From contig DATNHT010000088.1 in the NCBI GenBank assembly GCA_035604815.1, positions 14,388 to 78,387 of the forward strand: a DNA stretch of 64,000 nucleotides. The letters run 5' to 3'. Under the pieces are notes generated by a model. It had not been told where the DNA came from. It saw nothing but the letters and a program-made list of their open reading frames with translations, and did not search any database. Both the position numbers and the translations under genes were made by a program. Shown here piece after piece: positions 1-64,000 of this stretch (its first letter is position 1; each line of letters starts with the position of its first letter). This stretch comes from Opitutaceae bacterium (lineage in GTDB: Bacteria > Verrucomicrobiota > Verrucomicrobiia > Opitutales > Opitutaceae).

Positions 1-1067
1 GCATTGCGTTCGAGCTCTTTAAGGCGAGCCATATTGTCATACCCGTCGTGACTCCCTTGGGCGCGGCGTTTTCGACCAGCTTCGTGGGCCTGGTCTGGCA
101 GATCGTCGAGGAGCAAAAGCAAAAGGGCCGCATCAAAGGGATGTTCGGCACCTACGTCCCGCCGGCCATCGTCGAGCAAATGGTGGCTTCCGGGGAGGAG
201 CCCAAGCTCGGCGGAGTGAAGGAGGCCATTACCGCCTATTTCAGCGACATCGCGGGGTTCTCGAGCATTTCCGAGAAGCTGTCGTCGTCGCCGGAGCGGC
301 TTGTGGAGCTCATGAACGAATACCTGACCGCCTGCACGGACATCGTGCTGCAGGAGGGCGGAACGCTCGACAAGTACATCGGCGACGCGGTCGTCGCGAT
401 GTTTGGGGCCCCGGTCGCGCTCCCGGGCCATCCGCACAGGGCGTGCCTGGCCGCGCTTCGGATTCAAAAGCGCATTGGAGAACTGCGCGAAAAATGGAAG
501 GGCGAGGGCGACAAGTGGCCCGAGATTGTCCACAGGCTCCAGTCCCGCATTGGGCTCAACACGGGATCGGCCGTTGTCGGAAACATGGGCAGCCACACGC
601 GGTTCAGCTACACGATGATGGGAGATGACGTTAACATTGCCGCCCGGATGGAGAGTGGCGCGAAGAGCTGGGGAGTCTACTCAATGTGCACGGAGGCGAC
701 CCGCAGCGCGTGCGAACAGCTCGAATCCGGCCGCGTTGTCTTCCGCAAGCTTGGACGAATCACCGTCAAGGGGCGCGACCGGCCGGTCCCGATCCACGAG
801 CTGGTCGCCCTCGCTGAGGACGCCTCCGACGGGATCCGGGAGTGCATCGGGGTATTCGAGCAGGGCCTTGCAAGATACTACGAGCGCGACTGGGACGGCG
901 CGCTCGCGCTCTTCCGGCGCTCGGAGCCCCTGGAGTCAAACGGAGCGGGCCGGGCGCCGGGTAGCGAGACCAACCCTTCCCTCATCTACATTGGCATTGC
1001 CGAAGCATACCGTTCCGCTCCGCCCCCCGCGGATTGGGACGGTGTCTACCACATGAAGGAGAAATAA
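1..1067 (+). CDS. Class III adenylate/guanylate cyclase catalytic-domain protein (5' end outside window)
   Basis: ORF 48..1067, but the frame stays open back to nt 3, so the N-terminus is off-window. Cyclase homology motifs FSDIAGFSS, YIGDAVVAMFGAP, GLNTGSAVVGNMGS and YTMMGDDVNIAARME. Confidence 0.85.
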   Translation, partial: IAFELFKASHIVIPVVTPLGAAFSTSFVGLVWQIVEEQKQKGRIKGMFGTYVPPAIVEQMVASGEEPKLGGVKEAITAYFSDIAGFSSISEKLSSSPERLVELMNEYLTACTDIVLQEGGTLDKYIGDAVVAMFGAPVALPGHPHRACLAALRIQKRIGELREKWKGEGDKWPEIVHRLQSRIGLNTGSAVVGNMGSHTRFSYTMMGDDVNIAARMESGAKSWGVYSMCTEATRSACEQLESGRVVFRKLGRITVKGRDRPVPIHELVALAEDASDGIRECIGVFEQGLARYYERDWDGALALFRRSEPLESNGAGRAPGSETNPSLIYIGIAEAYRSAPPPADWDGVYHMKEK

Positions 1068-1075
1068 GGGGCCGG

Positions 1076-1861
1076 TCAGACGGCTAATCGCCCCTTCATG
1101 TAGGGGGCGCCGTGGCCGGCCATCCTGACTCGGCCCCCGTCGAGCTCGCACCAGAGCTCGCCGGTGCGCCTCGAAGCCTGTCTCGCGTGGAGCTTTGTCT
1201 TTCCCAGGCGGCCGGCCCAGTATGGAACGAGCGTGCAATGCGCCGAACCGGTGACCGGGTCCTCCGCGATCCCCGCGTCGGGCGCGAAGAAGCGCGAGAC
1301 AAAATCGCAGTCCGTTCCCGGAGCCGTGACGATGATCCTGCCGGGCACGGCCGGCGCAAGGGCGGCATGGTCAGGCGCGAGAGCGATCACCTCGTCCGCG
1401 GTCTTGTACACGCAGAGCCACATGCGCTCTGAGCGCAGGACCTCGTCGGGCGCCCGGCGAAGCCCACGCAGCAGGTCCCCGGTCGGCTCGGCCGGTCGCG
1501 CAGGGCGAGCGGGGAAATCGAGCTCTATCAGGGGGCCGCGCCGGGCGACGGAGAGGGGCCCGGACTTGGTGTCAAAGACGAATGGCGACTCGCTCTGGCC
1601 GAGCTCGTTGAATAGGACATGGGCGGTCGCAAGCGTCGCGTGGCCGCAGAGATCGACCTCGACCGCCGGCGTAAACCAGCGGAGCTCGGCGCGCGAAGGA
1701 CCCGTGCGCACGAAGAATGCTGTCTCGGAGAGCCCATTCTCATTCGCAATGCGCTGGAGGAGCGCGTCCTCAGGCCAGGATTCGAGCGGAACGACAGCGG
1801 CCGGGTTGCCGCAGAATGCCCGGTCCGTGAAGGCATCGATCCAGTAGATCGGAAGGTCCAT
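1076..1861 (-). CDS. PhzF-family isomerase (phenazine biosynthesis PhzF-like)
   Basis: MDLPIYWIDAFTDRAFCGNPAAVV...DLCGHATLATAHVL...DPVTGSAHC is the typical PhzF fold signature. The ATG at 1861 is preferred over the TTG at 1879 given by the ORF track. Confidence 0.85.
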   Translation of the reverse strand: MDLPIYWIDAFTDRAFCGNPAAVVPLESWPEDALLQRIANENGLSETAFFVRTGPSRAELRWFTPAVEVDLCGHATLATAHVLFNELGQSESPFVFDTKSGPLSVARRGPLIELDFPARPARPAEPTGDLLRGLRRAPDEVLRSERMWLCVYKTADEVIALAPDHAALAPAVPGRIIVTAPGTDCDFVSRFFAPDAGIAEDPVTGSAHCTLVPYWAGRLGKTKLHARQASRRTGELWCELDGGRVRMAGHGAPYMKGRLAV

Positions 1862-1875
1862 GGCCCTGTCCGTGG

Positions 1876-3162
1876 TCAACGGTTCCTCGAATCCGCGGCC
1901 GGCGCGGGCGCCGGCGCAGAAGCATGGGCGGGGGCGGGGGCAGATTGGTGGGAAGCTGCCGGCGCGGACGCGCGGGCCGGCTCCGAACCGGCGACGGGTG
2001 CCGTCGATTGGGCTCTGTCGGCGGCCGGGGCGATCGCGGGGGCAGGGACATCGCTCTGGGCCCTCGGCGCGACCTCCGTGGAAGCGTAGCCCGGCACGGC
2101 TTCAGTCGAGTGGGATTTGCCTCGGTCGGGCTCGACCGCTTGCCCCAGCCTTGGGCGGTCCATGGGCGGCGCCGTCGACCTTGGGACCGGCACAGGCGAC
2201 GCCGGCTGCGGGCTCACCTGCGCCTCGGGCCTCCGGAAATGGGGCGGCGGATTGGGTGCGCCGATCAGGGGATGCGGGAGCGCGACGACGGTCCCATCCC
2301 GTCCCCGCTCGGGCGCCTGGGATCCGGGGTCCCGGGATGGGGGGATCCACCGCCGGGAGCCCGGCGGGCCGCGGTCGCCGCCGAAATGGGGGTGATGCCA
2401 GCCGTGTCCGTGCCACGCGCTCCAGGCCCCCGTCCAGACCGAGTGGCCGCGCCAGTCGAGGCAGAAGGAGAGCCACGGGCCCACCTCGAGCGCGGCGCCG
2501 AAATTCATGAACGGGCCGCCAAAGCCGTAGAAAGGCTCGTCGGAATAGACGACATCGGTGTCGTAGGCGGGCGCATAGATCGAATCGCGCTCGGCGGGGA
2601 GGATCTCGATAGCGCCGTCCTCAAGCACAACCTGCTGCCGGGGCGTGGACGCGAGGGAACCCGCAGCCATGGCTTTCGCGCGCAGACGCTGGACCGACTC
2701 CATGACCTCGGCCGGCGACGAGAGGAAGGCCGAGCCGAGGGCCCGGGTCCATTCGATGTTCTCCGCCATCCACGAAACGATGGCGGGATAATGGGCGAGC
2801 GCTCGAACGCTGGGATCCCAGGGCTGGCTGTCGATCCGGGTCATGTCGCCGTACTGAACGAGGTACGCCGAGGCCGCAGCGACGTCCGCGGGCACCGTCG
2901 AGGCCGGCAAAATGAGAGCAAGGAGCGGATCCGGGTAAAGCGCTACGGGGCCGACCAGCTGGTCAATGGCGCTCGGGGGGCGGGGCGCGGGAAGAGCCTC
3001 CTGGGGAGCCGGCTGCGCGGCGGGATTGCCGGCGTACGGCGCGGGGGCGGGCGGCGGCTGGGGCAGGGGGGCCGTTTCTGCCGGGTAGGTCTGGGCGGGC
3101 GCCGGGTTGAGCAGCAAAGCCTCAACGAGCAGCAATGCGGGCAATGCCTTGCGGAGGGCCAT
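1876..3162 (-). CDS. DUF3300 domain protein, secreted, with long Pro/Ala-rich C-terminal tail
   Basis: LVGPVALYPDPLLALILPASTVPADV matches the DUF3300 core. Signal-peptide-like MALRKALPALLLVEALLLNPAPAQ begins at the ATG at 3162; the ORF-track start 3264 would collide with the divergent gene at 3264. Confidence 0.75.
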   Translation of the reverse strand: MALRKALPALLLVEALLLNPAPAQTYPAETAPLPQPPPAPAPYAGNPAAQPAPQEALPAPRPPSAIDQLVGPVALYPDPLLALILPASTVPADVAAASAYLVQYGDMTRIDSQPWDPSVRALAHYPAIVSWMAENIEWTRALGSAFLSSPAEVMESVQRLRAKAMAAGSLASTPRQQVVLEDGAIEILPAERDSIYAPAYDTDVVYSDEPFYGFGGPFMNFGAALEVGPWLSFCLDWRGHSVWTGAWSAWHGHGWHHPHFGGDRGPPGSRRWIPPSRDPGSQAPERGRDGTVVALPHPLIGAPNPPPHFRRPEAQVSPQPASPVPVPRSTAPPMDRPRLGQAVEPDRGKSHSTEAVPGYASTEVAPRAQSDVPAPAIAPAADRAQSTAPVAGSEPARASAPAASHQSAPAPAHASAPAPAPAADSRNR

Positions 3163-3263
3163 AGGACACGGTGCCGGAGCGCCCATAGACAAGCAAGACG
3201 CACGCCGCATGAAAATAAACCTTTCACCGGCGTTGGCGGCGTCTACGATGGAGAACAACCCCA

Positions 3264-4406
3264 ATGGCTACAACTGCCCCCTCCGGCGCGGCGGCCGGCG
3301 TGCCGCCTTCCGAGCGGCTGGCGTCCCTGGATGCGCTGCGCGGATTTGATATGATCTGGATCGCTGGCGCCGACTCGCTGGGAGACGCGCTTAGCCATTT
3401 CAAGGGGGGGCCGTTCTCGCGCGTCCTGGCCCGGCAACTCGACCATGCGCCGTGGATCGGGTTTCGCTTCTACGACTTGGTGTTCCCCCTGTTCGTCTTT
3501 CTCATGGGAGTCGCCATTCCGTACTCGCTGTCCCGGATGGTGGACAACTCGGGGCGGCCGGCGGCCGTGCGCCGGATCCTGCGCAGGGCCGCGCTGCTCT
3601 TTCTCCTCGGCATCTTCTACTACGGGGGGTTATCCCATCCGTTTTCTGACATCCGTTGGCTAGGGGTGCTGCAGCGCTTCGGCCTCTGCTACCTCGGTGC
3701 GGGACTCCTCTTTCTTTATGTCAGGCCGCGCGGACTGGTGGCGGCATGCGCCGCGCTGCTCGTCGGGTACTGGGCCCTGCTGACCTTCGTGCCCGTCCCG
3801 GGTTTTGGAGCCGGACATTTCGAGATGGGGCAGAACCTGGCCAACTGGATCGACCGGATGTACCTGCCCGGGAGAAAATGGGACGGCGACTACGATCCCG
3901 AGGGGTACCTGAGCACCTTTCCGGCCGTCGCCTCGTGCCTCTTGGGGGTTCTCACCGGGCTCTGGCTGCGCGATGCGCGGGTGGCGCCGGCCCGCAGGGC
4001 GGCGATGCTGGCGGCCGCCGGCGCAGTCCTGCTTGTCCTTGGCCTCGCATGGGGAGTCCAGTTTCCCGTGATCAAGAAGCTGTGGACGTCGTCCTTCGTT
4101 CTTGTCGCCGGGGGCATAAGCGGCCTCGCGATGGCCGCGTTCTACCTCGTGATTGACGTGTGGAGGATTCGGGCCTGGGCCGCGCCCCTTGTCTGGGTGG
4201 GCGCCAACGCGCTCACGGTCTACCTGCTGAGCAATGTCGTCGACTTCGGGTCGCTCGCCCGAAGGTTCGTGGGCGGCAACGTCACCTCGTGGCTCGACGG
4301 GCTACGGCCCGGCTTGAGCGGCGTGACCGAGGCGCTCTTCAGCATCCTCATTTGCTTCGCGGTCGCTCGCTTCCTCTACCAGCGCAGGGTCTTCCTGCGG
4401 CTCTGA
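3264..4406 (+). CDS. Acyltransferase-3 / DUF5009 (HGSNAT-like) polytopic membrane protein
   Basis: N-terminal LASLDALRGFDMIWI motif followed by about 10 hydrophobic segments. Resembles heparan-alpha-glucosaminide N-acetyltransferase-like bacterial proteins. Confidence 0.7.
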   Translation: MATTAPSGAAAGVPPSERLASLDALRGFDMIWIAGADSLGDALSHFKGGPFSRVLARQLDHAPWIGFRFYDLVFPLFVFLMGVAIPYSLSRMVDNSGRPAAVRRILRRAALLFLLGIFYYGGLSHPFSDIRWLGVLQRFGLCYLGAGLLFLYVRPRGLVAACAALLVGYWALLTFVPVPGFGAGHFEMGQNLANWIDRMYLPGRKWDGDYDPEGYLSTFPAVASCLLGVLTGLWLRDARVAPARRAAMLAAAGAVLLVLGLAWGVQFPVIKKLWTSSFVLVAGGISGLAMAAFYLVIDVWRIRAWAAPLVWVGANALTVYLLSNVVDFGSLARRFVGGNVTSWLDGLRPGLSGVTEALFSILICFAVARFLYQRRVFLRL

Positions 4407-4420
4407 AGGGCCTCCACCCG

Positions 4421-5209
4421 CTACCGCGCCGGTTCCCTGCCGAGTCGGCAGACCTCGCCGATCGCCGCCGCGAGGCTGGCCGCCCCCTGCTCGAGCCAGC
4501 GCTCGCCCTTCTCGGCCGTTGCGGCGGTGGCGTCGCCCATGACCCCCGACTTGGAGACGTCGCGGGACGCCCAGGCGACGAGAGCCGGCGCGGCCACCGG
4601 GCGGACTTCCCCGGGGTCGTCGATGCGCGCCGGGAATTCGCAGACGGCCTTTGACATATCGGCGAGGCGCGAGGCCGCCGCGATGACCCAGGACGTCTCC
4701 ACCTCGCCCGCATGGATCCCAAACGCGGCCTCCTGCGCCGGAATGTCGGAAACGGGCGTCGACTGGAGGATTCCGGCCCGGAGCCCGTAGAGGGCGCGGA
4801 CATCCCGCAGCGTCGGAACGAGCACGGGTACGTTTCCGCCGTGCGTGTTGATGACCGCGATCGAGCGGAATCCCCACGCCGCCGCCTGCCGCGCCACCGC
4901 CAGGATCTGCGAGCGGAGCGTTTCCCTGGAAATCATCAGGGTCCCGGGGAAACCCGTGTGCTCGTTGCTCTTGCCGACCGTGATAGGCGGTGCGACGTAG
5001 CACGAGGCCCCCGCCGGGAGGCGCGCGAGCGCGAGGGAAAGCCACACCTGGCCCATGAGCGCGTCCACGGCCACCGGCAGGTGCGGGCCGTGCTGCTCGA
5101 TCGCGCCCGTGGCGAGGATGACCGGCGCCCATGACTTGTCGGGCAGCGCGCCGATGCGGCGCAGGGTCATCGCGGGAAGGTAGCGGTCGCGGTATCCCGG
5201 GAAGTTCAT
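4421..5209 (-). CDS. Creatininase-family amidohydrolase (canonical metal site)
   Basis: GAIEQHGPHLPVAVDALM and VINTHGGN motifs carry the creatininase/MftE/ArfB-family metal ligands. Confidence 0.85.
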   Translation of the reverse strand: MNFPGYRDRYLPAMTLRRIGALPDKSWAPVILATGAIEQHGPHLPVAVDALMGQVWLSLALARLPAGASCYVAPPITVGKSNEHTGFPGTLMISRETLRSQILAVARQAAAWGFRSIAVINTHGGNVPVLVPTLRDVRALYGLRAGILQSTPVSDIPAQEAAFGIHAGEVETSWVIAAASRLADMSKAVCEFPARIDDPGEVRPVAAPALVAWASRDVSKSGVMGDATAATAEKGERWLEQGAASLAAAIGEVCRLGREPAR

Positions 5210-5979
5210 ACGGGGATAATCCTCGCGGTCAGGGGGGCCTGGTCGTGGATGTCCGAAATGAGCTTGGCGAGGCGGCTCGCGGCGGCCGCGAGGACGGCGG
5301 CGCCCTCGGAGCGGGCCTCCTCAACGGGCACGGGCGCGCCGGAGAGCGCAACGACGGACTCGTCTCCCCAGGCGGCCGGGGGAATCTCGCGCGCCTGCGG
5401 TCCGGCGGGCTCGGGCCCGCAGCCGTAGAGCGCCGTCAGGAGTGTCTGGAGCCTGCGGCGGCTGCGGCTGCGGACGGGATGAAAGTCCAGGCCGAGGGCG
5501 CTCAGGTGAACATGGAACATGTGCAGGCCGCGCGAGACGCGCAGGTCCCGCGCCGCGGCGTTGCAAAGCTCCTCGCTCCACGGGCTCGAGTTGAGGATCG
5601 CCATCCTTCGAAACCCGGAGGCGGCCACGGACGCGGCAATCTCGGCGATTGCCGCGTGAGCCGTCGGCTGGTCGACGGGAAACGCGCAGCAAGGGTCGGC
5701 GCCGAAGGCAAACCGGAGCGGGGGAACGACAAGCGGCTTGCGGTCCCGCGGCACGAGCCGGCACGCGTCGCGCAGGACGTGCATGAGGACCGTCTCCTCG
5801 GCGTCCAGCGGGTGGCCCAGGCCCCAGTCGGCCATTCCCGCGAGGGGGAGGATGACCAGGGTTCCCTCTCGATTGGGCCATGCGCCGATCCTCGGGGAGG
5901 AGAACCAGGGCCAGAACGTGTCCTCGTCGGCCACACAGAGCGGCGGGGTCGTTGCGGAAGATGCGCCAGGCGCTGTCAC
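5206..5979 (-). CDS. Creatininase-fold paralog with degenerate active site
   Basis: Same fold order (VILPLAGMADWGLGHPLDAEE ... ILNSSPWSEE), but the EQHG and HGGN metal-ligand motifs are replaced. Its stop overlaps the start of the downstream creatininase gene by 4 nt. Confidence 0.6.
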   Translation of the reverse strand: MTAPGASSATTPPLCVADEDTFWPWFSSPRIGAWPNREGTLVILPLAGMADWGLGHPLDAEETVLMHVLRDACRLVPRDRKPLVVPPLRFAFGADPCCAFPVDQPTAHAAIAEIAASVAASGFRRMAILNSSPWSEELCNAAARDLRVSRGLHMFHVHLSALGLDFHPVRSRSRRRLQTLLTALYGCGPEPAGPQAREIPPAAWGDESVVALSGAPVPVEEARSEGAAVLAAAASRLAKLISDIHDQAPLTARIIPV

Positions 5980-5983
5980 GGGC

Positions 5984-6379
5984 TCACCTTATCGCCACGA
6001 CCTCGATCTCCACGCAACATCCTTCGCGGGCGAGCCCCTTCACCTCGAGCAGCGTGCTCACTGGCCTCGAATCCGCGAAGAAGCGGTTCCTGACCGCCGA
6101 GAATTTCTCAAAGTCGGGCATGTGGGTGAGGAAAGTCTGGACCTTGACGACGTCGCCGAAACCCATTCCCGCCGCCTCGAGTACGGATTGGATCAGCCCA
6201 AAGACGAATTCCGTCTGCGCGGCCGCATCGAATGGGGCGACCACCTTTCCCTCGCGGTCCACCGCCAGCTGGCCCGTGACGAAGAGAGTGCTTGAGCCGC
6301 CGGCTTCCACCAGCAGGCCCGGGCTGTAGGCTCCGCGCGGGGCGGGGTGGTTCACGGGATATATGAGGGTCTTCTTCAT
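5984..6379 (-). CDS. ridA: RidA/YjgF-family enamine/imine deaminase
   Basis: 131 aa with PAPRGAYSPGL...LFVTGQLA...QTFLTHMPDF...VSTLLEVKGLAREGCCVEIEVVA, typical of YjgF/RidA. Confidence 0.85.
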   Translation of the reverse strand: MKKTLIYPVNHPAPRGAYSPGLLVEAGGSSTLFVTGQLAVDREGKVVAPFDAAAQTEFVFGLIQSVLEAAGMGFGDVVKVQTFLTHMPDFEKFSAVRNRFFADSRPVSTLLEVKGLAREGCCVEIEVVAIR

Positions 6380-6465
6380 GGCGGTTAATTGTTTTAATTT
6401 TCGGATGGGCGGGATTCAATCGGCCGGGGCCCAAACAGATTACCCCGGTCGAAAGTGCGCCTTCG

Positions 6466-7488
6466 ATGAAAATCCGTCCCCTGATGACACCCGCGATGCT
6501 TGCGCTGTCCCTCGCCTCGGGACGGGCCGCCGCCCAGACGGTCGATCCCGATGCGAGCGCCGGGACGAAGGCCGTCCTCGCCTACATCGTCAGCCTTTCC
6601 GAAAGCAAGGACAGGAGGGTGCTGTCCGGCCAGTTCCTGCAGTTTGCGCCAAATGCGACCCTCGAGCTCCCCGAGGCCATCCACCGGGCCTCGGGCAAGT
6701 GGCCGGCCTACGTGGGCGTCGACTATATGAATTTCCATACGCAGAGCATCGATTTCGAGGCCGCGGACCGGGTCGCGATCGAATACTGGAGGCAGGGGGG
6801 GCTCGTCGAAGTCAACGTCCACCTCACCAATCCGGCCAATCCCGGGGGCGGGGGCCTGAGGGACAAGGGTGTCGACCTCGCCGAGGTGCTGAGGGCCGGG
6901 TCGGCCGCGAACACTGCATGGGTTCACGAGCTCGACCTGATAGCGGCGGGTCTGAGGCGGCTCGAGGACGCGGGAGTCGTCGTGCTCTGGCGCCCGTTCC
7001 ACGAGATGAACGGGGGCTGGTTCTGGTGGGGGGCAAAGCCTCCTGCGGACTTCATTGGCCTCTGGCGCCAAATGTTCGCGTATCTCACGGAAGCCAAGCA
7101 CCTGCACAACCTCGTCTGGATTTACAGCCCAAACATGGGCGCGAACGCGGGCGACTACTATCCGGGGGGCGCCTATGCCGACCTGGTCGGGCTCGACGCC
7201 TACACCGACTACATAGACGCCGGCCACATCAGCGGATTCGAGGCGCTGCTGAGGACCGGCAAGCCGGCCGGCTTCGGGGAATTCGGCCCGCACGGCCCCT
7301 CGAAGCCGCCCGGCACGTACGACTACACGAAATTCGGCGAGGGCCTCGCCGCAAACTTCCCGAAGGCGGTGTTCTTCATGGCGTGGAACGACAAATGGAG
7401 CCCTGCTAACAACTTGGACCCCAAGGGGTTCTACAGTGACCCCGCGATTGTCACCCGCGACGACCTGCCGCCGGGCCTGGTGAAATGA
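6466..7488 (+). CDS. Glycoside hydrolase family 26 (beta-mannanase-like), secreted
   Basis: Signal peptide MKIRPLMTPAMLALSLASGRAAAQ plus the GH26 signature WRPFHEMNGGWFWWG. Confidence 0.85.
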   Translation: MKIRPLMTPAMLALSLASGRAAAQTVDPDASAGTKAVLAYIVSLSESKDRRVLSGQFLQFAPNATLELPEAIHRASGKWPAYVGVDYMNFHTQSIDFEAADRVAIEYWRQGGLVEVNVHLTNPANPGGGGLRDKGVDLAEVLRAGSAANTAWVHELDLIAAGLRRLEDAGVVVLWRPFHEMNGGWFWWGAKPPADFIGLWRQMFAYLTEAKHLHNLVWIYSPNMGANAGDYYPGGAYADLVGLDAYTDYIDAGHISGFEALLRTGKPAGFGEFGPHGPSKPPGTYDYTKFGEGLAANFPKAVFFMAWNDKWSPANNLDPKGFYSDPAIVTRDDLPPGLVK

Positions 7489-7493
7489 CCCCG

Positions 7494-8798
7494 TCAGGCG
7501 GCTGACTTCGCGGCGGGACCCGGCATCGGCTCGATCCTGCCCAGCAGGAGGATGAAGGCGAGGATGCCGATGACCAGGATCACGGCCGCCGCCAGGAACG
7601 CGTCGGTGAAGGAGTGGGTGAACTTGACGATTAGGCCCGTCACGATCGGCGCGGCGATTCCCATCGCGTTGACAGCGAAATTCATGATGCCGCCGACCGC
7701 GCCGACGCCCCCCTTCGGGGCGACCAGCGACGGAAGCGACCAGCCCACGGGTGCGGCGGCGGCAAGGCCGCCTAGGGAGATCGATATCCAGAGTATCGCC
7801 CACGCTGGGCTGGCCGTCATCGTCGCGCCGACGACCGCGAGACCGAAGAGCATTCCCGTGACGAGAACGGTCTTGCGCACGCGGGTCTCATCGGCCCCGC
7901 GGGCGATCAGGGCGTCGATAAGCCATCCGCCGACAGCCAGGTCCGTCAGCGTCGCGACCGCCCAGGGGGTCGCGGTGTATGTCGCCGACCTGAGGATGCT
8001 CATGCCGCTCGTGCTCACCAGATAGGCGGGCAGCCACGTGAGAAAGAGATAGAACGAATACCCATAGGCCCCGAACCCGATGGCCAGGCCCCAGACCTTC
8101 GGCTGCCCGAGGAGATAGCCCATCATGCCGAGAGCGCCCGCGCCCGAGGCGCCCTCGGGAACCGCCCCTCCCGAGAGGATGTGCTCGCGCTCCCGCCGGC
8201 TCAGCCGGCGGTCCCCGCTCGGATCCCTGTAGAGGAGGCAGAACGCCACAAAGTACACGAGACTGATTGCCGAGGTGATCGCGAAGCCCCACCGCCAGCC
8301 GAACCGCACCACAGCGAACGCGATCAGCGGTATGCCGACCACGTTGGAGAACTTCGCGGAGGCGTCGAAAATCGCCGTCGCCCTGGCCCTCTCGCTCCGG
8401 GGGAACCAATGGCCCGTCGCCTTGGAGACGGCGGGGAAGGAGGGCGCCTCGGCGATGCCGAGGAGAAACCTTGCGGCGACGATCCCCCAGTATCCGCCGG
8501 CGATCGCCGTGACGGCGGAGGCAATCGTCCAAAGCAGGGAGCCCCAGCGCCCGATCCGGGTCACGCCCAGGCGATCGACTACAAGGCCCATGGGGACCTG
8601 GAGGGCCGTGTAGGTCCAGGCGTAAGCGCTGAGCAGGAAACCCAGGTCCGCCGGCCCGAGATCGAACACCTTCTGCAGCTGGGGCGCCGCGACCGAAAGG
8701 TTAATCCTGTCGAGGAAGCTCACGAGGATGCCGGAGCCCAGAAGGACGCCTATGGCCCAACGCCTCCGGGGGATGGGGGCTTCCGGGATCGTCGGCAT
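7494..8798 (-). CDS. MFS transporter (anion:cation symporter / hexuronate-galactonate type)
   Basis: 12-TM MFS pattern. The internal ATG at 8798 (MPTIPEAPIPRRRWAIGVLLGSG) was chosen; the 121 codons upstream in the ORF track are Arg/Pro/Gly-rich and look non-coding. Confidence 0.8.
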   Translation of the reverse strand: MPTIPEAPIPRRRWAIGVLLGSGILVSFLDRINLSVAAPQLQKVFDLGPADLGFLLSAYAWTYTALQVPMGLVVDRLGVTRIGRWGSLLWTIASAVTAIAGGYWGIVAARFLLGIAEAPSFPAVSKATGHWFPRSERARATAIFDASAKFSNVVGIPLIAFAVVRFGWRWGFAITSAISLVYFVAFCLLYRDPSGDRRLSRREREHILSGGAVPEGASGAGALGMMGYLLGQPKVWGLAIGFGAYGYSFYLFLTWLPAYLVSTSGMSILRSATYTATPWAVATLTDLAVGGWLIDALIARGADETRVRKTVLVTGMLFGLAVVGATMTASPAWAILWISISLGGLAAAAPVGWSLPSLVAPKGGVGAVGGIMNFAVNAMGIAAPIVTGLIVKFTHSFTDAFLAAAVILVIGILAFILLLGRIEPMPGPAAKSAA

Positions 8799-9139
8799 TG
8801 GGCCGCCAGCCCATCGGCACGCCGGCCGGTTTGCAAAGTTTGTATTTGGCGTCGGGCGCCGCCGGCGATTCCCGAGATTGCCCCACGCCAGCGCCTGAGG
8901 CGGAGGCGCCCCCAGTGCCCCGCCCCCGAATCGGCCTCGCCGTTCCCTGCCCCTAAGCCCTGGAGCAGGCCATGGCTTAGGTCTTTGACCAAATCCGCGC
9001 GCCGCCGGGGCCTGCGGCGGCCGCCCCTTCGGCTCATTTTCGGGCCGCGGCCTCCCGAAGGCGAGGGGCCGACCGCGTAGGACCCGCCTCGATACGGCCC
9101 TGCGGATCCGCGCCCCGGGCGCCCCAATTCCGGGCTCGC

Positions 9140-11155
9140 ATGGGGCCCGAGGGGCTGGCAACTCTTGAGGGGATGCCGCTGGTATTTCTAAGTTTGGCCA
9201 TCGCCGCGCTTTGGATTAACCTTTTGGGCGCGGGACTGGCCGCCCGGCGATACGTTGACGACTACCCGGTTGCCCGTGTGACCGGAGTGCTTGCGGCCTG
9301 CCTCACCTGTTTCTTCCTCGAACACTTCGCGGGCTGGGGCCCGCGCCCGCCGCTCCTGCCGTTCGTCACGGCGGCCTCGATTTGGCTGATCTGGCGCAAC
9401 CGGCCGTTGCTGCTCGAGAATCTGAAGGCGGAAATCCTGTTCGGGCTGGGATTCTTCTACTGCATGGCGTGGCGGTTCACGTTCCCGAACATCGACGACA
9501 CCGGGGAGAAGATGCCAAACCTCATGATGATCGAGGCCTACATGAGGGGCACGCGGCTGCCTCCGCCCGACCTCTGGCTGCCGCCCTTCCGCGGTAACTG
9601 CTATTACAGCCTCCAGCACTATGGCGCGGCATTGATGGGACGCGTGCTTGGGATCGGCCCGGGCGTCAGCTACCACCTGGCCTATTGCACCCTTGCCGGA
9701 CTGATCACCCTCTTGGTCGGCGCCTGCGTCGCCCGCCTCTGCGCGTGGCCCCTTGGCCGGTGGATCGGGATCCTTACGCTTCTTGTCGGCGGCAGCGGGA
9801 CGGCTGTCGCTGCGCACGTGCTTCTGACGCGCGCGTATTCTATCGACGCCGTGCGCTTCCTCGGGGGCTCGATCGTCCACCAGTTCGCCAACCCGCTCGG
9901 CCAGCGCGTGGCCTCGTGGATGGCGACGCCGGACGTCGTGCCCCGCGATCTTCCCATGGAGCCGCTCAGCTACATCCTGACCAATGGCGACTACCATCCG
10001 CCTCTCGCCGGATTCCTGCTGCTGGCGCTCGCCACCACGTTGATGGCCGCGCAGGCGGCTGGGGCTGCTGGCTCCCGGCGGAGCGTGAATCATGCGCTGC
10101 TGGCCGCGACGGTTCCCATCGCCTTCATCTCGAACGCGTGGATCTTCCCGCTGCAGTTCCTGCTGGTCGGGGGATGGTTCACCTACCGCGTCCTCTGCGG
10201 CGAACGGCGCTGCTGGCTGGCCGGTCTGGCCGGCGCGGCCACCGCCGCGGTGCTGGAATATCCCTACCTCGTGGAGTTCACGCAGCAGGCGATCGGGAAC
10301 AACGTGGCGTTCCGCTGGACCGCGGCGGAGGACCACACGCCATGGCTCGGCTGGCTCATGGTCTTCTGGCCCGCGGCGGGAGTCATAGGCCTCGGCCTGC
10401 TCAACCCGGAGCGCCGTTCGCTGAACATCTTCTTCGCCGTGGTCTGGATCCTCGAGCTCGCCGGGACGGAGTTCTTCTACAACCACGATGTCTACGGGGG
10501 AGTCTGGAGCCGGTTCAACTCGACGCTAAAGTGGTGGCCGTGGGTGTACGCGGGCGTCATCCTCACTCTTGGCGCCAGCAACCTCGGCTCCAGATCCCGG
10601 CTTTGCCGCTACGGAACACTGATCCTGCTTCTTCCGTCGCTGATTTTCAGCGTCGATCTCGCCGTGGATTTCGCGAGAATGCCCAAGGATGCGGCCGGGA
10701 GGCTTGCGGGATCGGCGTGGGTCGACCGGGACCCCGTCATCAGGGACATGATCATCGAGCTGGGAACCCGTCCCGACGGGATCACGCTGGAAAGCGGGCT
10801 CGTCCTGGCGAACACGGAATCGCCGGCCGTCTCGCTCTTCGCCGGCAAGCAAGACCTGCTCGGGTGGCCGTGGCACGAGACGACCTGGCGCGGCGCGTTC
10901 ACCGAGATCGCCGAGAGGCAGAGGCTGATCACCGCGTTTTACGAGGGAAAGCTTCCCGACCCGCTGCCGTGGCTCCTCCACAACAACGTCAAGTACATCC
11001 TCTGGCTGCCGAGGGACAACGTGGAGGGCAACGCGCGGTTCCAGCCGATCTTTGACGCGATCAGGCCGCGGTTCTACTGGCACCGCATGTACGGCGAGGA
11101 AAAGAATCTGGCAGTCGGGTACTGGGAGCGCATCGACAATCCAACGGTCAATTAG
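9140..11155 (+). CDS. DUF2298 (Chlor_Arch_YYY-like) large polytopic membrane protein, GT-C-like
   Basis: GEKMPNLMMIEAYMRGTRLPPPDLWLPPFRGNCYYSLQHYG resembles the DUF2298 'YYY' region. Many TM helices and a soluble C-terminal domain. The start could instead be the ATG at 9173. Confidence 0.65.
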   Translation: MGPEGLATLEGMPLVFLSLAIAALWINLLGAGLAARRYVDDYPVARVTGVLAACLTCFFLEHFAGWGPRPPLLPFVTAASIWLIWRNRPLLLENLKAEILFGLGFFYCMAWRFTFPNIDDTGEKMPNLMMIEAYMRGTRLPPPDLWLPPFRGNCYYSLQHYGAALMGRVLGIGPGVSYHLAYCTLAGLITLLVGACVARLCAWPLGRWIGILTLLVGGSGTAVAAHVLLTRAYSIDAVRFLGGSIVHQFANPLGQRVASWMATPDVVPRDLPMEPLSYILTNGDYHPPLAGFLLLALATTLMAAQAAGAAGSRRSVNHALLAATVPIAFISNAWIFPLQFLLVGGWFTYRVLCGERRCWLAGLAGAATAAVLEYPYLVEFTQQAIGNNVAFRWTAAEDHTPWLGWLMVFWPAAGVIGLGLLNPERRSLNIFFAVVWILELAGTEFFYNHDVYGGVWSRFNSTLKWWPWVYAGVILTLGASNLGSRSRLCRYGTLILLLPSLIFSVDLAVDFARMPKDAAGRLAGSAWVDRDPVIRDMIIELGTRPDGITLESGLVLANTESPAVSLFAGKQDLLGWPWHETTWRGAFTEIAERQRLITAFYEGKLPDPLPWLLHNNVKYILWLPRDNVEGNARFQPIFDAIRPRFYWHRMYGEEKNLAVGYWERIDNPTVN

Positions 11156-11314
11156 GCCGCCCGGGCAATCCGGTGGCGCGGCCCGGCCGCGCACCCGGCT
11201 CTGGCTGAAGGAGGAGCCGGTCGCGCCCGACTGCAAGCGGCCCCGGGGCGCGGTGCGCGCCAATATTGTGCTTCGGTTAATTTGGTGTCAGACTTGTGGC
11301 GAAGTCGTCGTCCC

Positions 11315-12283
11315 ATGGCCGTTCAATTCAAAGACTACTACAAGACGCTCGGTGTCGAGCGAACGGCCACGCCCGAGGACATCAAGCAGGCGTTCCGGAA
11401 GCTCGCGCGCGTCCATCACCCGGACGTGGCGAAGAACAAGGCGGCCGGCGAGGCGAAGTTCAAGGAGATCAACGAGGCTTATGAGGTGCTTGGCGATCCC
11501 GACAAGCGCCGGCGTTACGACGAGCTCGGCGCCGACTGGCAGGACGAGGTCGGCGACCAGGGCGGCCGGGGCGCGTTCCGCCGCGGCCGCGCCAGCTGGT
11601 CCCAGGGGGAGCCCGGATTCGAATTCGGGGGCACCGGCTTCAGCGACTTCTTCGAGTCCTTCTTCGGCGGCAGCCGCGACGGATTCGGGTCGTTCGGCGA
11701 GCCGGCCGAGCGCGATGGCGGTTTTGTGCACCCGGGCCGCGACGTCGAAGCCGACATCCTGGTCACCCTTGAGGAGGCGCTGCGCGGCTCGCAGCGCAAG
11801 GTCACGCTGCGGCGGACCGGGGGCGACGGCGCCGCACGGACCGACACGTACAGGGTGCGCATCCCGCCCGGGGTTCGCGAGGGCCAGCGCATCCGTCTCG
11901 CCGGCCAGGGCGCGGCCGGGTCGGGCGGCGGCCAGACCGGCGATCTCTACCTCAGGGTGCGCCTTGCCCGGCATCCCGACTTCAGCGTGCAGGCCTCCGA
12001 TCTCTATTTCGAACTCAACCTCGCACCGTGGGAAGCCGTACTCGGCGCCCAGGCGAGGGTTCCCGCCCTCGACGGGGCGACGGCGCTTCGCGTGCCGCCG
12101 GGGACACCTGCCGGAAGCAAGCTTCGCCTGCGCGGGCTCGGCCTGCCCCGGGAGGACGGCAGCCGCGGCGATCTATATGCCGTCGTGCGGATCGAGGTGC
12201 CTCCCGTCGCGTCCGCGGAGGAGCGCGCGCTGTGGGAGAAGCTGGCCCGCGCCTCGAACTTCAAACCCAGGAAGACGCCATGA
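11315..12283 (+). CDS. cbpA: Curved-DNA-binding DnaJ-like co-chaperone CbpA
   Basis: J-domain DYYKTLGVERTATPEDIKQAFRKLARVHHPDV and DnaJ C-terminal domains, with no Zn-finger Cys repeats. That architecture points to CbpA. Confidence 0.85.
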   Translation: MAVQFKDYYKTLGVERTATPEDIKQAFRKLARVHHPDVAKNKAAGEAKFKEINEAYEVLGDPDKRRRYDELGADWQDEVGDQGGRGAFRRGRASWSQGEPGFEFGGTGFSDFFESFFGGSRDGFGSFGEPAERDGGFVHPGRDVEADILVTLEEALRGSQRKVTLRRTGGDGAARTDTYRVRIPPGVREGQRIRLAGQGAAGSGGGQTGDLYLRVRLARHPDFSVQASDLYFELNLAPWEAVLGAQARVPALDGATALRVPPGTPAGSKLRLRGLGLPREDGSRGDLYAVVRIEVPPVASAEERALWEKLARASNFKPRKTP

Positions 12284-12503
12284 GCACCCTCGTCTTTTCG
12301 GCGAAACGCAGGCCCGCGCTGGCTCCCGCGCGCGGGGCGCGGCGCGAGGTCGGGCGGCTGCAGGACGAGGTGCGCTTCCTTCGGGGCCCGTGAGCGCCGG
12401 CGAAAACCCCCGCCAGGGGACGAGCCGGGACACCGGCCTCGGCGTTCCCGCGGCTCCTGCCGATTTGACGATGCGCGGGAATTAGGGACGCTGTGTGCGA
12501 CCA

Positions 12504-13523
12504 ATGAACACGAATACACTGGATTCGACGATTGGGGCTATTCTGGCTCCGGGCAAAGGCATCCTGGCTGCGGACGAGAGCCTTCCGACGATTGGCAAGC
12601 GATTCAAGGAGCTGGGCATACTCTCCAGCGAGGAGACTCGCCGGGCCTACCGCGAACTGCTGTTCACTGCGCCCGGATTGGGCAAGACCATCAGCGGCGT
12701 GATTCTCTTCGACGAGACGATCCGCCAGAAGACCGGCGCGGGGACGCCCATGGCCGAGATCCTAGCGGCGCAGGGGATTGTCCCGGGCATCAAGGTCGAC
12801 GAGGGAACGGCGGCGCTGCCCGCGTTCGCCAACGAGAAGTTCACCCTTGGCCTTGACAGGCTCCGCGGGCGGCTTGCCGAGTATGTGACGCTCGGGGCGC
12901 GCTTCACCAAGTGGCGCGCGGTCATCACAATCGGAGAAGGCATCCCGACGGGCGCGTGCATCGAGGCGAACGCCGCCGCGCTGTCGCTTTTCGCGGCGCT
13001 CAGCCAGGAGGCCGGATTGGTGCCGATCGTCGAGCCGGAGATCCTGATGGACGGCGGCCACACCATCGCCGCCTGCGAGGAAGTCGCGGGCGCCGTGCTT
13101 GGGAGCGTGTTCCGCGCGCTTCTCGAGCACCGTGTCGTGCTCGAAGGGATGCTGTTGAAGACGGGCATGGTGCTTTCGGGCAAGGACTGTCCGCACCAGG
13201 CCGCAATTCCGCAGGTGGCCGAGGCGACGCTCCGATGTTTTGCGCGCCACGTGCCCGCGGCCGTTCCCGGAATCGTGTTCCTTTCGGGCGGGCAGAGCGA
13301 CGTCGCCGCGACGCAGCGAATGAACGCGATCTGCAGGGCCGCCGACGGGCCCTGGAAGCTGACGTTTTCCTTTGGGCGGGCTCTCCAGGACGCGGCGATG
13401 AAGACATGGAAGGGCTCCCCGGGTGGCATCGCCGCCGCCCAGGCGGCGCTCCTCCACCGCTCGGCGTGCAACGGGCTCGCGGTCCAGGGGAAATATTCCG
13501 AACAGGTGGAGAGAGCCGGCTAG
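12504..13523 (+). CDS. Fructose-bisphosphate aldolase, class I
   Basis: KGILAADESLPTIGKRF, GIKVDEG and MLLKTGMV are class I FBA signatures. The ATG at 12504 is preferred over the GTG at 12495. Confidence 0.9.
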   Translation: MNTNTLDSTIGAILAPGKGILAADESLPTIGKRFKELGILSSEETRRAYRELLFTAPGLGKTISGVILFDETIRQKTGAGTPMAEILAAQGIVPGIKVDEGTAALPAFANEKFTLGLDRLRGRLAEYVTLGARFTKWRAVITIGEGIPTGACIEANAAALSLFAALSQEAGLVPIVEPEILMDGGHTIAACEEVAGAVLGSVFRALLEHRVVLEGMLLKTGMVLSGKDCPHQAAIPQVAEATLRCFARHVPAAVPGIVFLSGGQSDVAATQRMNAICRAADGPWKLTFSFGRALQDAAMKTWKGSPGGIAAAQAALLHRSACNGLAVQGKYSEQVERAG

Positions 13524-13700
13524 GGGCGCCAATTCGGGGATTCCACGCCGCGCGGGTGAGCGCCCCGGATCGCCATCGTCGCCGCCTCGCCTGGGTGGCG
13601 GAGCTAAGGGGCACGGGCGTAACGCCGCGGCGGCGAAAGCGTGCCCGAGTCCCGTAATTCGAAGTGGAGTGTTCCCGCGGCCGCCCTCTAGGCTGCGCCC

Positions 13701-14309
13701 ATGCTCCCGCAGGTCTACCTCGTCCGCCATGGCGCGACAACTTGGTCGAAGGACGGCAGGCACACGGGGCGGACCGAAATCCCGCTGACCGAACAGGGCG
13801 AGAAAAACGCGCGCGGGCTCGCAGCGCGACTGGGCCCAGTCGGTTTCAGCCACGTGTTCACGAGTCCGCGGCTGCGGGCGCGGCGGACGTGCGAACTGGC
13901 CGGATTGGGCGAAGCCGCCGAGATTGAACCGGACCTCGCGGAGTGGGACTACGGCGACTACGAAGGGAAGCGATCGGCGGACGTTCTCAAGGCGAGGCCC
14001 GATTGGATCCTGTTTCGGGACGGGTGTCCCGGCGGCGAGTCGCCAGCGCAGGTCTCCGGGCGCGCCGATCGGTTGATTGCCCGGTTGCGGGCCCTTGAGG
14101 GAAACGTCGCGCTTTTCTCCCACGGCCACTTTGGGCGCGTCCTCGGGGCCCGCTGGATCGGACTGCCGTTGACGGATGCGGCGCTGTTGCTGTTGGACAC
14201 GGCCTCGTTGAGCGTTCTTGGCTTCGAGCACGGAAACCCCGCGTCGCCGGTCATTGCGCTCTGGAACAGCGGAGCGTCGGATCATTCGCCTGCAGCGGCG
14301 GGTGTCTGA
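13701..14309 (+). CDS. Histidine phosphatase family protein (phosphoglycerate-mutase-like)
   Basis: VYLVRHGATTWSKDGRHTGRTEIPLTEQG (RHG motif) and a later SHGH motif. Confidence 0.85.
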   Translation: MLPQVYLVRHGATTWSKDGRHTGRTEIPLTEQGEKNARGLAARLGPVGFSHVFTSPRLRARRTCELAGLGEAAEIEPDLAEWDYGDYEGKRSADVLKARPDWILFRDGCPGGESPAQVSGRADRLIARLRALEGNVALFSHGHFGRVLGARWIGLPLTDAALLLLDTASLSVLGFEHGNPASPVIALWNSGASDHSPAAAGV

Positions 14310-14361
14310 GCCGGGGGGAGGGCGCCGAGCGCGCATCATCCCGGCCTGAAATAGCGCGCCG

Positions 14362-14886
14362 TCAGCCCGGACCGGAGGCGGTCCGGCCGCCGTCCTTGAT
14401 CGGCGTGGCGAACTTGTATTCGATGTCCCATGGGAAGTAGATCCACTTGTTCTGCTTAAATTCCTTCACGCAGGTGTCCACGATCGGCCGGCCCGCGGGC
14501 TTGGCGTAGAGCGTGGCAAAATGGGCCTTCGGCAGCAGCTGGCGCACCACTTGCGCCGTCCTTCCGGAATCGACCAGGTCGTCGATCAGCAGGTAACCTT
14601 CGCCGTCGCCCGCCACGCTTTTCAGGATCCGGACGTCCGCCTGAACCTGCTCCGCCTGCCCGGCTCCCGCGGATGCATAGCTTGTGACGCAGATCGTGTC
14701 GACCAGCCGGATGTCAAGCTCGCGCGCGACCAGCGCCGCGGGCACGAGGCCGCCGCGCGTGATGGCGATGATGCCCTTCCATGAGCCCTTTGCGAGGAGC
14801 AGCTCCGATAGGTAGCGCGCGTCGCGGTGAAGCTCGACCCACGAGACAATGATTTCGTCTTCGTATCGGGAACGAGCCATGCGCAA
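14362..14886 (-). CDS. gpt: Xanthine-guanine phosphoribosyltransferase
   Basis: VSWVELHRDARYLSE...IIAITRGGLVPAALVAREL...LLIDDLVDSGRT (PRPP loop)...WIYFPWD is typical of Gpt. Confidence 0.85.
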   Translation of the reverse strand: MRMARSRYEDEIIVSWVELHRDARYLSELLLAKGSWKGIIAITRGGLVPAALVARELDIRLVDTICVTSYASAGAGQAEQVQADVRILKSVAGDGEGYLLIDDLVDSGRTAQVVRQLLPKAHFATLYAKPAGRPIVDTCVKEFKQNKWIYFPWDIEYKFATPIKDGGRTASGPG

Positions 14887-14899
14887 CGCTGATTCATTG

Positions 14900-14929
14900 C
14901 CGACCGACGATCAATATAGATCGGGTCGG
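14900..14929. repeat. Imperfect inverted repeat CCGACCGACGATC-AATATA-GATCGGGTCGG between the hydrolase gene and gpt
   Basis: Read directly from the sequence: one bulge and an AT-rich loop. It could be a terminator or attenuator hairpin for the upstream minus-strand gene, or an operator for gpt. Confidence 0.3.
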
Positions 14930-14987
14930 TTCGGCCTGAGATCCCGCCGCCGGACTGGCGGGGGTGTATGGCGCGGCCGTGCTCGCG

Positions 14988-15665
14988 TCAGCTCTGCCGC
15001 AGGTTTTGTTTGAACCACTCGGTGGCGAGGGACGCGACCTCCTCCAGCGCGCCCGGCTCGTCGAAAAGATGCGTGGCTCGAGGGACGAGCACAAGGCGCC
15101 TTGGGCAGCGCAGGAGCGCGCAGGCATCGCGGTTTAGCTGGAGCACATCCTGGTCGAGCTCGCCCACGAGGAGCAGGGTCGGCGAGTCAACGCGCGGCAG
15201 GGCATCCCCTGCGAGGTCAGGCCGGCCCCCGCGTGAAACGACCGCCTTTATCATCGGTCCCAGCTCGGCCGCCGCCACAAGCGCGGCTGCCCCGCCCGTG
15301 CTCGCGCCAAAGAACCCCATACCCAGTTGCCGCGTCTCGGGCCGGTCGCCGATCCAGCGCGCCGCTTTGACTAGTCGCGCGGCCAGCAACCCGATGTTGA
15401 ATCGCAGGTGGCCGTCGATCGCGTCTTCTCGGTCCTCGGCCGGAGAGAGCAGGTCGAAAAGAAGCGTGGCGATGCCGGCAGCCTGGATCGTCCGCGCGAC
15501 GAATCGGTTGCGCGGGCTGTGACGGCTGCTGCCGCTGCCATGCGCAAAGAGCACCACGCCGCCAGCCTCAGCGGGAATGCAGAGGTCTCCGGCAAGACTC
15601 ACGCCGTTGGTCGGAATGTGAACGGGCAGCACCGAGGCTTCCCGGCCGTTGTCGTGGGGGCTCAT
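14988..15665 (-). CDS. Alpha/beta hydrolase, dienelactone-hydrolase-like
   Basis: VVLFAHGSGSSRHSPRN...GFFGASTGGAAAL (nucleophile elbow G-x-S-x-G)...LLLVGELD. Confidence 0.7.
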   Translation of the reverse strand: MSPHDNGREASVLPVHIPTNGVSLAGDLCIPAEAGGVVLFAHGSGSSRHSPRNRFVARTIQAAGIATLLFDLLSPAEDREDAIDGHLRFNIGLLAARLVKAARWIGDRPETRQLGMGFFGASTGGAAALVAAAELGPMIKAVVSRGGRPDLAGDALPRVDSPTLLLVGELDQDVLQLNRDACALLRCPRRLVLVPRATHLFDEPGALEEVASLATEWFKQNLRQS

Positions 15666-15735
15666 GCCCGCGTCGCTGATGGATTATCCATGAGCTGCCC
15701 GAGGTTGGGCGTTATAAGCATCTCCCAAATCATTG

Positions 15736-16605
15736 CTAATTGGCCAGTTGCCTTCCGATCTCCCTCAGTTCGGCCCGCCGCGCACGGGTCATCTCCGGAT
15801 AGCTCATTTTGAGGCCTTGCAGCGCCTCGATGACCACCCGCGAAATGATGAGCCGCGCGTTGCACTTGTCGTCGGCGGGCACCACATACCACGGCGCGGT
15901 CTTCGTGCTGGTTGCGCTCAGGCATTCCTCATATGCCCGCGTGTATTGGCTCCAGAATTTCCGCTCGGCGACATCGGACCGGCTGAATTTCCAATTCTTA
16001 TCCGGTTCATTGATGCGCTCCAGAAAGCGCCTTCGCTGCTCCTCCCTCGACAGGTGGAGGAAAATCTTGATGACCCGGGTGCCGTTTCGGTGGAGGTGCT
16101 TCTCCAGGTCGACGATGGAACGGTAACGTCCCCTCCAAAGCGTCTTCCTACCGACCAGCTCGTCCGGAATCCGCTCACCGCGCAGGACCTCGGGATGCAC
16201 GCGGGCGATCAGCACCTCCTCGTAATAGGAGCGGTTGAAGACACCAATCCGGCCGCGCGTCGGCAGGCGAAACGTTGTGCGCCAGAGAAAATCATGCTCC
16301 AGCTCCTCCGCGCTCGGCTGTTTGAAACTGTGGACCTCGCAGCCCTGCGGGTTGACGCCGGAAAGGACATGGCTAATCGCGCCGTCCTTTCCGGCGGCGT
16401 CCATGCCCTGAAAGATAAGGAGCACCGAGTAGACCCTGGACGCATCGAGGAGGCGCTGCAGGGTGCTCAGTTCACCGACGTCGGCGGCAAGGAGCTCCTT
16501 ATACTGCTTCTCCGACCTGTAGACGGGCCTTATGTCGGTCGGCCATTTCCTGAGCTTGATCGCCTTTCCTCCCTTGAAGCGGAAGTCCTTGGGGTCGATT
16601 TTCAT
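15736..16605 (-). CDS. ppk2: Polyphosphate kinase 2 family (polyphosphate:nucleotide phosphotransferase)
   Basis: LLIFQGMDAAGKDG (Walker A), FNRSYYEEV and a lid region. The ATG at 16605 (MKIDPKDFRF) was chosen; the upstream part of the ORF-track ORF overlaps the neighbouring gene and is Arg/Ser-rich. Confidence 0.85.
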   Translation of the reverse strand: MKIDPKDFRFKGGKAIKLRKWPTDIRPVYRSEKQYKELLAADVGELSTLQRLLDASRVYSVLLIFQGMDAAGKDGAISHVLSGVNPQGCEVHSFKQPSAEELEHDFLWRTTFRLPTRGRIGVFNRSYYEEVLIARVHPEVLRGERIPDELVGRKTLWRGRYRSIVDLEKHLHRNGTRVIKIFLHLSREEQRRRFLERINEPDKNWKFSRSDVAERKFWSQYTRAYEECLSATSTKTAPWYVVPADDKCNARLIISRVVIEALQGLKMSYPEMTRARRAELREIGRQLAN

Positions 16606-16636
16606 GATGAATGGGCTTTCCGGACGGCGGCTCCGC

Positions 16637-17638
16637 TCAGTTTGGCGCGACGGGCCGGCAGAGGGCGGCCAGGTTCGCCGCCGGCGTCGACGAGGGGATC
16701 TCGCAACCCGCGTTGACCATGAAGGGCTCGCCGGCTTCAGCATGACAGCGGCGAACGGCGGCCGCGATCGAGTCGAGCGATCCGCGCATGACGCATCCGA
16801 CGGGGTCGACGTTGCCAGCAAGCGCGACCTTCGGGCCGAGCACGCTGCGGGCCTCGGCGAGGCTGACCATGTGGTCGATGTCCATGATGTCCAGGCCGAG
16901 CGTCGAGATGCCATGCAGAAGGTGCTTGATGTTTCCGCAGATGTGAAGCCGGACGTGGACGTTCATCCCGTGCAGGGCCGCCACGAGCCGCCGCTCGTGC
17001 GGCAGGATGAGGGATTCGTAGACCTTTGCCGAAACCTGGCTGGCAACCGCGTCGCCGATGCCGATCGTGTCGGCGCCGGCGGCGACCTGCGGCCGGGCGA
17101 AGTCTATCGCAGTTTCAACGCAGCGGGCCATCAGCGCGTTTGCGTAGGCCGGGTCATCGAGCAGGTCCATGAAGAAATTCGACACCCCGCGCAGATCGGC
17201 CGCCTCGGCCGCCGGCCCCTCCACCCAGCCCATGATCGAGAAGCGGTCGCCCGCGCGCGCCCTGTAGGCGCGCACGGCCTCGATGCGGTCGCGCATGCGC
17301 GGCGCCTGCAGGGGGTCGGGCCGCGGCAGCTTCGCGACATCCGGATCCCCCTCAAGCGGCGGCCTGAGGCAGATGGGCACCCCGTCGCGGGGAAACTCGA
17401 TCGGCGCGCCGAAGCCCGCCGTCTCCCGGTAGGGATCGGACATCGTGTTGAGCTGGTCGATGCCGAATTCCTCGGCGCAGCGCAGATTGGCCTCGACCAG
17501 CACCCGGTAATCCGACGCGAAGAGGCCGTAGTGGGAGCCGATATGCTCGGCGGCAAACTGCATCAGGATCGGCAGCCGGGGCAGCACGTCGGGCCGCCCG
17601 CCGCTAAGGACCGCCAGATAACGCTCGCGCGGGGTCAT
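16637..17638 (-). CDS. URO-D-family methylcobamide methyltransferase (MtaA/CmuA-like, MT2 candidate)
   Basis: 333 aa URO-D fold. Zn-ligand pattern LHICGN ... AGCEIP as in MtaA/MtbA-type enzymes. Sits in an operon with MtaB/MtaC homologs. Confidence 0.8.
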   Translation of the reverse strand: MTPRERYLAVLSGGRPDVLPRLPILMQFAAEHIGSHYGLFASDYRVLVEANLRCAEEFGIDQLNTMSDPYRETAGFGAPIEFPRDGVPICLRPPLEGDPDVAKLPRPDPLQAPRMRDRIEAVRAYRARAGDRFSIMGWVEGPAAEAADLRGVSNFFMDLLDDPAYANALMARCVETAIDFARPQVAAGADTIGIGDAVASQVSAKVYESLILPHERRLVAALHGMNVHVRLHICGNIKHLLHGISTLGLDIMDIDHMVSLAEARSVLGPKVALAGNVDPVGCVMRGSLDSIAAAVRRCHAEAGEPFMVNAGCEIPSSTPAANLAALCRPVAPN

Positions 17639-18201
17639 GGAAAAAGGGGTGGGCCGGCTGCGGCGCGCAGGTCCGGGCGAGGCTCGCTTCCGGCTGGATT
17701 CGGCACGACTCGGTCCGCGCGCTCAAGCAGCTCGGCCTGGAACGGCGACAGGGCGTGCTCCCGCCGCGCCATGTCCCATGATCGGTCCAGGCAGACGGTG
17801 AGTTCCCGCTGCCAGCCGAGTTCCCGGTCAAACTCCGCCAGCAGGCCCGCGGCCGCCACGGCCGGCACCTCGACAAAGATCCGGTTCGGGCGCTCGGACG
17901 CCACGAGGGCGCGCACCGCCCCGGGAAGGTCGGCAAGGGCCGCACAGCAGGTGCACGGCAGGAGGATCCGCCGCACGCTAACGCCCGGAGTTCTCTGGGC
18001 AAATCCCTCCATGCGCGTGCGCCCCTCCTCGGCGAGAACGGCTGGGCAGCGGGCGCCGGGCTCTCTCTCCGCCGCCTCGTGAATCTGCAGCTGCAGCCAG
18101 CGGGTCTTGCCGGACCCGCGGGGCCCGGTCACGAAGATGCAGTGCGGCCGCGTTTCCGGGGCAGGGGTCTCGCGCCACTGGAGTGAAGGTCCGGCGTGCA
18201 T
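17635..18201 (-). CDS. Small P-loop NTPase with CxCC motif (minimal CobW/COG0523-like G3E protein)
   Basis: Walker A FVTGPRGSGKT, then LPCTCCAAL (CxCC) and IFVEVPAVAAAG. Only 188 aa, so the C-terminal CobW domain is absent. Confidence 0.6.
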   Translation of the reverse strand: MHAGPSLQWRETPAPETRPHCIFVTGPRGSGKTRWLQLQIHEAAEREPGARCPAVLAEEGRTRMEGFAQRTPGVSVRRILLPCTCCAALADLPGAVRALVASERPNRIFVEVPAVAAAGLLAEFDRELGWQRELTVCLDRSWDMARREHALSPFQAELLERADRVVPNPAGSEPRPDLRAAAGPPLFP

Positions 18202-18213
18202 CGCCTCACCCCT

Positions 18214-19599
18214 TTACGCCACTTGGAGTTCGTACTCCGCCGGCAGGTACTTGGCCGGGTCGGCCAGGGACATCTGCCGGGCGATGAATGCGGCCTCGTC
18301 GGACGGCAATTCGTCAAGCTGGGCCGCCATCGAGTCGAGGAAGCCGAGCTCTCGCGGGACGATCTTGAGCGAGCCCGCGGCGTGGCCTGCGCGCAGGAGG
18401 TCGAGGGCGCAGCGCGCCGCGGCGACGCCCGCGTGAAAATGGTCCGGCGCGGCCACGATCGAGCGGGCGATCGCCAGGACGCTTTCGGGTCTTAGCACCC
18501 ATGCCTGGGGATCGAGTCCCGCGTCGGAATCGACGAGCCAGCGGCGCAGCGTGAGGGCGGCGGTCTTCCCCTCGGCCAGGGCCCGGTTCATCAGACGGCA
18601 GTCGTAGATCAGCTGCTCCATGTAGCAGGTCGGTGCCATGCCGGCAAGAAGGCGGACATTCTGCACGGACTCGTTGGACCACGTGTCCGCATAGGCGGCG
18701 GCAATGTTGCCGAGGGGGCTGAAGTGCGCGCAGGCGGATGTCTTGCCTTCCATCGCCATCGGGCAGCCGGTGATCGCCTTTAGGTAGGGGTTCTCGTACG
18801 CGCAATCCTTGCCGGGGCCTATGGCGCCGTATTCGTAGGCGACGAGCGTGCGCACGGTCGTGACGGCTCGCACGACGGCGGCAAAGACCCGGGGGATCAT
18901 CCTTTGCTCGGCAAGCACCATCGCGGTGTTGCCGAAGCCGCAGGCGGTGTCGCCCGCGCAAACGGCCCCATGGCGGCGCGCGACGGCGGCGATGTGCTTC
19001 CACAGGAATTCCATGTCGCGCACGCCGAGCACGCACAGCGCGAAGATCACCTGCCCGAGATCGCAGTTCATCAGGGCCTCGTCGTGCAGCTCCTTGCCGC
19101 CCACCGATTCGATGCTGAGCAGCTCCGCTCCGGCTCGGGCCGAGCCCTCGAACAGCTCCAGCATCCGCTCCCAGTGCATGCCCGAGCGCATGACCGGCGG
19201 GCGGGCGAACTCCCGGTTGTCGTTGGGCGTCATGCGCAGCGCCGTCGGAAGGCCGAATTGGCGGCGGGCATCCTCCATGCCGGCAAGGAGCACCCGCACT
19301 ATCTCGATGCCGAAGGCCGGCGTGGCGGTCATGGGCGGCAAAGTCTCGAACTCGATGATGACGCCGGGAGCCTCGAGCTCGGCCGCGCGGCGCAGGGCGT
19401 CCTTTACGATCTCCTTGTAGTGGCGGACGACGGCGGGCATGGTCGCCTCCGCGACCTCCATAGGGGGCAGCGTGAAATTGAGCTCCGGGTAAACCAGTCC
19501 GCCGCCCAGGCGCAGCCCCTGTCGGGTCACGAGGGGCTTGGGCGCGGTGCCGAAGAGCAGGTCGTCCGCGTTGGTGATCGCAAGGCTTTGGTATTTCAT
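18214..19599 (-). CDS. mtaB: Methanol:corrinoid methyltransferase MtaB homolog
   Basis: 461 aa. From memory it aligns along its length with Methanosarcina MtaB: LSIESVGGKE, AGDTACGFGNTAM, LVAYEYGAIGPGKDCAYEN, KAITGCPMAMEGKTSACAH, WSNESV, YDCRLMN. Confidence 0.85.
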   Translation of the reverse strand: MKYQSLAITNADDLLFGTAPKPLVTRQGLRLGGGLVYPELNFTLPPMEVAEATMPAVVRHYKEIVKDALRRAAELEAPGVIIEFETLPPMTATPAFGIEIVRVLLAGMEDARRQFGLPTALRMTPNDNREFARPPVMRSGMHWERMLELFEGSARAGAELLSIESVGGKELHDEALMNCDLGQVIFALCVLGVRDMEFLWKHIAAVARRHGAVCAGDTACGFGNTAMVLAEQRMIPRVFAAVVRAVTTVRTLVAYEYGAIGPGKDCAYENPYLKAITGCPMAMEGKTSACAHFSPLGNIAAAYADTWSNESVQNVRLLAGMAPTCYMEQLIYDCRLMNRALAEGKTAALTLRRWLVDSDAGLDPQAWVLRPESVLAIARSIVAAPDHFHAGVAAARCALDLLRAGHAAGSLKIVPRELGFLDSMAAQLDELPSDEAAFIARQMSLADPAKYLPAEYELQVA

Positions 19600-19664
19600 G
19601 GCGGCGGGACCTGGGGCTCCGGCTCCAGCGGCGTCTGGCGCCCCCGGGGCCGGCTGTGCCGGCC

Positions 19665-20300
19665 TTACGCGAACCCCACGAGCGCGCGGGCCTTGTCGGC
19701 GGCCGAGGCCGCATCGGGGGCGTATCCGTCAGCCCCAATCTCGTCGGCGAACTCCTGGCTGACCGGCGCCCCTCCCACCAGGATCTTGACCGGCGGGCCG
19801 CCGGCAGCGCGGATCGCCTGCACCGTCTCGACCATGGCGGGCATTGTCGTCGTCAGGAGCGCGGAAAGACCGACCACCTGCGGCCGGAACTCGTTGATCG
19901 CGGTCACGTACTTGGCGGCAGGTACGTTCGCTCCCAGGTCGATGACGCGGAAGCCGGTCGCCTTCAACATGACAGCCACCAGGTTCTTGCCTATGTCGTG
20001 CAGGTCGCCCTTCACCGTGCCGATCAGGGCCGTGTACTTGGGTGTGATGCCCGCGGCGGCCAGCCGCGGCTCCAGCAGGCTCATCGCCTCCTTCATCGCG
20101 CGGGCCGCGACGAGCATCTCCGGAACGAATATCTCGTTGTTCTTGAACTTCTCGCCCACCGCGGCCATCGCGGGGACCAGGGCCTTGTCAACGAGGTCGA
20201 TCGGCATGGCTCCCTCGTCGAGGGCCCGTTGCGTGAGGGCCTTGGCGTCCTTGCTCTTGCCGGCGGCGACGGCTTCGGAAAGCAGTTCAAACGTTGTCAT
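19665..20300 (-). CDS. mtaC: Corrinoid (cobalamin-binding) protein, MtaC-like
   Basis: B12-binding cap helix bundle plus a Rossmann domain with the DxHxxG motif (GDLHDIGKN), SALLTT and VGGAP. Confidence 0.9.
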   Translation of the reverse strand: MTTFELLSEAVAAGKSKDAKALTQRALDEGAMPIDLVDKALVPAMAAVGEKFKNNEIFVPEMLVAARAMKEAMSLLEPRLAAAGITPKYTALIGTVKGDLHDIGKNLVAVMLKATGFRVIDLGANVPAAKYVTAINEFRPQVVGLSALLTTTMPAMVETVQAIRAAGGPPVKILVGGAPVSQEFADEIGADGYAPDAASAADKARALVGFA

Positions 20301-20476
20301 AATTGGGTCGGTGTTGAGGTAAGAGGCTGCAGTCTAGCAGAAGGGCGGGCCGTAGGCTAGGGCGGCGGTGGCATTTCCGGCGCCGGGCCTGGGGCGGGTG
20401 GCTGCCGCGGCTGCGGCCCGGCCCATGGGTCGAGGCGGGAGGCGTTGGGGAGCACCTTGTGGAGGGGGCGGGCATC

Positions 20477-22108
20477 TCAGGGAAGGACCAGCTGGTCGAT
20501 GTAGGCGTCCTCGAATCCGGGCTGAAGGTTGAGTTCAATCGCCTCCATGGCGCGGCACGCCGCGCTCATCTCCCCCAGAAGGCTGCGGTCGTTCAGGGCC
20601 AGGTAGGCCCCGCCGAGCGAGGTGTTGCCGACCACCTGAATCTGATCGGCCGTGAAACCCGGGAGCAGGCCGCAGCCGATCGCGTGCTCCAGCGACAGGT
20701 AGAAGCCGAAGCCGCCGGCGAGATAGAGGCGCTTCACGTCGCGCGCCTCGGTGCCCAGCAGGTGAAGCAGCGTCGAAGCGCCTGCCGCAATGGCGGCCTT
20801 GGCCTGCAGGAGCCGGGCGACATCCAATTCGGACACCCAGACCGGCCCCGAGGCGCCGTGGGCATGTAGCCGCAGCTTGCGCCCCTGGGCGTCGGCGTGA
20901 ACCGCGTCGCCCGCGCCCGAGCAGAACGCCGCGTCAAAGCGGCCGTTGGCCTGCAGGATCCCCTTGCGCCGGGCCTCCCAGAGGAAGTCCACGTAGGCCG
21001 AGCCGCAGATGCCGATCGGCCTCTCGGTCGCACCGATGATGCCGAGATCCGCCGCAAAAGGTTCCGTCCGCAGCCGCACGCGCTCGATCGCGCCGCGGAC
21101 CGCGCGGGTGCCGCTTGTCAAGCCGGCGCCCTCGAACGCGGGCCCGGCGGCGGTGGCGCAGCCGACAAGGCGGCCGCCCACCTTCGCGATGATCTCGCCG
21201 TTCGTGCCCACGTCGATGAGCAGCGCCGGGCCGTCATCGTAGAGAAGGCCCGTGGCGACCATGCCGGCGGCAAGGTCGGCCCCCACGTAGGCCGCGGGTC
21301 CCGGCAGCAGGTGCACCTGCGCGGCGGCGTCGCCAAACTCGAGGCCGAGGTCCCGCGGCTGATAGGTGCGGTGCTCCAGGAAGACGGGCCGGAACGGATG
21401 GACGCCCATGGGCGTCGGGTCCACGCCCGCCAGCAGGTGGAGCATGGTGGTGTTCGCGGCGACGCTCATCGCGCCGACGTCGCTTGGGGCCACGCCGGAC
21501 TGGCGGCACGCATCGCCGAGCAGCGGGGCAATCGTCTCCTTCGCGACGGCGCGCTGCAGCTGACCGAGCGCCTCCGGGTCGGTGGTGCACCGCTGGATCC
21601 GCGTGAGCACGTCCTCCCCGAAGCGTATCTGGGCGTTGAATGCCGAGGCCTGCCCGATCACCCCGCCGGTTGCGAGGTCGCAGAGCAGCAGGGAGACCGT
21701 GGTCGTGCCGATGTCCACGGCGGCGCCGTAGCGCGCCTCAGGGACCAGCGGGTCGCGCGCCCAGGGAATGTTGATGCGAAACTCCGATACCACGGCCGGC
21801 TCGTGGCGCAGCAGCGAACGCGCTGGAAGCGCCAGCTCGATGCTCTCGCCGCCCAAGCGCATCTGGCATGACTTGACGCACGCCGTGGCGTCGGCGCCGA
21901 CGCGGGCGTCATCGGCGGCGCTCCGCAGCGAACCCGCGCGCAGCCCGACCTCGCAACCTCCGCACAGCCCGCGCCCGCCGCAGCGCATGTTCAGGGGAAA
22001 ATCGAGGCGCGCGAGCAGTTCGGAAAGCGGCAGCGCGGCCTCGGCGCCCGCGACGGAGAGATCGAACTGCCCGTCGGGCGTGTGGAGGAGGATGCGGGCA
22101 GCGGCCAT
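20477..22108 (-). CDS. RACE-type corrinoid reductive activase (2Fe-2S ferredoxin domain + ASKHA/DUF4445 ATPase)
   Basis: N-terminal CGGRGLCGGCEV...C plant-type ferredoxin motif. The ASKHA phosphate loop AVDIGTTTV and LIDVGTNGE are typical of RACo/AcsV-like activators. Confidence 0.85.
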   Translation of the reverse strand: MAAARILLHTPDGQFDLSVAGAEAALPLSELLARLDFPLNMRCGGRGLCGGCEVGLRAGSLRSAADDARVGADATACVKSCQMRLGGESIELALPARSLLRHEPAVVSEFRINIPWARDPLVPEARYGAAVDIGTTTVSLLLCDLATGGVIGQASAFNAQIRFGEDVLTRIQRCTTDPEALGQLQRAVAKETIAPLLGDACRQSGVAPSDVGAMSVAANTTMLHLLAGVDPTPMGVHPFRPVFLEHRTYQPRDLGLEFGDAAAQVHLLPGPAAYVGADLAAGMVATGLLYDDGPALLIDVGTNGEIIAKVGGRLVGCATAAGPAFEGAGLTSGTRAVRGAIERVRLRTEPFAADLGIIGATERPIGICGSAYVDFLWEARRKGILQANGRFDAAFCSGAGDAVHADAQGRKLRLHAHGASGPVWVSELDVARLLQAKAAIAAGASTLLHLLGTEARDVKRLYLAGGFGFYLSLEHAIGCGLLPGFTADQIQVVGNTSLGGAYLALNDRSLLGEMSAACRAMEAIELNLQPGFEDAYIDQLVLP

Positions 22109-22141
22109 GTCTGCAGGCGGTGGGAGCGGGCGCGGTCCGGC

Positions 22142-24433
22142 TCAGAACTCGTCGTAGGCGATCTGGCTGGCCGGGACGCCAATCTCGGCGAGCATCTTGT
22201 TGCACGCCCTCACCATCGCCGGCGGGCCGCAGAGGTAATACTCGGCGGCCTTTGGATTCGCGTGCCCGAGCAGGTGGTGCTCCCGCACAACCTCGTGGAT
22301 GAGGCCGGTGTGGCCCCGCCATTCGTCCTCGGCAAGCGGCGAGGAGAGGGCCAGGTGAAAGCTGAAGTTCTGATGAATCCCCTCGAGATGCTTGAAGTAG
22401 CTCTCGTAGAATATCTCCTGCCTCGAGCGCGCTCCGTACCAGAAGCTGACCCTGCGGGCGGTCCCTTCAGTCTCAAGGAGGTGGGACAGGTGCGCCCGCA
22501 AGGGGGCCATGCCGGCGCCGCCGCCGATGTAGACCATTTCCTTTCCCGTGGGCTTTATATGGAAGTCGCCGAAGGGTCCGATCGCGGTGACGGTGTCGCC
22601 GGCCTTCAGGTTGAACACGTAGGCGGAGCCGACGCCGGGCGGGCAGTCCTGTCCCGGGGGAGGGGTCGCAATGCGCACGTTGAAGCGCAGGGAGCGTTCG
22701 AGCCGCTGGTTGCTTGCGATGGAGTAGTTGTTGCGCCGGCCCGTTTCCGGGTTGCGGGCGACGAGGTCGAACACGTGCTGATTCCTCCATACGGTCGCAT
22801 AGGGTTCCGGGATATCAAACTCGCGGAAACGGATGAGGCCGTACGAGGGTATGTCGACCTGCAGGTAGTCACCCGGGGTGAAGGCGATGTCCTCGGCCGG
22901 TTTGGCGGGCTCGAGCACGAGCTCCTTGATGAAGGTGGCCACGTTGGCGTTGCTCACCACCCTGAGGCGGTAGGTCCTCTGGGCGCGCGCGCCCGCTCCG
23001 CCGGGCTTGAGGACGTTAAGGTGGAGGCGGCCGCCGCGCTCCTCGATAGGGTAGGTGGCAAGGCCGCGGCAGACCGGGGCGCGCGCCGGCGATCCGTCGG
23101 CGAGGTTGTAGCGGCCGTTGTGCTTCGGGCACTCGATGATCTTTCCCTTGACGAGGCCGTCCGTGAGGAGGGTGTTGCCGTGCGTGCACAAGGCGTCGGT
23201 CGCATAGAGCCTGCGCTCGGCGTCCCGGTAGAGGGCGTAGGTCTTCTTGCCGTGGTCGAAGCGGATGACATCCGCCGGGCCCAGGTCGGCGGCGGCGCAG
23301 ACCTCGACCCAGCCCTGCGCATCGGCGCTCGAGACGCTCGAATAGGTTGCACCCGGATCGGCCTTCCGGGGCCTGGGCGGCGGGATCCGGCGTTTGACGC
23401 AGTAGGTGGGATCCTTGACCTGCCTGAGAACGGCGGGGATGATCTCGCGCCAGGCGGCAAGCGTGCTCGGGTAGGCGGCGGGCATGTCGTCCCTCACCAG
23501 CTCGTGCAGGCGGGGGAGCGCATGGTAGGGGACCAGGGGGAACATGTGGTGCTCCGTGTGGTAATTCATGTTCCAATACAGGTAGCGGTTGACGAGATTC
23601 ATGTGCACCGTCCGGCAGTTGAGGCGGTGATCGAGGACGTTCTCGGCCAGGCCGGCGTGCTGCGTCAGCCCGTAGACTGTCGCCAGCCACGCGCCGAAGA
23701 GGTTCGGGAGGCCCACGTAGAGGAGCGGCAGGATGCTTCGGGTATAGATCGCGAGGCCGACCACGGACGCGTAAACGAGGACGTAGACGCGGGCCCTGCG
23801 GTAGATCTTCGGGAATTCGCTTTCGGGGATGAAGGTCTTCTCGTCGGCGCCCATGCGGCCGAAGGAATGCATCACGATGTGCTTAAAGTACCTCGGGTAC
23901 ACCGGAAGGCCAAAGAAGCCCATGATGAACTTCTTCAGATCCGGCGGCCGGGGCACCGCGATCTCGGGGTCGCGGCCGACGATGATGGTGTCGCTGTGGT
24001 GGCGGGTGTGGCTCCAGCGCCACACGGTCGACTCCCGCATGATCATGAACGACGCGATCTCGTAGAGCGCGTTGTTCATCCAGTCGGTCCTGAAGGCCGT
24101 GCCGTGCCCGGACTCATGCCAGCGCGAGTCGGAGGAGGAGCCGTAGAGGGCGGCGTAGACCCCGAACGGAAGGATCGCCCACCATGATCCCCAGAGGGCG
24201 CATGTCGCCCAGCCGGAGGCGAAGATGAGGGCAAACCAGATCAGCGTGTCGCGGACGGCCGGGCCGTTGCGGCGCTCCAGGAGCTTGCGCATCGTGGCGC
24301 GCGGGACGGGGCATTGGTACCAGTCGGCCTCGGCGAGGCCCTTCTCGACGGCGAGCGCCGCATTCACGCCAACGAGGCTGTAGTCCAGCTTGGCGGGCTT
24401 CAAAGATGCGGTGGCGGCGGCGTCGTGGCTCAT
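22142..24433 (-). CDS. Three-domain fusion: membrane di-iron fatty-acid-desaturase/hydroxylase domain + Rieske [2Fe-2S] ferredoxin + FNR/NqrF-like FAD/NAD(P)H reductase
   Basis: His boxes HESGH, HTRHH and HTEHH; Rieske CTHG...CPKH; reductase RNNYSIAS...GGAGMAP...CGPPAM. The ATG at 24433 (MSHDAAATAS) was chosen; the upstream 129 codons in the ORF track overlap the DUF1638 gene. Confidence 0.85.
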   Translation of the reverse strand: MSHDAAATASLKPAKLDYSLVGVNAALAVEKGLAEADWYQCPVPRATMRKLLERRNGPAVRDTLIWFALIFASGWATCALWGSWWAILPFGVYAALYGSSSDSRWHESGHGTAFRTDWMNNALYEIASFMIMRESTVWRWSHTRHHSDTIIVGRDPEIAVPRPPDLKKFIMGFFGLPVYPRYFKHIVMHSFGRMGADEKTFIPESEFPKIYRRARVYVLVYASVVGLAIYTRSILPLLYVGLPNLFGAWLATVYGLTQHAGLAENVLDHRLNCRTVHMNLVNRYLYWNMNYHTEHHMFPLVPYHALPRLHELVRDDMPAAYPSTLAAWREIIPAVLRQVKDPTYCVKRRIPPPRPRKADPGATYSSVSSADAQGWVEVCAAADLGPADVIRFDHGKKTYALYRDAERRLYATDALCTHGNTLLTDGLVKGKIIECPKHNGRYNLADGSPARAPVCRGLATYPIEERGGRLHLNVLKPGGAGARAQRTYRLRVVSNANVATFIKELVLEPAKPAEDIAFTPGDYLQVDIPSYGLIRFREFDIPEPYATVWRNQHVFDLVARNPETGRRNNYSIASNQRLERSLRFNVRIATPPPGQDCPPGVGSAYVFNLKAGDTVTAIGPFGDFHIKPTGKEMVYIGGGAGMAPLRAHLSHLLETEGTARRVSFWYGARSRQEIFYESYFKHLEGIHQNFSFHLALSSPLAEDEWRGHTGLIHEVVREHHLLGHANPKAAEYYLCGPPAMVRACNKMLAEIGVPASQIAYDEF

Positions 24434-25224
24434 GGGATGGGCTGGGAAGAGGCGGCGCCCGCGGGCACCGCCCTTACGATATTGGCATCGGCGGTGTGCG
24501 CAATCCGCTCGCCGGGATGCACGACCAGGAACCGCTCGCTGTCCCAGGGTCCGTGCAGCAGGTCGCGCATGAGCGTGGCGTCGCCGGCATGATCCTTGAA
24601 ACGCCAGCCGAGGGACCTCGCGCATTGCTCGGCGTAGCGCCGGTCCTCGTCGTCGCCGGGCAGACCGAGGTCCGTGTACCCAGCGGTTGTATGCTGCGCG
24701 AAGGCCGAGCGTTCCATCTCCAGCAGGGCCTCGACCTCCTCGGCGTCGAACTTCAGCGCATACTCCGCGCGCAGCTTCGCCTCGCGCTCGGGTCCGGGCA
24801 CCCGCCGGGCCCAGTTCCATCCCGGCGAATACCAGTAGGTTCCCGGCTCGTCGCGCATCTGCGCGGCGTACCGCTCCTTGCTGCCGAGAAAGAGCGTGAT
24901 ACAGTCGTGCGCCCGGGCCACCACGAGCGGGCAGCGGCGCGGGGCGAGGTCCATCAGCGCGAGGCCGCAGAGCCCGTATACAAGCACGACCTGGTGCACC
25001 GCAGGGTCGTCTTCCGCCCGGCCGATGGCGCCCGCGAGCAGCGAGCGCAGCCCGGTCGGCCGATCGTGCAGGCCGATTTCAAGAAACTCCCGCCGCACGA
25101 TGTGCGTGGCGCCCTGCGTCAGGGCCGCAATTTCCGACTCGAGCACGCGGCAGGCGATCAGGGCGAGGCCGGGCTGCGGATTTGGCCGCGGCTCTGGCAT
25201 AGGGAGGCCGCTCATGGGGCCCAT
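24430..25224 (-). CDS. DUF1638 domain protein
   Basis: LALIACRVLESEI...EFLEIGLHDRP...VVLVYGLCG...VVARAHDCITLFLGS resembles DUF1638. Its stop overlaps the start of the fusion gene (ATGA). The start may instead be 25215 or 25203. Confidence 0.65.
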   Translation of the reverse strand: MGPMSGLPMPEPRPNPQPGLALIACRVLESEIAALTQGATHIVRREFLEIGLHDRPTGLRSLLAGAIGRAEDDPAVHQVVLVYGLCGLALMDLAPRRCPLVVARAHDCITLFLGSKERYAAQMRDEPGTYWYSPGWNWARRVPGPEREAKLRAEYALKFDAEEVEALLEMERSAFAQHTTAGYTDLGLPGDDEDRRYAEQCARSLGWRFKDHAGDATLMRDLLHGPWDSERFLVVHPGERIAHTADANIVRAVPAGAASSQPIP

Positions 25225-26624
25225 CCCTGTTCGATTTGCTCGAGCGTGCGGCCCTTGGTTTCAGGAACGAACCGCCCGACCACCAGCACCAGCACGGCGC
25301 AAAACGCCGCGTAGACGTAGAATGGAAACGCATGGTTGAGCTGGCGCACGAACCACGAGTCCCTCGCATCCATCAACGGGAAGGTCTGCGTCACGGCGTA
25401 GTCGGCTGTCCAGAGGAAGAAGGTCGCCAGCCCCAGCGCGCGGCCGCGCACGGAGGTGGGGAAGATCTCCGCCAGGATCACCCAGGTCACGGGCCCGACC
25501 GAGAGCCCGAAGGCGGCGATGTAAAGAACGATGAAGAGCAGCATCCAGCCGCTTGTCGCGCTCGGGTCGGTCATGCGCTGGGCCATCGCGCCCATGGCCA
25601 CCAGGCTTACACCCATGCCGGCGGCGCCGAGGAACATGAGCGGGCGCCGGCCCCATTTGTCCACGGTTGCGATGGCAACCAGCGTGAAGAGGACGCCCGC
25701 GCCGTTGATGATGACCTGCTGCAGCAGTCCCGCGTCCACTCCCGTGGAGGCGCTCATGGTCCTGAATATGGTGGCGCCAAAATACATGAAGACATTGATC
25801 CCGGTAACCTGCTGGAGGACGGCCAGAGCGATGCCTAGGAGCAGCGGCCGGCGCAGCTGGCGGGAGAGGAGCGCCCCCCAGGTCCCCTGTTCCCGGGAAA
25901 TCGCGTCCCTGATGCTCGCTAGCTCGTCTTCGGCGAACTTCTCGCCCGCAACTTTCCCTAGGATGGTCTTCGCCCGTCCCTCGAGCTTCATCTCGATCAG
26001 CCAGCGCGGGCTCTCGGGTATCTGCAGGAGCAGGAGGCCGAACAGCACGGAGGGCACGACACCGGTCGCGAACATCCAGCGCCAGCCGGTGGAGATGAGC
26101 CACGCCTGGTCACCGCCCCGGGAGATGAAGTAATTGACGAACGAGGTCGCCGCGATCCCCCCGACGATGGCGATCTGGTTGACGGCGACCATCCGTCCGC
26201 GGACATGCGCCGGGGTGATCTCGGCGATGTACATCGGCGTGGAGATCGAGGCGATGCCGATGGCCACGCCGCCGAGAAAGCGGAAGGCGATGAAGACGCC
26301 GATCACCTGCGGGAGCGCGGTGCCGATGGCTGAGGCGAAGAACATGACTGCGGAGAGGAACAGGGCGGGCTTGCGCCCGAATCGGTCCGAGAGGGGGCCG
26401 ACGAGCAGCACGCCCGCCGCGCACCCGATGAGCACGCAGCCCGACGCCCAGCCCTTCATGAAGTCGCCCAGGCCGAAGCGGGCGGTCAACGGCTCTATCG
26501 CGCCCGAGATGACGCCGGTGTCGTAGCCGAAGAGCAGGCCCCCGAGCGTCGCGACCAGGCAGATCGGCACCAGGTAGCGCAGGTTGACCGGGGGCGGCAG
26601 GGGAGAATGGGGGGGCTCGGGCAT
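25212..26624 (-). CDS. MFS sugar-porter family transporter (XylE/GalP/IolT-like)
   Basis: GGLLFGYDTGVISGAI, SDRFGRK, PESPRWL, the PETKGRTLEQIE tail and 12 TM segments. Confidence 0.9.
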   Translation of the reverse strand: MPEPPHSPLPPPVNLRYLVPICLVATLGGLLFGYDTGVISGAIEPLTARFGLGDFMKGWASGCVLIGCAAGVLLVGPLSDRFGRKPALFLSAVMFFASAIGTALPQVIGVFIAFRFLGGVAIGIASISTPMYIAEITPAHVRGRMVAVNQIAIVGGIAATSFVNYFISRGGDQAWLISTGWRWMFATGVVPSVLFGLLLLQIPESPRWLIEMKLEGRAKTILGKVAGEKFAEDELASIRDAISREQGTWGALLSRQLRRPLLLGIALAVLQQVTGINVFMYFGATIFRTMSASTGVDAGLLQQVIINGAGVLFTLVAIATVDKWGRRPLMFLGAAGMGVSLVAMGAMAQRMTDPSATSGWMLLFIVLYIAAFGLSVGPVTWVILAEIFPTSVRGRALGLATFFLWTADYAVTQTFPLMDARDSWFVRQLNHAFPFYVYAAFCAVLVLVVGRFVPETKGRTLEQIEQGWAP

Positions 26625-26636
26625 GGACGGCGCGTC

Positions 26637-27899
26637 TCAGCGGCCGGCGCTGTCGCGGATGGCCCGGAACATGGCGAGCATGTTGTCCATCGGAGTGGGT
26701 CCCTGGACGTTGTGGATGGCGTTGAAGACGAATCCTCCGTCGGGGGCGAAGGTGTCGATCCGCTCCCGGCACTGCCGATAGACCTCGTCGGGTGTGCCGA
26801 AGGGCAGCGTGTGCTGGGTGTCGATCCCGCCGCCCCAGAAGACGATGTCGCGCCCGAATTCCTGCTTCAGGCGGGCCGGATCCATCTCGGCGGCGGAGCA
26901 CTGCACGGGGTTGAGGATGTCGAAGCCGGAGGCGATGAAGTCCTGGATCAGGGGATAGACGTCGCCGCAGGAGTGGATGAACGTCTTCCAGGACGAGTGG
27001 CGGTGGATCAGGTCGTTGAGCCTGCGGTGGAAGGGCTGGTAGAGGGTGCGGTAGGCTTCGCGCGAGATGAACGGCCCGCGCTGGGTGCCGAAGTCCGTGC
27101 CCGTGAGCAGGGCGACCTGCACCGTGTCGCCGAACAGGTCGATCAGCGTGCGCAGGTTGCGCTCCGCGAGCGCGCATTGCCGCTCGAAGACCTCCAGGAT
27201 ATAGTCCCGGCGCGCGACGGTGGAGACATACCACTCCTCGATGTCGCGGATTCCCCTTGGGTTCTTGAGGGACGGCGCGGGCACCAGCGCGATGTCCCCG
27301 AACGCGGCGCCGGGGATCACCAGGAGGGCGCCGAGGTCGCCGCGTTCCTCGAACCAGCGTTTTTGCGCGCGATAGAAGCCGAGGTCGGACTCGTTCAGGA
27401 GCGCAAACTCCTCAAGGTTGTCCGCGGGGTCGAGCCGGTCTTCGTCGATGGGCGGCTGGCGGATGATCGAGTCAAAGAAATAGCCGCCGTCGGGCATGTG
27501 GCCGCTCGGCACGACGGACGTGTCCCCCTCGGGATAGATATGCCAGCCGCCTTCGGGGGCGCGGGTGACATTGAACATCCCGGGCACCAGGCATTCGGTG
27601 CCGTCGAAGAGGGTGAACGGCTTCCAGTCGCGCGACTCCGTGCCGAAGATGGACCTGCGCCCCAGCACCCCGATGACGTCGATCGGCAGGGCCGCCCGCA
27701 GTTCGTCGTCGACCTCGCCGAGCATCTGATAGGGCTCGTTGACCCTCACCCTAAAGCCTTTATCGCCGAGCAGGTGGCGGCGGATGCGGGTCACGGCGGA
27801 GACATGGATGCCGGTCACAAACGAGGCGCCGAAGTCGACGGCAACTCGGTCGGGGGTTGAATGGGCCAGGGAGGCCGCGAGACGCTGTCGTCCAGTCAT
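26637..27899 (-). CDS. Long URO-D (uroporphyrinogen-decarboxylase) family protein, function unknown
   Basis: 420 aa with TDFGTQRGPFISREAYR...FIHSCGDVYPLIQDFIASGFDILNPVQ...GGFVFNAIHNVQ. Has the URO-D fold, but the distal Cys of the MtaA Zn site is not evident. Confidence 0.75.
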   Translation of the reverse strand: MTGRQRLAASLAHSTPDRVAVDFGASFVTGIHVSAVTRIRRHLLGDKGFRVRVNEPYQMLGEVDDELRAALPIDVIGVLGRRSIFGTESRDWKPFTLFDGTECLVPGMFNVTRAPEGGWHIYPEGDTSVVPSGHMPDGGYFFDSIIRQPPIDEDRLDPADNLEEFALLNESDLGFYRAQKRWFEERGDLGALLVIPGAAFGDIALVPAPSLKNPRGIRDIEEWYVSTVARRDYILEVFERQCALAERNLRTLIDLFGDTVQVALLTGTDFGTQRGPFISREAYRTLYQPFHRRLNDLIHRHSSWKTFIHSCGDVYPLIQDFIASGFDILNPVQCSAAEMDPARLKQEFGRDIVFWGGGIDTQHTLPFGTPDEVYRQCRERIDTFAPDGGFVFNAIHNVQGPTPMDNMLAMFRAIRDSAGR

Positions 27900-27948
27900 G
27901 ACCTATTCATAGCAAACCCGGGGGCCGGTGGCCATGCCCCGGCGGACG

Positions 27949-28106
27949 AAATACATATCCCGGGCGACAAGTCGTGTTTGACAGCGCCGGCCCGTCGGGC
28001 AAGCCGGAGGCCATGCGCAACTACCATGGAATGGAGATCGCCTGGGCAAACCGGCTCGTGCAGACCTCGCGGGTCGACTTTGGGCGCGTCAAATATATCC
28101 CGGGCG
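27949..28106. repeat. Direct repeat AAATA(C/T)ATATCCCGGGCG, two copies (27949..27966 and 28091..28106), at the AraC/operon divergent region
   Basis: 14 of 16 positions are identical when right-aligned, including an AT-rich stretch that is rare in this GC-rich DNA plus the palindromic CCCGGG. Copy 1 is intergenic and copy 2 lies in the first ~40 codons of the AraC gene. Confidence 0.35.
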
Positions 28107-28831
28107 GCTATTGCGGGCCCCGGCGCCAGCGCGACTACCAGCTCGTGGTCCTGCAGGCGGGCGGGGCGCGTGTGACCGTGGACGACGAGACGCTGATCCT
28201 CCCTGCGGAGCATGCGGTGCTCTTCCTGCCCGGCCACAGGGAGCATTTCGTCTTTTCTGCCGAACAGGGCACCGAGCACGTCTGGTGCTCGATCCGGCCC
28301 CGCTTCATGCCGGTCGAGCTGAGGTGGCGGCTGGCGCGGGCGCCGCGGATGGCGCCATGCTCGGAGTTGATGCACCGCCTCTTCGCGGCGGCGCAGGGAT
28401 GCCGCCGCGTGACCAGCCTGGCCGCCGGGCGCGTGGTGGAGCACCTCGGTCTGGCCCTGTTTGCGGAGTTCCTGCACCAGACCTCGCTCTGGCCGCACCG
28501 GGCGCAGCGGGACGAGGGGCTCTCCCGCGCCATGGCCTGCATCGAGGAGCACTTTGGGGACGAGGATTGCCTGGCGCGCGCCCGGCAGGCGGCGCTGTGC
28601 TCGGAAAGCGGGCTCAACCAGCGGTTCCGGAGATACCTCGGCACGAGTCCGGCGCGCTATCTCTGGCTGACCCGGGTCGAGCGCGGCGTCGCAATGCTGC
28701 GCGACACGGGACTGACGGTGGCGGAGGTCAGCGCGCGCTGCGGGTGCAAGAACCCGTTCCACTTCTCGCGCCTGGTGAAGCGCAACCAGGGCATGTCACC
28801 GCGCGAGGTGCGCCGCGTGGCTTGGCAATGA
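27974..28831 (+). CDS. AraC-family transcriptional regulator (cupin sensor + HTH_18)
   Basis: C-terminal AraC HTH (SGLNQRFRRYLGTSPARYL...VAEVSARCGCKNPFHFSRLVKRNQGMSPREVRR). Divergent from the operon at 27899. The start could instead be the ATG at 28013. Confidence 0.85.
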   Translation: MFDSAGPSGKPEAMRNYHGMEIAWANRLVQTSRVDFGRVKYIPGGYCGPRRQRDYQLVVLQAGGARVTVDDETLILPAEHAVLFLPGHREHFVFSAEQGTEHVWCSIRPRFMPVELRWRLARAPRMAPCSELMHRLFAAAQGCRRVTSLAAGRVVEHLGLALFAEFLHQTSLWPHRAQRDEGLSRAMACIEEHFGDEDCLARARQAALCSESGLNQRFRRYLGTSPARYLWLTRVERGVAMLRDTGLTVAEVSARCGCKNPFHFSRLVKRNQGMSPREVRRVAWQ

Positions 28832-28867
28832 AGCCGCCCGGAGGGCCGCTTTCGGCAATGGCGCCGG

Positions 28868-29095
28868 TCACTCGGGCTCCGGACGGCAACCCGGCTGCTC
28901 CTCGGGATAGACCGAAAAGTAGCCTGCCGGGGACATGCGCCTGAGCTCGCGGCGCATCACGGCGACCTCAATCTCCGTGAAGCGGTGATGGCGGCTCTGG
29001 TGCGACGAGAAGGGGCTGAACTCAGAGGGCGGGGCATCGGGCATCCGCCTCAAATTCAGCAGCAGGATGACAAGGCCCTGGATTTCGATCATCAT
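28868..29095 (-). CDS. Hypothetical small protein (75 aa)
   Basis: The C-terminal part of ORF 28868..29677 has GC3-rich codon usage from the MMIEIQGLV start. No recognised domain and no clear RBS. Confidence 0.3.
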   Translation of the reverse strand: MMIEIQGLVILLLNLRRMPDAPPSEFSPFSSHQSRHHRFTEIEVAVMRRELRRMSPAGYFSVYPEEQPGCRPEPE

Positions 29096-29386
29096 GGCTT
29101 GGACGCCTGCGAGTAGATACCGCGCGCCGTCACCGTCAAACCGGTGTGTGTCATAGCGGGTCGCGCGGCCCTTGCCTCCCGGACCGCCCGCTGAGGCCGC
29201 CTGGCGGCGCCGGCCGCGGCGTGAGCGGGGGCGGCGGAGCGGGCACAATTCCCGCATGACTGCGGCCGTACCCGCCAGGCGCCACCGGCGTCTTCCCAAT
29301 TGAGATCGGGCCGCCGGGACGCTAGCGTCCGCCGAATGGGCACAATGAACCGGACGCCGGCCGCACTCTCGGGCGGCTCCCCGAGA

Positions 29387-30268
29387 ATGATCGGCGTGGG
29401 CGGCGTGTTCATAGACGACATCGTCCTGCCGGGCGGGGAGACGCACATGGCCTCCCTCGGCGGGGCAGCGGTCCATGCGATGATGGGAGCCGCTGTCTGG
29501 GGCGAGCGGCCCGGAATCATGGCTCCGGTCGGCCGGGGGTTTCCCGAAGGCTGCCGGAGGCTCTTGGAGCAGCACCTCGACACGCGCGGACTGAAACGGC
29601 TGGACGTGGAGCATATGCGGGCATGGCAGATCTTTGAGGAGGATGGCAGGCGCCGGGAGCTTTACCGGGTTGAGCAAACCGAGCCATTCATCCGGGGCCT
29701 TTCGCCCGCGGACCTTCCGTGCGGCTATGACCGCCGCGCGGCGTTCTACCTCCTGCAGGGCTTCGACGGGGTGCGGCGGTGGCGCGCGGAAATCGGGGGG
29801 TTTGTCCTTTGGGAGCCCCTGCAGCAGGTGATGGTCTCCGCGTCGCGGGGCGACTTTCGATCGGTCCTGCGGGAATGCTCGGTCGATCTCGTTTCTCCCA
29901 ACCTGATCGAGGCGCAGGCGATCTACGGACGGCTTTCGCCGGAGGAGCTCGTGGACGCGATGACGGGCGACGGGGCGGCCGCCGTTGCGCTGCGGATGGG
30001 CGCGGACGGATCGATGGTCGCGGACGAGACGACCGGCGGTCCCGTCCGCGTGGGGGCCGCCCCTCTGGCCGGGATTGTGGATCCCACCGGGGCCGGGAAC
30101 ACCTACTGCGGTGCGCTCCTCGCCGGCATCGTCCAGGGCGATTCGTTGCGGGCCGCGGCCGCGCGGGGGGCTGTGGCGGCCTCGTTCTGCGTCGAGACGT
30201 GGGGCGCGCTCATGCCGACCGCGGTCGACCGCCTGGAGCGCGATCGGCGCCTTGCAGCGGTTGGCTGA
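29387..30268 (+). CDS. PfkB-family carbohydrate kinase (pseudouridine-kinase-like)
   Basis: MIGVGGVFIDDIV start and DPTGAGNTYCGALLAG (PfkB signature 2). Lies immediately upstream of psuG. Confidence 0.8.
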   Translation: MIGVGGVFIDDIVLPGGETHMASLGGAAVHAMMGAAVWGERPGIMAPVGRGFPEGCRRLLEQHLDTRGLKRLDVEHMRAWQIFEEDGRRRELYRVEQTEPFIRGLSPADLPCGYDRRAAFYLLQGFDGVRRWRAEIGGFVLWEPLQQVMVSASRGDFRSVLRECSVDLVSPNLIEAQAIYGRLSPEELVDAMTGDGAAAVALRMGADGSMVADETTGGPVRVGAAPLAGIVDPTGAGNTYCGALLAGIVQGDSLRAAAARGAVAASFCVETWGALMPTAVDRLERDRRLAAVG

Positions 30269-30285
30269 CGGCTCATCATTCGGGC

Positions 30286-31218
30286 GTGAAGAAAGGCGAA
30301 GACATCTTCCTGGTGGATCGAGGTGTCGCCTCGGCGCTCAGGCGCGGCAAGCCCGTGGTCGCCTTGGAGTCGACCGTGATCACGCACGGGCTGCCCTTTC
30401 CGGCCAACCGCGAGGCGGCGATCGCGATGGAATCGGCGGTCCGCGAGGAGGGTGCCGTGCCCGCCACGATTGCGGTGATCGACGGCCGGATCCGGGTCGG
30501 ATTGAGCCCGCAGGAGATCGACAGGCTGGCTTCCGTGCCGTTCCGCTCCGTGCGCAAGTGCAGCCGGAGGGATCTGCCGATTGTCGTGGCGGGCGGCGGC
30601 TACGGCGCCACGACGGTCGCCGGCACGATGATCGCCGCGCACCGGGCGGGGATCAGGGTCCTTTCGACCGGAGGCATCGGGGGCGTGCATCGCGGCCAGC
30701 CCTTCGATATTTCGGCGGACCTGATCGAGCTCGGCAGGACGCCCGTCGCCGTGGTCTGCTCGGGGCCCAAGTCCATACTCGACCTTCAGCTTACCCTGGA
30801 GGTGCTCGAAACCCAGGGCGTGCCGGTTCTCGGCCTTCAGACGGGCACCCTGCCCGCGTTCTATTCCAGGGAAAGCGGGCTGCCGATCGACGCGCGGGTG
30901 GAGAGCCCCGAGGAGGCGGCGAGGGTCGTGCATGCCGCGGGCAGGCTCGGGCTGCGCCAGGGGATCCTGATCGCGGTCCCGGTTCCCGAGGCCGACGAGC
31001 TGCCGTTCGACCAGGCGGAGGCTGCGATTAAGACGGCGACCGGCGATGCGGCCGCGCAGGGGATAGGCGGCAAGGCGCTGACCCCCTTCCTCCTGAAGCG
31101 CGTTTCCGAGTTGTCACGGGGAATCTCGCTGCGGGCCAATGTCTCGCTCCTTGTCAACAATGCCAGGGTCGCCGGCCGGATCGCCGGCGCCCTCGCGCAG
31201 ATGGACCGACTGGCCTGA
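30286..31218 (+). CDS. psuG: Pseudouridine-5'-phosphate glycosidase
   Basis: GKPVVALESTVITHGLPFPAN...PATIAVIDGRIRVGL...VCSGPKSILDL is typical of PsuG/IndA. The GTG start at 30286 is inferred. Confidence 0.85.
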   Translation: MKKGEDIFLVDRGVASALRRGKPVVALESTVITHGLPFPANREAAIAMESAVREEGAVPATIAVIDGRIRVGLSPQEIDRLASVPFRSVRKCSRRDLPIVVAGGGYGATTVAGTMIAAHRAGIRVLSTGGIGGVHRGQPFDISADLIELGRTPVAVVCSGPKSILDLQLTLEVLETQGVPVLGLQTGTLPAFYSRESGLPIDARVESPEEAARVVHAAGRLGLRQGILIAVPVPEADELPFDQAEAAIKTATGDAAAQGIGGKALTPFLLKRVSELSRGISLRANVSLLVNNARVAGRIAGALAQMDRLA

Positions 31219-31374
31219 CGCGGGAAGGGTCGGACAGGTCCCCTGGGTTTGGCTCGAAGCCGCCGGGACCGGGTGGGGGCCGGGTCCCGGTGCTCCTCGC
31301 CCGCGAACGCTGGACTCCCCCTCGACTTTTGCGCGGGCCCCGGGTATGAGTTCGGCGCCGCGGATCGATTCCTG

Positions 31375-32436
31375 ATGCCGCGATTCCTCCCATTGAACGG
31401 CGTGCCCCAGTGTCCCGTGCCCATCTTTGAAAGGTCCGAAATCACCATCGGCCACGGCGGGGGCGGACAGCTTACCGAGGAGCTGATCGACGGGATCTTC
31501 CGGCCGGCGTTCGCCAATCCCGCCCTGGAATGCCGGCAGGATGGCGCCGTCCTGGAGGCCGGCGGCGCCCGGCTTGCCTTCACCACCGACGCGCACGTGG
31601 TGAGCCCGCTTTTCTTTCCGGGGGGCGACATCGGCAGGGTCGCCGTAAACGGCACCGTCAACGACCTCGCCATGTGCGGCGCCCGGCCGCTATGGCTGAG
31701 CGCCGGATTTATCCTCGAGGAGGGCCTGCCGATCGACACCCTCCGCCGGGTGGCGGCGTCCATGAGCGCGGCGGCCGCGGCAGCGGGGGTCGCGATTGTC
31801 ACCGGGGACACCAAGGTCGTCGAGCGCGGCAAGGGCGACGGGCTGTACGTGACGACTGCGGGCGTCGGCCTGATCGAGCGTGGCCTCGCCATCGGGCCCG
31901 CGCAGATAAGGGTGGGCGACGCCGTCATCCTCAGCGGGGATGTCGGACGCCATGGCATGGCCATCATGGCGGTCCGCGAGGGCCTCGCCTTCGAAGGCCC
32001 GATCGAGAGCGACTGCGCGCCGCTGGCGTCGCCGGTCGCGGCGCTCCTGGAGGCTGGGCTGGACGTGCATTGCCTGCGCGACCTCACGCGGGGGGGCCTC
32101 GCGACGGCCCTAATCGAGCTGGCCGAGGCGCGAGGGGCCGTGATCGCGATCGAGGAGCGGGCCGTGCCGGTCAGCGAGGCGGTGCGCGGGGCGTGCGAGA
32201 TTCTCGGGCTGGAGCCGCTTTATGTCGCGAACGAAGGGCGCTTTGTCTGCTTCGTTCCCGAGGCGGATGCGCCCATGGCCCTCGGGGTGCTTGCCCGCAC
32301 GGCACCGGGCGGGCCGCCGAGGGTCATCGGCCGGGTGCGCTCGTCGTCCGCAGGAGAGGTCTCGATGCGCAGCGTGATTGGCTCAGAGCGGATCCTGCAC
32401 CGCCTGAGCGGCGAGCAGCTGCCGAGGATTTGTTAG
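31375..32436 (+). CDS. hypE: Hydrogenase maturation protein HypE
   Basis: AIR-synthase-like fold (ITIGHGGGG, TTDAHVVSPLFFPGGDIG) and the diagnostic C-terminal PRIC motif. Confidence 0.9.
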   Translation: MPRFLPLNGVPQCPVPIFERSEITIGHGGGGQLTEELIDGIFRPAFANPALECRQDGAVLEAGGARLAFTTDAHVVSPLFFPGGDIGRVAVNGTVNDLAMCGARPLWLSAGFILEEGLPIDTLRRVAASMSAAAAAAGVAIVTGDTKVVERGKGDGLYVTTAGVGLIERGLAIGPAQIRVGDAVILSGDVGRHGMAIMAVREGLAFEGPIESDCAPLASPVAALLEAGLDVHCLRDLTRGGLATALIELAEARGAVIAIEERAVPVSEAVRGACEILGLEPLYVANEGRFVCFVPEADAPMALGVLARTAPGGPPRVIGRVRSSSAGEVSMRSVIGSERILHRLSGEQLPRIC

Positions 32437-32476
32437 GGTTGGTGCAAAGAAACCCCCAAGAAAAGAGGATAAAAGG

Positions 32477-32716
32477 ATGAAGTCGCAAATCATAGGCCTC
32501 AAGGTCGCAAGCGTGCTGTTCATGCTCGTGGCGCTGGCGCATGCGGCTCGGCTGGTGTTCGGCTGGAAGGTGCAGATCGGCGAGCATGCCTTCGGGCTGT
32601 TGCCAAGCGTCGTCGCGCTGTTGGTCGCGGGCGGACTCAGCGTCTGGCTGGGGACGCTCGCATGCGGCTGCAAGACGGACGCGGCCTCCCCGCCGTCCGC
32701 GGCGCCGAAGGCCTGA
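32477..32716 (+). CDS. Small two-TM membrane protein, hypothetical
   Basis: 79 aa with two hydrophobic helices. Purine-rich AGAGGATAAAAGG directly upstream of the ATG. Confidence 0.5.
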   Translation: MKSQIIGLKVASVLFMLVALAHAARLVFGWKVQIGEHAFGLLPSVVALLVAGGLSVWLGTLACGCKTDAASPPSAAPKA

Positions 32717-32723
32717 TCGCGTG

Positions 32724-33830
32724 TCAGGCCACGGAATCCGCCCGCGCCCGGAGGCGATAGCGGAAATAGGCGGCGCAGGCGCCCTCGCTTGAGACCATCG
32801 GAGCGCCGATCGGGTGCTCCGGGGTGCACCGCGTGCCGAAAGCCGGGCAATCGAACGGCTTCTTCAATCCCCGAAGGATCTCGCCGCTGATGCATTCGCC
32901 GGCGGGCGCCGGCGCCGGGACCCCGAGGCTGAACTTGTGCGGCGCATCGTACGCGGAGTACTTTTCCCTTAGGCTCCAGCCGCTACCCGGTATGGAGCCG
33001 AGCCCCCGCCAGTTGCGGTCGACCACCTCGAACACCTCGTCCACGATCGCGCGGGCCGCCGGGTTGCCCCCGGACCGCACCACGCGAGCGTAGGCGTTCT
33101 CGACCTCGGCGCGCCCGGACTCCAGCTGGCGCAGGCAGCGGTGCAGGCCCTCGAGGATGTCCACCGGCTCGAATCCCGTCACCACGATGGGCGCCTTGTA
33201 TTCCCGCGCGATCGGCCCGTACTCGGCCGTGCCCATCACCGCGCACACATGGCCGGCCGCGAGGAAACCCTGCACCAGGTTGTCCGGCGCCCCGAGGAGC
33301 GCGCGCATCGCGGGCGGCACAAGCACGTGGGAGACCACCATTGAAAAGTTGGACAGGCCCTCGCGGTGGGCGCGCAGGACCGCCATCGCGTTTGCGGGCG
33401 CCGTCGTCTCAAAGCCGACTGCGAAGAAGACCACCTGGCGCTCGGGATGCTCGCGCGCGAACCTTACCGCATCCAGGGGCGAATAGACCATGCGCACGTC
33501 CCCCCCCCGGGCCTTGGCCGTGAGCAGGTCGATTCCCGACCCCGGAACGCGGAGCATGTCGCCGAAGGAGCAGAGCGTCACGCCGGGACGGGCCGAAAGC
33601 TCGATCGCCTGATCGATCATCTCGGCCGGGGTCACGCAGACCGGGCACCCGGGCCCGTGCACCAGGGTGACGCCGGGCGGCAGCAATTCGTCCAGTCCGA
33701 ACTTGACAATGGCGTGGGTCTGGCCGCCGCAGATTTCCATCACGGTCCAAGGGCGCGTCGCCGTGCGGGCGATCGCGTCGGCGAGCGTCCTCACCAGGCC
33801 GGCGTCGCGGTATTCGTCCACGAACCTCAT
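32724..33830 (-). CDS. hypD: Hydrogenase maturation protein HypD
   Basis: MRFVDEYRD...MEICGGQTH...GPGCPVCV...FAVGFETT. The ATG at 33830 overlaps the hypC stop (ATGA). Confidence 0.9.
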
Positions 33831-34099
33831 GGCGGGCCCGGGGGTGCGGCCGGCTCGGGCTCGAGCCCCTCGAGCTCGCCCATGGCCCTGAGGTACCGGA
33901 ATGTCTCCTCGGCCTCGTCGGCGTCGACGACGCTGATCGCGACGCCGACGTGCACGAGCACGTAGTCGCCCGGCCGCGCCTCGGGGGCGCAGGCGAGGCT
34001 GACCTCCTTGATCACGCCCCCAAAGCTGACGCGCCCGCTGCGCTCCAGCGGGTCTTCGCCTTGGATGCTCAGAAGCTTTCCTGGGACGGCGAGGCACAT
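33827..34099 (-). CDS. hypC: Hydrogenase maturation chaperone HypC
   Basis: N-terminal MCLAVPGK motif, 90 aa. Confidence 0.9.
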
Positions 34100-34105
34100 G
34101 GCGGG

Positions 34106-36437
34106 TTAGCCTGGTTGCACGGTCGTGAGGCCCCAAAGGGCCCCGAGCGCCTGGCCCGCGGCGATCGCGCCGTCATTTGGCGGCAGTTCCCGCGGCACCA
34201 GGACCTCGAAGCCCTCGGCCCCGAGCGCGGCCGAGGTGAGGTCGAGAAGGAGCGCGTTCTGAAAGCAGCCGCCGCTCAGGGCCACAGTGCCGGCGCCGGC
34301 CTCGCGGGCGGCGGCGGCGATGCCGTTCGCGAGCGCGACGTGGAACGACGCGGCGAGCTCGGCCGGATCGCGCCCCCCAAGGAGGCCCGCCTCCAGCGCG
34401 GCGATCAGCGGTTCCCAGTCGAGCTCGGCCGCCGCCCCGCCGCCGCTGGGCACGGGGCGCAGCGGCAGGGGCAGGTCGGGGGCCGCGCCTGCGCGGCCGG
34501 AGGCTGCCGCCTCGAGAGCGAGGGGGATCTGGCCTTCGAAGCGGTTGTGGTCGCCGAGGCCGAGGAGCGCGCCCACCGCGTCGAAAAGTCGGCCCGCGCT
34601 CGTTGTCACCGGCGAGTTGATGCCGCGCGCCAGCATGGATCCAAGCAGGCCGGCCTCGGCATCGGAGAATCCCAGGCGCCGGCCGAGCGCCCCGAGGCCC
34701 GCGTGCCCGGCCGCGTGGGCGAGCCCGAGCGCGCAGCGGCGGCCGTCGCGAACGGCGGCTTCGCCCCCGGGCAGCCGGAAAGGGCGAAGGCGCGCGAAGC
34801 GCCGGGCCTCCCCTTTGCGCAACAACAGGAATTCGCCGCCCCAGACCGTGCCGTCCTCCCCGAAGCCCGTGCCGTCCCAGGCCACGCCCAGGATGCCGTC
34901 GGCCTCGCGCCTATGCTCGAGGAGGCAGGCCAGGACGTGCGCGAGGTGATGCTGCACGGCGACGCAGGGCAGGCCGGTCGCCCGGGCGTACCGCGTCGAG
35001 GCATAGTCGGGATGGCGGTCGCAGACGACCCCGGTGAAGTCCGAGCCGTGGATCTCGCCGAGCATCGACACGGTGCGCTGGAAAACCTCCCGGGTCGCGG
35101 CGGCCTCGAGGTCGCCGATGTGCGGGCTGAGCGCCACGTAATCCCGGGCCGCAACCGCCACCGTGCTCTTCATCTGGGCTCCGACGCAGAGCCAGCATCC
35201 CTCGATCCTGCGGGGAAGGCGCAGGGGAAAGGGCGCGTAGCCCCGGGCCCGGCGCAGCCGGATCGGGCCGGCGGCGGACAGCCGAACGACCGAGTCGTCC
35301 ACCGGGTGGGCGATGGGCCGGTTGTGGTCGAGAAAGGCGTCGGCGATTCCGGCCAGCCTGGCGTGGGCCTCGTTTTCGTCCGTGCACAGCGGCTCCTCGG
35401 CCAGGTTGCCGCTCGTGGCGACCACCGGCCGGCCAAACGCCGCCAGGAGCAGGACGTGCAGCGGCGAGTAGGCCAGGAGCGCGCCGACCCATGGGTTGCG
35501 GGGCGCCAGTGCGGGGGCGAGCGCCGCCCCGGGCCGGCGCCTGAGAAGCACGACCGGGGCCGCGGGGGAATTCAGGAGGGCCTCCGACTCGGCCGAGGTC
35601 TCCGCGGCCAGGCGCACGGCGGCCAGGCCGGGAAACATGACGGCGAACGGCTTTTCGTCCCGGCGCTTGCGCCGGCGCAACTCGGCCACCGCGGACTCGT
35701 TGGCGGCGTCGACCATCAGGTGGTAGCCGCCTATGCCCTTGACCGCCAGGACGCCGCCGCGGCAAAGGACGCCCACGGCCCCGCTCAGGGCCGCCTCCGC
35801 CTCGAGCTCGGCGCCGGACGCCGCGCGCAGCGCGATGCGCGGCCCGCAGGCCGGGCAGGCGTTGGGCTGCGCGTGAAACCGCCGGCGGCCGGCGTCCGCA
35901 TATTCTGCCGCGCAGGCCGGGCACATCCGGAACGCGCGCATGGTCGTGTTCGGCCGGTCGTAGGGCAGGCGCTCGAGGATCGAGTAACGCGGTCCGCACT
36001 GCGTGCAGTTGATGAACGGGTACCGGTGGCGCCGGTCGTGCGGGTCGAGCAGTTCGCTCCGGCAGTCGCGGCAAAGCGCCAGGTCCGGGGGAATCGCGGT
36101 GGCGACGGGCAGCCGTCCGGGCCCGCTCGGCGCGATTGTGAACGAGGCGGCCGGGCCCGGGTCGTCCTCCCCGGCCGGGCGCGCCTCCAGCTCGCGCACG
36201 CGCGCGGCGGGTGGCGCGTCTTCGCTTAGCGCCCGCACCAGCTCCTCCACGGCCGGCGCGGGACCCGCCGCGCGTATCAGGACACCCTCGGAGTCGTTGC
36301 GCACCCAGCCGCGCAGGCCCAGCCGGGTCGCCACCCGATGGACGAACGGCCGGAAGCCAACGCCCTGCACCACGCCGCGCACCCGCAGCACCATGTCCGA
36401 TGACGCGGGCGAAGAGGGCAGGGGGGCGACCATCGGA

Positions 36438-36454
<17 letters not shown>
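34106..36454 (-). CDS. hypF: Carbamoyltransferase HypF
   Basis: Acylphosphatase domain ([14 protein letters not shown]), two CxxC Zn fingers (CRDC...CTQCGPR; CPAC...CPACGPR), and YrdC-like and Kae1-like domains. The true start may be 36433 or 36394. Confidence 0.9.
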
Positions 36455-37127
<673 letters not shown>

Positions 37128-37135
37128 GGTGCGGA

Positions 37136-37480
37136 TCAGGACAACTCGATCCGGGCCAGCTCCATCTCGCGGCCCTGCACCAGCTCGCCCGATATCCGGC
37201 CGCATCGGGGGCAGGTGAAGATGTAGTCCGACTCGACCCCGAATTCCAGGTCGCAGTCGACGCAGCGGCCGCGGGCCGGCACCGTCTCGAGCTCGAGTTC
37301 GGCCCCTGCCGCGGGCGTGCCCCTCACCGTGGCGTCAAAGGCGAGCCGGAGCGCGTCCGGATCAACGCCCGAGAGCGCTCCGATCCGCAGCACGATGCGG
37401 TGGATCTGGGTTGCGTCGTGCTCGCGAGCCTGGGCAACGACCGCCTCGATCGCGGTTTCCATGATTCCGACTTCGTGCAC
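37136..37480 (-). CDS. hypA: Hydrogenase nickel-insertion protein HypA
   Basis: MHEVGIM N-terminus and the CxxC...CPRC zinc site. Confidence 0.9.
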   Translation of the reverse strand: MHEVGIMETAIEAVVAQAREHDATQIHRIVLRIGALSGVDPDALRLAFDATVRGTPAAGAELELETVPARGRCVDCDLEFGVESDYIFTCPRCGRISGELVQGREMELARIELS

Positions 37481-37498
37481 GGCGATGAGGCCCCGGCG

Positions 37499-38092
37499 CT
37501 AGGGCCTGATTGCGGCCGCCATGGCCAGCAGGACGAATCCCGCGGCGGCGAAAGCCCAGCCCGGGGCCCTTGATGCGGGCGCCGGCAGCCGGGCGGCAAG
37601 CCTTTCCGATGCGACTCCGGCCGCGAGCAGGATCGCCGTGGCCGCGACAAAGCCGCTGCCGTAGGCCATGGCCCCGGCCGAGGCCGGCATCTCGGCCCCG
37701 TGCGCCGCGCCGTGCAGGACGGCGAAGGCGCCCACACAGGCGGCGGCGGCCGCCGCCGGCATGCGCGCCCGCCGGGCGATCATGAGCCCCAGCAGCAGGA
37801 CCGACGCCGCAATCGCCTGCTCCACGCCCGGCACGGGTCCGGTCCAATGGCCGGCCACCGCCCCGAGGGCCATGGCGAGGAGGAACGCCGCGGGCAGGAG
37901 CCGCGGGGCGCGCATCTGCGCCGCCCAGAAACCAACCGCCAACATGGCGAGGATGTGATCCCATCCGCTGAACGGGTGGGCGAGGCCGCCGGTGAAGCCG
38001 GAGGCCGGCTCGAGGCCGGGATGGGCGTGCGCCGCCGGGATTGCGGCGAGAAAGAGCGCGGTTGCGACAAGGCCGTTGAATCTTGGTTTCAT
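37499..38092 (-). CDS. hupE: HupE/UreJ-family nickel/cobalt transporter
   Basis: Signal peptide, then HPFSGWDHILAMLAVG (the HupE signature), and a hydrophobic Ala/Gly-rich body. ATG at 38092. Confidence 0.85.
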   Translation of the reverse strand: MKPRFNGLVATALFLAAIPAAHAHPGLEPASGFTGGLAHPFSGWDHILAMLAVGFWAAQMRAPRLLPAAFLLAMALGAVAGHWTGPVPGVEQAIAASVLLLGLMIARRARMPAAAAAACVGAFAVLHGAAHGAEMPASAGAMAYGSGFVAATAILLAAGVASERLAARLPAPASRAPGWAFAAAGFVLLAMAAAIRP

Positions 38093-38553
38093 GCGGTTTT
38101 GCTTTGGGAAACTGACGGGCGGGCCTCCGTCTTCTGGCTGGGCACGACCACGACGGGACAGGGAGCCTTCTGGATCACGCCGCCGGCCGTTCCGCCGACG
38201 AAAAGCTGGTAGAGGGACCCGTGGCCGTGGGAGCCCATGACGATGTAGTCGGCCTTCGACCGGGCCGCTTCCGCGAGAATCGTCGCCACGGGGGGCCCGT
38301 GCTTGACGGCGGCGTCGGCGACGACGCCTGCGCGCTTCAGGCGCTGCTGCCATTGCCCCATGCCCCGCTCGGCCTCCTTCCCCTCCTTCTCGGCCAGCCG
38401 TTCGGCCTCGGGGGCGTATTCATTGATGACTGCCGGCGGCACGACATGCAGAAGGAGCACCCGGCCCCCAATTTCCCCCGCCAGGGCGCCGGCCTCGGAA
38501 ATCACCCCCGCCGCAGCCTCGGAAAGATCGATCGGGGCAAGGATTGTCTTCAT
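38089..38553 (-). CDS. Universal stress protein (UspA family)
   Basis: MKTILAPIDLSE...VLLLHVV...DYIVMGSHGHGSL...GGTAGGVIQKAPCPVVVV. The stop overlaps the hupE start. Confidence 0.85.
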   Translation of the reverse strand: MKTILAPIDLSEAAAGVISEAGALAGEIGGRVLLLHVVPPAVINEYAPEAERLAEKEGKEAERGMGQWQQRLKRAGVVADAAVKHGPPVATILAEAARSKADYIVMGSHGHGSLYQLFVGGTAGGVIQKAPCPVVVVPSQKTEARPSVSQSKTA

Positions 38554-38704
38554 GGCGACCAAAGGTATCATCTTGGCGCTCCGCGGACAACGCATGGATT
38601 GCCCATTTCTGTGCGATACTTGCGCAGCCATTTTCAGGCCCAGCGCAATATTTGTGCTGGAATTGGCAATAACTGCGTAGAGGGGACCCGGCGCCCATGG
38701 CATC

Positions 38705-41700
38705 ATGCTGCGCATGGCCGATTCACCCTCCACTTTCGAGTATGTAACGTGCGATGGAAACGAGGCCGTGGCCTCGGTCGCCTACCGGCTAAATGAGCTG
38801 ATCGCCATCTACCCGATAACGCCCTCTTCGACCATGGCGGAATCGTGCGACGAGTGGGCCGCCGCGGGCCGGACGAATCTGTGGGGCCAGGTCCCGCGTA
38901 TCGTCGAGATGCAGTCGGAGGGTGGCGCGGCCGGCGCGGTGCACGGCGGGCTGCTGGGCGGCGCCTTGACCACGACCTTCACGGCTTCCCAGGGGCTGCT
39001 GCTGATGATCCCGAATCTCTACAAGATCGCGGGAGAGCTGCTGCCGCTCGCGGTGCACGTGAGCGCGCGCGCGCTTGCGGCGCAGGGCCTGTCGATCTTC
39101 GGCGACCACCAGGACGTCATGGCTTGCCGGGCGACCGGCTGCGCGCTGCTCTGCAGCAACTCCCCGCAGGAGGCCCACGACCTCGCGCTGGTCGCGCATG
39201 CTGCGAGCTACCGATCGCGCGTGCCGTTCATCCACTTTTTCGACGGCTTCCGCACGTCGCACGAGGTGTCGAAGATTGCGCTGCTCTCCGACAGGATCCT
39301 GCGCTCCGTCCTGGACGAGGGGGACATCGCGGATTTCCGGGCCCGCGCGATGACGCCCGACCGCCCCAGCCTGCGGGGAACGGCGCAGAATCCGGACGTC
39401 TATTTCCAGGGCCGCGAGGCGGTCAACCGGTTCTACGAAACCCTGCCGGAGACCGTGCAAACCACGATGGACCTGCTGGCCGCCGCGACCGGCCGCGTCT
39501 ACCGCATCTTTGACTACCACGGGCATCCCGAAGCCGAGCGGGTGATCGTCGCAATGGGCAGCGCAGCCGAGACGATTGTCGAGACCGTCGACTGGCTGGT
39601 CGCCCGGGGCGAGAAGGTGGGGGTCGTCGCCGTGCGTCTCTTCCTTCCGTTCTGCGTCAAGTCGTTCCTGGATGCGCTGCCGGCCACGGTCAAGGCCGTC
39701 GCCGCCCTGGACCGCACGAAAGAGCCCGGCTCGCTGGGCGAGCCGCTGTACTTGAACGTCATGGGCGCGCTTGCCGAGGGCGATCCGTCGCGCGCCGCGC
39801 GGACGCGGGTCCACGGCGGCCGCTACGGCCTCGGCTCAAAGGAATTCACGCCAGGCATGGTGCGGGCCGTCTTCGAGCGGCTTTCGGAGCCCGCGGCACG
39901 GGCGCATTTCACGGTCGGCATCTGCGACGACGTGACGGGCACCTCCCTGGCCTACGACCCCGACTTCGACCTTGAGCCGCCGGAGGTGCGGCGCTGCGTG
40001 TTCGTCGGGCTTGGCGCGGACGGCACGGTTGGGGCCAACAAGAACTCGATCAAGATCATCGGCGAGCAGACCACCAATTTCGCCCAGGGGTACTTTGTCT
40101 ACGATTCCAAGAAGTCGGGATCGATGACGGTGTCGCACCTGCGCTTCGGCCCGAGGCCCATCCGCGCGCCGTACCTGATCCGCCGGGCGGAATTCGTCGC
40201 CTGCAGCCAGTTCCATTTCGTCGGACGCTCGGACGTCCTTGCCTATGCCGCGCCCGGCGGGACCGTGCTGCTGAACTCGCCCTATTCGCCGGGCGAGACC
40301 TGGGCAAAGCTGCCGCGGGGCTGGCAGGAGGCGCTGATAGAGAAGAAGCTGCGCCTCTTCATCATCGATGCCACCGGCGTGGCCCAGGCGGCCGGGATGG
40401 GCCGGCGCACGAACACGGTTCTGCAGACCTGCTTCTTCGCGCTCTCCGGCGTCCTGCCGCCAGACGAGGCCGTGGCGCAGATCAAGGGCGCCATAGCCAA
40501 GACCTACGGCAAGAAGGGCGAGCAGATCGTGAAGATGAACTTTGCGGCGGTGGACGCCGCGCTCGCCGGCCTGCACGAGTTTCCGATTCCCGCCTCCCCG
40601 GATGCCGGGGTGGCCGCCACCATTCCGCCGTCGTACGCCGGGGCGCCGGAATTCGTCCAGAAAGTCACGGCCCGGCTGCTGGCGGACAAGGGGGACCTCA
40701 TGCCGGTCAGCGCGATGCCGTTCGACGGATGCTGGCCGACGGGCACGTCGCGGTTCGAGAAGCGCAACATCGCGCTAGAAATGCCGGTGTGGGATCCGGC
40801 CGTGTGCATCCAATGCAACAAGTGCGTGCTCGTTTGCCCGCACGCCGCCATCCGCGCGAAATTCGTGGCCCCCGAGGACCTGGCCCGCGCGCCAGCGGGG
40901 TACGTCACGGTGCCGTTCAAGTCCACGGAGTTTCCGGGCCAGCGCTACAGCCTGCAAGTCGCGCCGGAGGACTGCACGGGCTGCTCGCTCTGCGTCCAGG
41001 TCTGCCCCGCCAAGGACCGCAGCAACCCGCGCCACAAGGCGATCGACATGGCGCCGCAGCCGCCTCGGCTCGCGGCCGAGCGGGTCAACTGGGAATTCTT
41101 CCTGGGCCTGCCCGATCCCGACCGCTCCCGCCTCGACACGAGCACGGTCAAGGGCGTGCAGTTCATGGCGCCGCTGATGGAGTTCTCCGGGGCATGCGCG
41201 GGCTGCGGAGAGACGCCCTACCTCAAGCTCCTGACACAGCTCTTCGGCGACAGGCTGGTGATCGCAAACGCGACCGGCTGCTCTTCGATCTACGGGGGAA
41301 ACCTGCCGACGACGCCCTATTGCACGAACCGCGAGGGCCGGGGGCCGGCCTGGGCCAACTCGCTTTTTGAGGACAACGCCGAGTTCGGCCTCGGCCTGCA
41401 GCTGGCGATGGAGCAGCGCGGGCGCTCCGCCAGGGACCTGCTGGCGCGCCTGGCGACCCGCCTGACGACCGGACTTAAGGACGCCCTCCTCGGCGCCGAC
41501 CAGAATACGGAGGCCGGCATCGCCACCCAGCGGGCGCGCGTCGCCGCCCTGCGCGAGATCCTGCGCACCGTGGACGGGGCCGACGCCCGCCGCCTGGAGG
41601 CCCTGGCCGACGACTTGGTCAAGAAGTCCGTATGGATCGTCGGGGGCGACGGCTGGGCGTACGACATCGGCTACGGCGGGCTCGACCACGTGCTGGCGAG

Positions 41701-42364
41701 CGGAGCCAACGTCAAGGTGCTCGTGCTCGACACCGAGGTCTATTCGAACACCGGAGGCCAGTCCTCCAAGTCGACCCCCATCGGGGCGGTCGCGAAATTC
41801 GCCTCCGGCGGCAAGAGTCTGGCGAAGAAGGACCTTGCGCTGATGGCCATGCAATACCACCACGTGTATGTCGCCCAGGTCGCCTTCGGCGCCAAGGACA
41901 GCCAGACCGTGGCCGCCTTTCGCGAGGCCGAGGCCTATAACGGGCCCGCGCTGATCATCGCCTACTCCCACTGCATCGCGCACGGATTCCCGCTCCACCT
42001 GGGGGCCGAGCAGCAGAAGCTCGCGGTCGAAACCGGCTTTTGGCCCCTGTTCCGGTACGATCCTCGATCGGCCGATGCCGGCGAGCCGTTCAAGCTCGAC
42101 TCCGGGCCGCCCAAGGGCGACCTGGACCGGTTCACTGCAAACGAAACGCGATTCAGCATGCTCAGGAACGTCGCGCCCGCGCGGGCCGCCGAACTGGCCG
42201 TGCGCGCACAGGAGCAGGTGCGCAAGCGCTATTTTTTCTACCAGCGCATGGCCGGCCATGGCGGCGGCAACGGAGGCACCGACAAGGGCGCCCAGTCAGG
42301 CGGCCACGGGGCCGCCCCCGCCGCCGATGCGCCGGCCGCAACCCCCAGCACGGCCCACACATGA
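38705..42364 (+). CDS. nifJ: Pyruvate:ferredoxin (flavodoxin) oxidoreductase, single-polypeptide PFOR
   Basis: 1219 aa with domains I-VII, including 2x[4Fe-4S] (CIQCNKCVLVCPHAAIR; CTGCSLCVQVCP) and the TPP domain GGDGWAYDIGYGGLDH. Confidence 0.95.
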   Translation: MLRMADSPSTFEYVTCDGNEAVASVAYRLNELIAIYPITPSSTMAESCDEWAAAGRTNLWGQVPRIVEMQSEGGAAGAVHGGLLGGALTTTFTASQGLLLMIPNLYKIAGELLPLAVHVSARALAAQGLSIFGDHQDVMACRATGCALLCSNSPQEAHDLALVAHAASYRSRVPFIHFFDGFRTSHEVSKIALLSDRILRSVLDEGDIADFRARAMTPDRPSLRGTAQNPDVYFQGREAVNRFYETLPETVQTTMDLLAAATGRVYRIFDYHGHPEAERVIVAMGSAAETIVETVDWLVARGEKVGVVAVRLFLPFCVKSFLDALPATVKAVAALDRTKEPGSLGEPLYLNVMGALAEGDPSRAARTRVHGGRYGLGSKEFTPGMVRAVFERLSEPAARAHFTVGICDDVTGTSLAYDPDFDLEPPEVRRCVFVGLGADGTVGANKNSIKIIGEQTTNFAQGYFVYDSKKSGSMTVSHLRFGPRPIRAPYLIRRAEFVACSQFHFVGRSDVLAYAAPGGTVLLNSPYSPGETWAKLPRGWQEALIEKKLRLFIIDATGVAQAAGMGRRTNTVLQTCFFALSGVLPPDEAVAQIKGAIAKTYGKKGEQIVKMNFAAVDAALAGLHEFPIPASPDAGVAATIPPSYAGAPEFVQKVTARLLADKGDLMPVSAMPFDGCWPTGTSRFEKRNIALEMPVWDPAVCIQCNKCVLVCPHAAIRAKFVAPEDLARAPAGYVTVPFKSTEFPGQRYSLQVAPEDCTGCSLCVQVCPAKDRSNPRHKAIDMAPQPPRLAAERVNWEFFLGLPDPDRSRLDTSTVKGVQFMAPLMEFSGACAGCGETPYLKLLTQLFGDRLVIANATGCSSIYGGNLPTTPYCTNREGRGPAWANSLFEDNAEFGLGLQLAMEQRGRSARDLLARLATRLTTGLKDALLGADQNTEAGIATQRARVAALREILRTVDGADARRLEALADDLVKKSVWIVGGDGWAYDIGYGGLDHVLASGANVKVLVLDTEVYSNTGGQSSKSTPIGAVAKFASGGKSLAKKDLALMAMQYHHVYVAQVAFGAKDSQTVAAFREAEAYNGPALIIAYSHCIAHGFPLHLGAEQQKLAVETGFWPLFRYDPRSADAGEPFKLDSGPPKGDLDRFTANETRFSMLRNVAPARAAELAVRAQEQVRKRYFFYQRMAGHGGGNGGTDKGAQSGGHGAAPAADAPAATPSTAHT

Positions 42365-43374
42365 ACCTCACCACGGACTATCTTGGACTGAAGCTCGAGA
42401 ACCCGATGGTCATCGGCGCGTCCCCTTTTTGCGACAGCATCGAGACCGCGTGCCAGCTGCAGGACGCCGGGGCCGGCGCCGTCGTGATGCGATCGTTGTT
42501 CGAGGAGCAGATCGAGAGCGAGATCCGCGCCTTGGCGCACCATGTCGAGTCGCCGGCCGAGAGCTTCGCCGAGGCGACCTCCTATTTCCCGAATTTCTCG
42601 GAATACCAGCTCGGCCCGGACCAGTACCTCCGCCAGATAGAGGGGCTAAAGCGGGCGCTCAGCATCCCGGTCATCGGCTCGCTGAACGGGGCCCGGCTGG
42701 GGGGGTGGACCGACTACGCGCGGCGCTTCGAGTCGGCCGGCGCCGACGCGATCGAGCTCAATCTCTACCAGCTTGTCTCCCGCGCCGACGTCAGCGCCAG
42801 CGAGGTCGAAGCCGACATGCTCGAGATCGTGCACCAGGTGTCGGCCTCGGTGCGGATTCCGGTCGCCGTCAAGCTGTCCCCGTTCCACACCTCGCCAGCG
42901 AGCTTCGCGAAGGCGATTGAGAAAGCCGGCGCCTCGGGCGTCGTGCTGTTCAACCGGTTCTATCAGCCCGACCTGGACCTGGACGAACTGGAGGTGCTGC
43001 CGCAGCTGCGCCTGTCCGACACGTCCGAGCTGCTGCTGCGCCTGCGGTGGCTTGCGATCATCTCCCCGCAGGTGCGGTGCTCCCTCGCCGCGAGCGGCGG
43101 CGTCCACGGCCCCGGCGACGCACTAAAGGCGCTCTTTGCCGGCGCCCACGCCGTGCAGGTCGTGTCCGTGCTGCTCCAGAACGGCCCGCGCTTCCTCTCG
43201 GTCATCCTGGACGGAATGAGCCGCTGGATGAGCGAGCACGGGTATTCCAGCCTCGACCAGATTCGCGGCTGCCTGAACCTGCGCCACTGCCCGGATCCCT
43301 CGGCCTTCGAGCGGGCCAATTACATCCGCATTCTCCAGACCTGGAAAGTGGCAACTCCTCATGAAAAAGCCTGA
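42361..43374 (+). CDS. Dihydroorotate-dehydrogenase-like FMN TIM-barrel protein (non-catalytic DHOD_like subgroup)
   Basis: LKLENPMVIGASP...AIELNLYQL, where a class-1 DHOD has LN(L/V)SCPN and so a catalytic Cys. The ATG overlaps the PFOR stop (ATGA). Confidence 0.8.
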   Translation: MNLTTDYLGLKLENPMVIGASPFCDSIETACQLQDAGAGAVVMRSLFEEQIESEIRALAHHVESPAESFAEATSYFPNFSEYQLGPDQYLRQIEGLKRALSIPVIGSLNGARLGGWTDYARRFESAGADAIELNLYQLVSRADVSASEVEADMLEIVHQVSASVRIPVAVKLSPFHTSPASFAKAIEKAGASGVVLFNRFYQPDLDLDELEVLPQLRLSDTSELLLRLRWLAIISPQVRCSLAASGGVHGPGDALKALFAGAHAVQVVSVLLQNGPRFLSVILDGMSRWMSEHGYSSLDQIRGCLNLRHCPDPSAFERANYIRILQTWKVATPHEKA

Positions 43375-44191
43375 TCGAAAGGCGTGGCTCCAGGGCGGCG
43401 CCGCCAGCTGCTCCAATCCTCCGGATCCGCCCCCCGGACCGGCCTGGCGCCTGGTGCTGCTGGGCGCGCCGGGCGTCGGCAAGGGCACGCAGGCCGAGCT
43501 CCTTTGCGAGCGGCTGGGGGCATGCCATCTGTCGACGGGAGACATCCTGCGGTCCGCTAGCTGCCAGGGGGTGCGCAACCGCTCGCCCGCGCTTCAGGAC
43601 GCGCTCCTTAGCATGCGCCAGGGCGCCCTCGTGTCGGACGAGACCATGCTGGAACTTGTTGGCGAGCGCGGCCGCTGCCTGCGCTGCTGCGGCGGCTTCG
43701 TCCTGGACGGCTTTCCGCGCACGGTCGCGCAGGCCGAGGCCCTTGACGGCTTGCTCACGCGCGAAGGCGTGGGCCTGGACGCGGTCTTCGACTACGAGCT
43801 GCCCACCGAGGAGATCGTGGCCCGGCTGAGCGGGCGGCGGGTCTGCCCCGGGTGCAAGGCGGTCTATCACCTGGCCCACCAGCCGCCCCAGAAGGCAGGG
43901 ATCTGCGACGCCTGCGGCAACCGCCTCATCCGGCGCGAGGACGACAAGCCGGAGACGATCCTCACGAGGATGCGGGCCTACGAAAAGAACACCCGGCCTC
44001 TCCTTGAATGGTACGGGCGGCGGGGGCTGCTTGTCACGGTCCCGGCGCACGGCACGCCGGACGAGATCTACGCGCGCGCGTGGACCTGCGGCCGGTCCGC
44101 GCAAGCCGGCCGGACGCCGGCCGCGGGCAAGCCGGACCGCGGTTCCGCAGCCGGCGATGAAGCGCTCGCACCTCCCGCACGGCTTTCCTGA
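43361..44191 (+). CDS. adk: Adenylate kinase (Zn-lid type) with N- and C-terminal extensions
   Basis: LLGAPGVGKGTQ P-loop, GFVLDGFPRT, and lid CPGC...CDAC. Confidence 0.88.
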   Translation: MKKPDRKAWLQGGAASCSNPPDPPPGPAWRLVLLGAPGVGKGTQAELLCERLGACHLSTGDILRSASCQGVRNRSPALQDALLSMRQGALVSDETMLELVGERGRCLRCCGGFVLDGFPRTVAQAEALDGLLTREGVGLDAVFDYELPTEEIVARLSGRRVCPGCKAVYHLAHQPPQKAGICDACGNRLIRREDDKPETILTRMRAYEKNTRPLLEWYGRRGLLVTVPAHGTPDEIYARAWTCGRSAQAGRTPAAGKPDRGSAAGDEALAPPARLS

Positions 44192-44577
44192 GCCCGTGCC
44201 GGGCGGCGCGCGAGAGCTGCTCGCCGAAACCGAGATCCTCCGCCGGCAACGTCAATAGCCATGCCTCGGGCGCGCGGCCGAAGGCGTCCCGAGCCAGCGC
44301 GAGAAGAATGCGCGGGTCGGCGGCGTGGGCCAGGACCTGGGAGGAGTCGGACGGATCGATCCGGCGCATCCGCACCCGCCCCGGACAGTCCAGGGCTGCG
44401 TCGACGAAGACTGCGGCGCGGGCCTGCGACAGCGGGTCGGCCATCTCGGGCGTGAGCTGCGCGCACGCCATAGTGCGCACGCCCGGAAGGCGCAGCTCCT
44501 CCACCGCGCCGGCGACCCTCGGCCCGACGCCGTCGTCGCGGCGGAGGGTGTTGCCGTAGCCGATGACCAGCAGCTCG

Positions 44578-44585
<8 letters not shown>
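44034..44585 (-). CDS. hoxW: [NiFe]-hydrogenase maturation endopeptidase (HoxW/HyaD family)
   Basis: [21 protein letters not shown] is typical of hydrogenase C-terminal processing proteases. The start overlaps the hoxH stop. Confidence 0.85.
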
Positions 44586-46002
<1,417 letters not shown>

Positions 46003-46018
46003 GAGTGTGCCTGCGGGT

Positions 46019-46567
46019 TCAGCCGAACTTGAGCTGCTCGCCCTCCAGTTGCAGCGGAAGGCCCGCGAGCACCCGCTCCAGCAGCGCCCTGATCCGCTGC
46101 GCTGACGGCGGGCAGCCGGGCAGATAGGCGTCCACGTGCACGATTTCATGCAGGGGCCGCACGCGCTCCAGCAGCTCCGGGACGATGCCCTCGCCCCGGG
46201 GCAGCCGCGGGTTGTCCTGGGCGTTGTCAATGTAGGCGCACTGCAGCACGTTCTCCGCGTTGCCGGGGCCCAGCTGGTTGCGGATGGCGGACACGTTGCC
46301 CGTCACGGCGCAGTCGCCGAACGAGACGAGGACCTTGGTGCGCCGGCGGATCTTATGGAGCTGCTCGAGGTTGTCGCGGTTGCAGACTGCGCCCTCGACC
46401 AGGCACACGTCGACGCCCTCGGGATACTCCTTCACGTCGATCACCGGGCTGTAGACCAGGTCGACCATTCCGGCCAGCTCGATCAGGAACTCGTCCAGGT
46501 CGAGGAACGACATGTGGCATCCGGAGCAGCCGCCCAGCCAGGCTGTGGCTAACCTTAGACGGTCCAT
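46019..46567 (-). CDS. hoxY: [NiFe]-hydrogenase small subunit HoxY
   Basis: [13 protein letters not shown]...GDCA...LPGCPP, a short group-3 small subunit of 182 aa. Confidence 0.88.
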
Positions 46568-47271
46568 TGTTTTTTCTCCCGTGCGTTGACGATGAATTCG
46601 AGCTTGGTGCGGTCGCGCGTCATCTCGCCCACGGTCGAGCCGCGGCTGAAGAGGGCCCCGGTGGGGCAGGCGAGGACGCACTTGCCGCAGGATGTGCAGG
46701 TATCCGACTCACCCCACGGCTGGTTAAGGTCGTCTATGATCGTCGATTTCGCGCCGCGGCCGGCGACGTTCTTTGTGCCCGCGCCCTCGATATGCCAGCA
46801 GACGCGCACGCAGCGGGTGCAGAGGATGCAGCGGTTGTGATCGAGGCCGAAGAGCGGATGGGTCGCGTCCACGCCCCATCTGGGGAAGCAGTAGTCGTAG
46901 CGCACGTGGTCCACGCCGTGCTGCCAGGCCAGCGTCTGGAGCTCGCAGTTGCCGTTGGACACGCAGACGGCGCAGACGTGGTTGCGCTCCGCGAACAGGA
47001 GCTCAAGGGTCATCCGGCGGTACCTGCGCAGGCGCTCGGAATCGGTGTGGACGTCCATGCCCTCGGCGATCTGGGTCGTGCACGACGGGAGAAGCTTGGC
47101 CACGCCGGCCACCTCGACCAGGCACATGCGGCAGGCCCCCACGTCGTACACGCCGTCGAGGTGGCAGAGCGTCGGGATCTTGATTCCGGCGTCGGAGGCG
47201 GCGTCCAGAATGGTCGCGCCCTCCTGGGCGCTGACTTCCTTGCCGTCGATGATCAGGGTCTTGGCAGCCAT
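46555..47271 (-). CDS. hoxU: Diaphorase subunit HoxU (NuoG-N-terminal-like Fe-S protein)
   Basis: 2Fe-2S CHLDG...CRMCLVEV, then [21 protein letters not shown] and [14 protein letters not shown]. Confidence 0.9.
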
Positions 47272-47276
47272 TGGGT

Positions 47277-48929
47277 TTACGAGGCCTCCTTGTTCCGGGC
47301 GGGGGCCGCACCGGCCGCGGCCGCAGGCTCTCCGTCCGGCTCCTGCCGCAGGAGCTCCAGGTATTCGTTACGGAAGAACCGCAGCGTGCTGACGACCGGA
47401 TTGGGCGCATTCTGGCCAAGGCCGCACAGGCTGGTGTGCCGCACCATTTCGCAAAGGTCCTCCAGCTTGGATAGGTCGCCGGCGGTGGCCTCGCGTTTGA
47501 CGATCTTGTCAAGGAGGCGGTGCATCTGCACCGTCCCGGCGCGGCAGGGGATGCACTTGCCGCACGACTCGTCCATGCAGAATTCCATGAAGTACCGGGC
47601 GACCTCCGGCATGCGCGTGGATTCGTCCATCACGATCATGCCGCCGGAGCCCATGATCGACCCGAGGCGTGTGAGCGACTCATAGTCCACCGGCGTGTCG
47701 AGCTCGTGGGCGGGGATGCACCCGCCGGAGGGCCCGCCGGTTTGCACCGCCTTGATCTTTGCGCCGTCGGGCGCGCCGCCGCCCATCTCCTCGACGATCT
47801 GCCTGAGGGGCGTGCCCATCGGCACCTCGATAAGGCCCGTGTTGGCGATCTTGCCCGCGAGAGCGAACACCTTCGTGCCCTTGCTCTTGCCGGTCCCGAT
47901 GGCCGCGTACCATTCGGCCCCCCGGCGGATGATCGGGGCGATGTTTGCAAACGTCTCGACGTTGTTGATCAACGTCGGGCAGCCCCACAGGCCGCTCTCG
48001 GCGGGGAAGGGCGGGCGGGGCCGCGGAGTGCCGCGCTTGCCCTCGATCGAGGCCATGAGGGCGGTCTCCTCGCCGCAGACGTAGGCGCCGGCGCCGATGC
48101 GGATATCGACGTTGAAGTTGAACGGCGATTCAAGGATGCCGCTGCCGAGGAGGCCGATCTGCTTCGCCTGCTTGATCGCGATCTGCAGCCGCTTGATGGC
48201 CAGCGGGTATTCGGCGCGGACATAGATGAAGCCCTGGCTCGCTCCGACGGCGTAGCCGGCGATGGCCATGCCCTCGAGCACGCTGTGGGGGTCGCTTTCG
48301 AGAACGCTGCGGTCCATGAACGCCCCGGGGTCGCCCTCGTCAGCGTTGCAGACCACGTACTTCTGGGCGCCGGGCGTCTTGGCCACGGTGGCCCATTTGA
48401 GACCGGTCGGATAGCCGGCGCCGCCCCGGCCGCGAAGCCCGCTCCTAATCACGCTGTCGACCGCGTCCTTGGGCGCCATCTCGATCAGCACCGCGTGCAG
48501 GCCCAGGTAGCCGTCCGCCGCGATGTAGGACTCGATCCGCTCCGGGTCGATTTCCCCGCTGTTGGCCAGCACGATGGAAAGCTGCTTGCGGAAGAAGGGG
48601 TGGTTCGGGTCGCCCCGCCTGACCTGGGTCGCCCCTCCCTCGGTCGATGCGACGAGCGACGGGGCGTCCTCGGGCGTGACCCTCTCGTAAATGATGCCTG
48701 CGGGGTCGACGCCGACCAGGGGACCCTGGCAGCACAGCCGCATGCATCCGACGCCGCGCACTTCCACCCGGTCGTCCAGGCCCGACTCGCGCACCGCCTT
48801 CTCCAGTCCGGCTTTCACCGCGTCGGAATGGGAGGACATGCACCCGGCAGCCGTGCAGCAGCGGATGACCGTCTTCTTGCGGGAGGCGCGTTCCTTTTCC
48901 GCGATCGCGTTCAGGTCATCAAGGTCCAT
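47277..48929 (-). CDS. hoxF: Diaphorase subunit HoxF (NuoF-like, FMN/NADH-binding)
   Basis: [31 protein letters not shown], and the 4Fe-4S motif [10 protein letters not shown]. Confidence 0.92.
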
Positions 48930-49416
48930 GGGGAAGCCATCCTTTCACTTGGGCCACTGCCGATTCGGGGGTCTGCCGGGGAACGGTTGTGCCGTCGTAG
49001 ACGACGGCCGGGGCGATGCCGCAGGCCCCTATGCAGCGCGCCGTCAGGACCGAGAGCTGCTTGTCGGGCGTCGTTTCGCCTGCCTTAATCTTCGCCTCGG
49101 CCTCGATAGCCGCCAGCACCCGGTCCGCCCCGCGGACGTAGCAGGCGGTGCCCAGGCAGACGACGCAGGTGTGCGCTCCCTGGGGCTTCAGGGTGAAGAA
49201 ATGATAGAAGGTGGCCACGCCGTAGACGCGGCCCGGGGGAAGCTTGAGCTGGTAGGCCACGAACAGCAGGAGGTCGTCCTCCAGGTACCCGAAGAGCTCC
49301 TGGGCCTTGTGCAGCACCTCGATCAGGGCGTCCTGCCGGCCCTGGAATTTCTTGATGTGGGCCTCAAGGATCTTGAAGCGCTTGTCGCCGCTCGCGTGCT
49401 TCATTACCCGGGCCAC
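48919..49416 (-). CDS. hoxE: Diaphorase subunit HoxE (NuoE-like 2Fe-2S protein)
   Basis: [12 protein letters not shown]...CIGACGIAP. The GTG at 49416 is preceded by AAGGAG; the ATG at 49404 is the alternative start. Confidence 0.85.
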
Positions 49417-49474
49417 TGAGCTCCTTCTGTCGGACCGTATCGACACAGCTTTCACGGGCGTTAAGCCTATGGAA

Positions 49475-49530
49475 TTTGGACGCATGCGACAACGCGTATA
49501 ATGCCATTGAATGGGCATTTCTTGAAAATT
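49475..49530 (-). promoter_or_regulatory. Candidate hox operon promoter with embedded imperfect palindrome ATGCCCATTCAATGGCAT
   Basis: This is the only AT-rich patch upstream of hoxE. The minus strand reads TTCAAG-N17-CATTAT, with the near-palindrome (49501..49518) spanning the spacer and -10. The plus strand of the same patch carries an exact TATAAT (49497..49502). Confidence 0.3.
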
Positions 49531-49759
49531 TTCCGGGCGGAACGGGCCCGGTCTCCGGTCAAGAAATGCGGATTGATTGCCAAGATCGGCGAAGAAGCCC
49601 CCCCGGGCTCCGCTAGGATTACTCCAAATGCCCCCACCAAGGCTTGGCTCTCGGGGGATCGTCCCCTCGCGAGATTGAAGGGGCAGGCGGGCAATCGGGG
49701 CCCCGCAAGGCCGTTGGCCGCGCCCTCGCCGGCGCAAGAGCCCCCTCCTTTACCCGGCC

Positions 49760-51091
49760 TTAGGCGGCGGCCGGAAAGTGGCGCACCGCGGCGAGGTCGC
49801 GCCGCAATTCGGCGCGAAAGTCGGGATGGGCTATCGAAATGAGGAGCTCCGCCCGCTCGCGCAGGCTCTTGCCGTGCAGATTGACCGCCCCGTATTCCGT
49901 CGCGACCCAGTGGACGTGTCCGCGGGTCGTGACGACGCCCGCCCCGGGCGCGAGCTGGCCGACGATGCGCGACATGCGCCCGCCGACCGCCGACGACGGC
50001 AGCGCGATGATGGCTTTGCCGCCGGGGGAAAGGGCCGCCCCGCGGATAAAGTCCATCTGGCCGCCGATTCCCGAATAGATCCGGTGGCCGATGGAGTCGG
50101 CGCAGACCTGCCCGGTCAGGTCGATCTGAATGGCCGAGTTTATCGCCACGACCTTCGGGTTCTGGCGGATGATGGACGTGTCGTTGGTCCAATCGCAGGG
50201 GTAGAACATCACCAGCGGATTGTCGTCCACGAAATCAAACAGGCGGCGGGTGCCGTTGATGAAGCTTGTCACGATTCGGCCCTGTCCGACCGCCTTGTGC
50301 CGGTTGGTCACGGCGCCCGACTCCACCAGGTCGATGATCCGGTCCGAAAACATCTCGGTGTGGACCCCTAGGTCGCGCTTGTCGTGCAGGCGCGCCAGCA
50401 CGGCGTCCGGGATGCCGCCGATTCCCACCTGCAGGGTCGAGCCGTGGTCCACCAGCCCGGCCACGATCTCTCCGATGCGCGCGTCGGTCTGGGTCTCCGG
50501 CCCGGCCCGGTGCTCGTGCAGGGGCCGGTCCGTGGCGATGAACGCGCTGACCCGGGCGAAGGGGACCACGTTGTTGCCGTGGGTGCGGGGCATCTGCTCG
50601 TTTATTTCCGCGATGACGATGCGCGCGGAGTCCGCCGCGGCCTTTGCCGCGTCGGCCGACGTGCCGAGGGAGCAGAGCCCGTGCTCGTCGGGCGGCGAGA
50701 GCTGCAGCAGCGCGGCGTCGAGCTCGACGCCGCCCCCGGCGAAGAGCTCGGGAATGTCCGAGAGGAAGATGGGAATGTAGTCGGCCTGGCCGGACGCGAC
50801 AGCTGGCCGGAGTGGGGCGCCCACAAAGAGAGAATTCGAGAGGAACTCGCGCTCCCGGCCGGGCTCGGCGAACGGGGCGGGGCCGGCCGTGTGCAGATGG
50901 TAGAGGCTCACGTCCAGCAGGTCCCGCCGCGCGGACAGGGCCTCGATCAGCGGGGTGGGCGTGGCGGCCGCGCCGTGGATGAAGACGTTGGTCCCGCTGC
51001 GGATGGACGCGACCGCCTCCGAGGGCGTGGCGGCTCGGGCGCGCGCCGATTGCCAGAACGGGGAGAGTGGCCTGGGAGTGGATGCGGTCAT
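49760..51091 (-). CDS. Acetyl-CoA hydrolase/transferase family (4-hydroxybutyrate/succinate CoA-transferase-like)
   Basis: IRSGTNVFIHGAAATP...ADYIPIFLSDIPELF...GIGGQMDF. The ATG at 51091 was chosen; the upstream 201 codons of the ORF track are Arg/Pro-rich. Confidence 0.85.
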   Translation of the reverse strand: MTASTPRPLSPFWQSARARAATPSEAVASIRSGTNVFIHGAAATPTPLIEALSARRDLLDVSLYHLHTAGPAPFAEPGREREFLSNSLFVGAPLRPAVASGQADYIPIFLSDIPELFAGGGVELDAALLQLSPPDEHGLCSLGTSADAAKAAADSARIVIAEINEQMPRTHGNNVVPFARVSAFIATDRPLHEHRAGPETQTDARIGEIVAGLVDHGSTLQVGIGGIPDAVLARLHDKRDLGVHTEMFSDRIIDLVESGAVTNRHKAVGQGRIVTSFINGTRRLFDFVDDNPLVMFYPCDWTNDTSIIRQNPKVVAINSAIQIDLTGQVCADSIGHRIYSGIGGQMDFIRGAALSPGGKAIIALPSSAVGGRMSRIVGQLAPGAGVVTTRGHVHWVATEYGAVNLHGKSLRERAELLISIAHPDFRAELRRDLAAVRHFPAAA

Positions 51092-51138
51092 GGGAGGCGC
51101 CAGTATAGGCGGTCGACGCCTTTCCGACCGCTCATTGC

Positions 51139-53607
51139 TTGGCAAACAATCCGCATCAATTGTCGGGCCCGCCGTGCATGGGCTCAAGGACAATGACGGC
51201 GGCGGTAGGGAGAAGCCGTTCGGCGGCAGACTCTTGGACGCGGTGCCGATTTCGCGGGTTAGATTCGCCTCGCCCTGGATTCGGCCTATTTTCCGCCCCT
51301 GTGACCAAGTCCCCGGACGAATCCGAATGCCCCGAAAAGGGCCCAGAGGGGGGAGGCGGCCCGCGGGCGCCCGAGGCGCCGGCGGCGCAGTACTACTGCC
51401 CGATGTGCCCGGGTGTCGAATCCGGCGCGCCGGGCGAATGCCCGAAATGCGGCATGGCGCTCGAGCACAATAGGGCCCGAGCCGGCGCCGCCAAGACAGC
51501 CTACATCTGCCCGATGCACCCGCAGATCGCGCAGGATCTTCCCGGCGACTGCCCCATCTGCGGCATGGCGCTTGAACCGAGGATCGCCTCGGCGGGCGCC
51601 GGCGACGAGTCAGATTCCGAGCTGCGCGGCTTGAGCCGGCGCCTTTGGGTCGGCGCCCTGCTCGCGCTGCCCGTCTTCCTGCTCGCGATGGCACACCTCG
51701 TGCCGGGCCTCGCCCGGACCGGGAACGCCCCGCTCAGCCGGTGGTTGCAGTTCCTCCTTTCGACGCCCGTGGTGTGGTGGGCCGGCTGGCCGTTCTTCGT
51801 GCGCGGCGCCCGCTCCCTTCGCACCGCCCACTGGAACATGTTCACCCTGATCGCGCTCGGGGTGGGTTCGGCCTGGGCCTACAGCACGGCCGCGTTCTTC
51901 GCGCCCGCCGTCTTTCCCGAGACAGCGCGCTCGCACGGCTCGGTGGACGTCTATTTCGAAGCCGCCGCGGTCATCGTGATCCTCGTGCTCCTCGGCCAGG
52001 TGCTCGAGCTGCGCGCCCGCGCCCGGACCTCGAGCGCGCTGAGCGCGCTGCTCAACCTGGCCCCCGCCACGGCGATCCGGGTCGGGGACACGGGCGACAC
52101 CGAGGTGCCTCTCGCGGAGATCAGGGCCGGCGACCGGATACGGGTTCGCCCCGGCGGAAGGGTGCCGGTCGACGGTGCCATCGAGGAGGGATCCTCCTCG
52201 GTCGACGAATCGATGATCACCGGCGAATCGATCCCTGTCCTTAAGAGGGCCGGCGACACGGTGACGGGCGGAACAGTCAACGCCACAGGGAGCTTCGTCA
52301 TGCGCGCGGACAAGGTGGGGGCCGACTCGCTGCTTTCCCGCATCGTGCAGATGGTGGCCGACGCCCAGCGCAGCCGCGCGCCGATCCAGGGCCTTGCCGA
52401 CAGGGTCGCCGGCGTCTTCGTGCCGACCGTCGCGGCTGTCGCCGCGATCACGTTCCTCCTCTGGTATTTTCTTGGCCCCGAGCCGCGCCTGGCGCACGCC
52501 ACCGTCAATGCGGTCGCCGTTCTCATCATCGCCTGTCCCTGCGCGCTCGGGCTGGCCACCCCCATGTCCATCATGGTGGGCGTGGGCCGGGGCGCGCAGG
52601 CCGGGGTGCTGGTGAAGAACGCCGAGGCGCTCGAGCGCCTGGGAAGGGTGCAGTGGCTGGTCCTCGACAAGACCGGGACCCTCACGGAGGGGAGGCCCCG
52701 GCTCGTGGAGGTCCGGGCCGCCTCGACCTCGGACGAGAACGGACTCCTCCAGCTTGCCGCCTCCCTGGAACGGGCCTCCGAACATCCGCTCGCTTCGGCC
52801 GTCGTTCGGGCCGCGCAGGAGAGGCGGGTCCCCCTCCGTCCGGTCGCCGGTTTCCGCTCCGTCACCGGCGGCGGCATTGCGGGTGCGGTGGACGGCAGGC
52901 CGATCGTGGTCGGCAAGAGCGGGTTCCTCGCGGGGGAGGGCGTGGCCGCAGACGCTGACCTCGAAGGGCGGGCGGCCGCGCTCGAGGCCGAGGGCATGAC
53001 GGTGCTCTTTGTCGGGGTCGACCGGAGATTGGCCGGGCTGCTGGCGGTGGCCGACCCGGTCAAGGAGTCAGCCCTCGATGCGATTGCGCTGCTGCACAAG
53101 CTCGGGGTGAAGCTCGTGATGGTCACCGGCGACAATCGGCGCACCGCTGGCGCGGTGGCGCGCCGGCTCGGACTCGACCGCTTCGAAGCCGAGGTCGAGC
53201 CATCGGCAAAGATGGAGATGGTCAACGCGCTGAGGCGAGAAGGCGCGGCCGTCGCCATGGCCGGGGACGGGGTCAACGATGCGCCCGCGCTCGCCGCGGC
53301 CGACGTGGGCATCGCCATGGGCACAGGCACCGATGTCGCGATGGAGAGCGCGAACGTCACCCTGGTGAACGGCGACCTGCGCGGCATAGCGCGGGCGATC
53401 CGCCTCTCGCGCGCGACGATGACCAACATACGCCAGAACCTCTTTTTCGCCTTCGTCTACAATATTCTCGGCGTCCCTTTCGCCGCAGGCGCGCTCTACC
53501 CGTTCTTCGGGGTCGCCCTGAACCCGATGATCGCCGGGGCGGCCATGAGCCTTAGCTCGGTGTCGGTCGTTTCGAATGCGCTGCGCCTGCGAAGAATCCA
53601 GCTGTAG
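51139..53607 (+). CDS. copA: Heavy-metal (Cu+/Ag+-type) P1B-ATPase with two N-terminal CPxx...CPxCG metal-binding modules
   Basis: TM6 CPC ([13 protein letters not shown]), [15 protein letters not shown], and two N-terminal YxCPM...CPxCGMALE modules. The start is uncertain (TTG 51139, ATG 51193, GTG 51301). Confidence 0.88.
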
Positions 53608-53756
53608 GAGGCGCCGATCCCATGCGGCCCCGGCACGCCATTATTGCGTGGATCGGGAGCGCCGCGACGGCCAGGATCAATCCACCCGGAGGATACCGGT
53701 CAGGGCTGCATCACGGCCGCGCGTGGTGCGACGCGGATCGGAGCCGGAGCTTCCCT

Positions 53757-55799
53757 ATGAGCCCCATACCCCGTCGCTTGCCTCGCAAACTCGGCCGCCA
53801 TTGGCCGCCCGCATTCCTGGCCGTCCTCCTCGCGGGGGCCGGCGGCGGCGCTCAGGCCGCCGAAGGCGGCGCCTCCCCGGCCGTTCTGGAGCTTCGGTCG
53901 CCCGACGGCCGCATCTGCGTCGCCGTCAATCCGGCCGGCGCCCTCAGCTACCGCGTGACAGTCGACGGCACGCCGGTCCTTAATGATTCGCGCCTCGGGC
54001 TGCGCCTGCGCGCCGGGGGCGCGCTCGGCGCAGACGTGGCGCTCGTGGAGTCAGCGAGCGCGGAGAGTGACACCACCTGGACCAACCGGCTCGGGAAGAG
54101 GCGCGAGGTGCGCGACCATTACCGCGAGCTCACCCTCGCGCTGCGCGAGAGGGAAGGCGCCGGCCGGACGTTTTCGGTGGTGTTCCGCGCCTTCGACGAC
54201 GCCGTGGCCTTCCGCTACGTGCTCCCCCGCGAGGGCGGCGCGCCGGACTTCACTGTCGACGAGGAGCTCACGCAGTTCGCCTTCACGGCGGACAACGCCT
54301 GCTTCGCTGGCGACCACGTCGCGATTCCGCCCGACGCGTACGACTCGCGCGGCGGCTTCCGCGGCTCGCAGGAGTGGGAGTTCAGGAGACAGCGGCTCTC
54401 CGATCTGCCGATCGAGACCGTGACCGGATTGCCGCTGCTCACGCACACCCCCGCCGCATGGGTCGCGGTCACCGAGGCCGAGCTCGTCGACTGGGCCGGC
54501 CTTTGGCTGGCCCGCGAGCCGCAGGCGCCCGGCACGACTGCCGTGACGCTGCGCAGCCGGCTCGCTCCGCGGTGGGACGGGCAAGGGCTGGTGGTCGGCG
54601 CGTTGCCGCACGCGTCCCCCTGGCGGGTCCTGCTGATCGGCAGGGAGCCGGGCCGGCTGATCGAGAGCGACGCCGTGCTCAATCTGAGCACGCCCTGCCA
54701 GATCGCGGACCCGTCGTGGGTCAGGCCGGGGATGATGGCGTGGGATAGGTGGTGGTCCGGAATTGGACGGATGGACACCGGCACCATGAAGGACTTCATC
54801 CAGTTCGCCGGCGAGATGGGATGGCCCTATCAGCTCGTCGATGGCGGCTGGTACGTGGGCACACGCCAGCCCGACTCTGACATCACCCGGCCGGTTCCCG
54901 AGGTGGACATGGATGAGCTCAGGCGTTTCGCCGCGGAGAACAAGGTGCGGCTCTGGGTCTGGCTCTACTGGAGCGACGTCGACAAGGGCGATGCGTACAA
55001 GCGGGCGTTTGCGCTCTACGAGAAATGGGGGATCGCCGGGGTGAAGATCGATTTCATGGACCGGGACGACCAGGAGATGGTGAACTGGTACGAGAAGATC
55101 ACCCGCGCCGCCGCCGAACATCACCTGCTTGTGGATTTCCACGGCGCCTTCAAGCCCACCGGGATGATCCGCGCGTGGCCCAACCAGATCACGCGGGAGG
55201 GTATTCTCGGCAACGAGTACAACAAGTGGAGCGGACGCGTCACCCCGGAGCACCGCGTCACGCTTCCCTTCACCCGCCTGTTGGCCGGTCCCGGCGACTT
55301 CACTCCGGGCGGCTTCGTCAACCGCCCGCCGGACCGGTTCCAGGCGCACGTCTCGCCTACCCAGGTGCAGGGCACGCGCGCCGGCCAGCTCGCGCTGTTC
55401 GTCGCGTACGAGAGCCCCGTCATGTGCGTGTGCGATCACCCGTGCAACCTGCGCGGCCAGCCCGGCATCGACTTCCTGAAGCTCGTTCCGACCGTGTGGG
55501 ATGAGACCCGTGTGCTCTCGGGTGTCGTCGCCGAGCATCTCGTGATTGCGCGGCGCTCCGGGCCCGACTGGTACGTTGGCGCGATCAACAACAGCTGCAC
55601 GCGCGTGCGAAGCGTGGGGCTCGGCTTTCTCAAGGTGCCGGGAAAATGGCACCTCCGCTGGTGGCGCGACGCGCCCGACAGCGCTGAGAATGCCGAGCAC
55701 CTCGAGGTGGAGGAGCGCGACGTGACGGCTGAGGATACGATCGACCTGCGCATGGCGCCGGGAGGCGGGGCAGTCATGCGCTTCGTCCGCGCGCCCTGA
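53757..55799 (+). CDS. Glycoside hydrolase family 97 (alpha-glucosidase/alpha-galactosidase type), secreted
   Basis: Signal peptide, then SPDGRICVAV...YRVTVDGTPVLNDSRLGL (GH97 N-domain). Catalytic region GVKIDFMDRDDQ...DFHGAFKPTGMIRAWPNQITREGILGNE. Confidence 0.88.
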   Translation: MSPIPRRLPRKLGRHWPPAFLAVLLAGAGGGAQAAEGGASPAVLELRSPDGRICVAVNPAGALSYRVTVDGTPVLNDSRLGLRLRAGGALGADVALVESASAESDTTWTNRLGKRREVRDHYRELTLALREREGAGRTFSVVFRAFDDAVAFRYVLPREGGAPDFTVDEELTQFAFTADNACFAGDHVAIPPDAYDSRGGFRGSQEWEFRRQRLSDLPIETVTGLPLLTHTPAAWVAVTEAELVDWAGLWLAREPQAPGTTAVTLRSRLAPRWDGQGLVVGALPHASPWRVLLIGREPGRLIESDAVLNLSTPCQIADPSWVRPGMMAWDRWWSGIGRMDTGTMKDFIQFAGEMGWPYQLVDGGWYVGTRQPDSDITRPVPEVDMDELRRFAAENKVRLWVWLYWSDVDKGDAYKRAFALYEKWGIAGVKIDFMDRDDQEMVNWYEKITRAAAEHHLLVDFHGAFKPTGMIRAWPNQITREGILGNEYNKWSGRVTPEHRVTLPFTRLLAGPGDFTPGGFVNRPPDRFQAHVSPTQVQGTRAGQLALFVAYESPVMCVCDHPCNLRGQPGIDFLKLVPTVWDETRVLSGVVAEHLVIARRSGPDWYVGAINNSCTRVRSVGLGFLKVPGKWHLRWWRDAPDSAENAEHLEVEERDVTAEDTIDLRMAPGGGAVMRFVRAP

Positions 55800-55884
55800 G
55801 GACCGCCACCTCTTGCGCCAGCGGTCGCGCGAATGGATATGCTTTTGCCATCGACCGGATTGCCGCGGCAGGGGGGGTCCCGCC

Positions 55885-55917
55885 GGCCCGCTAGGTTTTC
55901 TTGCGGGCCGCCCTTTT
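55885..55917 (+). terminator. Candidate intrinsic terminator after the GH97 gene
   Basis: Stem GGCCCGC / GCGGGCC with an 11-nt loop, followed by CGCCCTTTTCG containing a short T-tract. It lies 86 nt after the stop codon. Confidence 0.4.
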
Positions 55918-56133
55918 CGCCCCATCGGCGGCGGCCGTGACGCAACAGGGCGTCAATTTGGGATGGTGGGACAGCGCGGCCCCGGGCGAAACCTGCGAGA
56001 TGCCCGTCCATTGAGCAGCGCCTCAATCAGGCATGTCGGCGGTCAAGCCACGGAATCCCTTGGCTCCTTCCGCTCCTAGGTCAGTCTTGCGGAGTTCGGA
56101 GTTTCGGGTTCAAGTAACCCTCCCATCCCCACC

Positions 56134-56556
56134 ATGATCATCCCAAACACGTCGTCCACCCGCTCGGCCCTGCGCAGGGCCGCCCTGATTTCATTTGGCT
56201 GCGCCCTCAGTCTCGCCGTCGCTCAAGTTCCCGCGGCGAAGGCCGCCGATTCAATGGCGCTGCAGCGCCTGGAAGACAAGGCTCCGAGCCTGCCCTTGAC
56301 CTACAGCTTCGAGAAAGTGACCGACCCTGACACTGGCCCGTACGTGCTGAACCTGAAGAACGTCTCGGGAGACGCGATCAAGGTCAGCGCGCAGGTGCTC
56401 TCGAGCGTCACATTCCACGCCAACTCAAAGGTCCGGAACCTTCCTGAGCACGCGATCGACCCGGGCCAAGTCTGGACCATTACCGAACTCGCCGCGACCG
56501 ACAAAGTCACCATCACCGCCAAGGGCTTTGCCCCGCTCGAGCTCACGGTCCCCTAA
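56134..56556 (+). CDS. Hypothetical secreted protein (140 aa)
   Basis: Signal peptide (AALISFGCALSLAVAQVPAAKAAD) and a beta-rich body. No family recognised. Confidence 0.55.
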   Translation: MIIPNTSSTRSALRRAALISFGCALSLAVAQVPAAKAADSMALQRLEDKAPSLPLTYSFEKVTDPDTGPYVLNLKNVSGDAIKVSAQVLSSVTFHANSKVRNLPEHAIDPGQVWTITELAATDKVTITAKGFAPLELTVP

Positions 56557-56707
56557 TAAGAGGAGACCTCGGTCAGGCCCCTTGGTAGGCGAAGCCCGAT
56601 CGGGCCCCACGGCCTCGGGCGGCGGGCGCCCGCCCTTCCTGGGAGCCGGCGCGGTCCCGCTGGACGTCGTGTCCAATCCATGACCTGGCTCGCGCCTTCA
56701 GGCTCAC

Positions 56708-56950
56708 TTACCTGTCTGAAGTTGGGGTGTCGGGATGGTCAGCGGACTGGGCCGAGCCCTTGAACGGCCCGAGTGACCGGGGTGGCGCGACGGCCGCCCT
56801 GTCGGCGACCACATGCGGCAGGTCCGGCGCTATCCCGAGGTGGAAGCCGTCCCCGTCTTCATAGCCCTTGGGGGCCCTGCGTGCGGCGCCGACAAGCACG
56901 AGGAGAATGCAGGCGCCTAGGAGACCGAGGATAGAGATGGCCGCGAACAT
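56708..56950 (-). CDS. Hypothetical small single-TM protein (80 aa)
   Basis: N-terminal TM helix MFAAISILGLLGACILLVLVGAA. No family recognised. Confidence 0.4.
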   Translation of the reverse strand: MFAAISILGLLGACILLVLVGAARRAPKGYEDGDGFHLGIAPDLPHVVADRAAVAPPRSLGPFKGSAQSADHPDTPTSDR

Positions 56951-57138
56951 GGGGATACTGGGTGCGGTAGGATATCGTCCCGAGGCGGATCACCCGAGTA
57001 TGGGATGGCTCCCCAGCGTGAGGCGGTCCGGATGGGGCAGCCGGGCCTCTGCCGCGCGGCTGGCCGGCCGCACGGGCCCGGCCGCCAGGTTGAGGGGATC
57101 TTCGCCGTCGACTGGCGGGATGGAGGCCACAATGGGAA

Positions 57139-59991
57139 TCAGGCCTTGGGCGGGATTGGGGCGGCCGACCCCCCCTCGTCGAGGGTGCGGCGAACGACCG
57201 AAAGCAGCGTCTCGGCCTCAAACGGCTTGGCCAGAAACGCCGTCGCGATCTTCTTGTGGCCGTCGGTGATTTGACTGGCTCCGCCGCTCATGGCGATGAC
57301 CGGCAGCGCGGGGTTCAGCCTGCGGACCGTGATGGCCAGCGCCAGACCGCCCACTCTGGGCATCTCCAAGTCGGTGAGAAGGAGGCGCACCTCCGACGCG
57401 CGAGGCACGAATACGGCGATCGCATCCGCTCCATCGCGCGCCGTGATCGCCCGATAGCCGTGGCGGGTGAGGATTCTTGCCCCGATCTCGCACACGGATT
57501 CCTCGTCATCGACCAAGAGGATGAGCTCGCCCTTTCCCCGGTTTTCCTGGTCTCCCTGTTTGTCGGCCTCGTCCGCGGCCGCGCCCTCGACGACCGCTTC
57601 CAAGAAGATCGTGAACGCTGTGCCGCGGCTGCCCTTCACGGAGGGGGAGGTCAGGACGGTCACAAAGCCGTCGTGCTGGCGCACGATGCTGCGTACCGTA
57701 GATAGGCCGAGGCCGGTGCCCCTGCCGTCGCCCTTGGTTGTGAAGAACGGTTCCCATATCCTCTCCAGCGCCTCGGGCGGGATTCCCGTGCCGGTGTCGC
57801 GCACCTCGACAGCGAGGAATGTTCCCGGGCGCGAATTCGGGATTCTCGCGGCCTCGGCGGCGTCGAGCGTTCGGTTTGCCGCGGTGAGCGTGAGATCGCC
57901 GCCCTCCGGCATCGCGTCCCGCGCGTTGATGCACAGGTTCAGGAAAACCTGATGGATTTGCGTCGGGTCGCTCAGCACGGGCCACAGATCGCTGGGCAGG
58001 TGCGAGACGACCCGGATTGACCTTGGGAAGGTGATCTTGGCGAGGTCGATCACCTCCCGCAGCACGTGGCTGACCTGCACCAGCTGCTTCTGCCCGGCCG
58101 TGCCCCGCGCGAAGGAAAGCATCTGGCGGACGAGGGCGGCGCCGCGCGTGGAGGATTTGTCGACCACATCGAGAATGTGCAGCGCGCCGGGGTCGCTCAC
58201 ATGGGACCGCAGCAGCGGGCCGGCCATGAGGATCGGGGCGAGCGCGTTGTTGAAGTCGTGCGCGATGCCGGCCGCCAGCGTGCCAAGGGCCTCCATTTTC
58301 TGCATCTGGTGAAGCTGCTCCTCCAGATTCCTCTGCCTCTGCTCGGCCTGCCGTTGCTCGGTGATGTCCCGTATGGCCGTCATCCTCAGGAGACGGTTGC
58401 CCATGTGCATCATCTTCGCGCGAGCCTCTGCATGGAAGCAGCTGCCGTCCTTTCGCATCAGCTGGTGCACGTAAGCCAACTCGAGCTGGGCGCGCATGTT
58501 TTCGGCCACGATTGGGCGCGATTCCGGGCTGACGTAGTCGAGGGCCTCCCGTCCGATCATTTCGGCCCGCTCGCAGCCGAATAGCCTCAGGCCCTGGTCA
58601 TTTATGTCCACGATCCGGCCGTTGTCGGTGATGACAATTCCCTCAAACGCCGCCGCTGTGAGGTTGCGGAAGCGCTCCTCGCTCTCGCGCAAGGCCTGCT
58701 CGGCCTTTCTTCGTTCCGAGGTGTCCTCAATGATGCCGTCGTAATACAGGGCTCTGCCGTCGGCTCCGCGGATCACGGTGGCGCTTTCGCGCACGAAGAT
58801 CGTTGTTCCATCCTGCCTTGTCCATGCAGCCTCCCAGCCGTTCAACGACCCCTCGCGCTCGATTCTGTCCCTGAAGACCTTTCGAGGGTAGCTCGCCCCG
58901 TGGCTCTCCGCCTCCATGTTACGAGAAGCCATCTCTTCGAACGAGTTGTAGCCGAGTATCCGCAGCAGCGCGGGGTTTGCCATGATGATGCGCCCCTCGG
59001 GCGTTGACCGATAAATGCCCACACCAGCATTCTCTATGAAGCTTCTGAAGCGCAGTTCGTTTGTCCGCAGGGCCTCCTCCGCCCGCTCGCGCTCGGTCAG
59101 ATCGAGGACAAAGGCGGCCATCTCCTCTCCCGGTCCGCACAGCATTGTGCCGGCCTGGAAGACGGGGGCAAGGCTTCCGTCCCGCCGCACATACTTCTTC
59201 TCGTAGGGCGTGCATGTGCCCCTTTCGCGCAACTCCCGGATAGCCTGCTCGTCGGCGTGAAGCCATTCGGGCGGGGTGATGGTCCGCCATTGGATCTTCC
59301 CGAGCTCGAGCTCCTCCCGGGTGTACCCGATCAGGCGCAGGTAATAGTCGTTTGCCTCGATGACGTCGCCCGCGACGCTGGAAATGACGATGCCGACGAT
59401 GTTGGAATCGACAAATTGCCGGAGGCGCTCGTTCGCGAGCCGCAAGTCCTCCTCGGCCCGCTTGCGCTCGGTGATGTCTGCGATCACAGCGACGCGGGCG
59501 GAGCGGCCCGCGTAATTGAGGTCGTGCGATGTCACCACGACCGCAATCGTCGACCCGTCGCGCCGGCGATGGTGCCACTCCCCGACGTTGGCATAGCCGT
59601 TCAGAGTCGGAATCAGCGCCGCAGCCCGGCTTTGCTCCTCCTCAGGGTAGAAATCGGTCAACCGCAGCCCGAGCGTCTCCTCGCGGCTGTAGCCGTAGAG
59701 ACGGATGAAGGCCTCATTCACTGCCAACATCCGCAGCGTGCCGCGCTCGTAGATCGCAATCGGCACCGGGTTGTTCTCAAACAAGAACCTGTAGAACGTC
59801 TCGCCCCGCGCTGCGCCAACCATGCGGAGCAGCCGGCCGGCCTGGTCTCGGACGGCGCGAGCGATCATGCGCAGGCGGCGCAACGGGCTGGACGCCGGAT
59901 GCCTGCGGATGTGCCCCTCGCACCGGTCGCCCGATTGAGGCTTCGAGTTTTCGGCCGCGGGCGGCGCGTCCTGGTTGTCAGGATGGATCAT
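57139..59991 (-). CDS. Cytoplasmic hybrid sensor histidine kinase (4x PAS - HisKA - HATPase_c - REC)
   Basis: Four PAS/PAC repeats each ending in D(I/L)TER(K/E)RAE-like linkers. H-box GIAHDFNN, N/G boxes, and a C-terminal receiver LILLVDDEE...DLEMPRVGG. No TM segment. Confidence 0.9.
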   Translation of the reverse strand: MIHPDNQDAPPAAENSKPQSGDRCEGHIRRHPASSPLRRLRMIARAVRDQAGRLLRMVGAARGETFYRFLFENNPVPIAIYERGTLRMLAVNEAFIRLYGYSREETLGLRLTDFYPEEEQSRAAALIPTLNGYANVGEWHHRRRDGSTIAVVVTSHDLNYAGRSARVAVIADITERKRAEEDLRLANERLRQFVDSNIVGIVISSVAGDVIEANDYYLRLIGYTREELELGKIQWRTITPPEWLHADEQAIRELRERGTCTPYEKKYVRRDGSLAPVFQAGTMLCGPGEEMAAFVLDLTERERAEEALRTNELRFRSFIENAGVGIYRSTPEGRIIMANPALLRILGYNSFEEMASRNMEAESHGASYPRKVFRDRIEREGSLNGWEAAWTRQDGTTIFVRESATVIRGADGRALYYDGIIEDTSERRKAEQALRESEERFRNLTAAAFEGIVITDNGRIVDINDQGLRLFGCERAEMIGREALDYVSPESRPIVAENMRAQLELAYVHQLMRKDGSCFHAEARAKMMHMGNRLLRMTAIRDITEQRQAEQRQRNLEEQLHQMQKMEALGTLAAGIAHDFNNALAPILMAGPLLRSHVSDPGALHILDVVDKSSTRGAALVRQMLSFARGTAGQKQLVQVSHVLREVIDLAKITFPRSIRVVSHLPSDLWPVLSDPTQIHQVFLNLCINARDAMPEGGDLTLTAANRTLDAAEAARIPNSRPGTFLAVEVRDTGTGIPPEALERIWEPFFTTKGDGRGTGLGLSTVRSIVRQHDGFVTVLTSPSVKGSRGTAFTIFLEAVVEGAAADEADKQGDQENRGKGELILLVDDEESVCEIGARILTRHGYRAITARDGADAIAVFVPRASEVRLLLTDLEMPRVGGLALAITVRRLNPALPVIAMSGGASQITDGHKKIATAFLAKPFEAETLLSVVRRTLDEGGSAAPIPPKA

Positions 59992-60081
59992 GGTGAATAT
60001 TTCCGCGCTCCTCCCGGAGGGTCGCGCGCGACGCGGCGGCCTCCTCCGGCATGAGAGCGGGTCGTTGTGTCGTTCCAGCCA

Positions 60082-60546
60082 TCAAGATGAGGCGGGCGCC
60101 GGCAGCGTCCCGGGGAATAGTCGATCGATCACCGCCGGCAGTTCGCGGGGCAGGTCAATCTTCTCGATTATCGCATCGACGTCCGGCTGCGGGCCGGACA
60201 CCGCGAGAAGAGGCGCGAGATTCGAAACGATCACCACCCGAGATCCGGGGCACTGCCGGCGCAACGCATGCGCGGCCTCCAGGCCGTTCAGGCGGGGCAT
60301 GGCAAAGTCGACCAGCACGAGATCGGGGCGCGCCGCGGCGCAGACATAGGCAGCCTGTATCCCATCCGCGGCAACACCAACGATTTCCACGGAGGGTAGT
60401 GTCCGCAGGAGATCGCACAGCGACGTTCGCATGAGGCCGCAGTCGTCGGCGACGACTACCCGTATGCGTCGACGACCAGATGAATCCGGCAGGTTCTTTC
60501 GGACATGCACGCCGCCATCGTCGGCTGCTTCCGGCTCCTTATTCAA
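60082..60546 (-). CDS. Single-domain response regulator (REC only)
   Basis: RVVVADDCGLMR...LVLVDFAMPRLNG...VVIVS. Confidence 0.8.
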   Translation of the reverse strand: MNKEPEAADDGGVHVRKNLPDSSGRRRIRVVVADDCGLMRTSLCDLLRTLPSVEIVGVAADGIQAAYVCAAARPDLVLVDFAMPRLNGLEAAHALRRQCPGSRVVIVSNLAPLLAVSGPQPDVDAIIEKIDLPRELPAVIDRLFPGTLPAPASS

Positions 60547-60646
60547 ACCCGGCGATTCCGTATTCAGACCGGGGAAAACCTGTAGGCGCCCTGGGAGACG
60601 CCTCGGGCGTCCGGGCGGCGCCTCGCGATAGGAAACCGATCCGTCG

Positions 60647-61366
60647 TTACGGCTCGATCAGCTTGTTTCGGACGGCGTAGCGGACGAGCTCGGTGATGGA
60701 ATGAAACCCCATCTTTTGCATCACGTTGTTGCGGTGGGTCTCCGCCGTCTTGACGCTGATCCCAAGCATTGCCGCCACTTCCTTGTTGCTTCGGCCCTCA
60801 GCCAGCAGTTGCACCGTCTCGCGCTCACGCGGCGACAGCCGTCCCGTCTCGTCGGAGGACGACTCCGCCCGCGGTGCGCTGAGAAATCCCTTCAAGACCA
60901 TGCGTGCCACAGTCGACGTGAAATAGGGCTTGTTTCCCAGGAGCGCGTCAATGGCCTTGACCAGTTCGCGCCCGGCATCGGACTTGAGCAGATAGCCTTG
61001 GGCGCCGGCCTCCAGCACCTCGCGGACGATCTGCTCGGACTCGTGAACGCTGAGGATCAACACCCGAGTTTGCGGCGCGGCGGCCAGGATCTGGCGGGTG
61101 GCCTCCAAACCGTTCAACTCCGGCATGGTGACATCGAGCACCACCGCGGCGGGCTTCAAGCTGGCGGCCAGCCTGACCGCCTCCCGGCCATTGGCCGCCT
61201 CGCCCACCACCTTCCAGTCCGTCCTCTCGGCGAGTACCGCGCAAAGGCCGCGCCTCAGTAACTCGTGGTCGTCGGCGATCAGGATGCCCACCTGCTCGGG
61301 GGCCTCCGCCGGCGAATGGATGGCTGGCCCTTCCGAAGGAGCCCCCGGGTCGCCGCCCTTCTTCAT
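60647..61366 (-). CDS. NarL/LuxR-family response regulator (REC + HTH_LuxR)
   Basis: ILIADDHELLR...VVLDVTMPELNG... and LSPRERETVQLLAEGRSNKEVAAMLGISVKTAETHR. Confidence 0.9.
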   Translation of the reverse strand: MKKGGDPGAPSEGPAIHSPAEAPEQVGILIADDHELLRRGLCAVLAERTDWKVVGEAANGREAVRLAASLKPAAVVLDVTMPELNGLEATRQILAAAPQTRVLILSVHESEQIVREVLEAGAQGYLLKSDAGRELVKAIDALLGNKPYFTSTVARMVLKGFLSAPRAESSSDETGRLSPRERETVQLLAEGRSNKEVAAMLGISVKTAETHRNNVMQKMGFHSITELVRYAVRNKLIEP

Positions 61367-63930
61367 GGTGCACCTCCAGGCGGCCGCGAGGCACCCGTGA
61401 CGCGCTGGCGGCTCGGCACGCTGGCCCGCAGCACGGTCCCGGTCGAATCCGATTCAATCTCGAGTTGCCCTCCAAGTTGGCGCAGGCGCTCACGCATCCC
61501 GGCGAGCCCAACGCCGAGGCGGGATCCGCCGTCGCGGGAAAGGGCAAGCGCCGCCGGATGGAAACCCTTGCCGTTGTCCGAAACCGTCAGTAGGACCGCT
61601 CCCGGAGGTTGCTCGAGGCCGACGCGGACCCATGTGCTGCCGGCATGCCGGTGCGCATTGGTCAAAGCTTCCTGCAGGACACGAAAGAGCGAAAGCTCAT
61701 CCTCCGCCGGGAGGCGGACAAATCCGGCCGGCAGCTCGGCCTCGACGGGGATTCCACTGCGGCGGCGGAAGCCGTCCAGCTGCCATTGAATCGCGGAGAC
61801 GAGGCCCATCTCGTCCAGCAGCGGAGGATGGAGGAGGTAGGAGGCGGTGCGGATGCTGTTCGCGCATTGCTTGGTCTGGGCGATGCAGTCTTGGAGCAGC
61901 GCCTGGGCCTTGGCGTCGAGGCCGACGGCGGTGCGGCTGAGCATCGCCATATTGATCTCAAGAACGGCCAGAAGCTGGCCGGTCGAGTCATGCAGGTCGC
62001 GGCCGATCCGGCGCCGTTCCTCGTCCTGCGCCTGCATCAGCTGTCCGGCCAGTTCGTGCAAACTTCGCGTGGACTGCTCGCGTTCCGCGTTCAATATGGC
62101 CTGGGCCATGTGGTCGCCCACCGCGCCTCCAAACGCAATCTCATCCGGCCGCCACTTCTTCAACCTTCCCACGGTTGCGATCCACGCCGCGCCAATTACC
62201 CGACCGCCGACCCGGATCGCCGTCGCCAAGGCAGACCCGGTATTTTCCGCCTGCGGCACATCCCGCAAGAGGGGCGACATGCCGGGGTCAAGTTCGACGT
62301 CATCGAGCACGACGGTCCGACCATTGGTGAGAACGGCCAGAGCCGCGGGATATTTCGAAAGATCGATCGTCGTATCGGCGGTATGCAGGCCAGCAATCCG
62401 ATCATAGCGATCGACACAGTGTATTGTCACGGCGTCCGGCTCAAAGAGCCAGATGCTCGCCCGCTCCGCTCCGGTGACCCGCGTCGCCATCTCAGTGATC
62501 TGTCGGGCCGCGGCCGGGACATCGCCTGCCGTCACGACGGGATCGAGCGAGAACTTAAGCAACGCGTCGGATTGGCTGCGAACGCGCTCCAGCAGCGCAG
62601 CTCGCTCACCCTCCGCCCGCTTCCTCTCGGTGACGTCGTGGACCACCCGCAACACGTGCCCGCAGCGGCCCTGGCCGTCATAGACCGGGATGTCGATGCG
62701 TTCGCTGCTGATCTGTCCTGTGGCCCGCTGCTGGGTCTCCTCCCATCGGACAACCTTTCCGGTCCGTGCCGCCTCGTCCAGATGCTCCCGGCTGGCGGCT
62801 ATCGCTCTCTCGTCAAGCAACAAGACCTTGCGCACCAAGTACTCATAGGATCGGCCCAGCAGCTCCCCGGCCGTAAGGGTTTGACCCACGCGCTGGGATG
62901 CCGTCCGCAGGAAGGCGGGATTGATCATGAGCAGCCGGTAGCCTCCCGCCTCTTCCACCCCATAGAGAGCGAGGGGATCGTACGCGTTTTCAAACACCAG
63001 CGACAGGCGGGCTTGGCTCTCCCGCAGGACGGCCTCCGCCCGCTTGCGCTCCGTTACGTCCAGGACGGCCGTCACCCGCACACGGCGCCCGTCCCAGGTG
63101 ACTGCTTTGGCGCGAACTTCGATGTCGAATACCGTGCCGTCGCGGCGCAGAGCGCGATGCTCATAAGGTTCCTCAATCTCATGTTTGATCCGATCGGCCA
63201 CCACATCTCGCGACTCCGGCGCCACCAGCGAAATGACCTCGCAGCCGACCAGCGAGGCGCGGTCTGTGCGATACATCAGCGCGAACTGGTCGTTCACATC
63301 GACGATGCGCCCGTGCTCGCTGATCACGATTCCCTCGAAGGCGGCTGCGGTCAAAACGCGAAACCGCTCCTCACTCTGCCGCAATCTCCCCTCTGTCTGC
63401 TTGCGCCCTGTGATATCGCGCAGGATGCCCTCGATCCGGCCGTCCGAAAGCCTCTTTGCACTGACCTCGACGGGAAACGTCGACCCATCCTTGCGTCGCA
63501 GGATGCGCTCGAGCACGAGCGCTTTTCCTGCGCGCACCTTATCGAAGTCGACGTTGAAGCGTGCCAACTCCTCCGGGGCAACGAAGTCGCTAAGACGAAG
63601 GCCGGCAATCTCCCCTTGCGCCATGCCGAGCAAAAGTGCCCCGGCCTCGTTGATCTCCAGACAGATTCCTTGCCCGTCGACGACGAGGATTCCGTCCGAG
63701 GCCTGTTCGATGAGTTTGCGGTAACTCTCGACATCACCGGGGCCGGATCCGGCGCCGCGGAAGGAAGGTTGGGAATTTGATGGCACGACCGTATCCTCAC
63801 TTGGCACCTGGCCCGGACGCCACGCCATATCTGCGGGCGAGACACATGACATACCGCCTTGGCGCTCGCAAATACTAAAGCGAAGAGGCTTCTCATTGAA
63901 ACCCCCACGAAGACGGCCCGACCCGTCCAA
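61363..63930 (-). CDS. Cytoplasmic sensor histidine kinase (3x PAS - GAF - HisKA_3 - HATPase_c, NarL-partner type)
   Basis: PAS repeats, a GAF-like region (ASIWLFEPD...), the HisKA_3 H-box RIGRDLHDSTGQ, and HATPase N/G boxes. Its stop overlaps the NarL-type regulator start by 4 nt. Confidence 0.88.
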   Translation of the reverse strand: MDGSGRLRGGFNEKPLRFSICERQGGMSCVSPADMAWRPGQVPSEDTVVPSNSQPSFRGAGSGPGDVESYRKLIEQASDGILVVDGQGICLEINEAGALLLGMAQGEIAGLRLSDFVAPEELARFNVDFDKVRAGKALVLERILRRKDGSTFPVEVSAKRLSDGRIEGILRDITGRKQTEGRLRQSEERFRVLTAAAFEGIVISEHGRIVDVNDQFALMYRTDRASLVGCEVISLVAPESRDVVADRIKHEIEEPYEHRALRRDGTVFDIEVRAKAVTWDGRRVRVTAVLDVTERKRAEAVLRESQARLSLVFENAYDPLALYGVEEAGGYRLLMINPAFLRTASQRVGQTLTAGELLGRSYEYLVRKVLLLDERAIAASREHLDEAARTGKVVRWEETQQRATGQISSERIDIPVYDGQGRCGHVLRVVHDVTERKRAEGERAALLERVRSQSDALLKFSLDPVVTAGDVPAAARQITEMATRVTGAERASIWLFEPDAVTIHCVDRYDRIAGLHTADTTIDLSKYPAALAVLTNGRTVVLDDVELDPGMSPLLRDVPQAENTGSALATAIRVGGRVIGAAWIATVGRLKKWRPDEIAFGGAVGDHMAQAILNAEREQSTRSLHELAGQLMQAQDEERRRIGRDLHDSTGQLLAVLEINMAMLSRTAVGLDAKAQALLQDCIAQTKQCANSIRTASYLLHPPLLDEMGLVSAIQWQLDGFRRRSGIPVEAELPAGFVRLPAEDELSLFRVLQEALTNAHRHAGSTWVRVGLEQPPGAVLLTVSDNGKGFHPAALALSRDGGSRLGVGLAGMRERLRQLGGQLEIESDSTGTVLRASVPSRQRVTGASRPPGGAP

Positions 63931-64000
63931 ACTGCAAAGCCCAACTTCCTGGCCGGATGCGGCTAACGGCTCTGACGAAAAGTGTGGCGGATTCCGATGA

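What the first reader, a model, noticed from the sequence alone, without database searches (positions are those of the whole stretch)
16637..28831. AraC-linked ~11 kb operon joining a methanol-type corrinoid methyltransferase system to a sugar porter, a second URO-D enzyme, DUF1638 and a self-sufficient di-iron oxygenase
Seen in sequence: nine co-directional minus-strand genes run from 27899 to 16637. In order they are long URO-D, MFS sugar porter, DUF1638, desaturase-Rieske-FNR fusion, RACE activator, MtaC corrinoid protein, MtaB, CxCC P-loop and MtaA-like URO-D. Junctions are 12 nt, a 13-nt overlap, a 4-nt overlap, 33 nt, 176 nt, 65 nt, 12 nt and a 4-nt overlap. An AraC regulator is transcribed divergently. 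Established knowledge: MtaB/MtaC/MtaA plus a RACE-type activator is the methanol-to-methyl-carrier module of methanogens and acetogens, and sugar-porter MFS proteins and AraC regulators are hallmarks of carbohydrate catabolic loci. Inference: I do not recognise this combination as a described pathway. One possibility is a corrinoid-dependent route for removing or salvaging methyl groups from methylated sugars (O-methyl ethers or methyl esters of plant or algal glycans); the flanking GH26, GH97 and hexuronate-type transporter genes fit a glycan degrader. In that model the di-iron fusion supplies either an O2-dependent alternative or electrons. The substrate is not deducible from sequence.
Basis: partly seen in the sequence, partly recalled or inferred. 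Interest (0 to 1): 0.88.

Follow-up and report, generated by a model that had tools for sequence, protein, structure and literature searches.

The report
Sugar-linked corrinoid methyl-transfer gene cluster
A peat-soil Opitutaceae bacterium has joined a vitamin-B12 methyl-transfer system, a sugar importer, an unusual sugar-linked methyltransferase-like enzyme and an oxygen-dependent demethylase-like enzyme into one gene cluster, which probably strips methyl groups off methylated sugars with or without oxygen, a function not yet described.

Summary

The locus is a peat-metagenome Opitutaceae contig. It combines three modules that also occur apart:
- **Module A:** MtaC-MtaB with RACE plus DUF1638 (corrinoid reactivation), a short CobW-like protein and an MtaA-like Zn enzyme.
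- **Module B:** cupin-AraC, a 420-aa "long URO-D" and a XylE-like sugar porter. This unit recurs widely without MtaB.
- **Module C:** a 763-aa fusion whose first 474 residues are about 55% identical to MocD/MocE-type gene pairs. That family is implicated in O-demethylating a methylated cyclitol. The reductase end is NqrF-like, and databases misname the whole protein NqrF.

A+B+C or A+B recur in distant Verrucomicrobiota and Acidobacteriota. Elsewhere the fusion sits with mutarotase, GFO/IDH/MocA, xylose-isomerase-like TIM-barrel and glycoside-hydrolase genes.

Best reading (about 0.45): an imported methylated sugar is demethylated by an O2-independent corrinoid route and an O2-dependent Moc-like route. 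No experiment supports this, and the substrate is unknown. A conserved promoter-like element before mtaC suggests two transcription units. I found no published description.

The parts
27974..28831 (+). Cupin-type AraC-family regulator, divergent from the long URO-D gene. It belongs to the sugar/URO-D module.
   Evidence: Pfam finds AraC_binding + HTH_18. Orthologues at 42-54% identity and 93-95% coverage lie divergently about 1 kb upstream of long URO-D genes in metagenome loci without MtaB (L120, L133, L138, L153).
26637..27899 (-). Long URO-D-family protein (420 aa). Candidate substrate:corrinoid methyltransferase (MT I) acting on the imported sugar.
   Evidence: URO-D matches only aa 274-416. 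The AlphaFold2 model has pLDDT 84.5, and its best PDB match is MtaA 4AY7, then UroD and MetE. H309, C334 and H396 are invariant and C311 is at least 90% conserved. It lies within 10 kb of MtaB in 19 of 80 loci, directly beside mtaB or mtaC in eight of them. It is paired with the sugar porter in many genomes.
25212..26624 (-). MFS sugar porter, XylE-like sugar/H+ symporter.
   Evidence: Sugar_tr E 1.6e-111. NCBIfam XylE scores 440 bits, below the 608 cut-off. PDB XylE E 1.3e-108. Orthologues at 50-57% identity lie directly downstream of long URO-D in L086, L087 and L088.
24430..25224 (-). DUF1638 protein, partner of the RACE/RamA-type corrinoid activase.
   Evidence: PF07796 E 4.4e-32. It co-occurs with RACE in 27 of 31 RACE-containing MtaB loci, usually less than 300 nt away. 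It is genetically tied to B12 reactivation in Phaeobacter (PMC5764234; PMC12478193).
22142..24433 (-). Self-sufficient membrane di-iron oxygenase: MocD-like FA_desaturase domain, MocE-family Rieske ferredoxin and NqrF-like FAD/NADH reductase. Candidate O2-dependent sugar O-demethylase.
   Evidence: Domains are. The His boxes HESGH, HTRHH and HTEHH, and the Rieske motifs CTH...CPKH, are read from the sequence. Residues 13-474 are about 55% identical to rhizobial and Burkholderia FA-desaturase + MocE gene pairs. It is absent from otherwise co-linear L008 and L136. Elsewhere it lies beside mutarotase, GFO/IDH/MocA, AP_endonuc_2 and GH genes.
20477..22108 (-). RACE/RACo-type ATP-dependent corrinoid reductive activase.
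   Evidence: Raco_middle + RACo_C_ter. NCBIfam AcsV-like E 3.7e-101. The N-terminal motif C43-x5-C49-x2-C52...C77 is a 2Fe-2S-type pattern read from the sequence.
20331..20361 (-). Conserved promoter-like element (CCTAGCCT-N14-TGCTAGACT) inside the 176-nt RACE-mtaC gap, with the TGCTAG box starting 39 nt upstream of the mtaC ATG.
   Evidence: It is conserved in L004, L006, L008, L011 and L013. The TGCTAG box is shared with Opitutaceae loci that carry a regulator gene at this position. This is inference only, with no transcript data.
19665..20300 (-). MtaC-type corrinoid (B12-binding) methyl-carrier protein.
   Evidence: B12-binding_2 + B12-binding. A DxHxxG motif (DLHDIG) is read from the sequence. 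It is adjacent to MtaB in 58 of 80 loci.
18214..19599 (-). MtaB-family methyltransferase (methanol:corrinoid type).
   Evidence: PF12176 E 1.2e-160, full length. PDB 2I2X E 8.8e-87, with the Glu/Cys/Cys positions conserved in the printed alignment. NCBIfam MtaB_Meth scores 389 bits, below the 720 cut-off.
17635..18201 (-). Short CobW/COG0523-like P-loop protein with a CxCC motif. Putative metal (Zn or Co) chaperone.
   Evidence: cobW domain E 8.8e-9. GPRGSGKT and LLPCTCC are read from the sequence. It follows MtaB in 12 of 80 loci and is absent in L004 and L008.
16637..17638 (-). MtaA-like URO-D-family Zn methyltransferase (MT II). Acceptor unknown, probably a thiol.
   Evidence: URO-D E 2.4e-59. 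TIGR01463 scores 149 bits, below the 235 cut-off. The alignment to MtaA 4AY7 conserves LHICGN and GC.
15736..16605 (-). PPK2 polyphosphate kinase, a possible tenth co-transcribed gene. Its membership is doubtful.
   Evidence: It lies 31 nt downstream on the same strand. PF03976 is from the JGI calls. It keeps this position in L004, L008, L095 and L136 but not in L006, L011 or L013.

Best explanation
The locus is a composite demethylation unit for an imported methylated sugar, controlled by a sugar-type AraC regulator.

**Proposed steps.**
1. The XylE-like porter imports a neutral methylated monosaccharide. The methyl group could be an O-methyl ether or possibly a methyl ester; the identity is unknown.
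2. Without O2, the long URO-D enzyme acts as methyltransferase I. It passes the methyl group to Co(I) on the corrinoid protein MtaC.
3. The MtaA-like Zn enzyme passes the methyl group on to a thiol acceptor. Related loci carry a homocysteine S-methyltransferase instead, so methionine is a likely sink.
4. MtaB feeds free methanol into the same carrier.
5. RACE, DUF1638 and the CobW-like protein keep the corrinoid and metal sites active.
6. With O2, the membrane-bound MocD/MocE-like fusion uses NADH to hydroxylate the methyl group, which leaves as formaldehyde.

**Shown here:** gene content, conserved catalytic motifs, recurrence of the linkages, and family relationships.

**Inferred:** every enzymatic role of the long URO-D and the fusion, the direction of methyl flow, the acceptor and the substrate.
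For: 1. All parts are present with intact motifs. MtaB keeps its Glu/Cys/Cys zinc positions. The MtaA-like protein keeps HxC...C. MtaC has DxHxxG, RACE has 2Fe-2S cysteines, and the fusion has three His boxes and Rieske CxH/CxxH.
2. The fusion is about 55% identical over 460 aa to MocD+MocE-type gene pairs. mocDEF is reported as the oxygenase that demethylates 3-O-methyl-scyllo-inosamine.
3. In loci without any corrinoid gene, the fusion sits with aldose 1-epimerase-GFO/IDH/MocA, AP_endonuc_2, GH38, GH5, GH2 and AraC. It therefore acts on a sugar and does not serve the corrinoid system.
4. Long URO-D plus an orthologous sugar porter is a conserved adjacent pair in 5 of 6 sampled long contigs, in 12 of 31 long-URO-D-centred metagenome loci and in 9 of 19 MtaB loci that carry the long URO-D. 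An orthologous divergent AraC accompanies it, and GH120-like or GH2 genes are neighbours.
5. The long URO-D is also repeatedly linked to corrinoid genes. It lies near MtaB in 19 of 80 loci, and near corrinoid genes in L087, L129, L135, L162 and L165. Only a methyl transfer from a sugar explains both associations simply.
6. In 14 of 19 loci the long URO-D co-occurs with a separate MT II candidate, either MtaA-like or homocysteine S-methyltransferase. It is therefore not the redundant MT II.
7. Long URO-D and the fusion are neighbours in L032 and L079 (mutarotase between them), L137 and L043, and a more distant long URO-D homologue (about 31% identical) directly precedes the fusion in L048.
8. 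Closely related contigs L008 and L136 lack only the fusion. This fits an accessory aerobic alternative.
9. URO-D-family MT I enzymes of about 430 aa with N-terminal insertions are known, for example CdmB and the aryl O-demethylases, some of them with zinc (PMC13222342).
10. The mta module has lost its usual adjacent regulator gene and now sits behind the sugar-type AraC unit.
Against: - There are no biochemical or expression data.
- The three modules occur separately. Only 3 of 31 long-URO-D-centred loci below 80% identity carry corrinoid genes within 10 kb, so the long URO-D might not need a corrinoid protein at all.
- Its similarity to any characterised MT I is insignificant (CdmB E 0.29). 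Structure search gives only generic UroD and MtaA matches.
- In several loci the long URO-D directly follows mtaB like a classical mtaA (L030, L037, L041-L043).
- Co(I) attack on an aliphatic methyl ether is chemically hard and is known only for methanol itself (my own knowledge).
- A conserved promoter-like element before mtaC suggests separate transcription.
- The MocDEF function itself rests on genetics, not on enzymology.
Confidence: 0.45

Rival explanations
1. This is a juxtaposition of independent modules. mtaCB, the MtaA-like gene, RACE and DUF1638 form an ordinary bacterial methanol methyltransferase system that uses methanol, for example from pectin, as a methyl source for a thiol or methionine. 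The AraC/long URO-D/porter unit and the Moc-like oxygenase are separate sugar-catabolic functions that simply lie alongside.
For: Each module is found alone. MtaB occurs with only MtaC or nothing nearby in many loci. Long URO-D plus porter occurs without MtaB. The fusion occurs without corrinoid genes. A conserved promoter-like element lies before mtaC. Homocysteine S-methyltransferase sits beside MtaBC in 15 of 80 loci, which gives a self-contained methanol-to-methionine logic.
Against: The combination recurs in different gene orders in distant lineages: L030, L032, L043, L048, L055, L079, L035, L058 and L129. The fusion gene sits between DUF1638 and RACE, a pair that is otherwise adjacent. 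The mta module's own regulator gene is missing here. The long URO-D is a member of a methyltransferase family and is enriched near corrinoid genes.
Confidence: 0.28
2. The long URO-D is the MtaA equivalent (methyl-corrinoid:acceptor methyltransferase, MT II) of this bacterial MtaB clade. Methanol is the only methyl donor, and the acceptor is a thiol-containing small molecule. The sugar porter and the fusion are unrelated to methyl transfer.
For: The gene order mtaC-mtaB-long URO-D, with gaps of 27-85 nt, occurs in L005, L030, L037 and L041-L043 and mirrors mtaCB-mtaA. A conserved HxC...C...H pattern resembles the thiol-activating zinc sites of MtaA and MetE. The best structural match is MtaA. 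Five loci have MtaB, MtaC and long URO-D with no other MT II nearby.
Against: Fourteen of 19 loci, including this window, also carry a separate MtaA-like or homocysteine methyltransferase. Most long URO-D genes lie beside a sugar porter, AraC or GH genes with no MT I nearby. An MT II has no obvious reason to be paired with a sugar importer.
Confidence: 0.14
3. The fusion protein is an electron-input module. It passes electrons from NADH through FAD and the Rieske cluster to RACE and DUF1638, allowing reductive reactivation of the corrinoid under oxic conditions.
For: Its gene lies exactly between DUF1638 and RACE. It contains a complete NADH-to-2Fe-2S chain.
Against: The di-iron His boxes are intact. 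The same fusion, at 74-76% identity, occurs in sugar loci with no corrinoid genes. Co-linear relatives L008 and L136 work without it. Most RACE plus DUF1638 pairs have no such partner.
Confidence: 0.04

Closest known systems
Methanol:corrinoid methyltransferase systems (MtaB/MtaC/MtaA with RamA or RACE) of Methanosarcina and methylotrophic acetogens
   Same: MtaB is full length with a conserved Zn site. An MtaC-type corrinoid protein lies next to it. There is a URO-D-family Zn MT II and an ATP-dependent activase.
   Different: The host is a fermentative or facultative Opitutaceae bacterium, not a methanogen or acetogen. MtaB and the MtaA-like protein score below the NCBIfam equivalog cut-offs. 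CoM is not expected as the acceptor. The locus adds DUF1638, a second long URO-D, a sugar porter and an oxygenase, and is regulated by a sugar-type AraC.
Corrinoid-dependent O-demethylase and dehalogenase systems with URO-D-family MT I (Odm/Vdm of Acetobacterium dehalogenans, Mtv of Moorella, CdmBCA)
   Same: The architecture is MT I + corrinoid protein + MT II + activating enzyme. The MT I is a URO-D-fold protein of about 420-430 aa with N-terminal insertions, and some contain zinc (PMC13222342). The long URO-D fits this shape.
   Different: Known substrates are aryl methyl ethers or methyl halides, and the acceptor is tetrahydrofolate in strict anaerobes. Here the context is a sugar porter, GH genes and AraC. 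Sequence similarity to CdmB is insignificant (E 0.29). No pterin-type MT II is present.
[quoted passage not shown]
   Same: It combines a MocD-type FA_desaturase-family di-iron protein with a MocE-family Rieske ferredoxin. The window's fusion is about 55% identical to such gene pairs. The neighbourhoods elsewhere include GFO/IDH/MocA and xylose-isomerase-like TIM-barrel genes, as in moc and iol loci. The proposed reaction is O-demethylation of a methylated polyol.
   Different: All three functions are fused into one 763-aa polypeptide. The reductase is NqrF/FNR-like rather than the separate 'FAD-dependent oxidoreductase' of proteobacteria. Mutarotase neighbours point to an aldose rather than a cyclitol. 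Direct orthology to the genetically studied mocDEF was not tested.
Split methionine synthase / MtgBCD glycine-betaine methyltransferase with RamA and DUF1638 in aerobic Roseobacters
   Same: This is a modular corrinoid methyl-transfer system in non-acetogenic bacteria. It relies on a RamA-like activase plus DUF1638 and has homocysteine as a methyl sink (PMC5764234; PMC12478193). Related MtaB loci carry a homocysteine S-methyltransferase.
   Different: The donor enzymes there are MttB-superfamily or pterin-binding proteins, not MtaB or URO-D. There is no sugar porter or oxygenase.
Cytochrome P450 6-O-methyl-D-galactose demethylase of marine Bacteroidetes porphyran utilisation (my own recollection of Reisky et al. 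2018, not checked here)
   Same: An O2-dependent monooxygenase with ferredoxin and reductase removes a sugar O-methyl group as formaldehyde, so that the sugar can enter catabolism.
   Different: The enzyme family is different (P450 versus membrane di-iron). No corrinoid alternative is known there.

Membership tests
MtaB (methanol:corrinoid methyltransferase, PF12176) | Full-length match to the family profile | tested here: met
   PF12176 E 1.2e-160, covering aa 2-456 of 461. PDB 2I2X E 8.8e-87.
MtaB (methanol:corrinoid methyltransferase, PF12176) | Zinc ligands Glu/Cys/Cys (E164, C220, C269 in M. barkeri numbering, recalled from memory) | tested here: met
   The printed alignment to 2I2X keeps LLS(V/I)ES, GDT(D/A)C and GPGKDC.
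MtaB (methanol:corrinoid methyltransferase, PF12176) | Reaches the curated equivalog score of methanogen MtaB | tested here: not met
   NF040651 scores 389 bits against a cut-off of 720. This is a distinct bacterial clade, 61-90% identical within Verrucomicrobiota, Acidobacteriota and Planctomycetota.
MtaB (methanol:corrinoid methyltransferase, PF12176) | Methanol is the methyl donor | not testable with these tools
   This needs an enzyme assay.
MtaA/CmuA-type methylcobamide:thiol methyltransferase (URO-D fold, Zn) | URO-D fold with the HxC...C zinc motif (333-aa protein) | tested here: met
   URO-D E 2.4e-59. LHICGN and AGCEI align with the corresponding residues of MtaA 4AY7.
MtaA/CmuA-type methylcobamide:thiol methyltransferase (URO-D fold, Zn) | Reaches the curated family score | tested here: not met
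   TIGR01463 scores 149 bits against a cut-off of 235. MtaA_Meth scores 110 against 400.
RACE/RACo corrinoid activase | Middle and ASKHA C-terminal domains plus an N-terminal 2Fe-2S domain | tested here: met
   Raco_middle E 3.3e-48 and RACo_C_ter E 3.6e-66. The pattern CGGRGLCGGC...C is read from the N-terminus; this region has no Pfam hit.
URO-D-family methyltransferase I of corrinoid O-demethylase type (420-aa long URO-D) | URO-D TIM barrel of about 420-430 aa with insertions in the N-terminal half | tested here: met
   The AlphaFold2 model has pLDDT 84.5 and a beta-rich insertion at about aa 51-135. Foldseek's best matches are MtaA 4AY7 (E 9e-11), then UroD and MetE.
URO-D-family methyltransferase I of corrinoid O-demethylase type (420-aa long URO-D) | Significant sequence similarity to a characterised MT I | tested here: inconclusive
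   A profile search against the PDB gives CdmB E 0.29, MtaA E 0.30 and UroD E 0.17.
URO-D-family methyltransferase I of corrinoid O-demethylase type (420-aa long URO-D) | Encoded with a corrinoid protein, an activase and an MT II | tested here: inconclusive
   This holds in the window and in 19 of 80 MtaB loci. It holds in only 3 of 31 long-URO-D-centred loci below 80% identity.
MocDEF-type ferredoxin oxygenase | FA_desaturase-family di-iron subunit with three His boxes, closely related to MocD-type genes | tested here: met
   PF00487 E 4.9e-34. HESGH, HTRHH and HTEHH are present. About 55% identity to 'fatty acid desaturase family protein' genes that precede MocE-family ferredoxin genes.
MocDEF-type ferredoxin oxygenase | MocE-family Rieske ferredoxin | tested here: inconclusive
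   TIGR02377 E 1.3e-31 but 108.6 bits, below the 136.15 cut-off. The CxH and CxxH motifs are present.
MocDEF-type ferredoxin oxygenase | Separate MocF-type FAD-dependent reductase | tested here: not met
   The reductase is a fused NqrF/FNR-like domain. Proteobacterial sets have a separate 'FAD-dependent oxidoreductase' of about 410 aa.
NqrF (the name given to the fusion by NCBI and JGI) | Plant-type 2Fe-2S domain plus FAD/NADH domain, encoded within an nqrABCDEF operon | tested here: not met
   Only aa 488-763 match nqrF model positions 130-403. The N-terminal 474 aa are FA_desaturase plus Rieske. No nqr genes lie nearby. The database name is a misannotation.

The most novel reading that the evidence does not exclude
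The long URO-D would be the first corrinoid-dependent methyltransferase that takes methyl groups from carbohydrates, either as an aliphatic O-methyl ether or as a methyl ester of an imported monosaccharide. That would give soil and peat Verrucomicrobiota, Planctomycetota and Acidobacteriota an O2-independent counterpart to oxidative sugar demethylases. It is encoded side by side with such an oxygenase, the Moc-like fusion. In loci that hold only MtaC, MtaB and long URO-D, MtaB might even run backwards and release the methyl group as methanol. That would amount to a B12-dependent methyl-ether hydrolysis.
Probability: 0.4. Interest if true: 0.85.

Novelty: new variant of a known kind. Interest (0 to 1): 0.72.

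Why it matters
Methylated sugars and methyl-esterified uronates are common in plant, moss, algal and microbial glycans. How anaerobes remove these methyl groups is not known. The only sugar demethylases I know of need O2.

A corrinoid route would add a new substrate class to B12-dependent methyltransferases. It would explain why MtaB-type genes are widespread in non-methanogenic, non-acetogenic soil bacteria. It would also link glycan breakdown to methanol, methionine and C1 fluxes in peat, where methanol feeds methanogens.

The work also assigns a testable function to two large unstudied families. One is the long URO-D family (8000 hits at E ≤ 1e-5, the search's candidate cap). The other is a roughly 760-aa fusion that public databases mislabel as NqrF.

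Tried and rejected
- **Riboswitch or other known RNA in 12000-32000.** Rfam found nothing at E ≤ 0.1.
- **Consensus promoter and terminator scan.** Results were no better than shuffled sequence. The promoter-like element was found only by comparing loci.
- **Literature.** No paper links MtaB with DUF1638, or methylated sugars with corrinoid enzymes. MtaB in Opitutaceae is mentioned only in passing. [quoted passage not shown]
- **Sequence search of the long URO-D against the PDB.** This was uninformative with both the single sequence and a profile. Foldseek gave only generic UroD, MtaA and MetE matches, so MT I versus MT II could not be settled.
- **'The locus is part of a polysaccharide utilisation locus.'** Rejected. 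The neighbours are PPK2, a phosphoribosyltransferase, aldolase, DnaJ, pseudouridine kinase/glycosidase, hyp genes, PFOR and hydrogenase.
- **'The fusion feeds electrons to RACE.'** Rejected as the main reading (see rival explanations).
- **My provisional label 'PocR-AraC'** for the regulator found in 41 of 80 MtaB loci is withdrawn. Only the HTH_18 domain has a Pfam hit.
- **My first greedy ORF picking** in the high-GC loci produced antisense artefacts. I replaced it with tblastn assignment.

Full report
**1. The observation**

- Nine co-directional minus-strand genes run from 27899 to 16637. AraC lies divergently at 27974-28831.
- The eight junctions are 12, -13, -4, 33, 176, 65, 12 and -4 nt.
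- Pfam and NCBIfam confirm every domain assignment.
- The fusion starts at 24433 and is 763 aa, like its 760-765-aa homologues. It does not start at the upstream ATG of the mechanical ORF.
- A tenth gene, PPK2 (15736-16605), follows after 31 nt.

Reading the sequences shows intact catalytic motifs.
- MtaC has DxHxxG.
- RACE has an N-terminal 2Fe-2S-type cysteine pattern.
- The short CobW-like protein has a P-loop and CxCC.
- The fusion has three His boxes (HESGH, HTRHH, HTEHH) and the Rieske motifs CxH and CxxH.

MtaB aligns with M. barkeri MtaB (2I2X, E 8.8e-87) and keeps the Glu/Cys/Cys zinc positions. The MtaA-like protein keeps the HxC...C positions of M. mazei MtaA. The residue numbering for both is from my memory.

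**2. Organism and surroundings**

The closest MtaB homologues (up to 93% identity) are from Opitutaceae MAGs and peat, bog or fen metagenomes. The window also encodes the following:
- GH26 (6466-7488)
- an MFS_1 transporter
- class I aldolase and DnaJ
- pseudouridine kinase and glycosidase
- HypE/D/F/B
- pyruvate:ferredoxin oxidoreductase
- a NiFe hydrogenase with NuoE/F/G-like subunits
- GH97 (53622-55799)

The host is therefore capable of anaerobic fermentation.

**3. Comparative anatomy around MtaB**

A genome scan seeded with MtaB returned 80 loci at 61-90% identity. They come from Opitutaceae, other Verrucomicrobiota, Acidobacteriota, Planctomycetota (including anammox MAGs) and a few other phyla. 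I assigned genes by tblastn.

| Gene near MtaB | Loci (of 80) |
|---|---|
| MtaC | 58 |
| AraC-family regulator with an unrecognised N-terminal domain | 41 |
| DUF1638 | 32 |
| RACE | 31 |
| Long URO-D (at least 40% identity) | 19 |
| Stand-alone homocysteine S-methyltransferase (PF02574, E 8.7e-66) | 15 |
| MtaA-like | 14 |
| Another URO-D type | 12 |
| Fusion | 10 |
| Sugar porter | 9 |

- DUF1638 and RACE occur together in 27 loci and are usually adjacent.
- The exact nine-gene order recurs in L004 (which lacks only the short CobW-like gene), L006, L011, L013 and L095.
- L008 and L136 are co-linear but lack only the fusion, leaving DUF1638 and RACE adjacent.
- The MtaA-like gene and the homocysteine methyltransferase are nearly complementary, overlapping in only 2 loci. 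This suggests they are alternative methyl-acceptor enzymes.
- The long URO-D co-occurs with one of them in 14 of 19 loci.

**4. DUF1638**

Fitness data in Phaeobacter tie DUF1638 and a RamA-like protein to B12 reactivation of a split methionine synthase (PMC5764234). Both proteins are induced with the MtgBCD system in Ruegeria (PMC12478193). DUF1638 here is therefore best read as part of the corrinoid reactivation pair.

**5. The fusion**

Residues 488-763 match the NqrF FAD/NADH domain (TIGR01941, 310 bits; PDB 7QTY, E 8.5e-76). Residues 375-473 match the MocE-family Rieske ferredoxin.

tblastn against plasmids shows residues 13-474 are about 55% identical to adjacent 'fatty acid desaturase family' plus 'MocE family 2Fe-2S ferredoxin' genes.
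- These pairs are followed by an FAD-dependent oxidoreductase gene.
- They occur in Sinorhizobium, Rhizobium and Burkholderia under LacI control.
- In Burkholderia they lie next to iolG, a xylose isomerase gene and a TIM-barrel gene.

The mocDEF products are described as an oxygenase system that demethylates 3-O-methyl-scyllo-inosamine (PMC13434037, citing Bahar et al. 1998).

The three-domain fusion is itself a large and well conserved family. More than 120 clusters are at least 73% identical, and databases name them 'NqrF'. Three members on long contigs sit in sugar contexts with no corrinoid genes:
- L090: AraC, an aldose-1-epimerase-GFO/IDH/MocA fusion protein, AP_endonuc_2, then the fusion.
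- L091: AraC, GH38, GH5, the fusion, a TIM-barrel gene and GH2.
- L092: AraC, AP_endonuc_2, the fusion, AP_endonuc_2 and GFO/IDH/MocA.

The fusion is thus a sugar- or polyol-directed oxygenase in its own right, not an electron donor for the corrinoid system.

**6. The long URO-D**

- Family size: the search filled its cap, with all 8000 scored candidates at E ≤ 1e-5, and the listed top 120 hits are all at least 68% identical.
- Conserved residues: H309, C334 and H396 are invariant, and C311 is at least 90% conserved.
- Structure: the AlphaFold2 model (pLDDT 84.5) is a URO-D barrel with an N-terminal beta-rich insertion. Foldseek ranks MtaA first, then UroD and MetE.
- Similarity to characterised enzymes: sequence similarity to any solved protein is insignificant, including the 429-aa MT I CdmB at E 0.29. 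CdmB and the aryl O-demethylase MT I enzymes share this 'long URO-D with N-terminal insertions' shape, and some contain zinc (PMC13222342).

Context is the informative part.
- On five of six long contigs sampled, the long URO-D is immediately followed by an orthologous XylE-like sugar porter, with no MtaB within 8-10 kb. In one of them an MtaC-like gene lies directly upstream (L087).
- The sixth contig has AraC, malectin-domain and GH120/PL9-like genes.
- A metagenome scan seeded with the long URO-D gave 80 further loci. Thirty-one of these have at least 3 kb on both sides and are below 80% identity. Among those 31, 12 have the orthologous porter, 5 have a divergent cupin-AraC, 3 have a GH120-like beta-helix protein and 3 have corrinoid-system genes.
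- The corrinoid-linked loci across the full scan are L129 (MtaC + MtaB), L162 (MtaC-like), L165 (homocysteine methyltransferase) and L135 (DUF1638). L137 reads long URO-D, fusion, porter.
- The window's AraC has orthologues at 42-54% identity that lie divergently upstream of long URO-D genes in loci without MtaB. This regulator therefore belongs to the sugar/URO-D module.

**7. Synthesis**

Three modules exist.
- **Module A** is the MtaB/MtaC methyl-carrier module with reactivation genes and an MT II.
- **Module B** is AraC, long URO-D and the sugar porter.
- **Module C** is the Moc-like oxygenase.

They occur apart, as A+B (L005, L055, L035, L058, L129, L008, L136) and as A+B+C. The A+B+C combinations occur in different gene orders:
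- the window type
- L030
- L032 and L079, with a mutarotase between the long URO-D and the fusion
- L043

L048 resembles these but carries only a distant long URO-D homologue (about 31% identical), which directly precedes the fusion.

Repeated, differently arranged linkage across orders and phyla argues for a functional connection. The long URO-D is the only part associated with both sugar uptake or glycosidase genes and corrinoid genes. The simplest function that explains both is methyl transfer from an imported methylated sugar to the corrinoid protein. The Moc-like oxygenase would do the same job with O2, and its presence or absence among near-identical relatives fits an accessory aerobic route.

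In the window lineage the usual regulator gene between RACE and mtaC is gone, and the module sits behind the sugar-type AraC unit. However, a conserved CCTAGCCT-N14-TGCTAGACT element remains upstream of the mtaC start codon at 20331-20361. A similar TGCTATGAAT box lies 15 nt upstream of the long URO-D start codon. Two transcription units are therefore likely.

**8. What remains uncertain**

- No step has experimental support.
- Co(I) attack on an aliphatic methyl ether is demanding chemistry. A methyl ester, such as methyl galacturonate (a neutral sugar suited to a sugar porter), or a methylthio sugar would be chemically easier donors. These are my inferences.
- The long URO-D could instead be the MtaA equivalent of this clade. 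It directly follows mtaB in several loci.
- The modules could be only loosely co-located.
- The acceptor of the MtaA-like enzyme is unknown. The homocysteine methyltransferase in sister loci suggests methionine as a sink.
- In loci with only MtaC, MtaB and long URO-D, reverse MtaB activity releasing methanol is conceivable but speculative.

**9. Novelty**

MtaB genes in Opitutaceae have been noted only in passing (PMC2474590; PMC4842900). Within the searchable library, nothing describes this cluster, the long URO-D/porter pair or the fusion family.

I rate it a new variant of known kinds, namely corrinoid three-component methyltransferases and Moc-type oxygenases. It carries a realistic chance of revealing a new substrate class.

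Noticed in passing
L021, L028, L037, L041, L045, L046, L048, L051, L054, L055 and L072, about 40-110 nt upstream of mtaC; window 20331-20361: Distant MtaB loci share two direct repeats (…GCACnnnAnnACAAAA… and …GGATTACAAGAC…) about 21 nt apart, followed by a TGCTA-type -10 box upstream of mtaC. This is probably the operator of the adjacent AraC-family regulator. In the window only the proximal part and the -10 box remain, and the regulator gene is absent.
   Followed up: partly
L025, L028, L032, L035, L037, L041, L046, L054, L058, L064, L067, L068, L070, L072, L079: A stand-alone homocysteine S-methyltransferase (PF02574, the MetH N-terminal domain type) lies next to MtaB/MtaC in 15 of 80 loci. 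Its distribution is nearly complementary to that of the MtaA-like gene. This suggests a folate-independent methanol-to-methionine route in Verrucomicrobiota, Acidobacteriota and Planctomycetota.
   Followed up: partly
window 22142-24433 and proteins P0241-P0360: The whole family of about 760-aa FA_desaturase-Rieske-FNR fusions is named 'NADH:ubiquinone reductase (Na+-transporting) subunit F' by NCBI and JGI. Only the C-terminal 275 aa resemble NqrF, so the name is a systematic misannotation.
   Followed up: yes
L073, L076, L077 (Kuenenia/Brocadiaceae MAG contigs): MtaB of this clade (63-64% identity) occurs on contigs binned to anammox bacteria. It is accompanied only by a CobW-like gene, with no MtaC within 10 kb.
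   Followed up: no
L005, L007, L009, L014, L015, L017, L026, L046, L048, L051, L072 (directly after mtaB or the CobW-like gene): A DUF6580 membrane protein of about 196 aa follows mtaB in 11 loci. It might be a transporter component for the corrinoid or the substrate.
   Followed up: no
window 15736-16605: A PPK2 polyphosphate kinase lies 31 nt downstream of the MtaA-like gene on the same strand. It keeps this position in L004, L008, L095 and L136 but not in L006, L011 or L013. It might regenerate nucleotide for the ATP-dependent activase, or it may be incidental.
   Followed up: partly
L152 and seven other metagenome loci; the contig carrying P0196: A GH120-like beta-helix protein (Glyco_hydro_120_ins + DUF1565 + Beta_helix, sometimes with CBM6/CBM35 and malectin-domain neighbours) lies directly downstream of the long URO-D in 8 loci. 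This hints at a xylose- or pectin-related substrate.
   Followed up: partly
window 29300-37205 and 38705-49737: Upstream of AraC lie pseudouridine kinase and glycosidase (PfkB + Indigoidine_A), hypE/D/F/B, PFOR, and a NiFe hydrogenase with NuoE/F/G-like diaphorase subunits. This indicates an anaerobic, H2-metabolising lifestyle for the host.
   Followed up: partly
L009 and L014 (same MAG, binchicken_co241_74): One Opitutaceae MAG carries two different mtaB loci, at 89% and 84% identity to the window's MtaB. Their partner genes differ, so paralogous Mta systems coexist in one genome.
   Followed up: no

Follow-up and report, generated by a model that had tools for sequence, protein, structure and literature searches.

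The gene that we investigated lies in a stretch of 64,000 nucleotides of Opitutaceae DNA (the window) and encodes, in one polypeptide, a membrane di-iron oxygenase, a Rieske ferredoxin and an NqrF-type FAD/NADH reductase. The best explanation for this protein, which we consider fairly probable as a whole, is that it is a self-sufficient, membrane-anchored member of the MocD branch of the fatty-acid-desaturase/AlkB superfamily and uses NADH and O2 to O-demethylate a methylated sugar or cyclitol, parallel to a corrinoid route on the same substrate.

Architecture and conservation of the fusion protein

The initial annotation had placed a single-polypeptide oxygenase with a complete chain from NAD(P)H over FAD to a Rieske cluster at 22142-24433. 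These coordinates are exact and the Pfam domains and motifs bear out the architecture; the gene is on the minus strand, its stop codon occupies 22142-22144, and the N-terminus reads MSHDAAAT. A longer in-frame ORF reaching 24820 was rejected as the true start: the extension is Arg-rich, overlaps the upstream gene and is present in no homologue. Four Pfam domains (FA_desaturase, Rieske, FAD_binding_6 and NAD_binding_1) all exceed their curated cut-offs, and every motif named in that annotation (the His boxes, the Rieske motif, RNNYS, GGAGMAP and CGPP) is found in the protein:

22142..24433, minus strand: fusion gene, 763 aa; di-iron oxygenase, Rieske ferredoxin and NqrF-type FAD/NADH reductase
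23465..24184, minus strand: FA_desaturase domain (PF00487), aa 84-323, 119.6 bits against a cut-off of 29.7
24104-24118, 23996-24010 and 23546-23560, minus strand: His boxes HESGH, HTRHH and HTEHH
23048..23311, minus strand: Rieske [2Fe-2S] ferredoxin domain (PF00355), aa 375-462, 59.6 bits against a cut-off of 20.3
23120-23188, minus strand: Rieske ligands C416, H418, C435 and H438 in C416THG...C435PKH, a CxH...CxxH motif
22145..22972, minus strand: NqrF-type FAD/NADH reductase, aa 488-763, with RNNYS (R567), GGAGMAP (G637GGAGMAP) and CGPP (C735)

The FA_desaturase region contains two hydrophobic hairpins (aa 62-96 and aa 216-253) with four predicted membrane helices, and the His boxes (H106ESGH, H142TRHH and H292TEHH) set eight histidines between the membrane hairpins. 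O2-dependent catalysis at a di-iron centre is established for the PF00487 superfamily. The Rieske domain matches Rieske ferredoxins in the PDB with an E value of 1.8e-18, and within the reductase FAD_binding_6 (aa 552-625) and NAD_binding_1 (aa 636-745) score 24.8 and 60.1 bits in Pfam.

The best 120 database matches all share this architecture, with lengths of 751-766 aa, and relatives are encoded in at least 298 stretches of species-representative genomes from Verrucomicrobiota and Acidobacteriota. Since one uninterrupted ORF recurs in at least 298 species genomes, the frameshift or assembly artefact against which the initial annotation had cautioned is excluded. We kept 80 orthologous loci (70-83% identity, each covering nearly the whole query); across 81 orthologues there is no variation at any of the eight His-box histidines, at H259 or H269, or at the four Rieske ligands. 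The AF2 model built from a diverse alignment has a pLDDT of 91.1; a first model from 46 close homologues (73-86% identity) was discarded, with a pLDDT of 64.5 overall and below 50 in the di-iron domain. A Foldseek search with the retained model superimposes the reductase domain on NqrF (TM 0.97, 44% identity). Its best 50 matches in the PDB all concern the reductase domain, so that this search does not address structural relatives of the oxygenase domain, for which a PDB sequence search also returned no solved homologue.

Likeness to NqrF and kinship with MocD and MocE

The NCBI pipeline and JGI give many members of this family the name NqrF. The C-terminal 276 residues of the fusion are indeed 42-45% identical to the FAD/NADH domain of NqrF (E 8.5e-76 against PDB 7qty), and the reductase domain scores 310 bits against TIGR01941 (cut-off 295), over model positions 130-403 only; the cut-off is passed because the FAD/NADH domain by itself carries the score. 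However, the N-terminal membrane helix and the plant-type [2Fe-2S] domain of NqrF are missing, with a di-iron oxygenase and a Rieske domain in their place. No nqrA-E genes were found near the fusion in the window or among the neighbours of the orthologous loci; its neighbours are DUF1638 and RACo genes in the window and sugar genes elsewhere, not an nqrABCDEF operon. Given the partial match and the lack of an nqr operon, we reject the pipeline name, which can yield false Na+-NQR calls in metagenomes.

The remainder of the protein has different relatives. Residues 14-474 are, in a single collinear stretch, about 55% identical to adjacent mocD-type and mocE-type genes on pSymB of Sinorhizobium and on a Burkholderia plasmid, with a gene for an FAD-dependent oxidoreductase following the pair; the matched genes are annotated as "fatty acid desaturase family protein" and "MocE family 2Fe-2S ferredoxin". 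Among Rieske models the best match is MocE_fam_FeS (TIGR02377), although its 108.6 bits remain below the cut-off of 136.15. In S. meliloti 1021, SMb20818-20820 are annotated mocD, mocE and mocF (PMC11387232), and MocD is described as an oxygenase that turns 3-O-methyl-scyllo-inosamine into scyllo-inosamine, with the His-box signature HECxHRTAF, F[YF]RRYHxWHHRxT and WNMP[FY]HxEHH (PMC2593844). The first and third boxes of the fusion (HESGHGTAF and WNMNYHTEHH) fit this signature, and the second (WRWSHTRHHSDT) matches it in outline only. The function of MocD itself, and with it the demethylase role of MocDEF, was deduced from genetics.

MocDEF and the fusion have in common the pairing of a membrane di-iron oxygenase with a Rieske ferredoxin, a setting of sugar or cyclitol catabolism (iolG and TIM-barrel genes lie near mocDE) and, as we infer, the O-demethylation reaction. 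They differ in that MocDEF is encoded by three separate genes, whereas the fusion is one polypeptide; MocF is an FAD-dependent protein of the glutathione-reductase type, unrelated to the NqrF/FNR-type reductase of the fusion; the regulators are LacI or MocR in one case and AraC in the other; and the hosts are Proteobacteria as opposed to Verrucomicrobiota and Acidobacteriota. None of mocA, mocB, mocC and mocR was found near the fusion, whose neighbours point to aldoses, and its substrate is probably an aldose more than an inosamine, unlike that of MocDEF.

Redox partners are also tethered to the oxygenase in AlkB-rubredoxin and desaturase-cytochrome b5 fusions and in the P450s BM3 and RhF, and such tethering makes an external electron chain unnecessary in the fusion as in the self-sufficient P450s. 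The fusions within the superfamily carry the immediate donor only (rubredoxin or cytochrome b5), whereas here the ferredoxin and the NADH reductase are both attached and the donor is a Rieske cluster. Our literature searches found no paper describing this domain architecture, and no methyl-sugar or pinitol demethylase of the fusion type.

Gene neighbourhoods and the corrinoid operon

The 80 orthologous loci form 42 groups at 85% identity. An MFS sugar porter lies near the fusion in 12 of the 42 groups, a GalM-like aldose 1-epimerase is directly adjacent on the same strand in 10, and a TIM-barrel-like protein is found nearby in 9; further neighbours are an aldo-keto reductase, GFO_IDH_MocA, GH127, GH92, GHL6, an ArfA-like arabinofuranosidase and AraC regulators, which flank the gene in 23 of the 80 loci. 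None of the scored sugar-type neighbours occurs in 31 of the 58 larger loci. The neighbours GFO_IDH_MocA and AP_endonuc_2 are compatible with cyclitols and aldoses alike. A formaldehyde dehydrogenase of the glutathione-independent type (705.9 bits, cut-off 637) is located one gene from the fusion in four loci (L066, L072, L076 and L080), all of one lineage. In one Acidobacteriaceae block only an esterase and a TPR protein lie upstream of the fusion; the esterase was considered as an S-formylglutathione hydrolase, which NCBIfam does not support. A recurrent downstream protein of about 300 aa gave nothing useful in a PDB sequence search. Altogether 73 of the 80 loci lack any corrinoid gene within 10 kb and serve sugar utilisation instead, in Acidobacteriota and Verrucomicrobiota. 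These neighbours, together with the homology to mocD-mocE, favour sugar methyl ethers, one of the substrates at which the initial annotation had guessed; the housekeeping lipid role that it held out as a refutation was not encountered, and no lipid genes recur among the neighbours.

In the window, by comparison, the fusion sits in a tightly packed operon with corrinoid and Fe-S genes, much as the initial annotation had described (RACo, a corrinoid protein, MtaB and URO-D proteins are all found):

27974..28831, plus strand: AraC-family regulator, divergently transcribed
26637..27899, minus strand: UROD420, a 420-aa divergent URO-D/MtaA-superfamily protein and the first gene of the operon; candidate methyl-sugar:corrinoid methyltransferase (MT1)
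25212..26624, minus strand: MFS sugar porter, XylE-like; Sugar_tr 373.8 bits
24430..25224, minus strand: DUF1638 protein; PF07796, 111.6 bits
20477..22108, minus strand: RACo/AcsV-type reductive activator of corrinoid proteins; Raco_middle and RACo_C_ter, AcsV 339.5 bits
19665..20300, minus strand: corrinoid protein; B12-binding_2 and B12-binding, DLHDIG motif
18214..19599, minus strand: MtaB-type methanol:corrinoid methyltransferase; PF12176, 535.7 bits
17635..18201, minus strand: CobW/HypB-like P-loop protein, 188 aa; PF02492, 35.6 bits
16637..17638, minus strand: MtaA/CmuA-family URO-D protein, 333 aa, HIC motif; candidate methyl-corrinoid:acceptor methyltransferase (MT2), PF01208 201.5 bits

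The DUF1638 gene runs into the fusion gene, stop and start overlapping by 4 nt (ATGA), as they do in a close Opitutaceae relative (L002), and the fusion is translationally coupled to it; DUF1638 has been linked genetically to B12 reactivation (PMC5764234). The porter scores above the cut-off of the sugar porter subfamily (364.8 bits) and below that of XylE (439.9 bits, cut-off 608). The N-terminal part of RACo carries a Cys motif of the kind typical for [2Fe-2S] ferredoxins. MtaB matches M. barkeri MtaB (2i2x) over its full length and keeps the Zn ligands E164, C220 and C269; among fusion loci it occurs only in the window and in L002, L003 and L009, and a literature search on MtaB in Verrucomicrobia returned nothing relevant. 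The 333-aa URO-D protein reaches 149 bits against TIGR01463, below the cut-off, and the CobW/HypB-like protein is missing from the syntenic operons of L002 and L009. An Rfam scan of the window found no RNA family, hence no cobalamin riboswitch, and a scan of the operon for promoters and terminators gave nothing exceeding the shuffled background.

UROD420 belongs to a family of more than 8000 database members. Its match to PF01208/MtaA_CmuA is weak and confined to the C-terminal part, and the similarity to MtaA (4ay7) in a PDB sequence search is marginal (E 0.73). Nevertheless, among 121 sequences at least 97% keep H309-S-C311, C334 and H396; this HxC...C...H motif looks like the Zn site of MtaA and MetE, and UROD420 is a candidate methyltransferase. 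It is paired with a sugar porter in most contexts examined (adjoining it in the window, L002, L003, L009, L089-L092 and one further contig), adjoins a corrinoid protein in L092 and shares an operon with one in L093. Corrinoid genes are near the fusion in only 7 of the 80 loci, and the partner is a URO-D-like protein every time: UROD420 is near the fusion in 7 of the 80, directly adjacent in L067, L079 and L075, and in L075 and L084 the fusion has UROD420 beside it and no corrinoid protein nearby. These loci represent at least five lineages in two phyla, none of them each other's nearest relatives, and their gene orders differ. A linkage that recurs in this manner is not an accident. The oxygenase is, however, an add-on to the corrinoid operon, as L093 holds a close relative of that operon (UROD420-DUF1638-RACo-CP-URO-D) without the fusion.

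The initial annotation had regarded an O2-dependent enzyme in an anaerobic operon as a paradox, citing a hydrogenase and a PFOR as anaerobic markers. Hyp genes and an NiFe hydrogenase with a Nuo51-type subunit are found in the window, and the 1228-aa ORF at 38681-42364 bears the PFOR label from that annotation; NAD-linked NiFe hydrogenases are not confined to strict anaerobes. The placement among corrinoid and Fe-S genes stands, but the paradox is weakened by the 73 loci without a nearby corrinoid gene, by the existence of the corrinoid operon without the oxygenase in L093, and by the operation of such systems in aerobes too: aerobic Rhodobacterales use corrinoid methyltransferase systems with RACo/RamA and DUF1638 (PMC5764234, PMC12478193).

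Proposed reaction, alternatives and implications

The mechanism that we propose is based on domain homology, and the role in the operon on gene context. NADH would reduce FAD in the C-terminal NqrF-type domain, from which single electrons would pass to the Rieske [2Fe-2S] domain, seated where NqrF has its plant-type ferredoxin, and on to the N-terminal four-helix membrane domain with its His-ligated di-iron centre. This centre would activate O2 and hydroxylate the methyl group of an O-methylated monosaccharide, or possibly of a methyl-cyclitol, brought in by the neighbouring sugar porter; the hemiacetal thus formed would break into formaldehyde and free sugar. The formaldehyde dehydrogenase neighbour in one lineage is consistent with formaldehyde as the product. 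A functional analogue exists in marine Bacteroidota, where a P450 6-O-methyl-D-galactose demethylase works with a ferredoxin and a reductase (PMC6292453, PMC9400963). This system also removes a sugar methyl ether with O2 and NAD(P)H to give formaldehyde and free sugar, and is encoded within polysaccharide-utilisation loci and tied to formaldehyde detoxification; however, it consists of three separate proteins around a soluble haem-thiolate enzyme, whereas the fusion is an unrelated membrane di-iron enzyme with its partners attached.

In the Opitutaceae operon the fusion would provide an O2-dependent route, and a corrinoid system an alternative one that strips the same methyl group without O2, using UROD420 as substrate-specific MT1, the corrinoid protein, the MtaA-like MT2, RACo and DUF1638; MtaB would additionally bring methanol to the same corrinoid protein. 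All parts of a four-component corrinoid O-demethylase or MtaABC system are present (UROD420 and MtaB as MT1 candidates, corrinoid protein, MtaA-like MT2 and RACo). Systems of this kind are known for aryl methyl ethers, methanol and methylamines, so that a sugar methyl ether would be new, and no oxygenase is known within their operons; a literature search on corrinoid-dependent sugar demethylation found nothing relevant. Only tentatively, therefore, do we propose a "methyl-harvesting" operon in which two unrelated routes would serve one substrate, the fusion yielding formaldehyde with O2 and the UROD420 corrinoid route feeding a C1 carrier without it, with MtaB adding methanol.

An alternative explanation is that the fusion performs the same O-demethylation but has no functional tie to its surroundings, porter and oxygenase having landed in a corrinoid operon that handles different substrates. 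The absence of corrinoid genes from 73 of the 80 loci, the core operon without a fusion in L093, and the porter and fusion without corrinoid genes in L004 all agree with this. In at least five lineages, however, and in differing gene orders, UROD420 lies beside the fusion, whereas far fewer than 1% of genomes would have any particular gene within 10 kb by chance; a sugar porter habitually accompanies UROD420 itself, and the ATGA overlap with DUF1638 is found both in the window and in L002. We consider this explanation rather unlikely. If the two systems instead acted in sequence, the oxygenase would hydroxylate the ring carbon carrying the methoxy group, and a hemiketal would form and give methanol and a keto-sugar, the former taken by MtaB and the latter repaired by a reductase or isomerase. 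The bona fide MtaB in the operon, with intact Zn ligands, and the aldo-keto reductase, GFO_IDH_MocA and TIM-barrel isomerase-like genes that are frequent elsewhere would suit such a sequence, which we nevertheless judge improbable: only the window and L002, L003 and L009 have MtaB together with the fusion, the C1 enzyme encoded beside the fusion elsewhere is a formaldehyde dehydrogenase and not one that handles methanol, and ether demethylation in the known enzymatic precedents (the 6-O-methyl-galactose P450, PMC6292453, and the MocD model) begins with attack on the methyl group.

Two further roles were weighed that involve no demethylation. Membership in PF00487 and the four predicted membrane helices would also be expected of an enzyme of membrane homeostasis that desaturates or hydroxylates lipids or oxygenates alkanes or carotenoids. 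This is very improbable, as the top model for lipid desaturases, DesB, gives 38.7 bits where the cut-off is 500, models for AlkB, CrtW and CrtR are absent among the best 25 of 32 NCBIfam matches, genes of lipid, alkane or carotenoid metabolism do not recur among the neighbours, and the His boxes are of the MocD type. The position of the gene between DUF1638 and RACo, both linked to corrinoid reactivation, could indicate that the protein protects the oxygen-labile cob(I)alamin system by scavenging O2 as an NADH oxidase, or that it supplies RACo with electrons. However, most copies of the fusion are distant from any corrinoid gene, neither role needs a membrane di-iron domain with fully conserved, substrate-oxidising His boxes, and the potentials of Rieske ferredoxins are too high for the reduction of Co(II) to Co(I); of all the explanations considered we give this one the least credence.

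Methylated sugars include 2-O-methyl-xylose, 2-O-methyl-fucose, 3-O-methyl-hexoses, 4-O-methyl-glucuronate and 6-O-methyl-galactose, and their methyl ethers block ordinary catabolism. To our knowledge, enzymatic removal of a sugar methyl ether has been established only for the marine P450. If the O-demethylase explanation is correct, an NADH-driven fused di-iron demethylase would fill a gap in terrestrial carbon turnover in hundreds of Verrucomicrobiota and Acidobacteriota of soil, peat and freshwater. The protein would be a compact biocatalyst for which separate redox partners are unnecessary, and a single-chain model of electron delivery to the poorly understood di-iron site of the desaturase/AlkB superfamily. 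The recurrent pairing with the fusion also singles out UROD420 as a concrete candidate enzyme for demethylating sugars with cobalamin and without O2. Should the operon indeed combine two routes, it would be the first case in which an aliphatic sugar ether is demethylated with the help of cobalamin, and would provide a new answer to how anaerobes and microaerophiles handle the methylated sugars of plants and algae.

The fusion protein and its kinship with MocDEF

The initial annotation had described a membrane di-iron oxygenase fused to a Rieske ferredoxin and an FNR-type reductase. Its coordinates for the gene are exact, with the correction that the gene lies on the minus strand. A longer in-frame start at 24820 was rejected; the Arg-rich extension overlaps the upstream gene and is found in no homologue.

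The fusion gene and the Pfam domains of its product (all domain scores above the curated cut-offs)
22142-24433, minus strand: fusion gene, 763 aa, N-terminus MSHDAAAT
aa 84-323: FA_desaturase, 119.6 bits
aa 375-462: Rieske
aa 552-625: FAD_binding_6
aa 636-745: NAD_binding_1

All of the motifs that had been quoted were recovered (H106ESGH, H142TRHH, H292TEHH, C416THG...C435PKH, R567NNYS, G637GGAGMAP and C735GPP), and two hydrophobic hairpins, at residues 62-96 and 216-253, account for the usual four-helix topology. Across 81 aligned orthologues no substitution occurs at any of the eight His-box histidines, at H259 or H269, or at the four Rieske ligands. The fusion is real and not a frameshift artefact: the best 120 matches examined from a search of 5.8 billion proteins all have the same architecture, at 751-766 aa. 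In a collection with one genome per species, relatives are encoded in 298 stretches, the best 80 of which match nearly the whole query at 70-83% identity.

An identical protein from an Opitutaceae MAG (Verrucomicrobiota) is already on record, under the label 'NqrF' assigned by NCBI's pipeline. The C-terminal 276 residues are indeed an NqrF-type FAD/NADH domain (PDB 7qty, E 8.5e-76; the AF2 model aligns to 7qty with a TM score of 0.97 at 44% identity), and this domain alone passes the cut-off of the NqrF model TIGR01941, of which the fusion covers positions 130-403 only. However, where NqrF has a membrane helix and a plant-type ferredoxin, the fusion has the oxygenase and Rieske domains; the name is therefore a misannotation, and for this family a systematic one. 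'NADH:ubiquinone reductase (Na+-transporting) subunit F' is the name on NCBI-pipeline and many JGI records (entries P0001, P0030, P0106). Databases contain many members of the family, most of them mislabelled.

The Rieske domain is nearest to the MocE family (108.6 bits, under the cut-off of 136.15) and to dioxygenase ferredoxins. In a translated plasmid search, residues 14-474 matched, at about 55% identity and in one collinear place, adjacent genes annotated 'fatty acid desaturase family protein' and 'MocE family 2Fe-2S ferredoxin'. A 'FAD-dependent oxidoreductase' gene follows this pair, and a LacI regulator controls the cluster (on pSymB of Sinorhizobium and on a plasmid of Burkholderia, in the latter adjoining iolG and TIM-barrel genes). 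In S. meliloti 1021 the same cluster is annotated mocD, mocE and mocF (SMb20818-20820; PMC11387232). MocD is described as the oxygenase acting on the rhizopine 3-O-methyl-scyllo-inosamine, which it turns into scyllo-inosamine (PMC2593844), and mocDEF is a catabolic unit induced by rhizopine (PMC10107442). His boxes 1 and 3 of the fusion agree with the published MocD signature. By its collinear homology to mocD and mocE and its NqrF-type C-terminus, the fusion is MocD and MocE in one chain, with the MocF-type reductase exchanged for an unrelated one of the NqrF/FNR type.

Three forms were recovered when 1.84 billion cluster representatives were searched exhaustively: MocD-like proteins that stand alone (about 350 aa), oxygenase-Rieske proteins of about 480 aa (eight clusters), and the full triple fusion, which forms a single cluster at 50% identity. 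Three-component membrane di-iron oxygenases of the MocDEF type are known only from genetics. What is new in the fusion is that all three components form one chain, that the reductase class is swapped, and that it is found in different phyla and in an aldose-type context. A literature search found no description of this oxygenase-Rieske-NqrF-type architecture.

Gene neighbourhoods and the substrate class

We compared the neighbourhoods of the 80 orthologous loci, which fall into 42 groups at 85% identity. An MFS sugar porter is near the fusion in 12 of the 42 groups, and a GalM-like aldose 1-epimerase lies immediately beside it on the same strand in 10. Nine groups (15 loci; e.g., L040:12289-13194) carry, directly 3' of the fusion and on the same strand, a gene for a TIM-barrel-like protein of about 300 aa. 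This protein has no above-threshold match in Pfam, NCBIfam or the PDB, only a weak one to AP_endonuc_2 (E 1.8e-4), and is likely a dedicated partner enzyme of the fusion. AraC regulators flank the fusion in 23 of the 80 loci. A compact unit recurs in which an AraC gene is divergent to the GalM-like, fusion and TIM-like genes; the cultured Verrucomicrobia bacterium IMCC26134 (CP011265.1, L040) is one isolate that has it. Other neighbours include aldo-keto reductase, GFO_IDH_MocA, AP_endonuc_2, GH127, GH92, GHL6/fucosidase-like proteins and an ArfA-like arabinofuranosidase. A single lineage of Acidobacteriaceae encodes, one gene from the fusion, a formaldehyde dehydrogenase of the glutathione-independent type (FdhA equivalog; 705.9 bits, cut-off 637), at L080:13227-14423 on the minus strand and likewise in L066, L072 and L076.

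The mutarotase and the sugar porter point to a free aldose as substrate, the formaldehyde dehydrogenase points to formaldehyde as product, and homology to MocD points to O-demethylation. About half of the larger loci have none of these sugar or formaldehyde markers, and for this reason we only infer the substrate class, methylated sugars. In a block of Acidobacteriaceae loci (L028, L046, L051 and L052, at about 7-10 kb) the genes ahead of the fusion encode an esterase (PF00756) and a TPR protein and sugar genes are missing from the surroundings, a context that is unexplained if the enzyme is a sugar demethylase.

Copies from Acidobacteriota (L016, L028-L037 and others) and Verrucomicrobiota (L009-L027) are 70-77% identical over 760 residues. 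Identity this high is unusual between phyla and hints at lateral transfer or else a very strong constraint. Several fusion-bearing lake MAGs are labelled 'Akkermansia muciniphila', probably a taxonomic mislabel.

The operon and its corrinoid genes

The fusion is the fourth of nine minus-strand genes that run from 27899 down to 16637 with gaps of at most 65 nt or overlaps, except for one gap of 176 nt. An AraC regulator gene is divergent from them.

Genes of the operon, in order (all minus strand)
1. 26637-27899: UROD420, a divergent 420-aa member of the URO-D/MtaA superfamily
2. XylE-like sugar porter
3. DUF1638 protein
4. 22142-24433: fusion
5. RACo, reductive activator of corrinoid proteins
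6. corrinoid protein with a DLHDIG motif
7. 18214-19599: MtaB, full length; the three Zn ligands known from M. barkeri MtaB are all conserved
8. 17635-18201: CobW/HypB-like P-loop protein, 188 aa, between the MtaB and MtaA-like genes
9. MtaA-like URO-D protein, 333 aa

The DUF1638 stop and the fusion start share a 4-nt ATGA overlap (24430-24433), also present in a related species (L002), which suggests translational coupling. In a related Opitutaceae species at 83% identity (L002/L009) the operon is the same except that it lacks the CobW-like gene, whose product might act as a chaperone for a metal or for B12. Methanogens and acetogens are the best-known sources of methanol:corrinoid methyltransferases; of the loci with the fusion, only the window and that of one sister species have MtaB. 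A relative of UROD420 (84% identity) at another locus, L093, heads a five-gene operon, UROD420-DUF1638-RACo-corrinoid protein-URO-D, with no porter, oxygenase or MtaB. The operon in the window is thus this type of core with three additions.

Within 10 kb of the fusion, corrinoid genes are absent in 73 of the 80 loci, so corrinoid linkage is not a property of the fusion family. UROD420 is nevertheless near the fusion in seven of the 80 (Opitutaceae L009; a Verrucomicrobiota MAG, L011; Chthoniobacterales L058; Puniceicoccaceae L075 and L084; Acidobacteriota L067 and L079). Gene orders vary among them; L067 and L079 read URO-D-corrinoid protein-DUF1638-(RACo)-UROD420-fusion, and in L067 a sugar porter and GH92 come next. 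The fusions at these loci are not one another's nearest relatives, which indicates that the association has arisen, or been kept, five times or more.

UROD420 itself has more than 8000 homologues in a database search. Its invariant residues, H309-x-C311, C334 and H396, form a pattern that resembles the Zn sites in MtaA and MetE. Nearly always a sugar porter comes after UROD420, immediately so in L089, L090, L091 and L092 and with one gene between them in another contig; in L092 a corrinoid protein directly precedes UROD420. These contexts fit a corrinoid-dependent methyltransferase acting on an imported sugar and make UROD420 a candidate new sugar demethylase. A literature search found nothing on corrinoid-dependent sugar demethylation.

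Probable oxygen-dependent and corrinoid chemistry in one operon

An O2-dependent enzyme in this operon had seemed unexpected on the assumption that corrinoid and Fe-S components signal an anaerobic life. That assumption is too strong, as aerobes use DUF1638 proteins and RamA-like activators: in Phaeobacter, B12-dependent methionine synthesis genetically requires them, and in Ruegeria they are induced along with the betaine demethylase MtgBCD (PMC5764234, PMC12478193). The hydrogenase reported earlier is present, and GH26 and GH97 enzymes identify the organism as a polysaccharide degrader.

Lifestyle markers in the window
31219-37334 and 44578-48944: HypE, HypF, HypB and NiFe hydrogenase large subunit with a Nuo51-type (HoxF-like) subunit
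38681-42364: 1228-aa ORF, the candidate PFOR of the initial annotation
6367-7488: GH26
53556-55799: GH97

A hydrogenase of this NiFe/Nuo51 type can be reconciled with life as a facultative anaerobe or a microaerophile.

On balance we favour a sugar O-demethylase driven by O2 and NADH. Electrons would flow within the fusion from NADH through FAD and the Rieske cluster to the di-iron centre, where O2-dependent hydroxylation of a sugar O-methyl group would yield formaldehyde and the free sugar. The fusion would then provide the oxic route, and a corrinoid route (UROD420 as the candidate substrate:corrinoid methyltransferase, corrinoid protein, methyl-corrinoid:acceptor methyltransferase, RACo and DUF1638) would act on the same substrate, with MtaB adding methanol to the same corrinoid pool. 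The same chemistry with a merely coincidental co-location is unlikely, yet deserves some weight; the many loci free of corrinoid genes fit it, and the recurrent pairing with UROD420 speaks for a connection.

Hydroxylation of a ring carbon, with methanol released for MtaB, would give the methanol methyltransferase a substrate; we consider it improbable, and the dehydrogenase neighbour speaks for formaldehyde. A lipid or hydrocarbon oxygenase, which the FA_desaturase match might call to mind, is still less probable: no lipid, alkane or carotenoid genes recur among the neighbours of the 80 loci. Lipid desaturase models also fail (DesB 38.7 against a cut-off of 500). To an O2 scavenger or an electron donor to RACo, a role compatible with the adjacent RACo gene, we give hardly any credence; most of the family has no corrinoid gene nearby. 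A corrinoid-dependent methyltransferase acting on a sugar would, if true, be a new activity, and the strongest lead, which lies partly outside the fusion gene itself, is that O2-dependent and cobalamin-dependent demethylation of methylated sugars may be paired.
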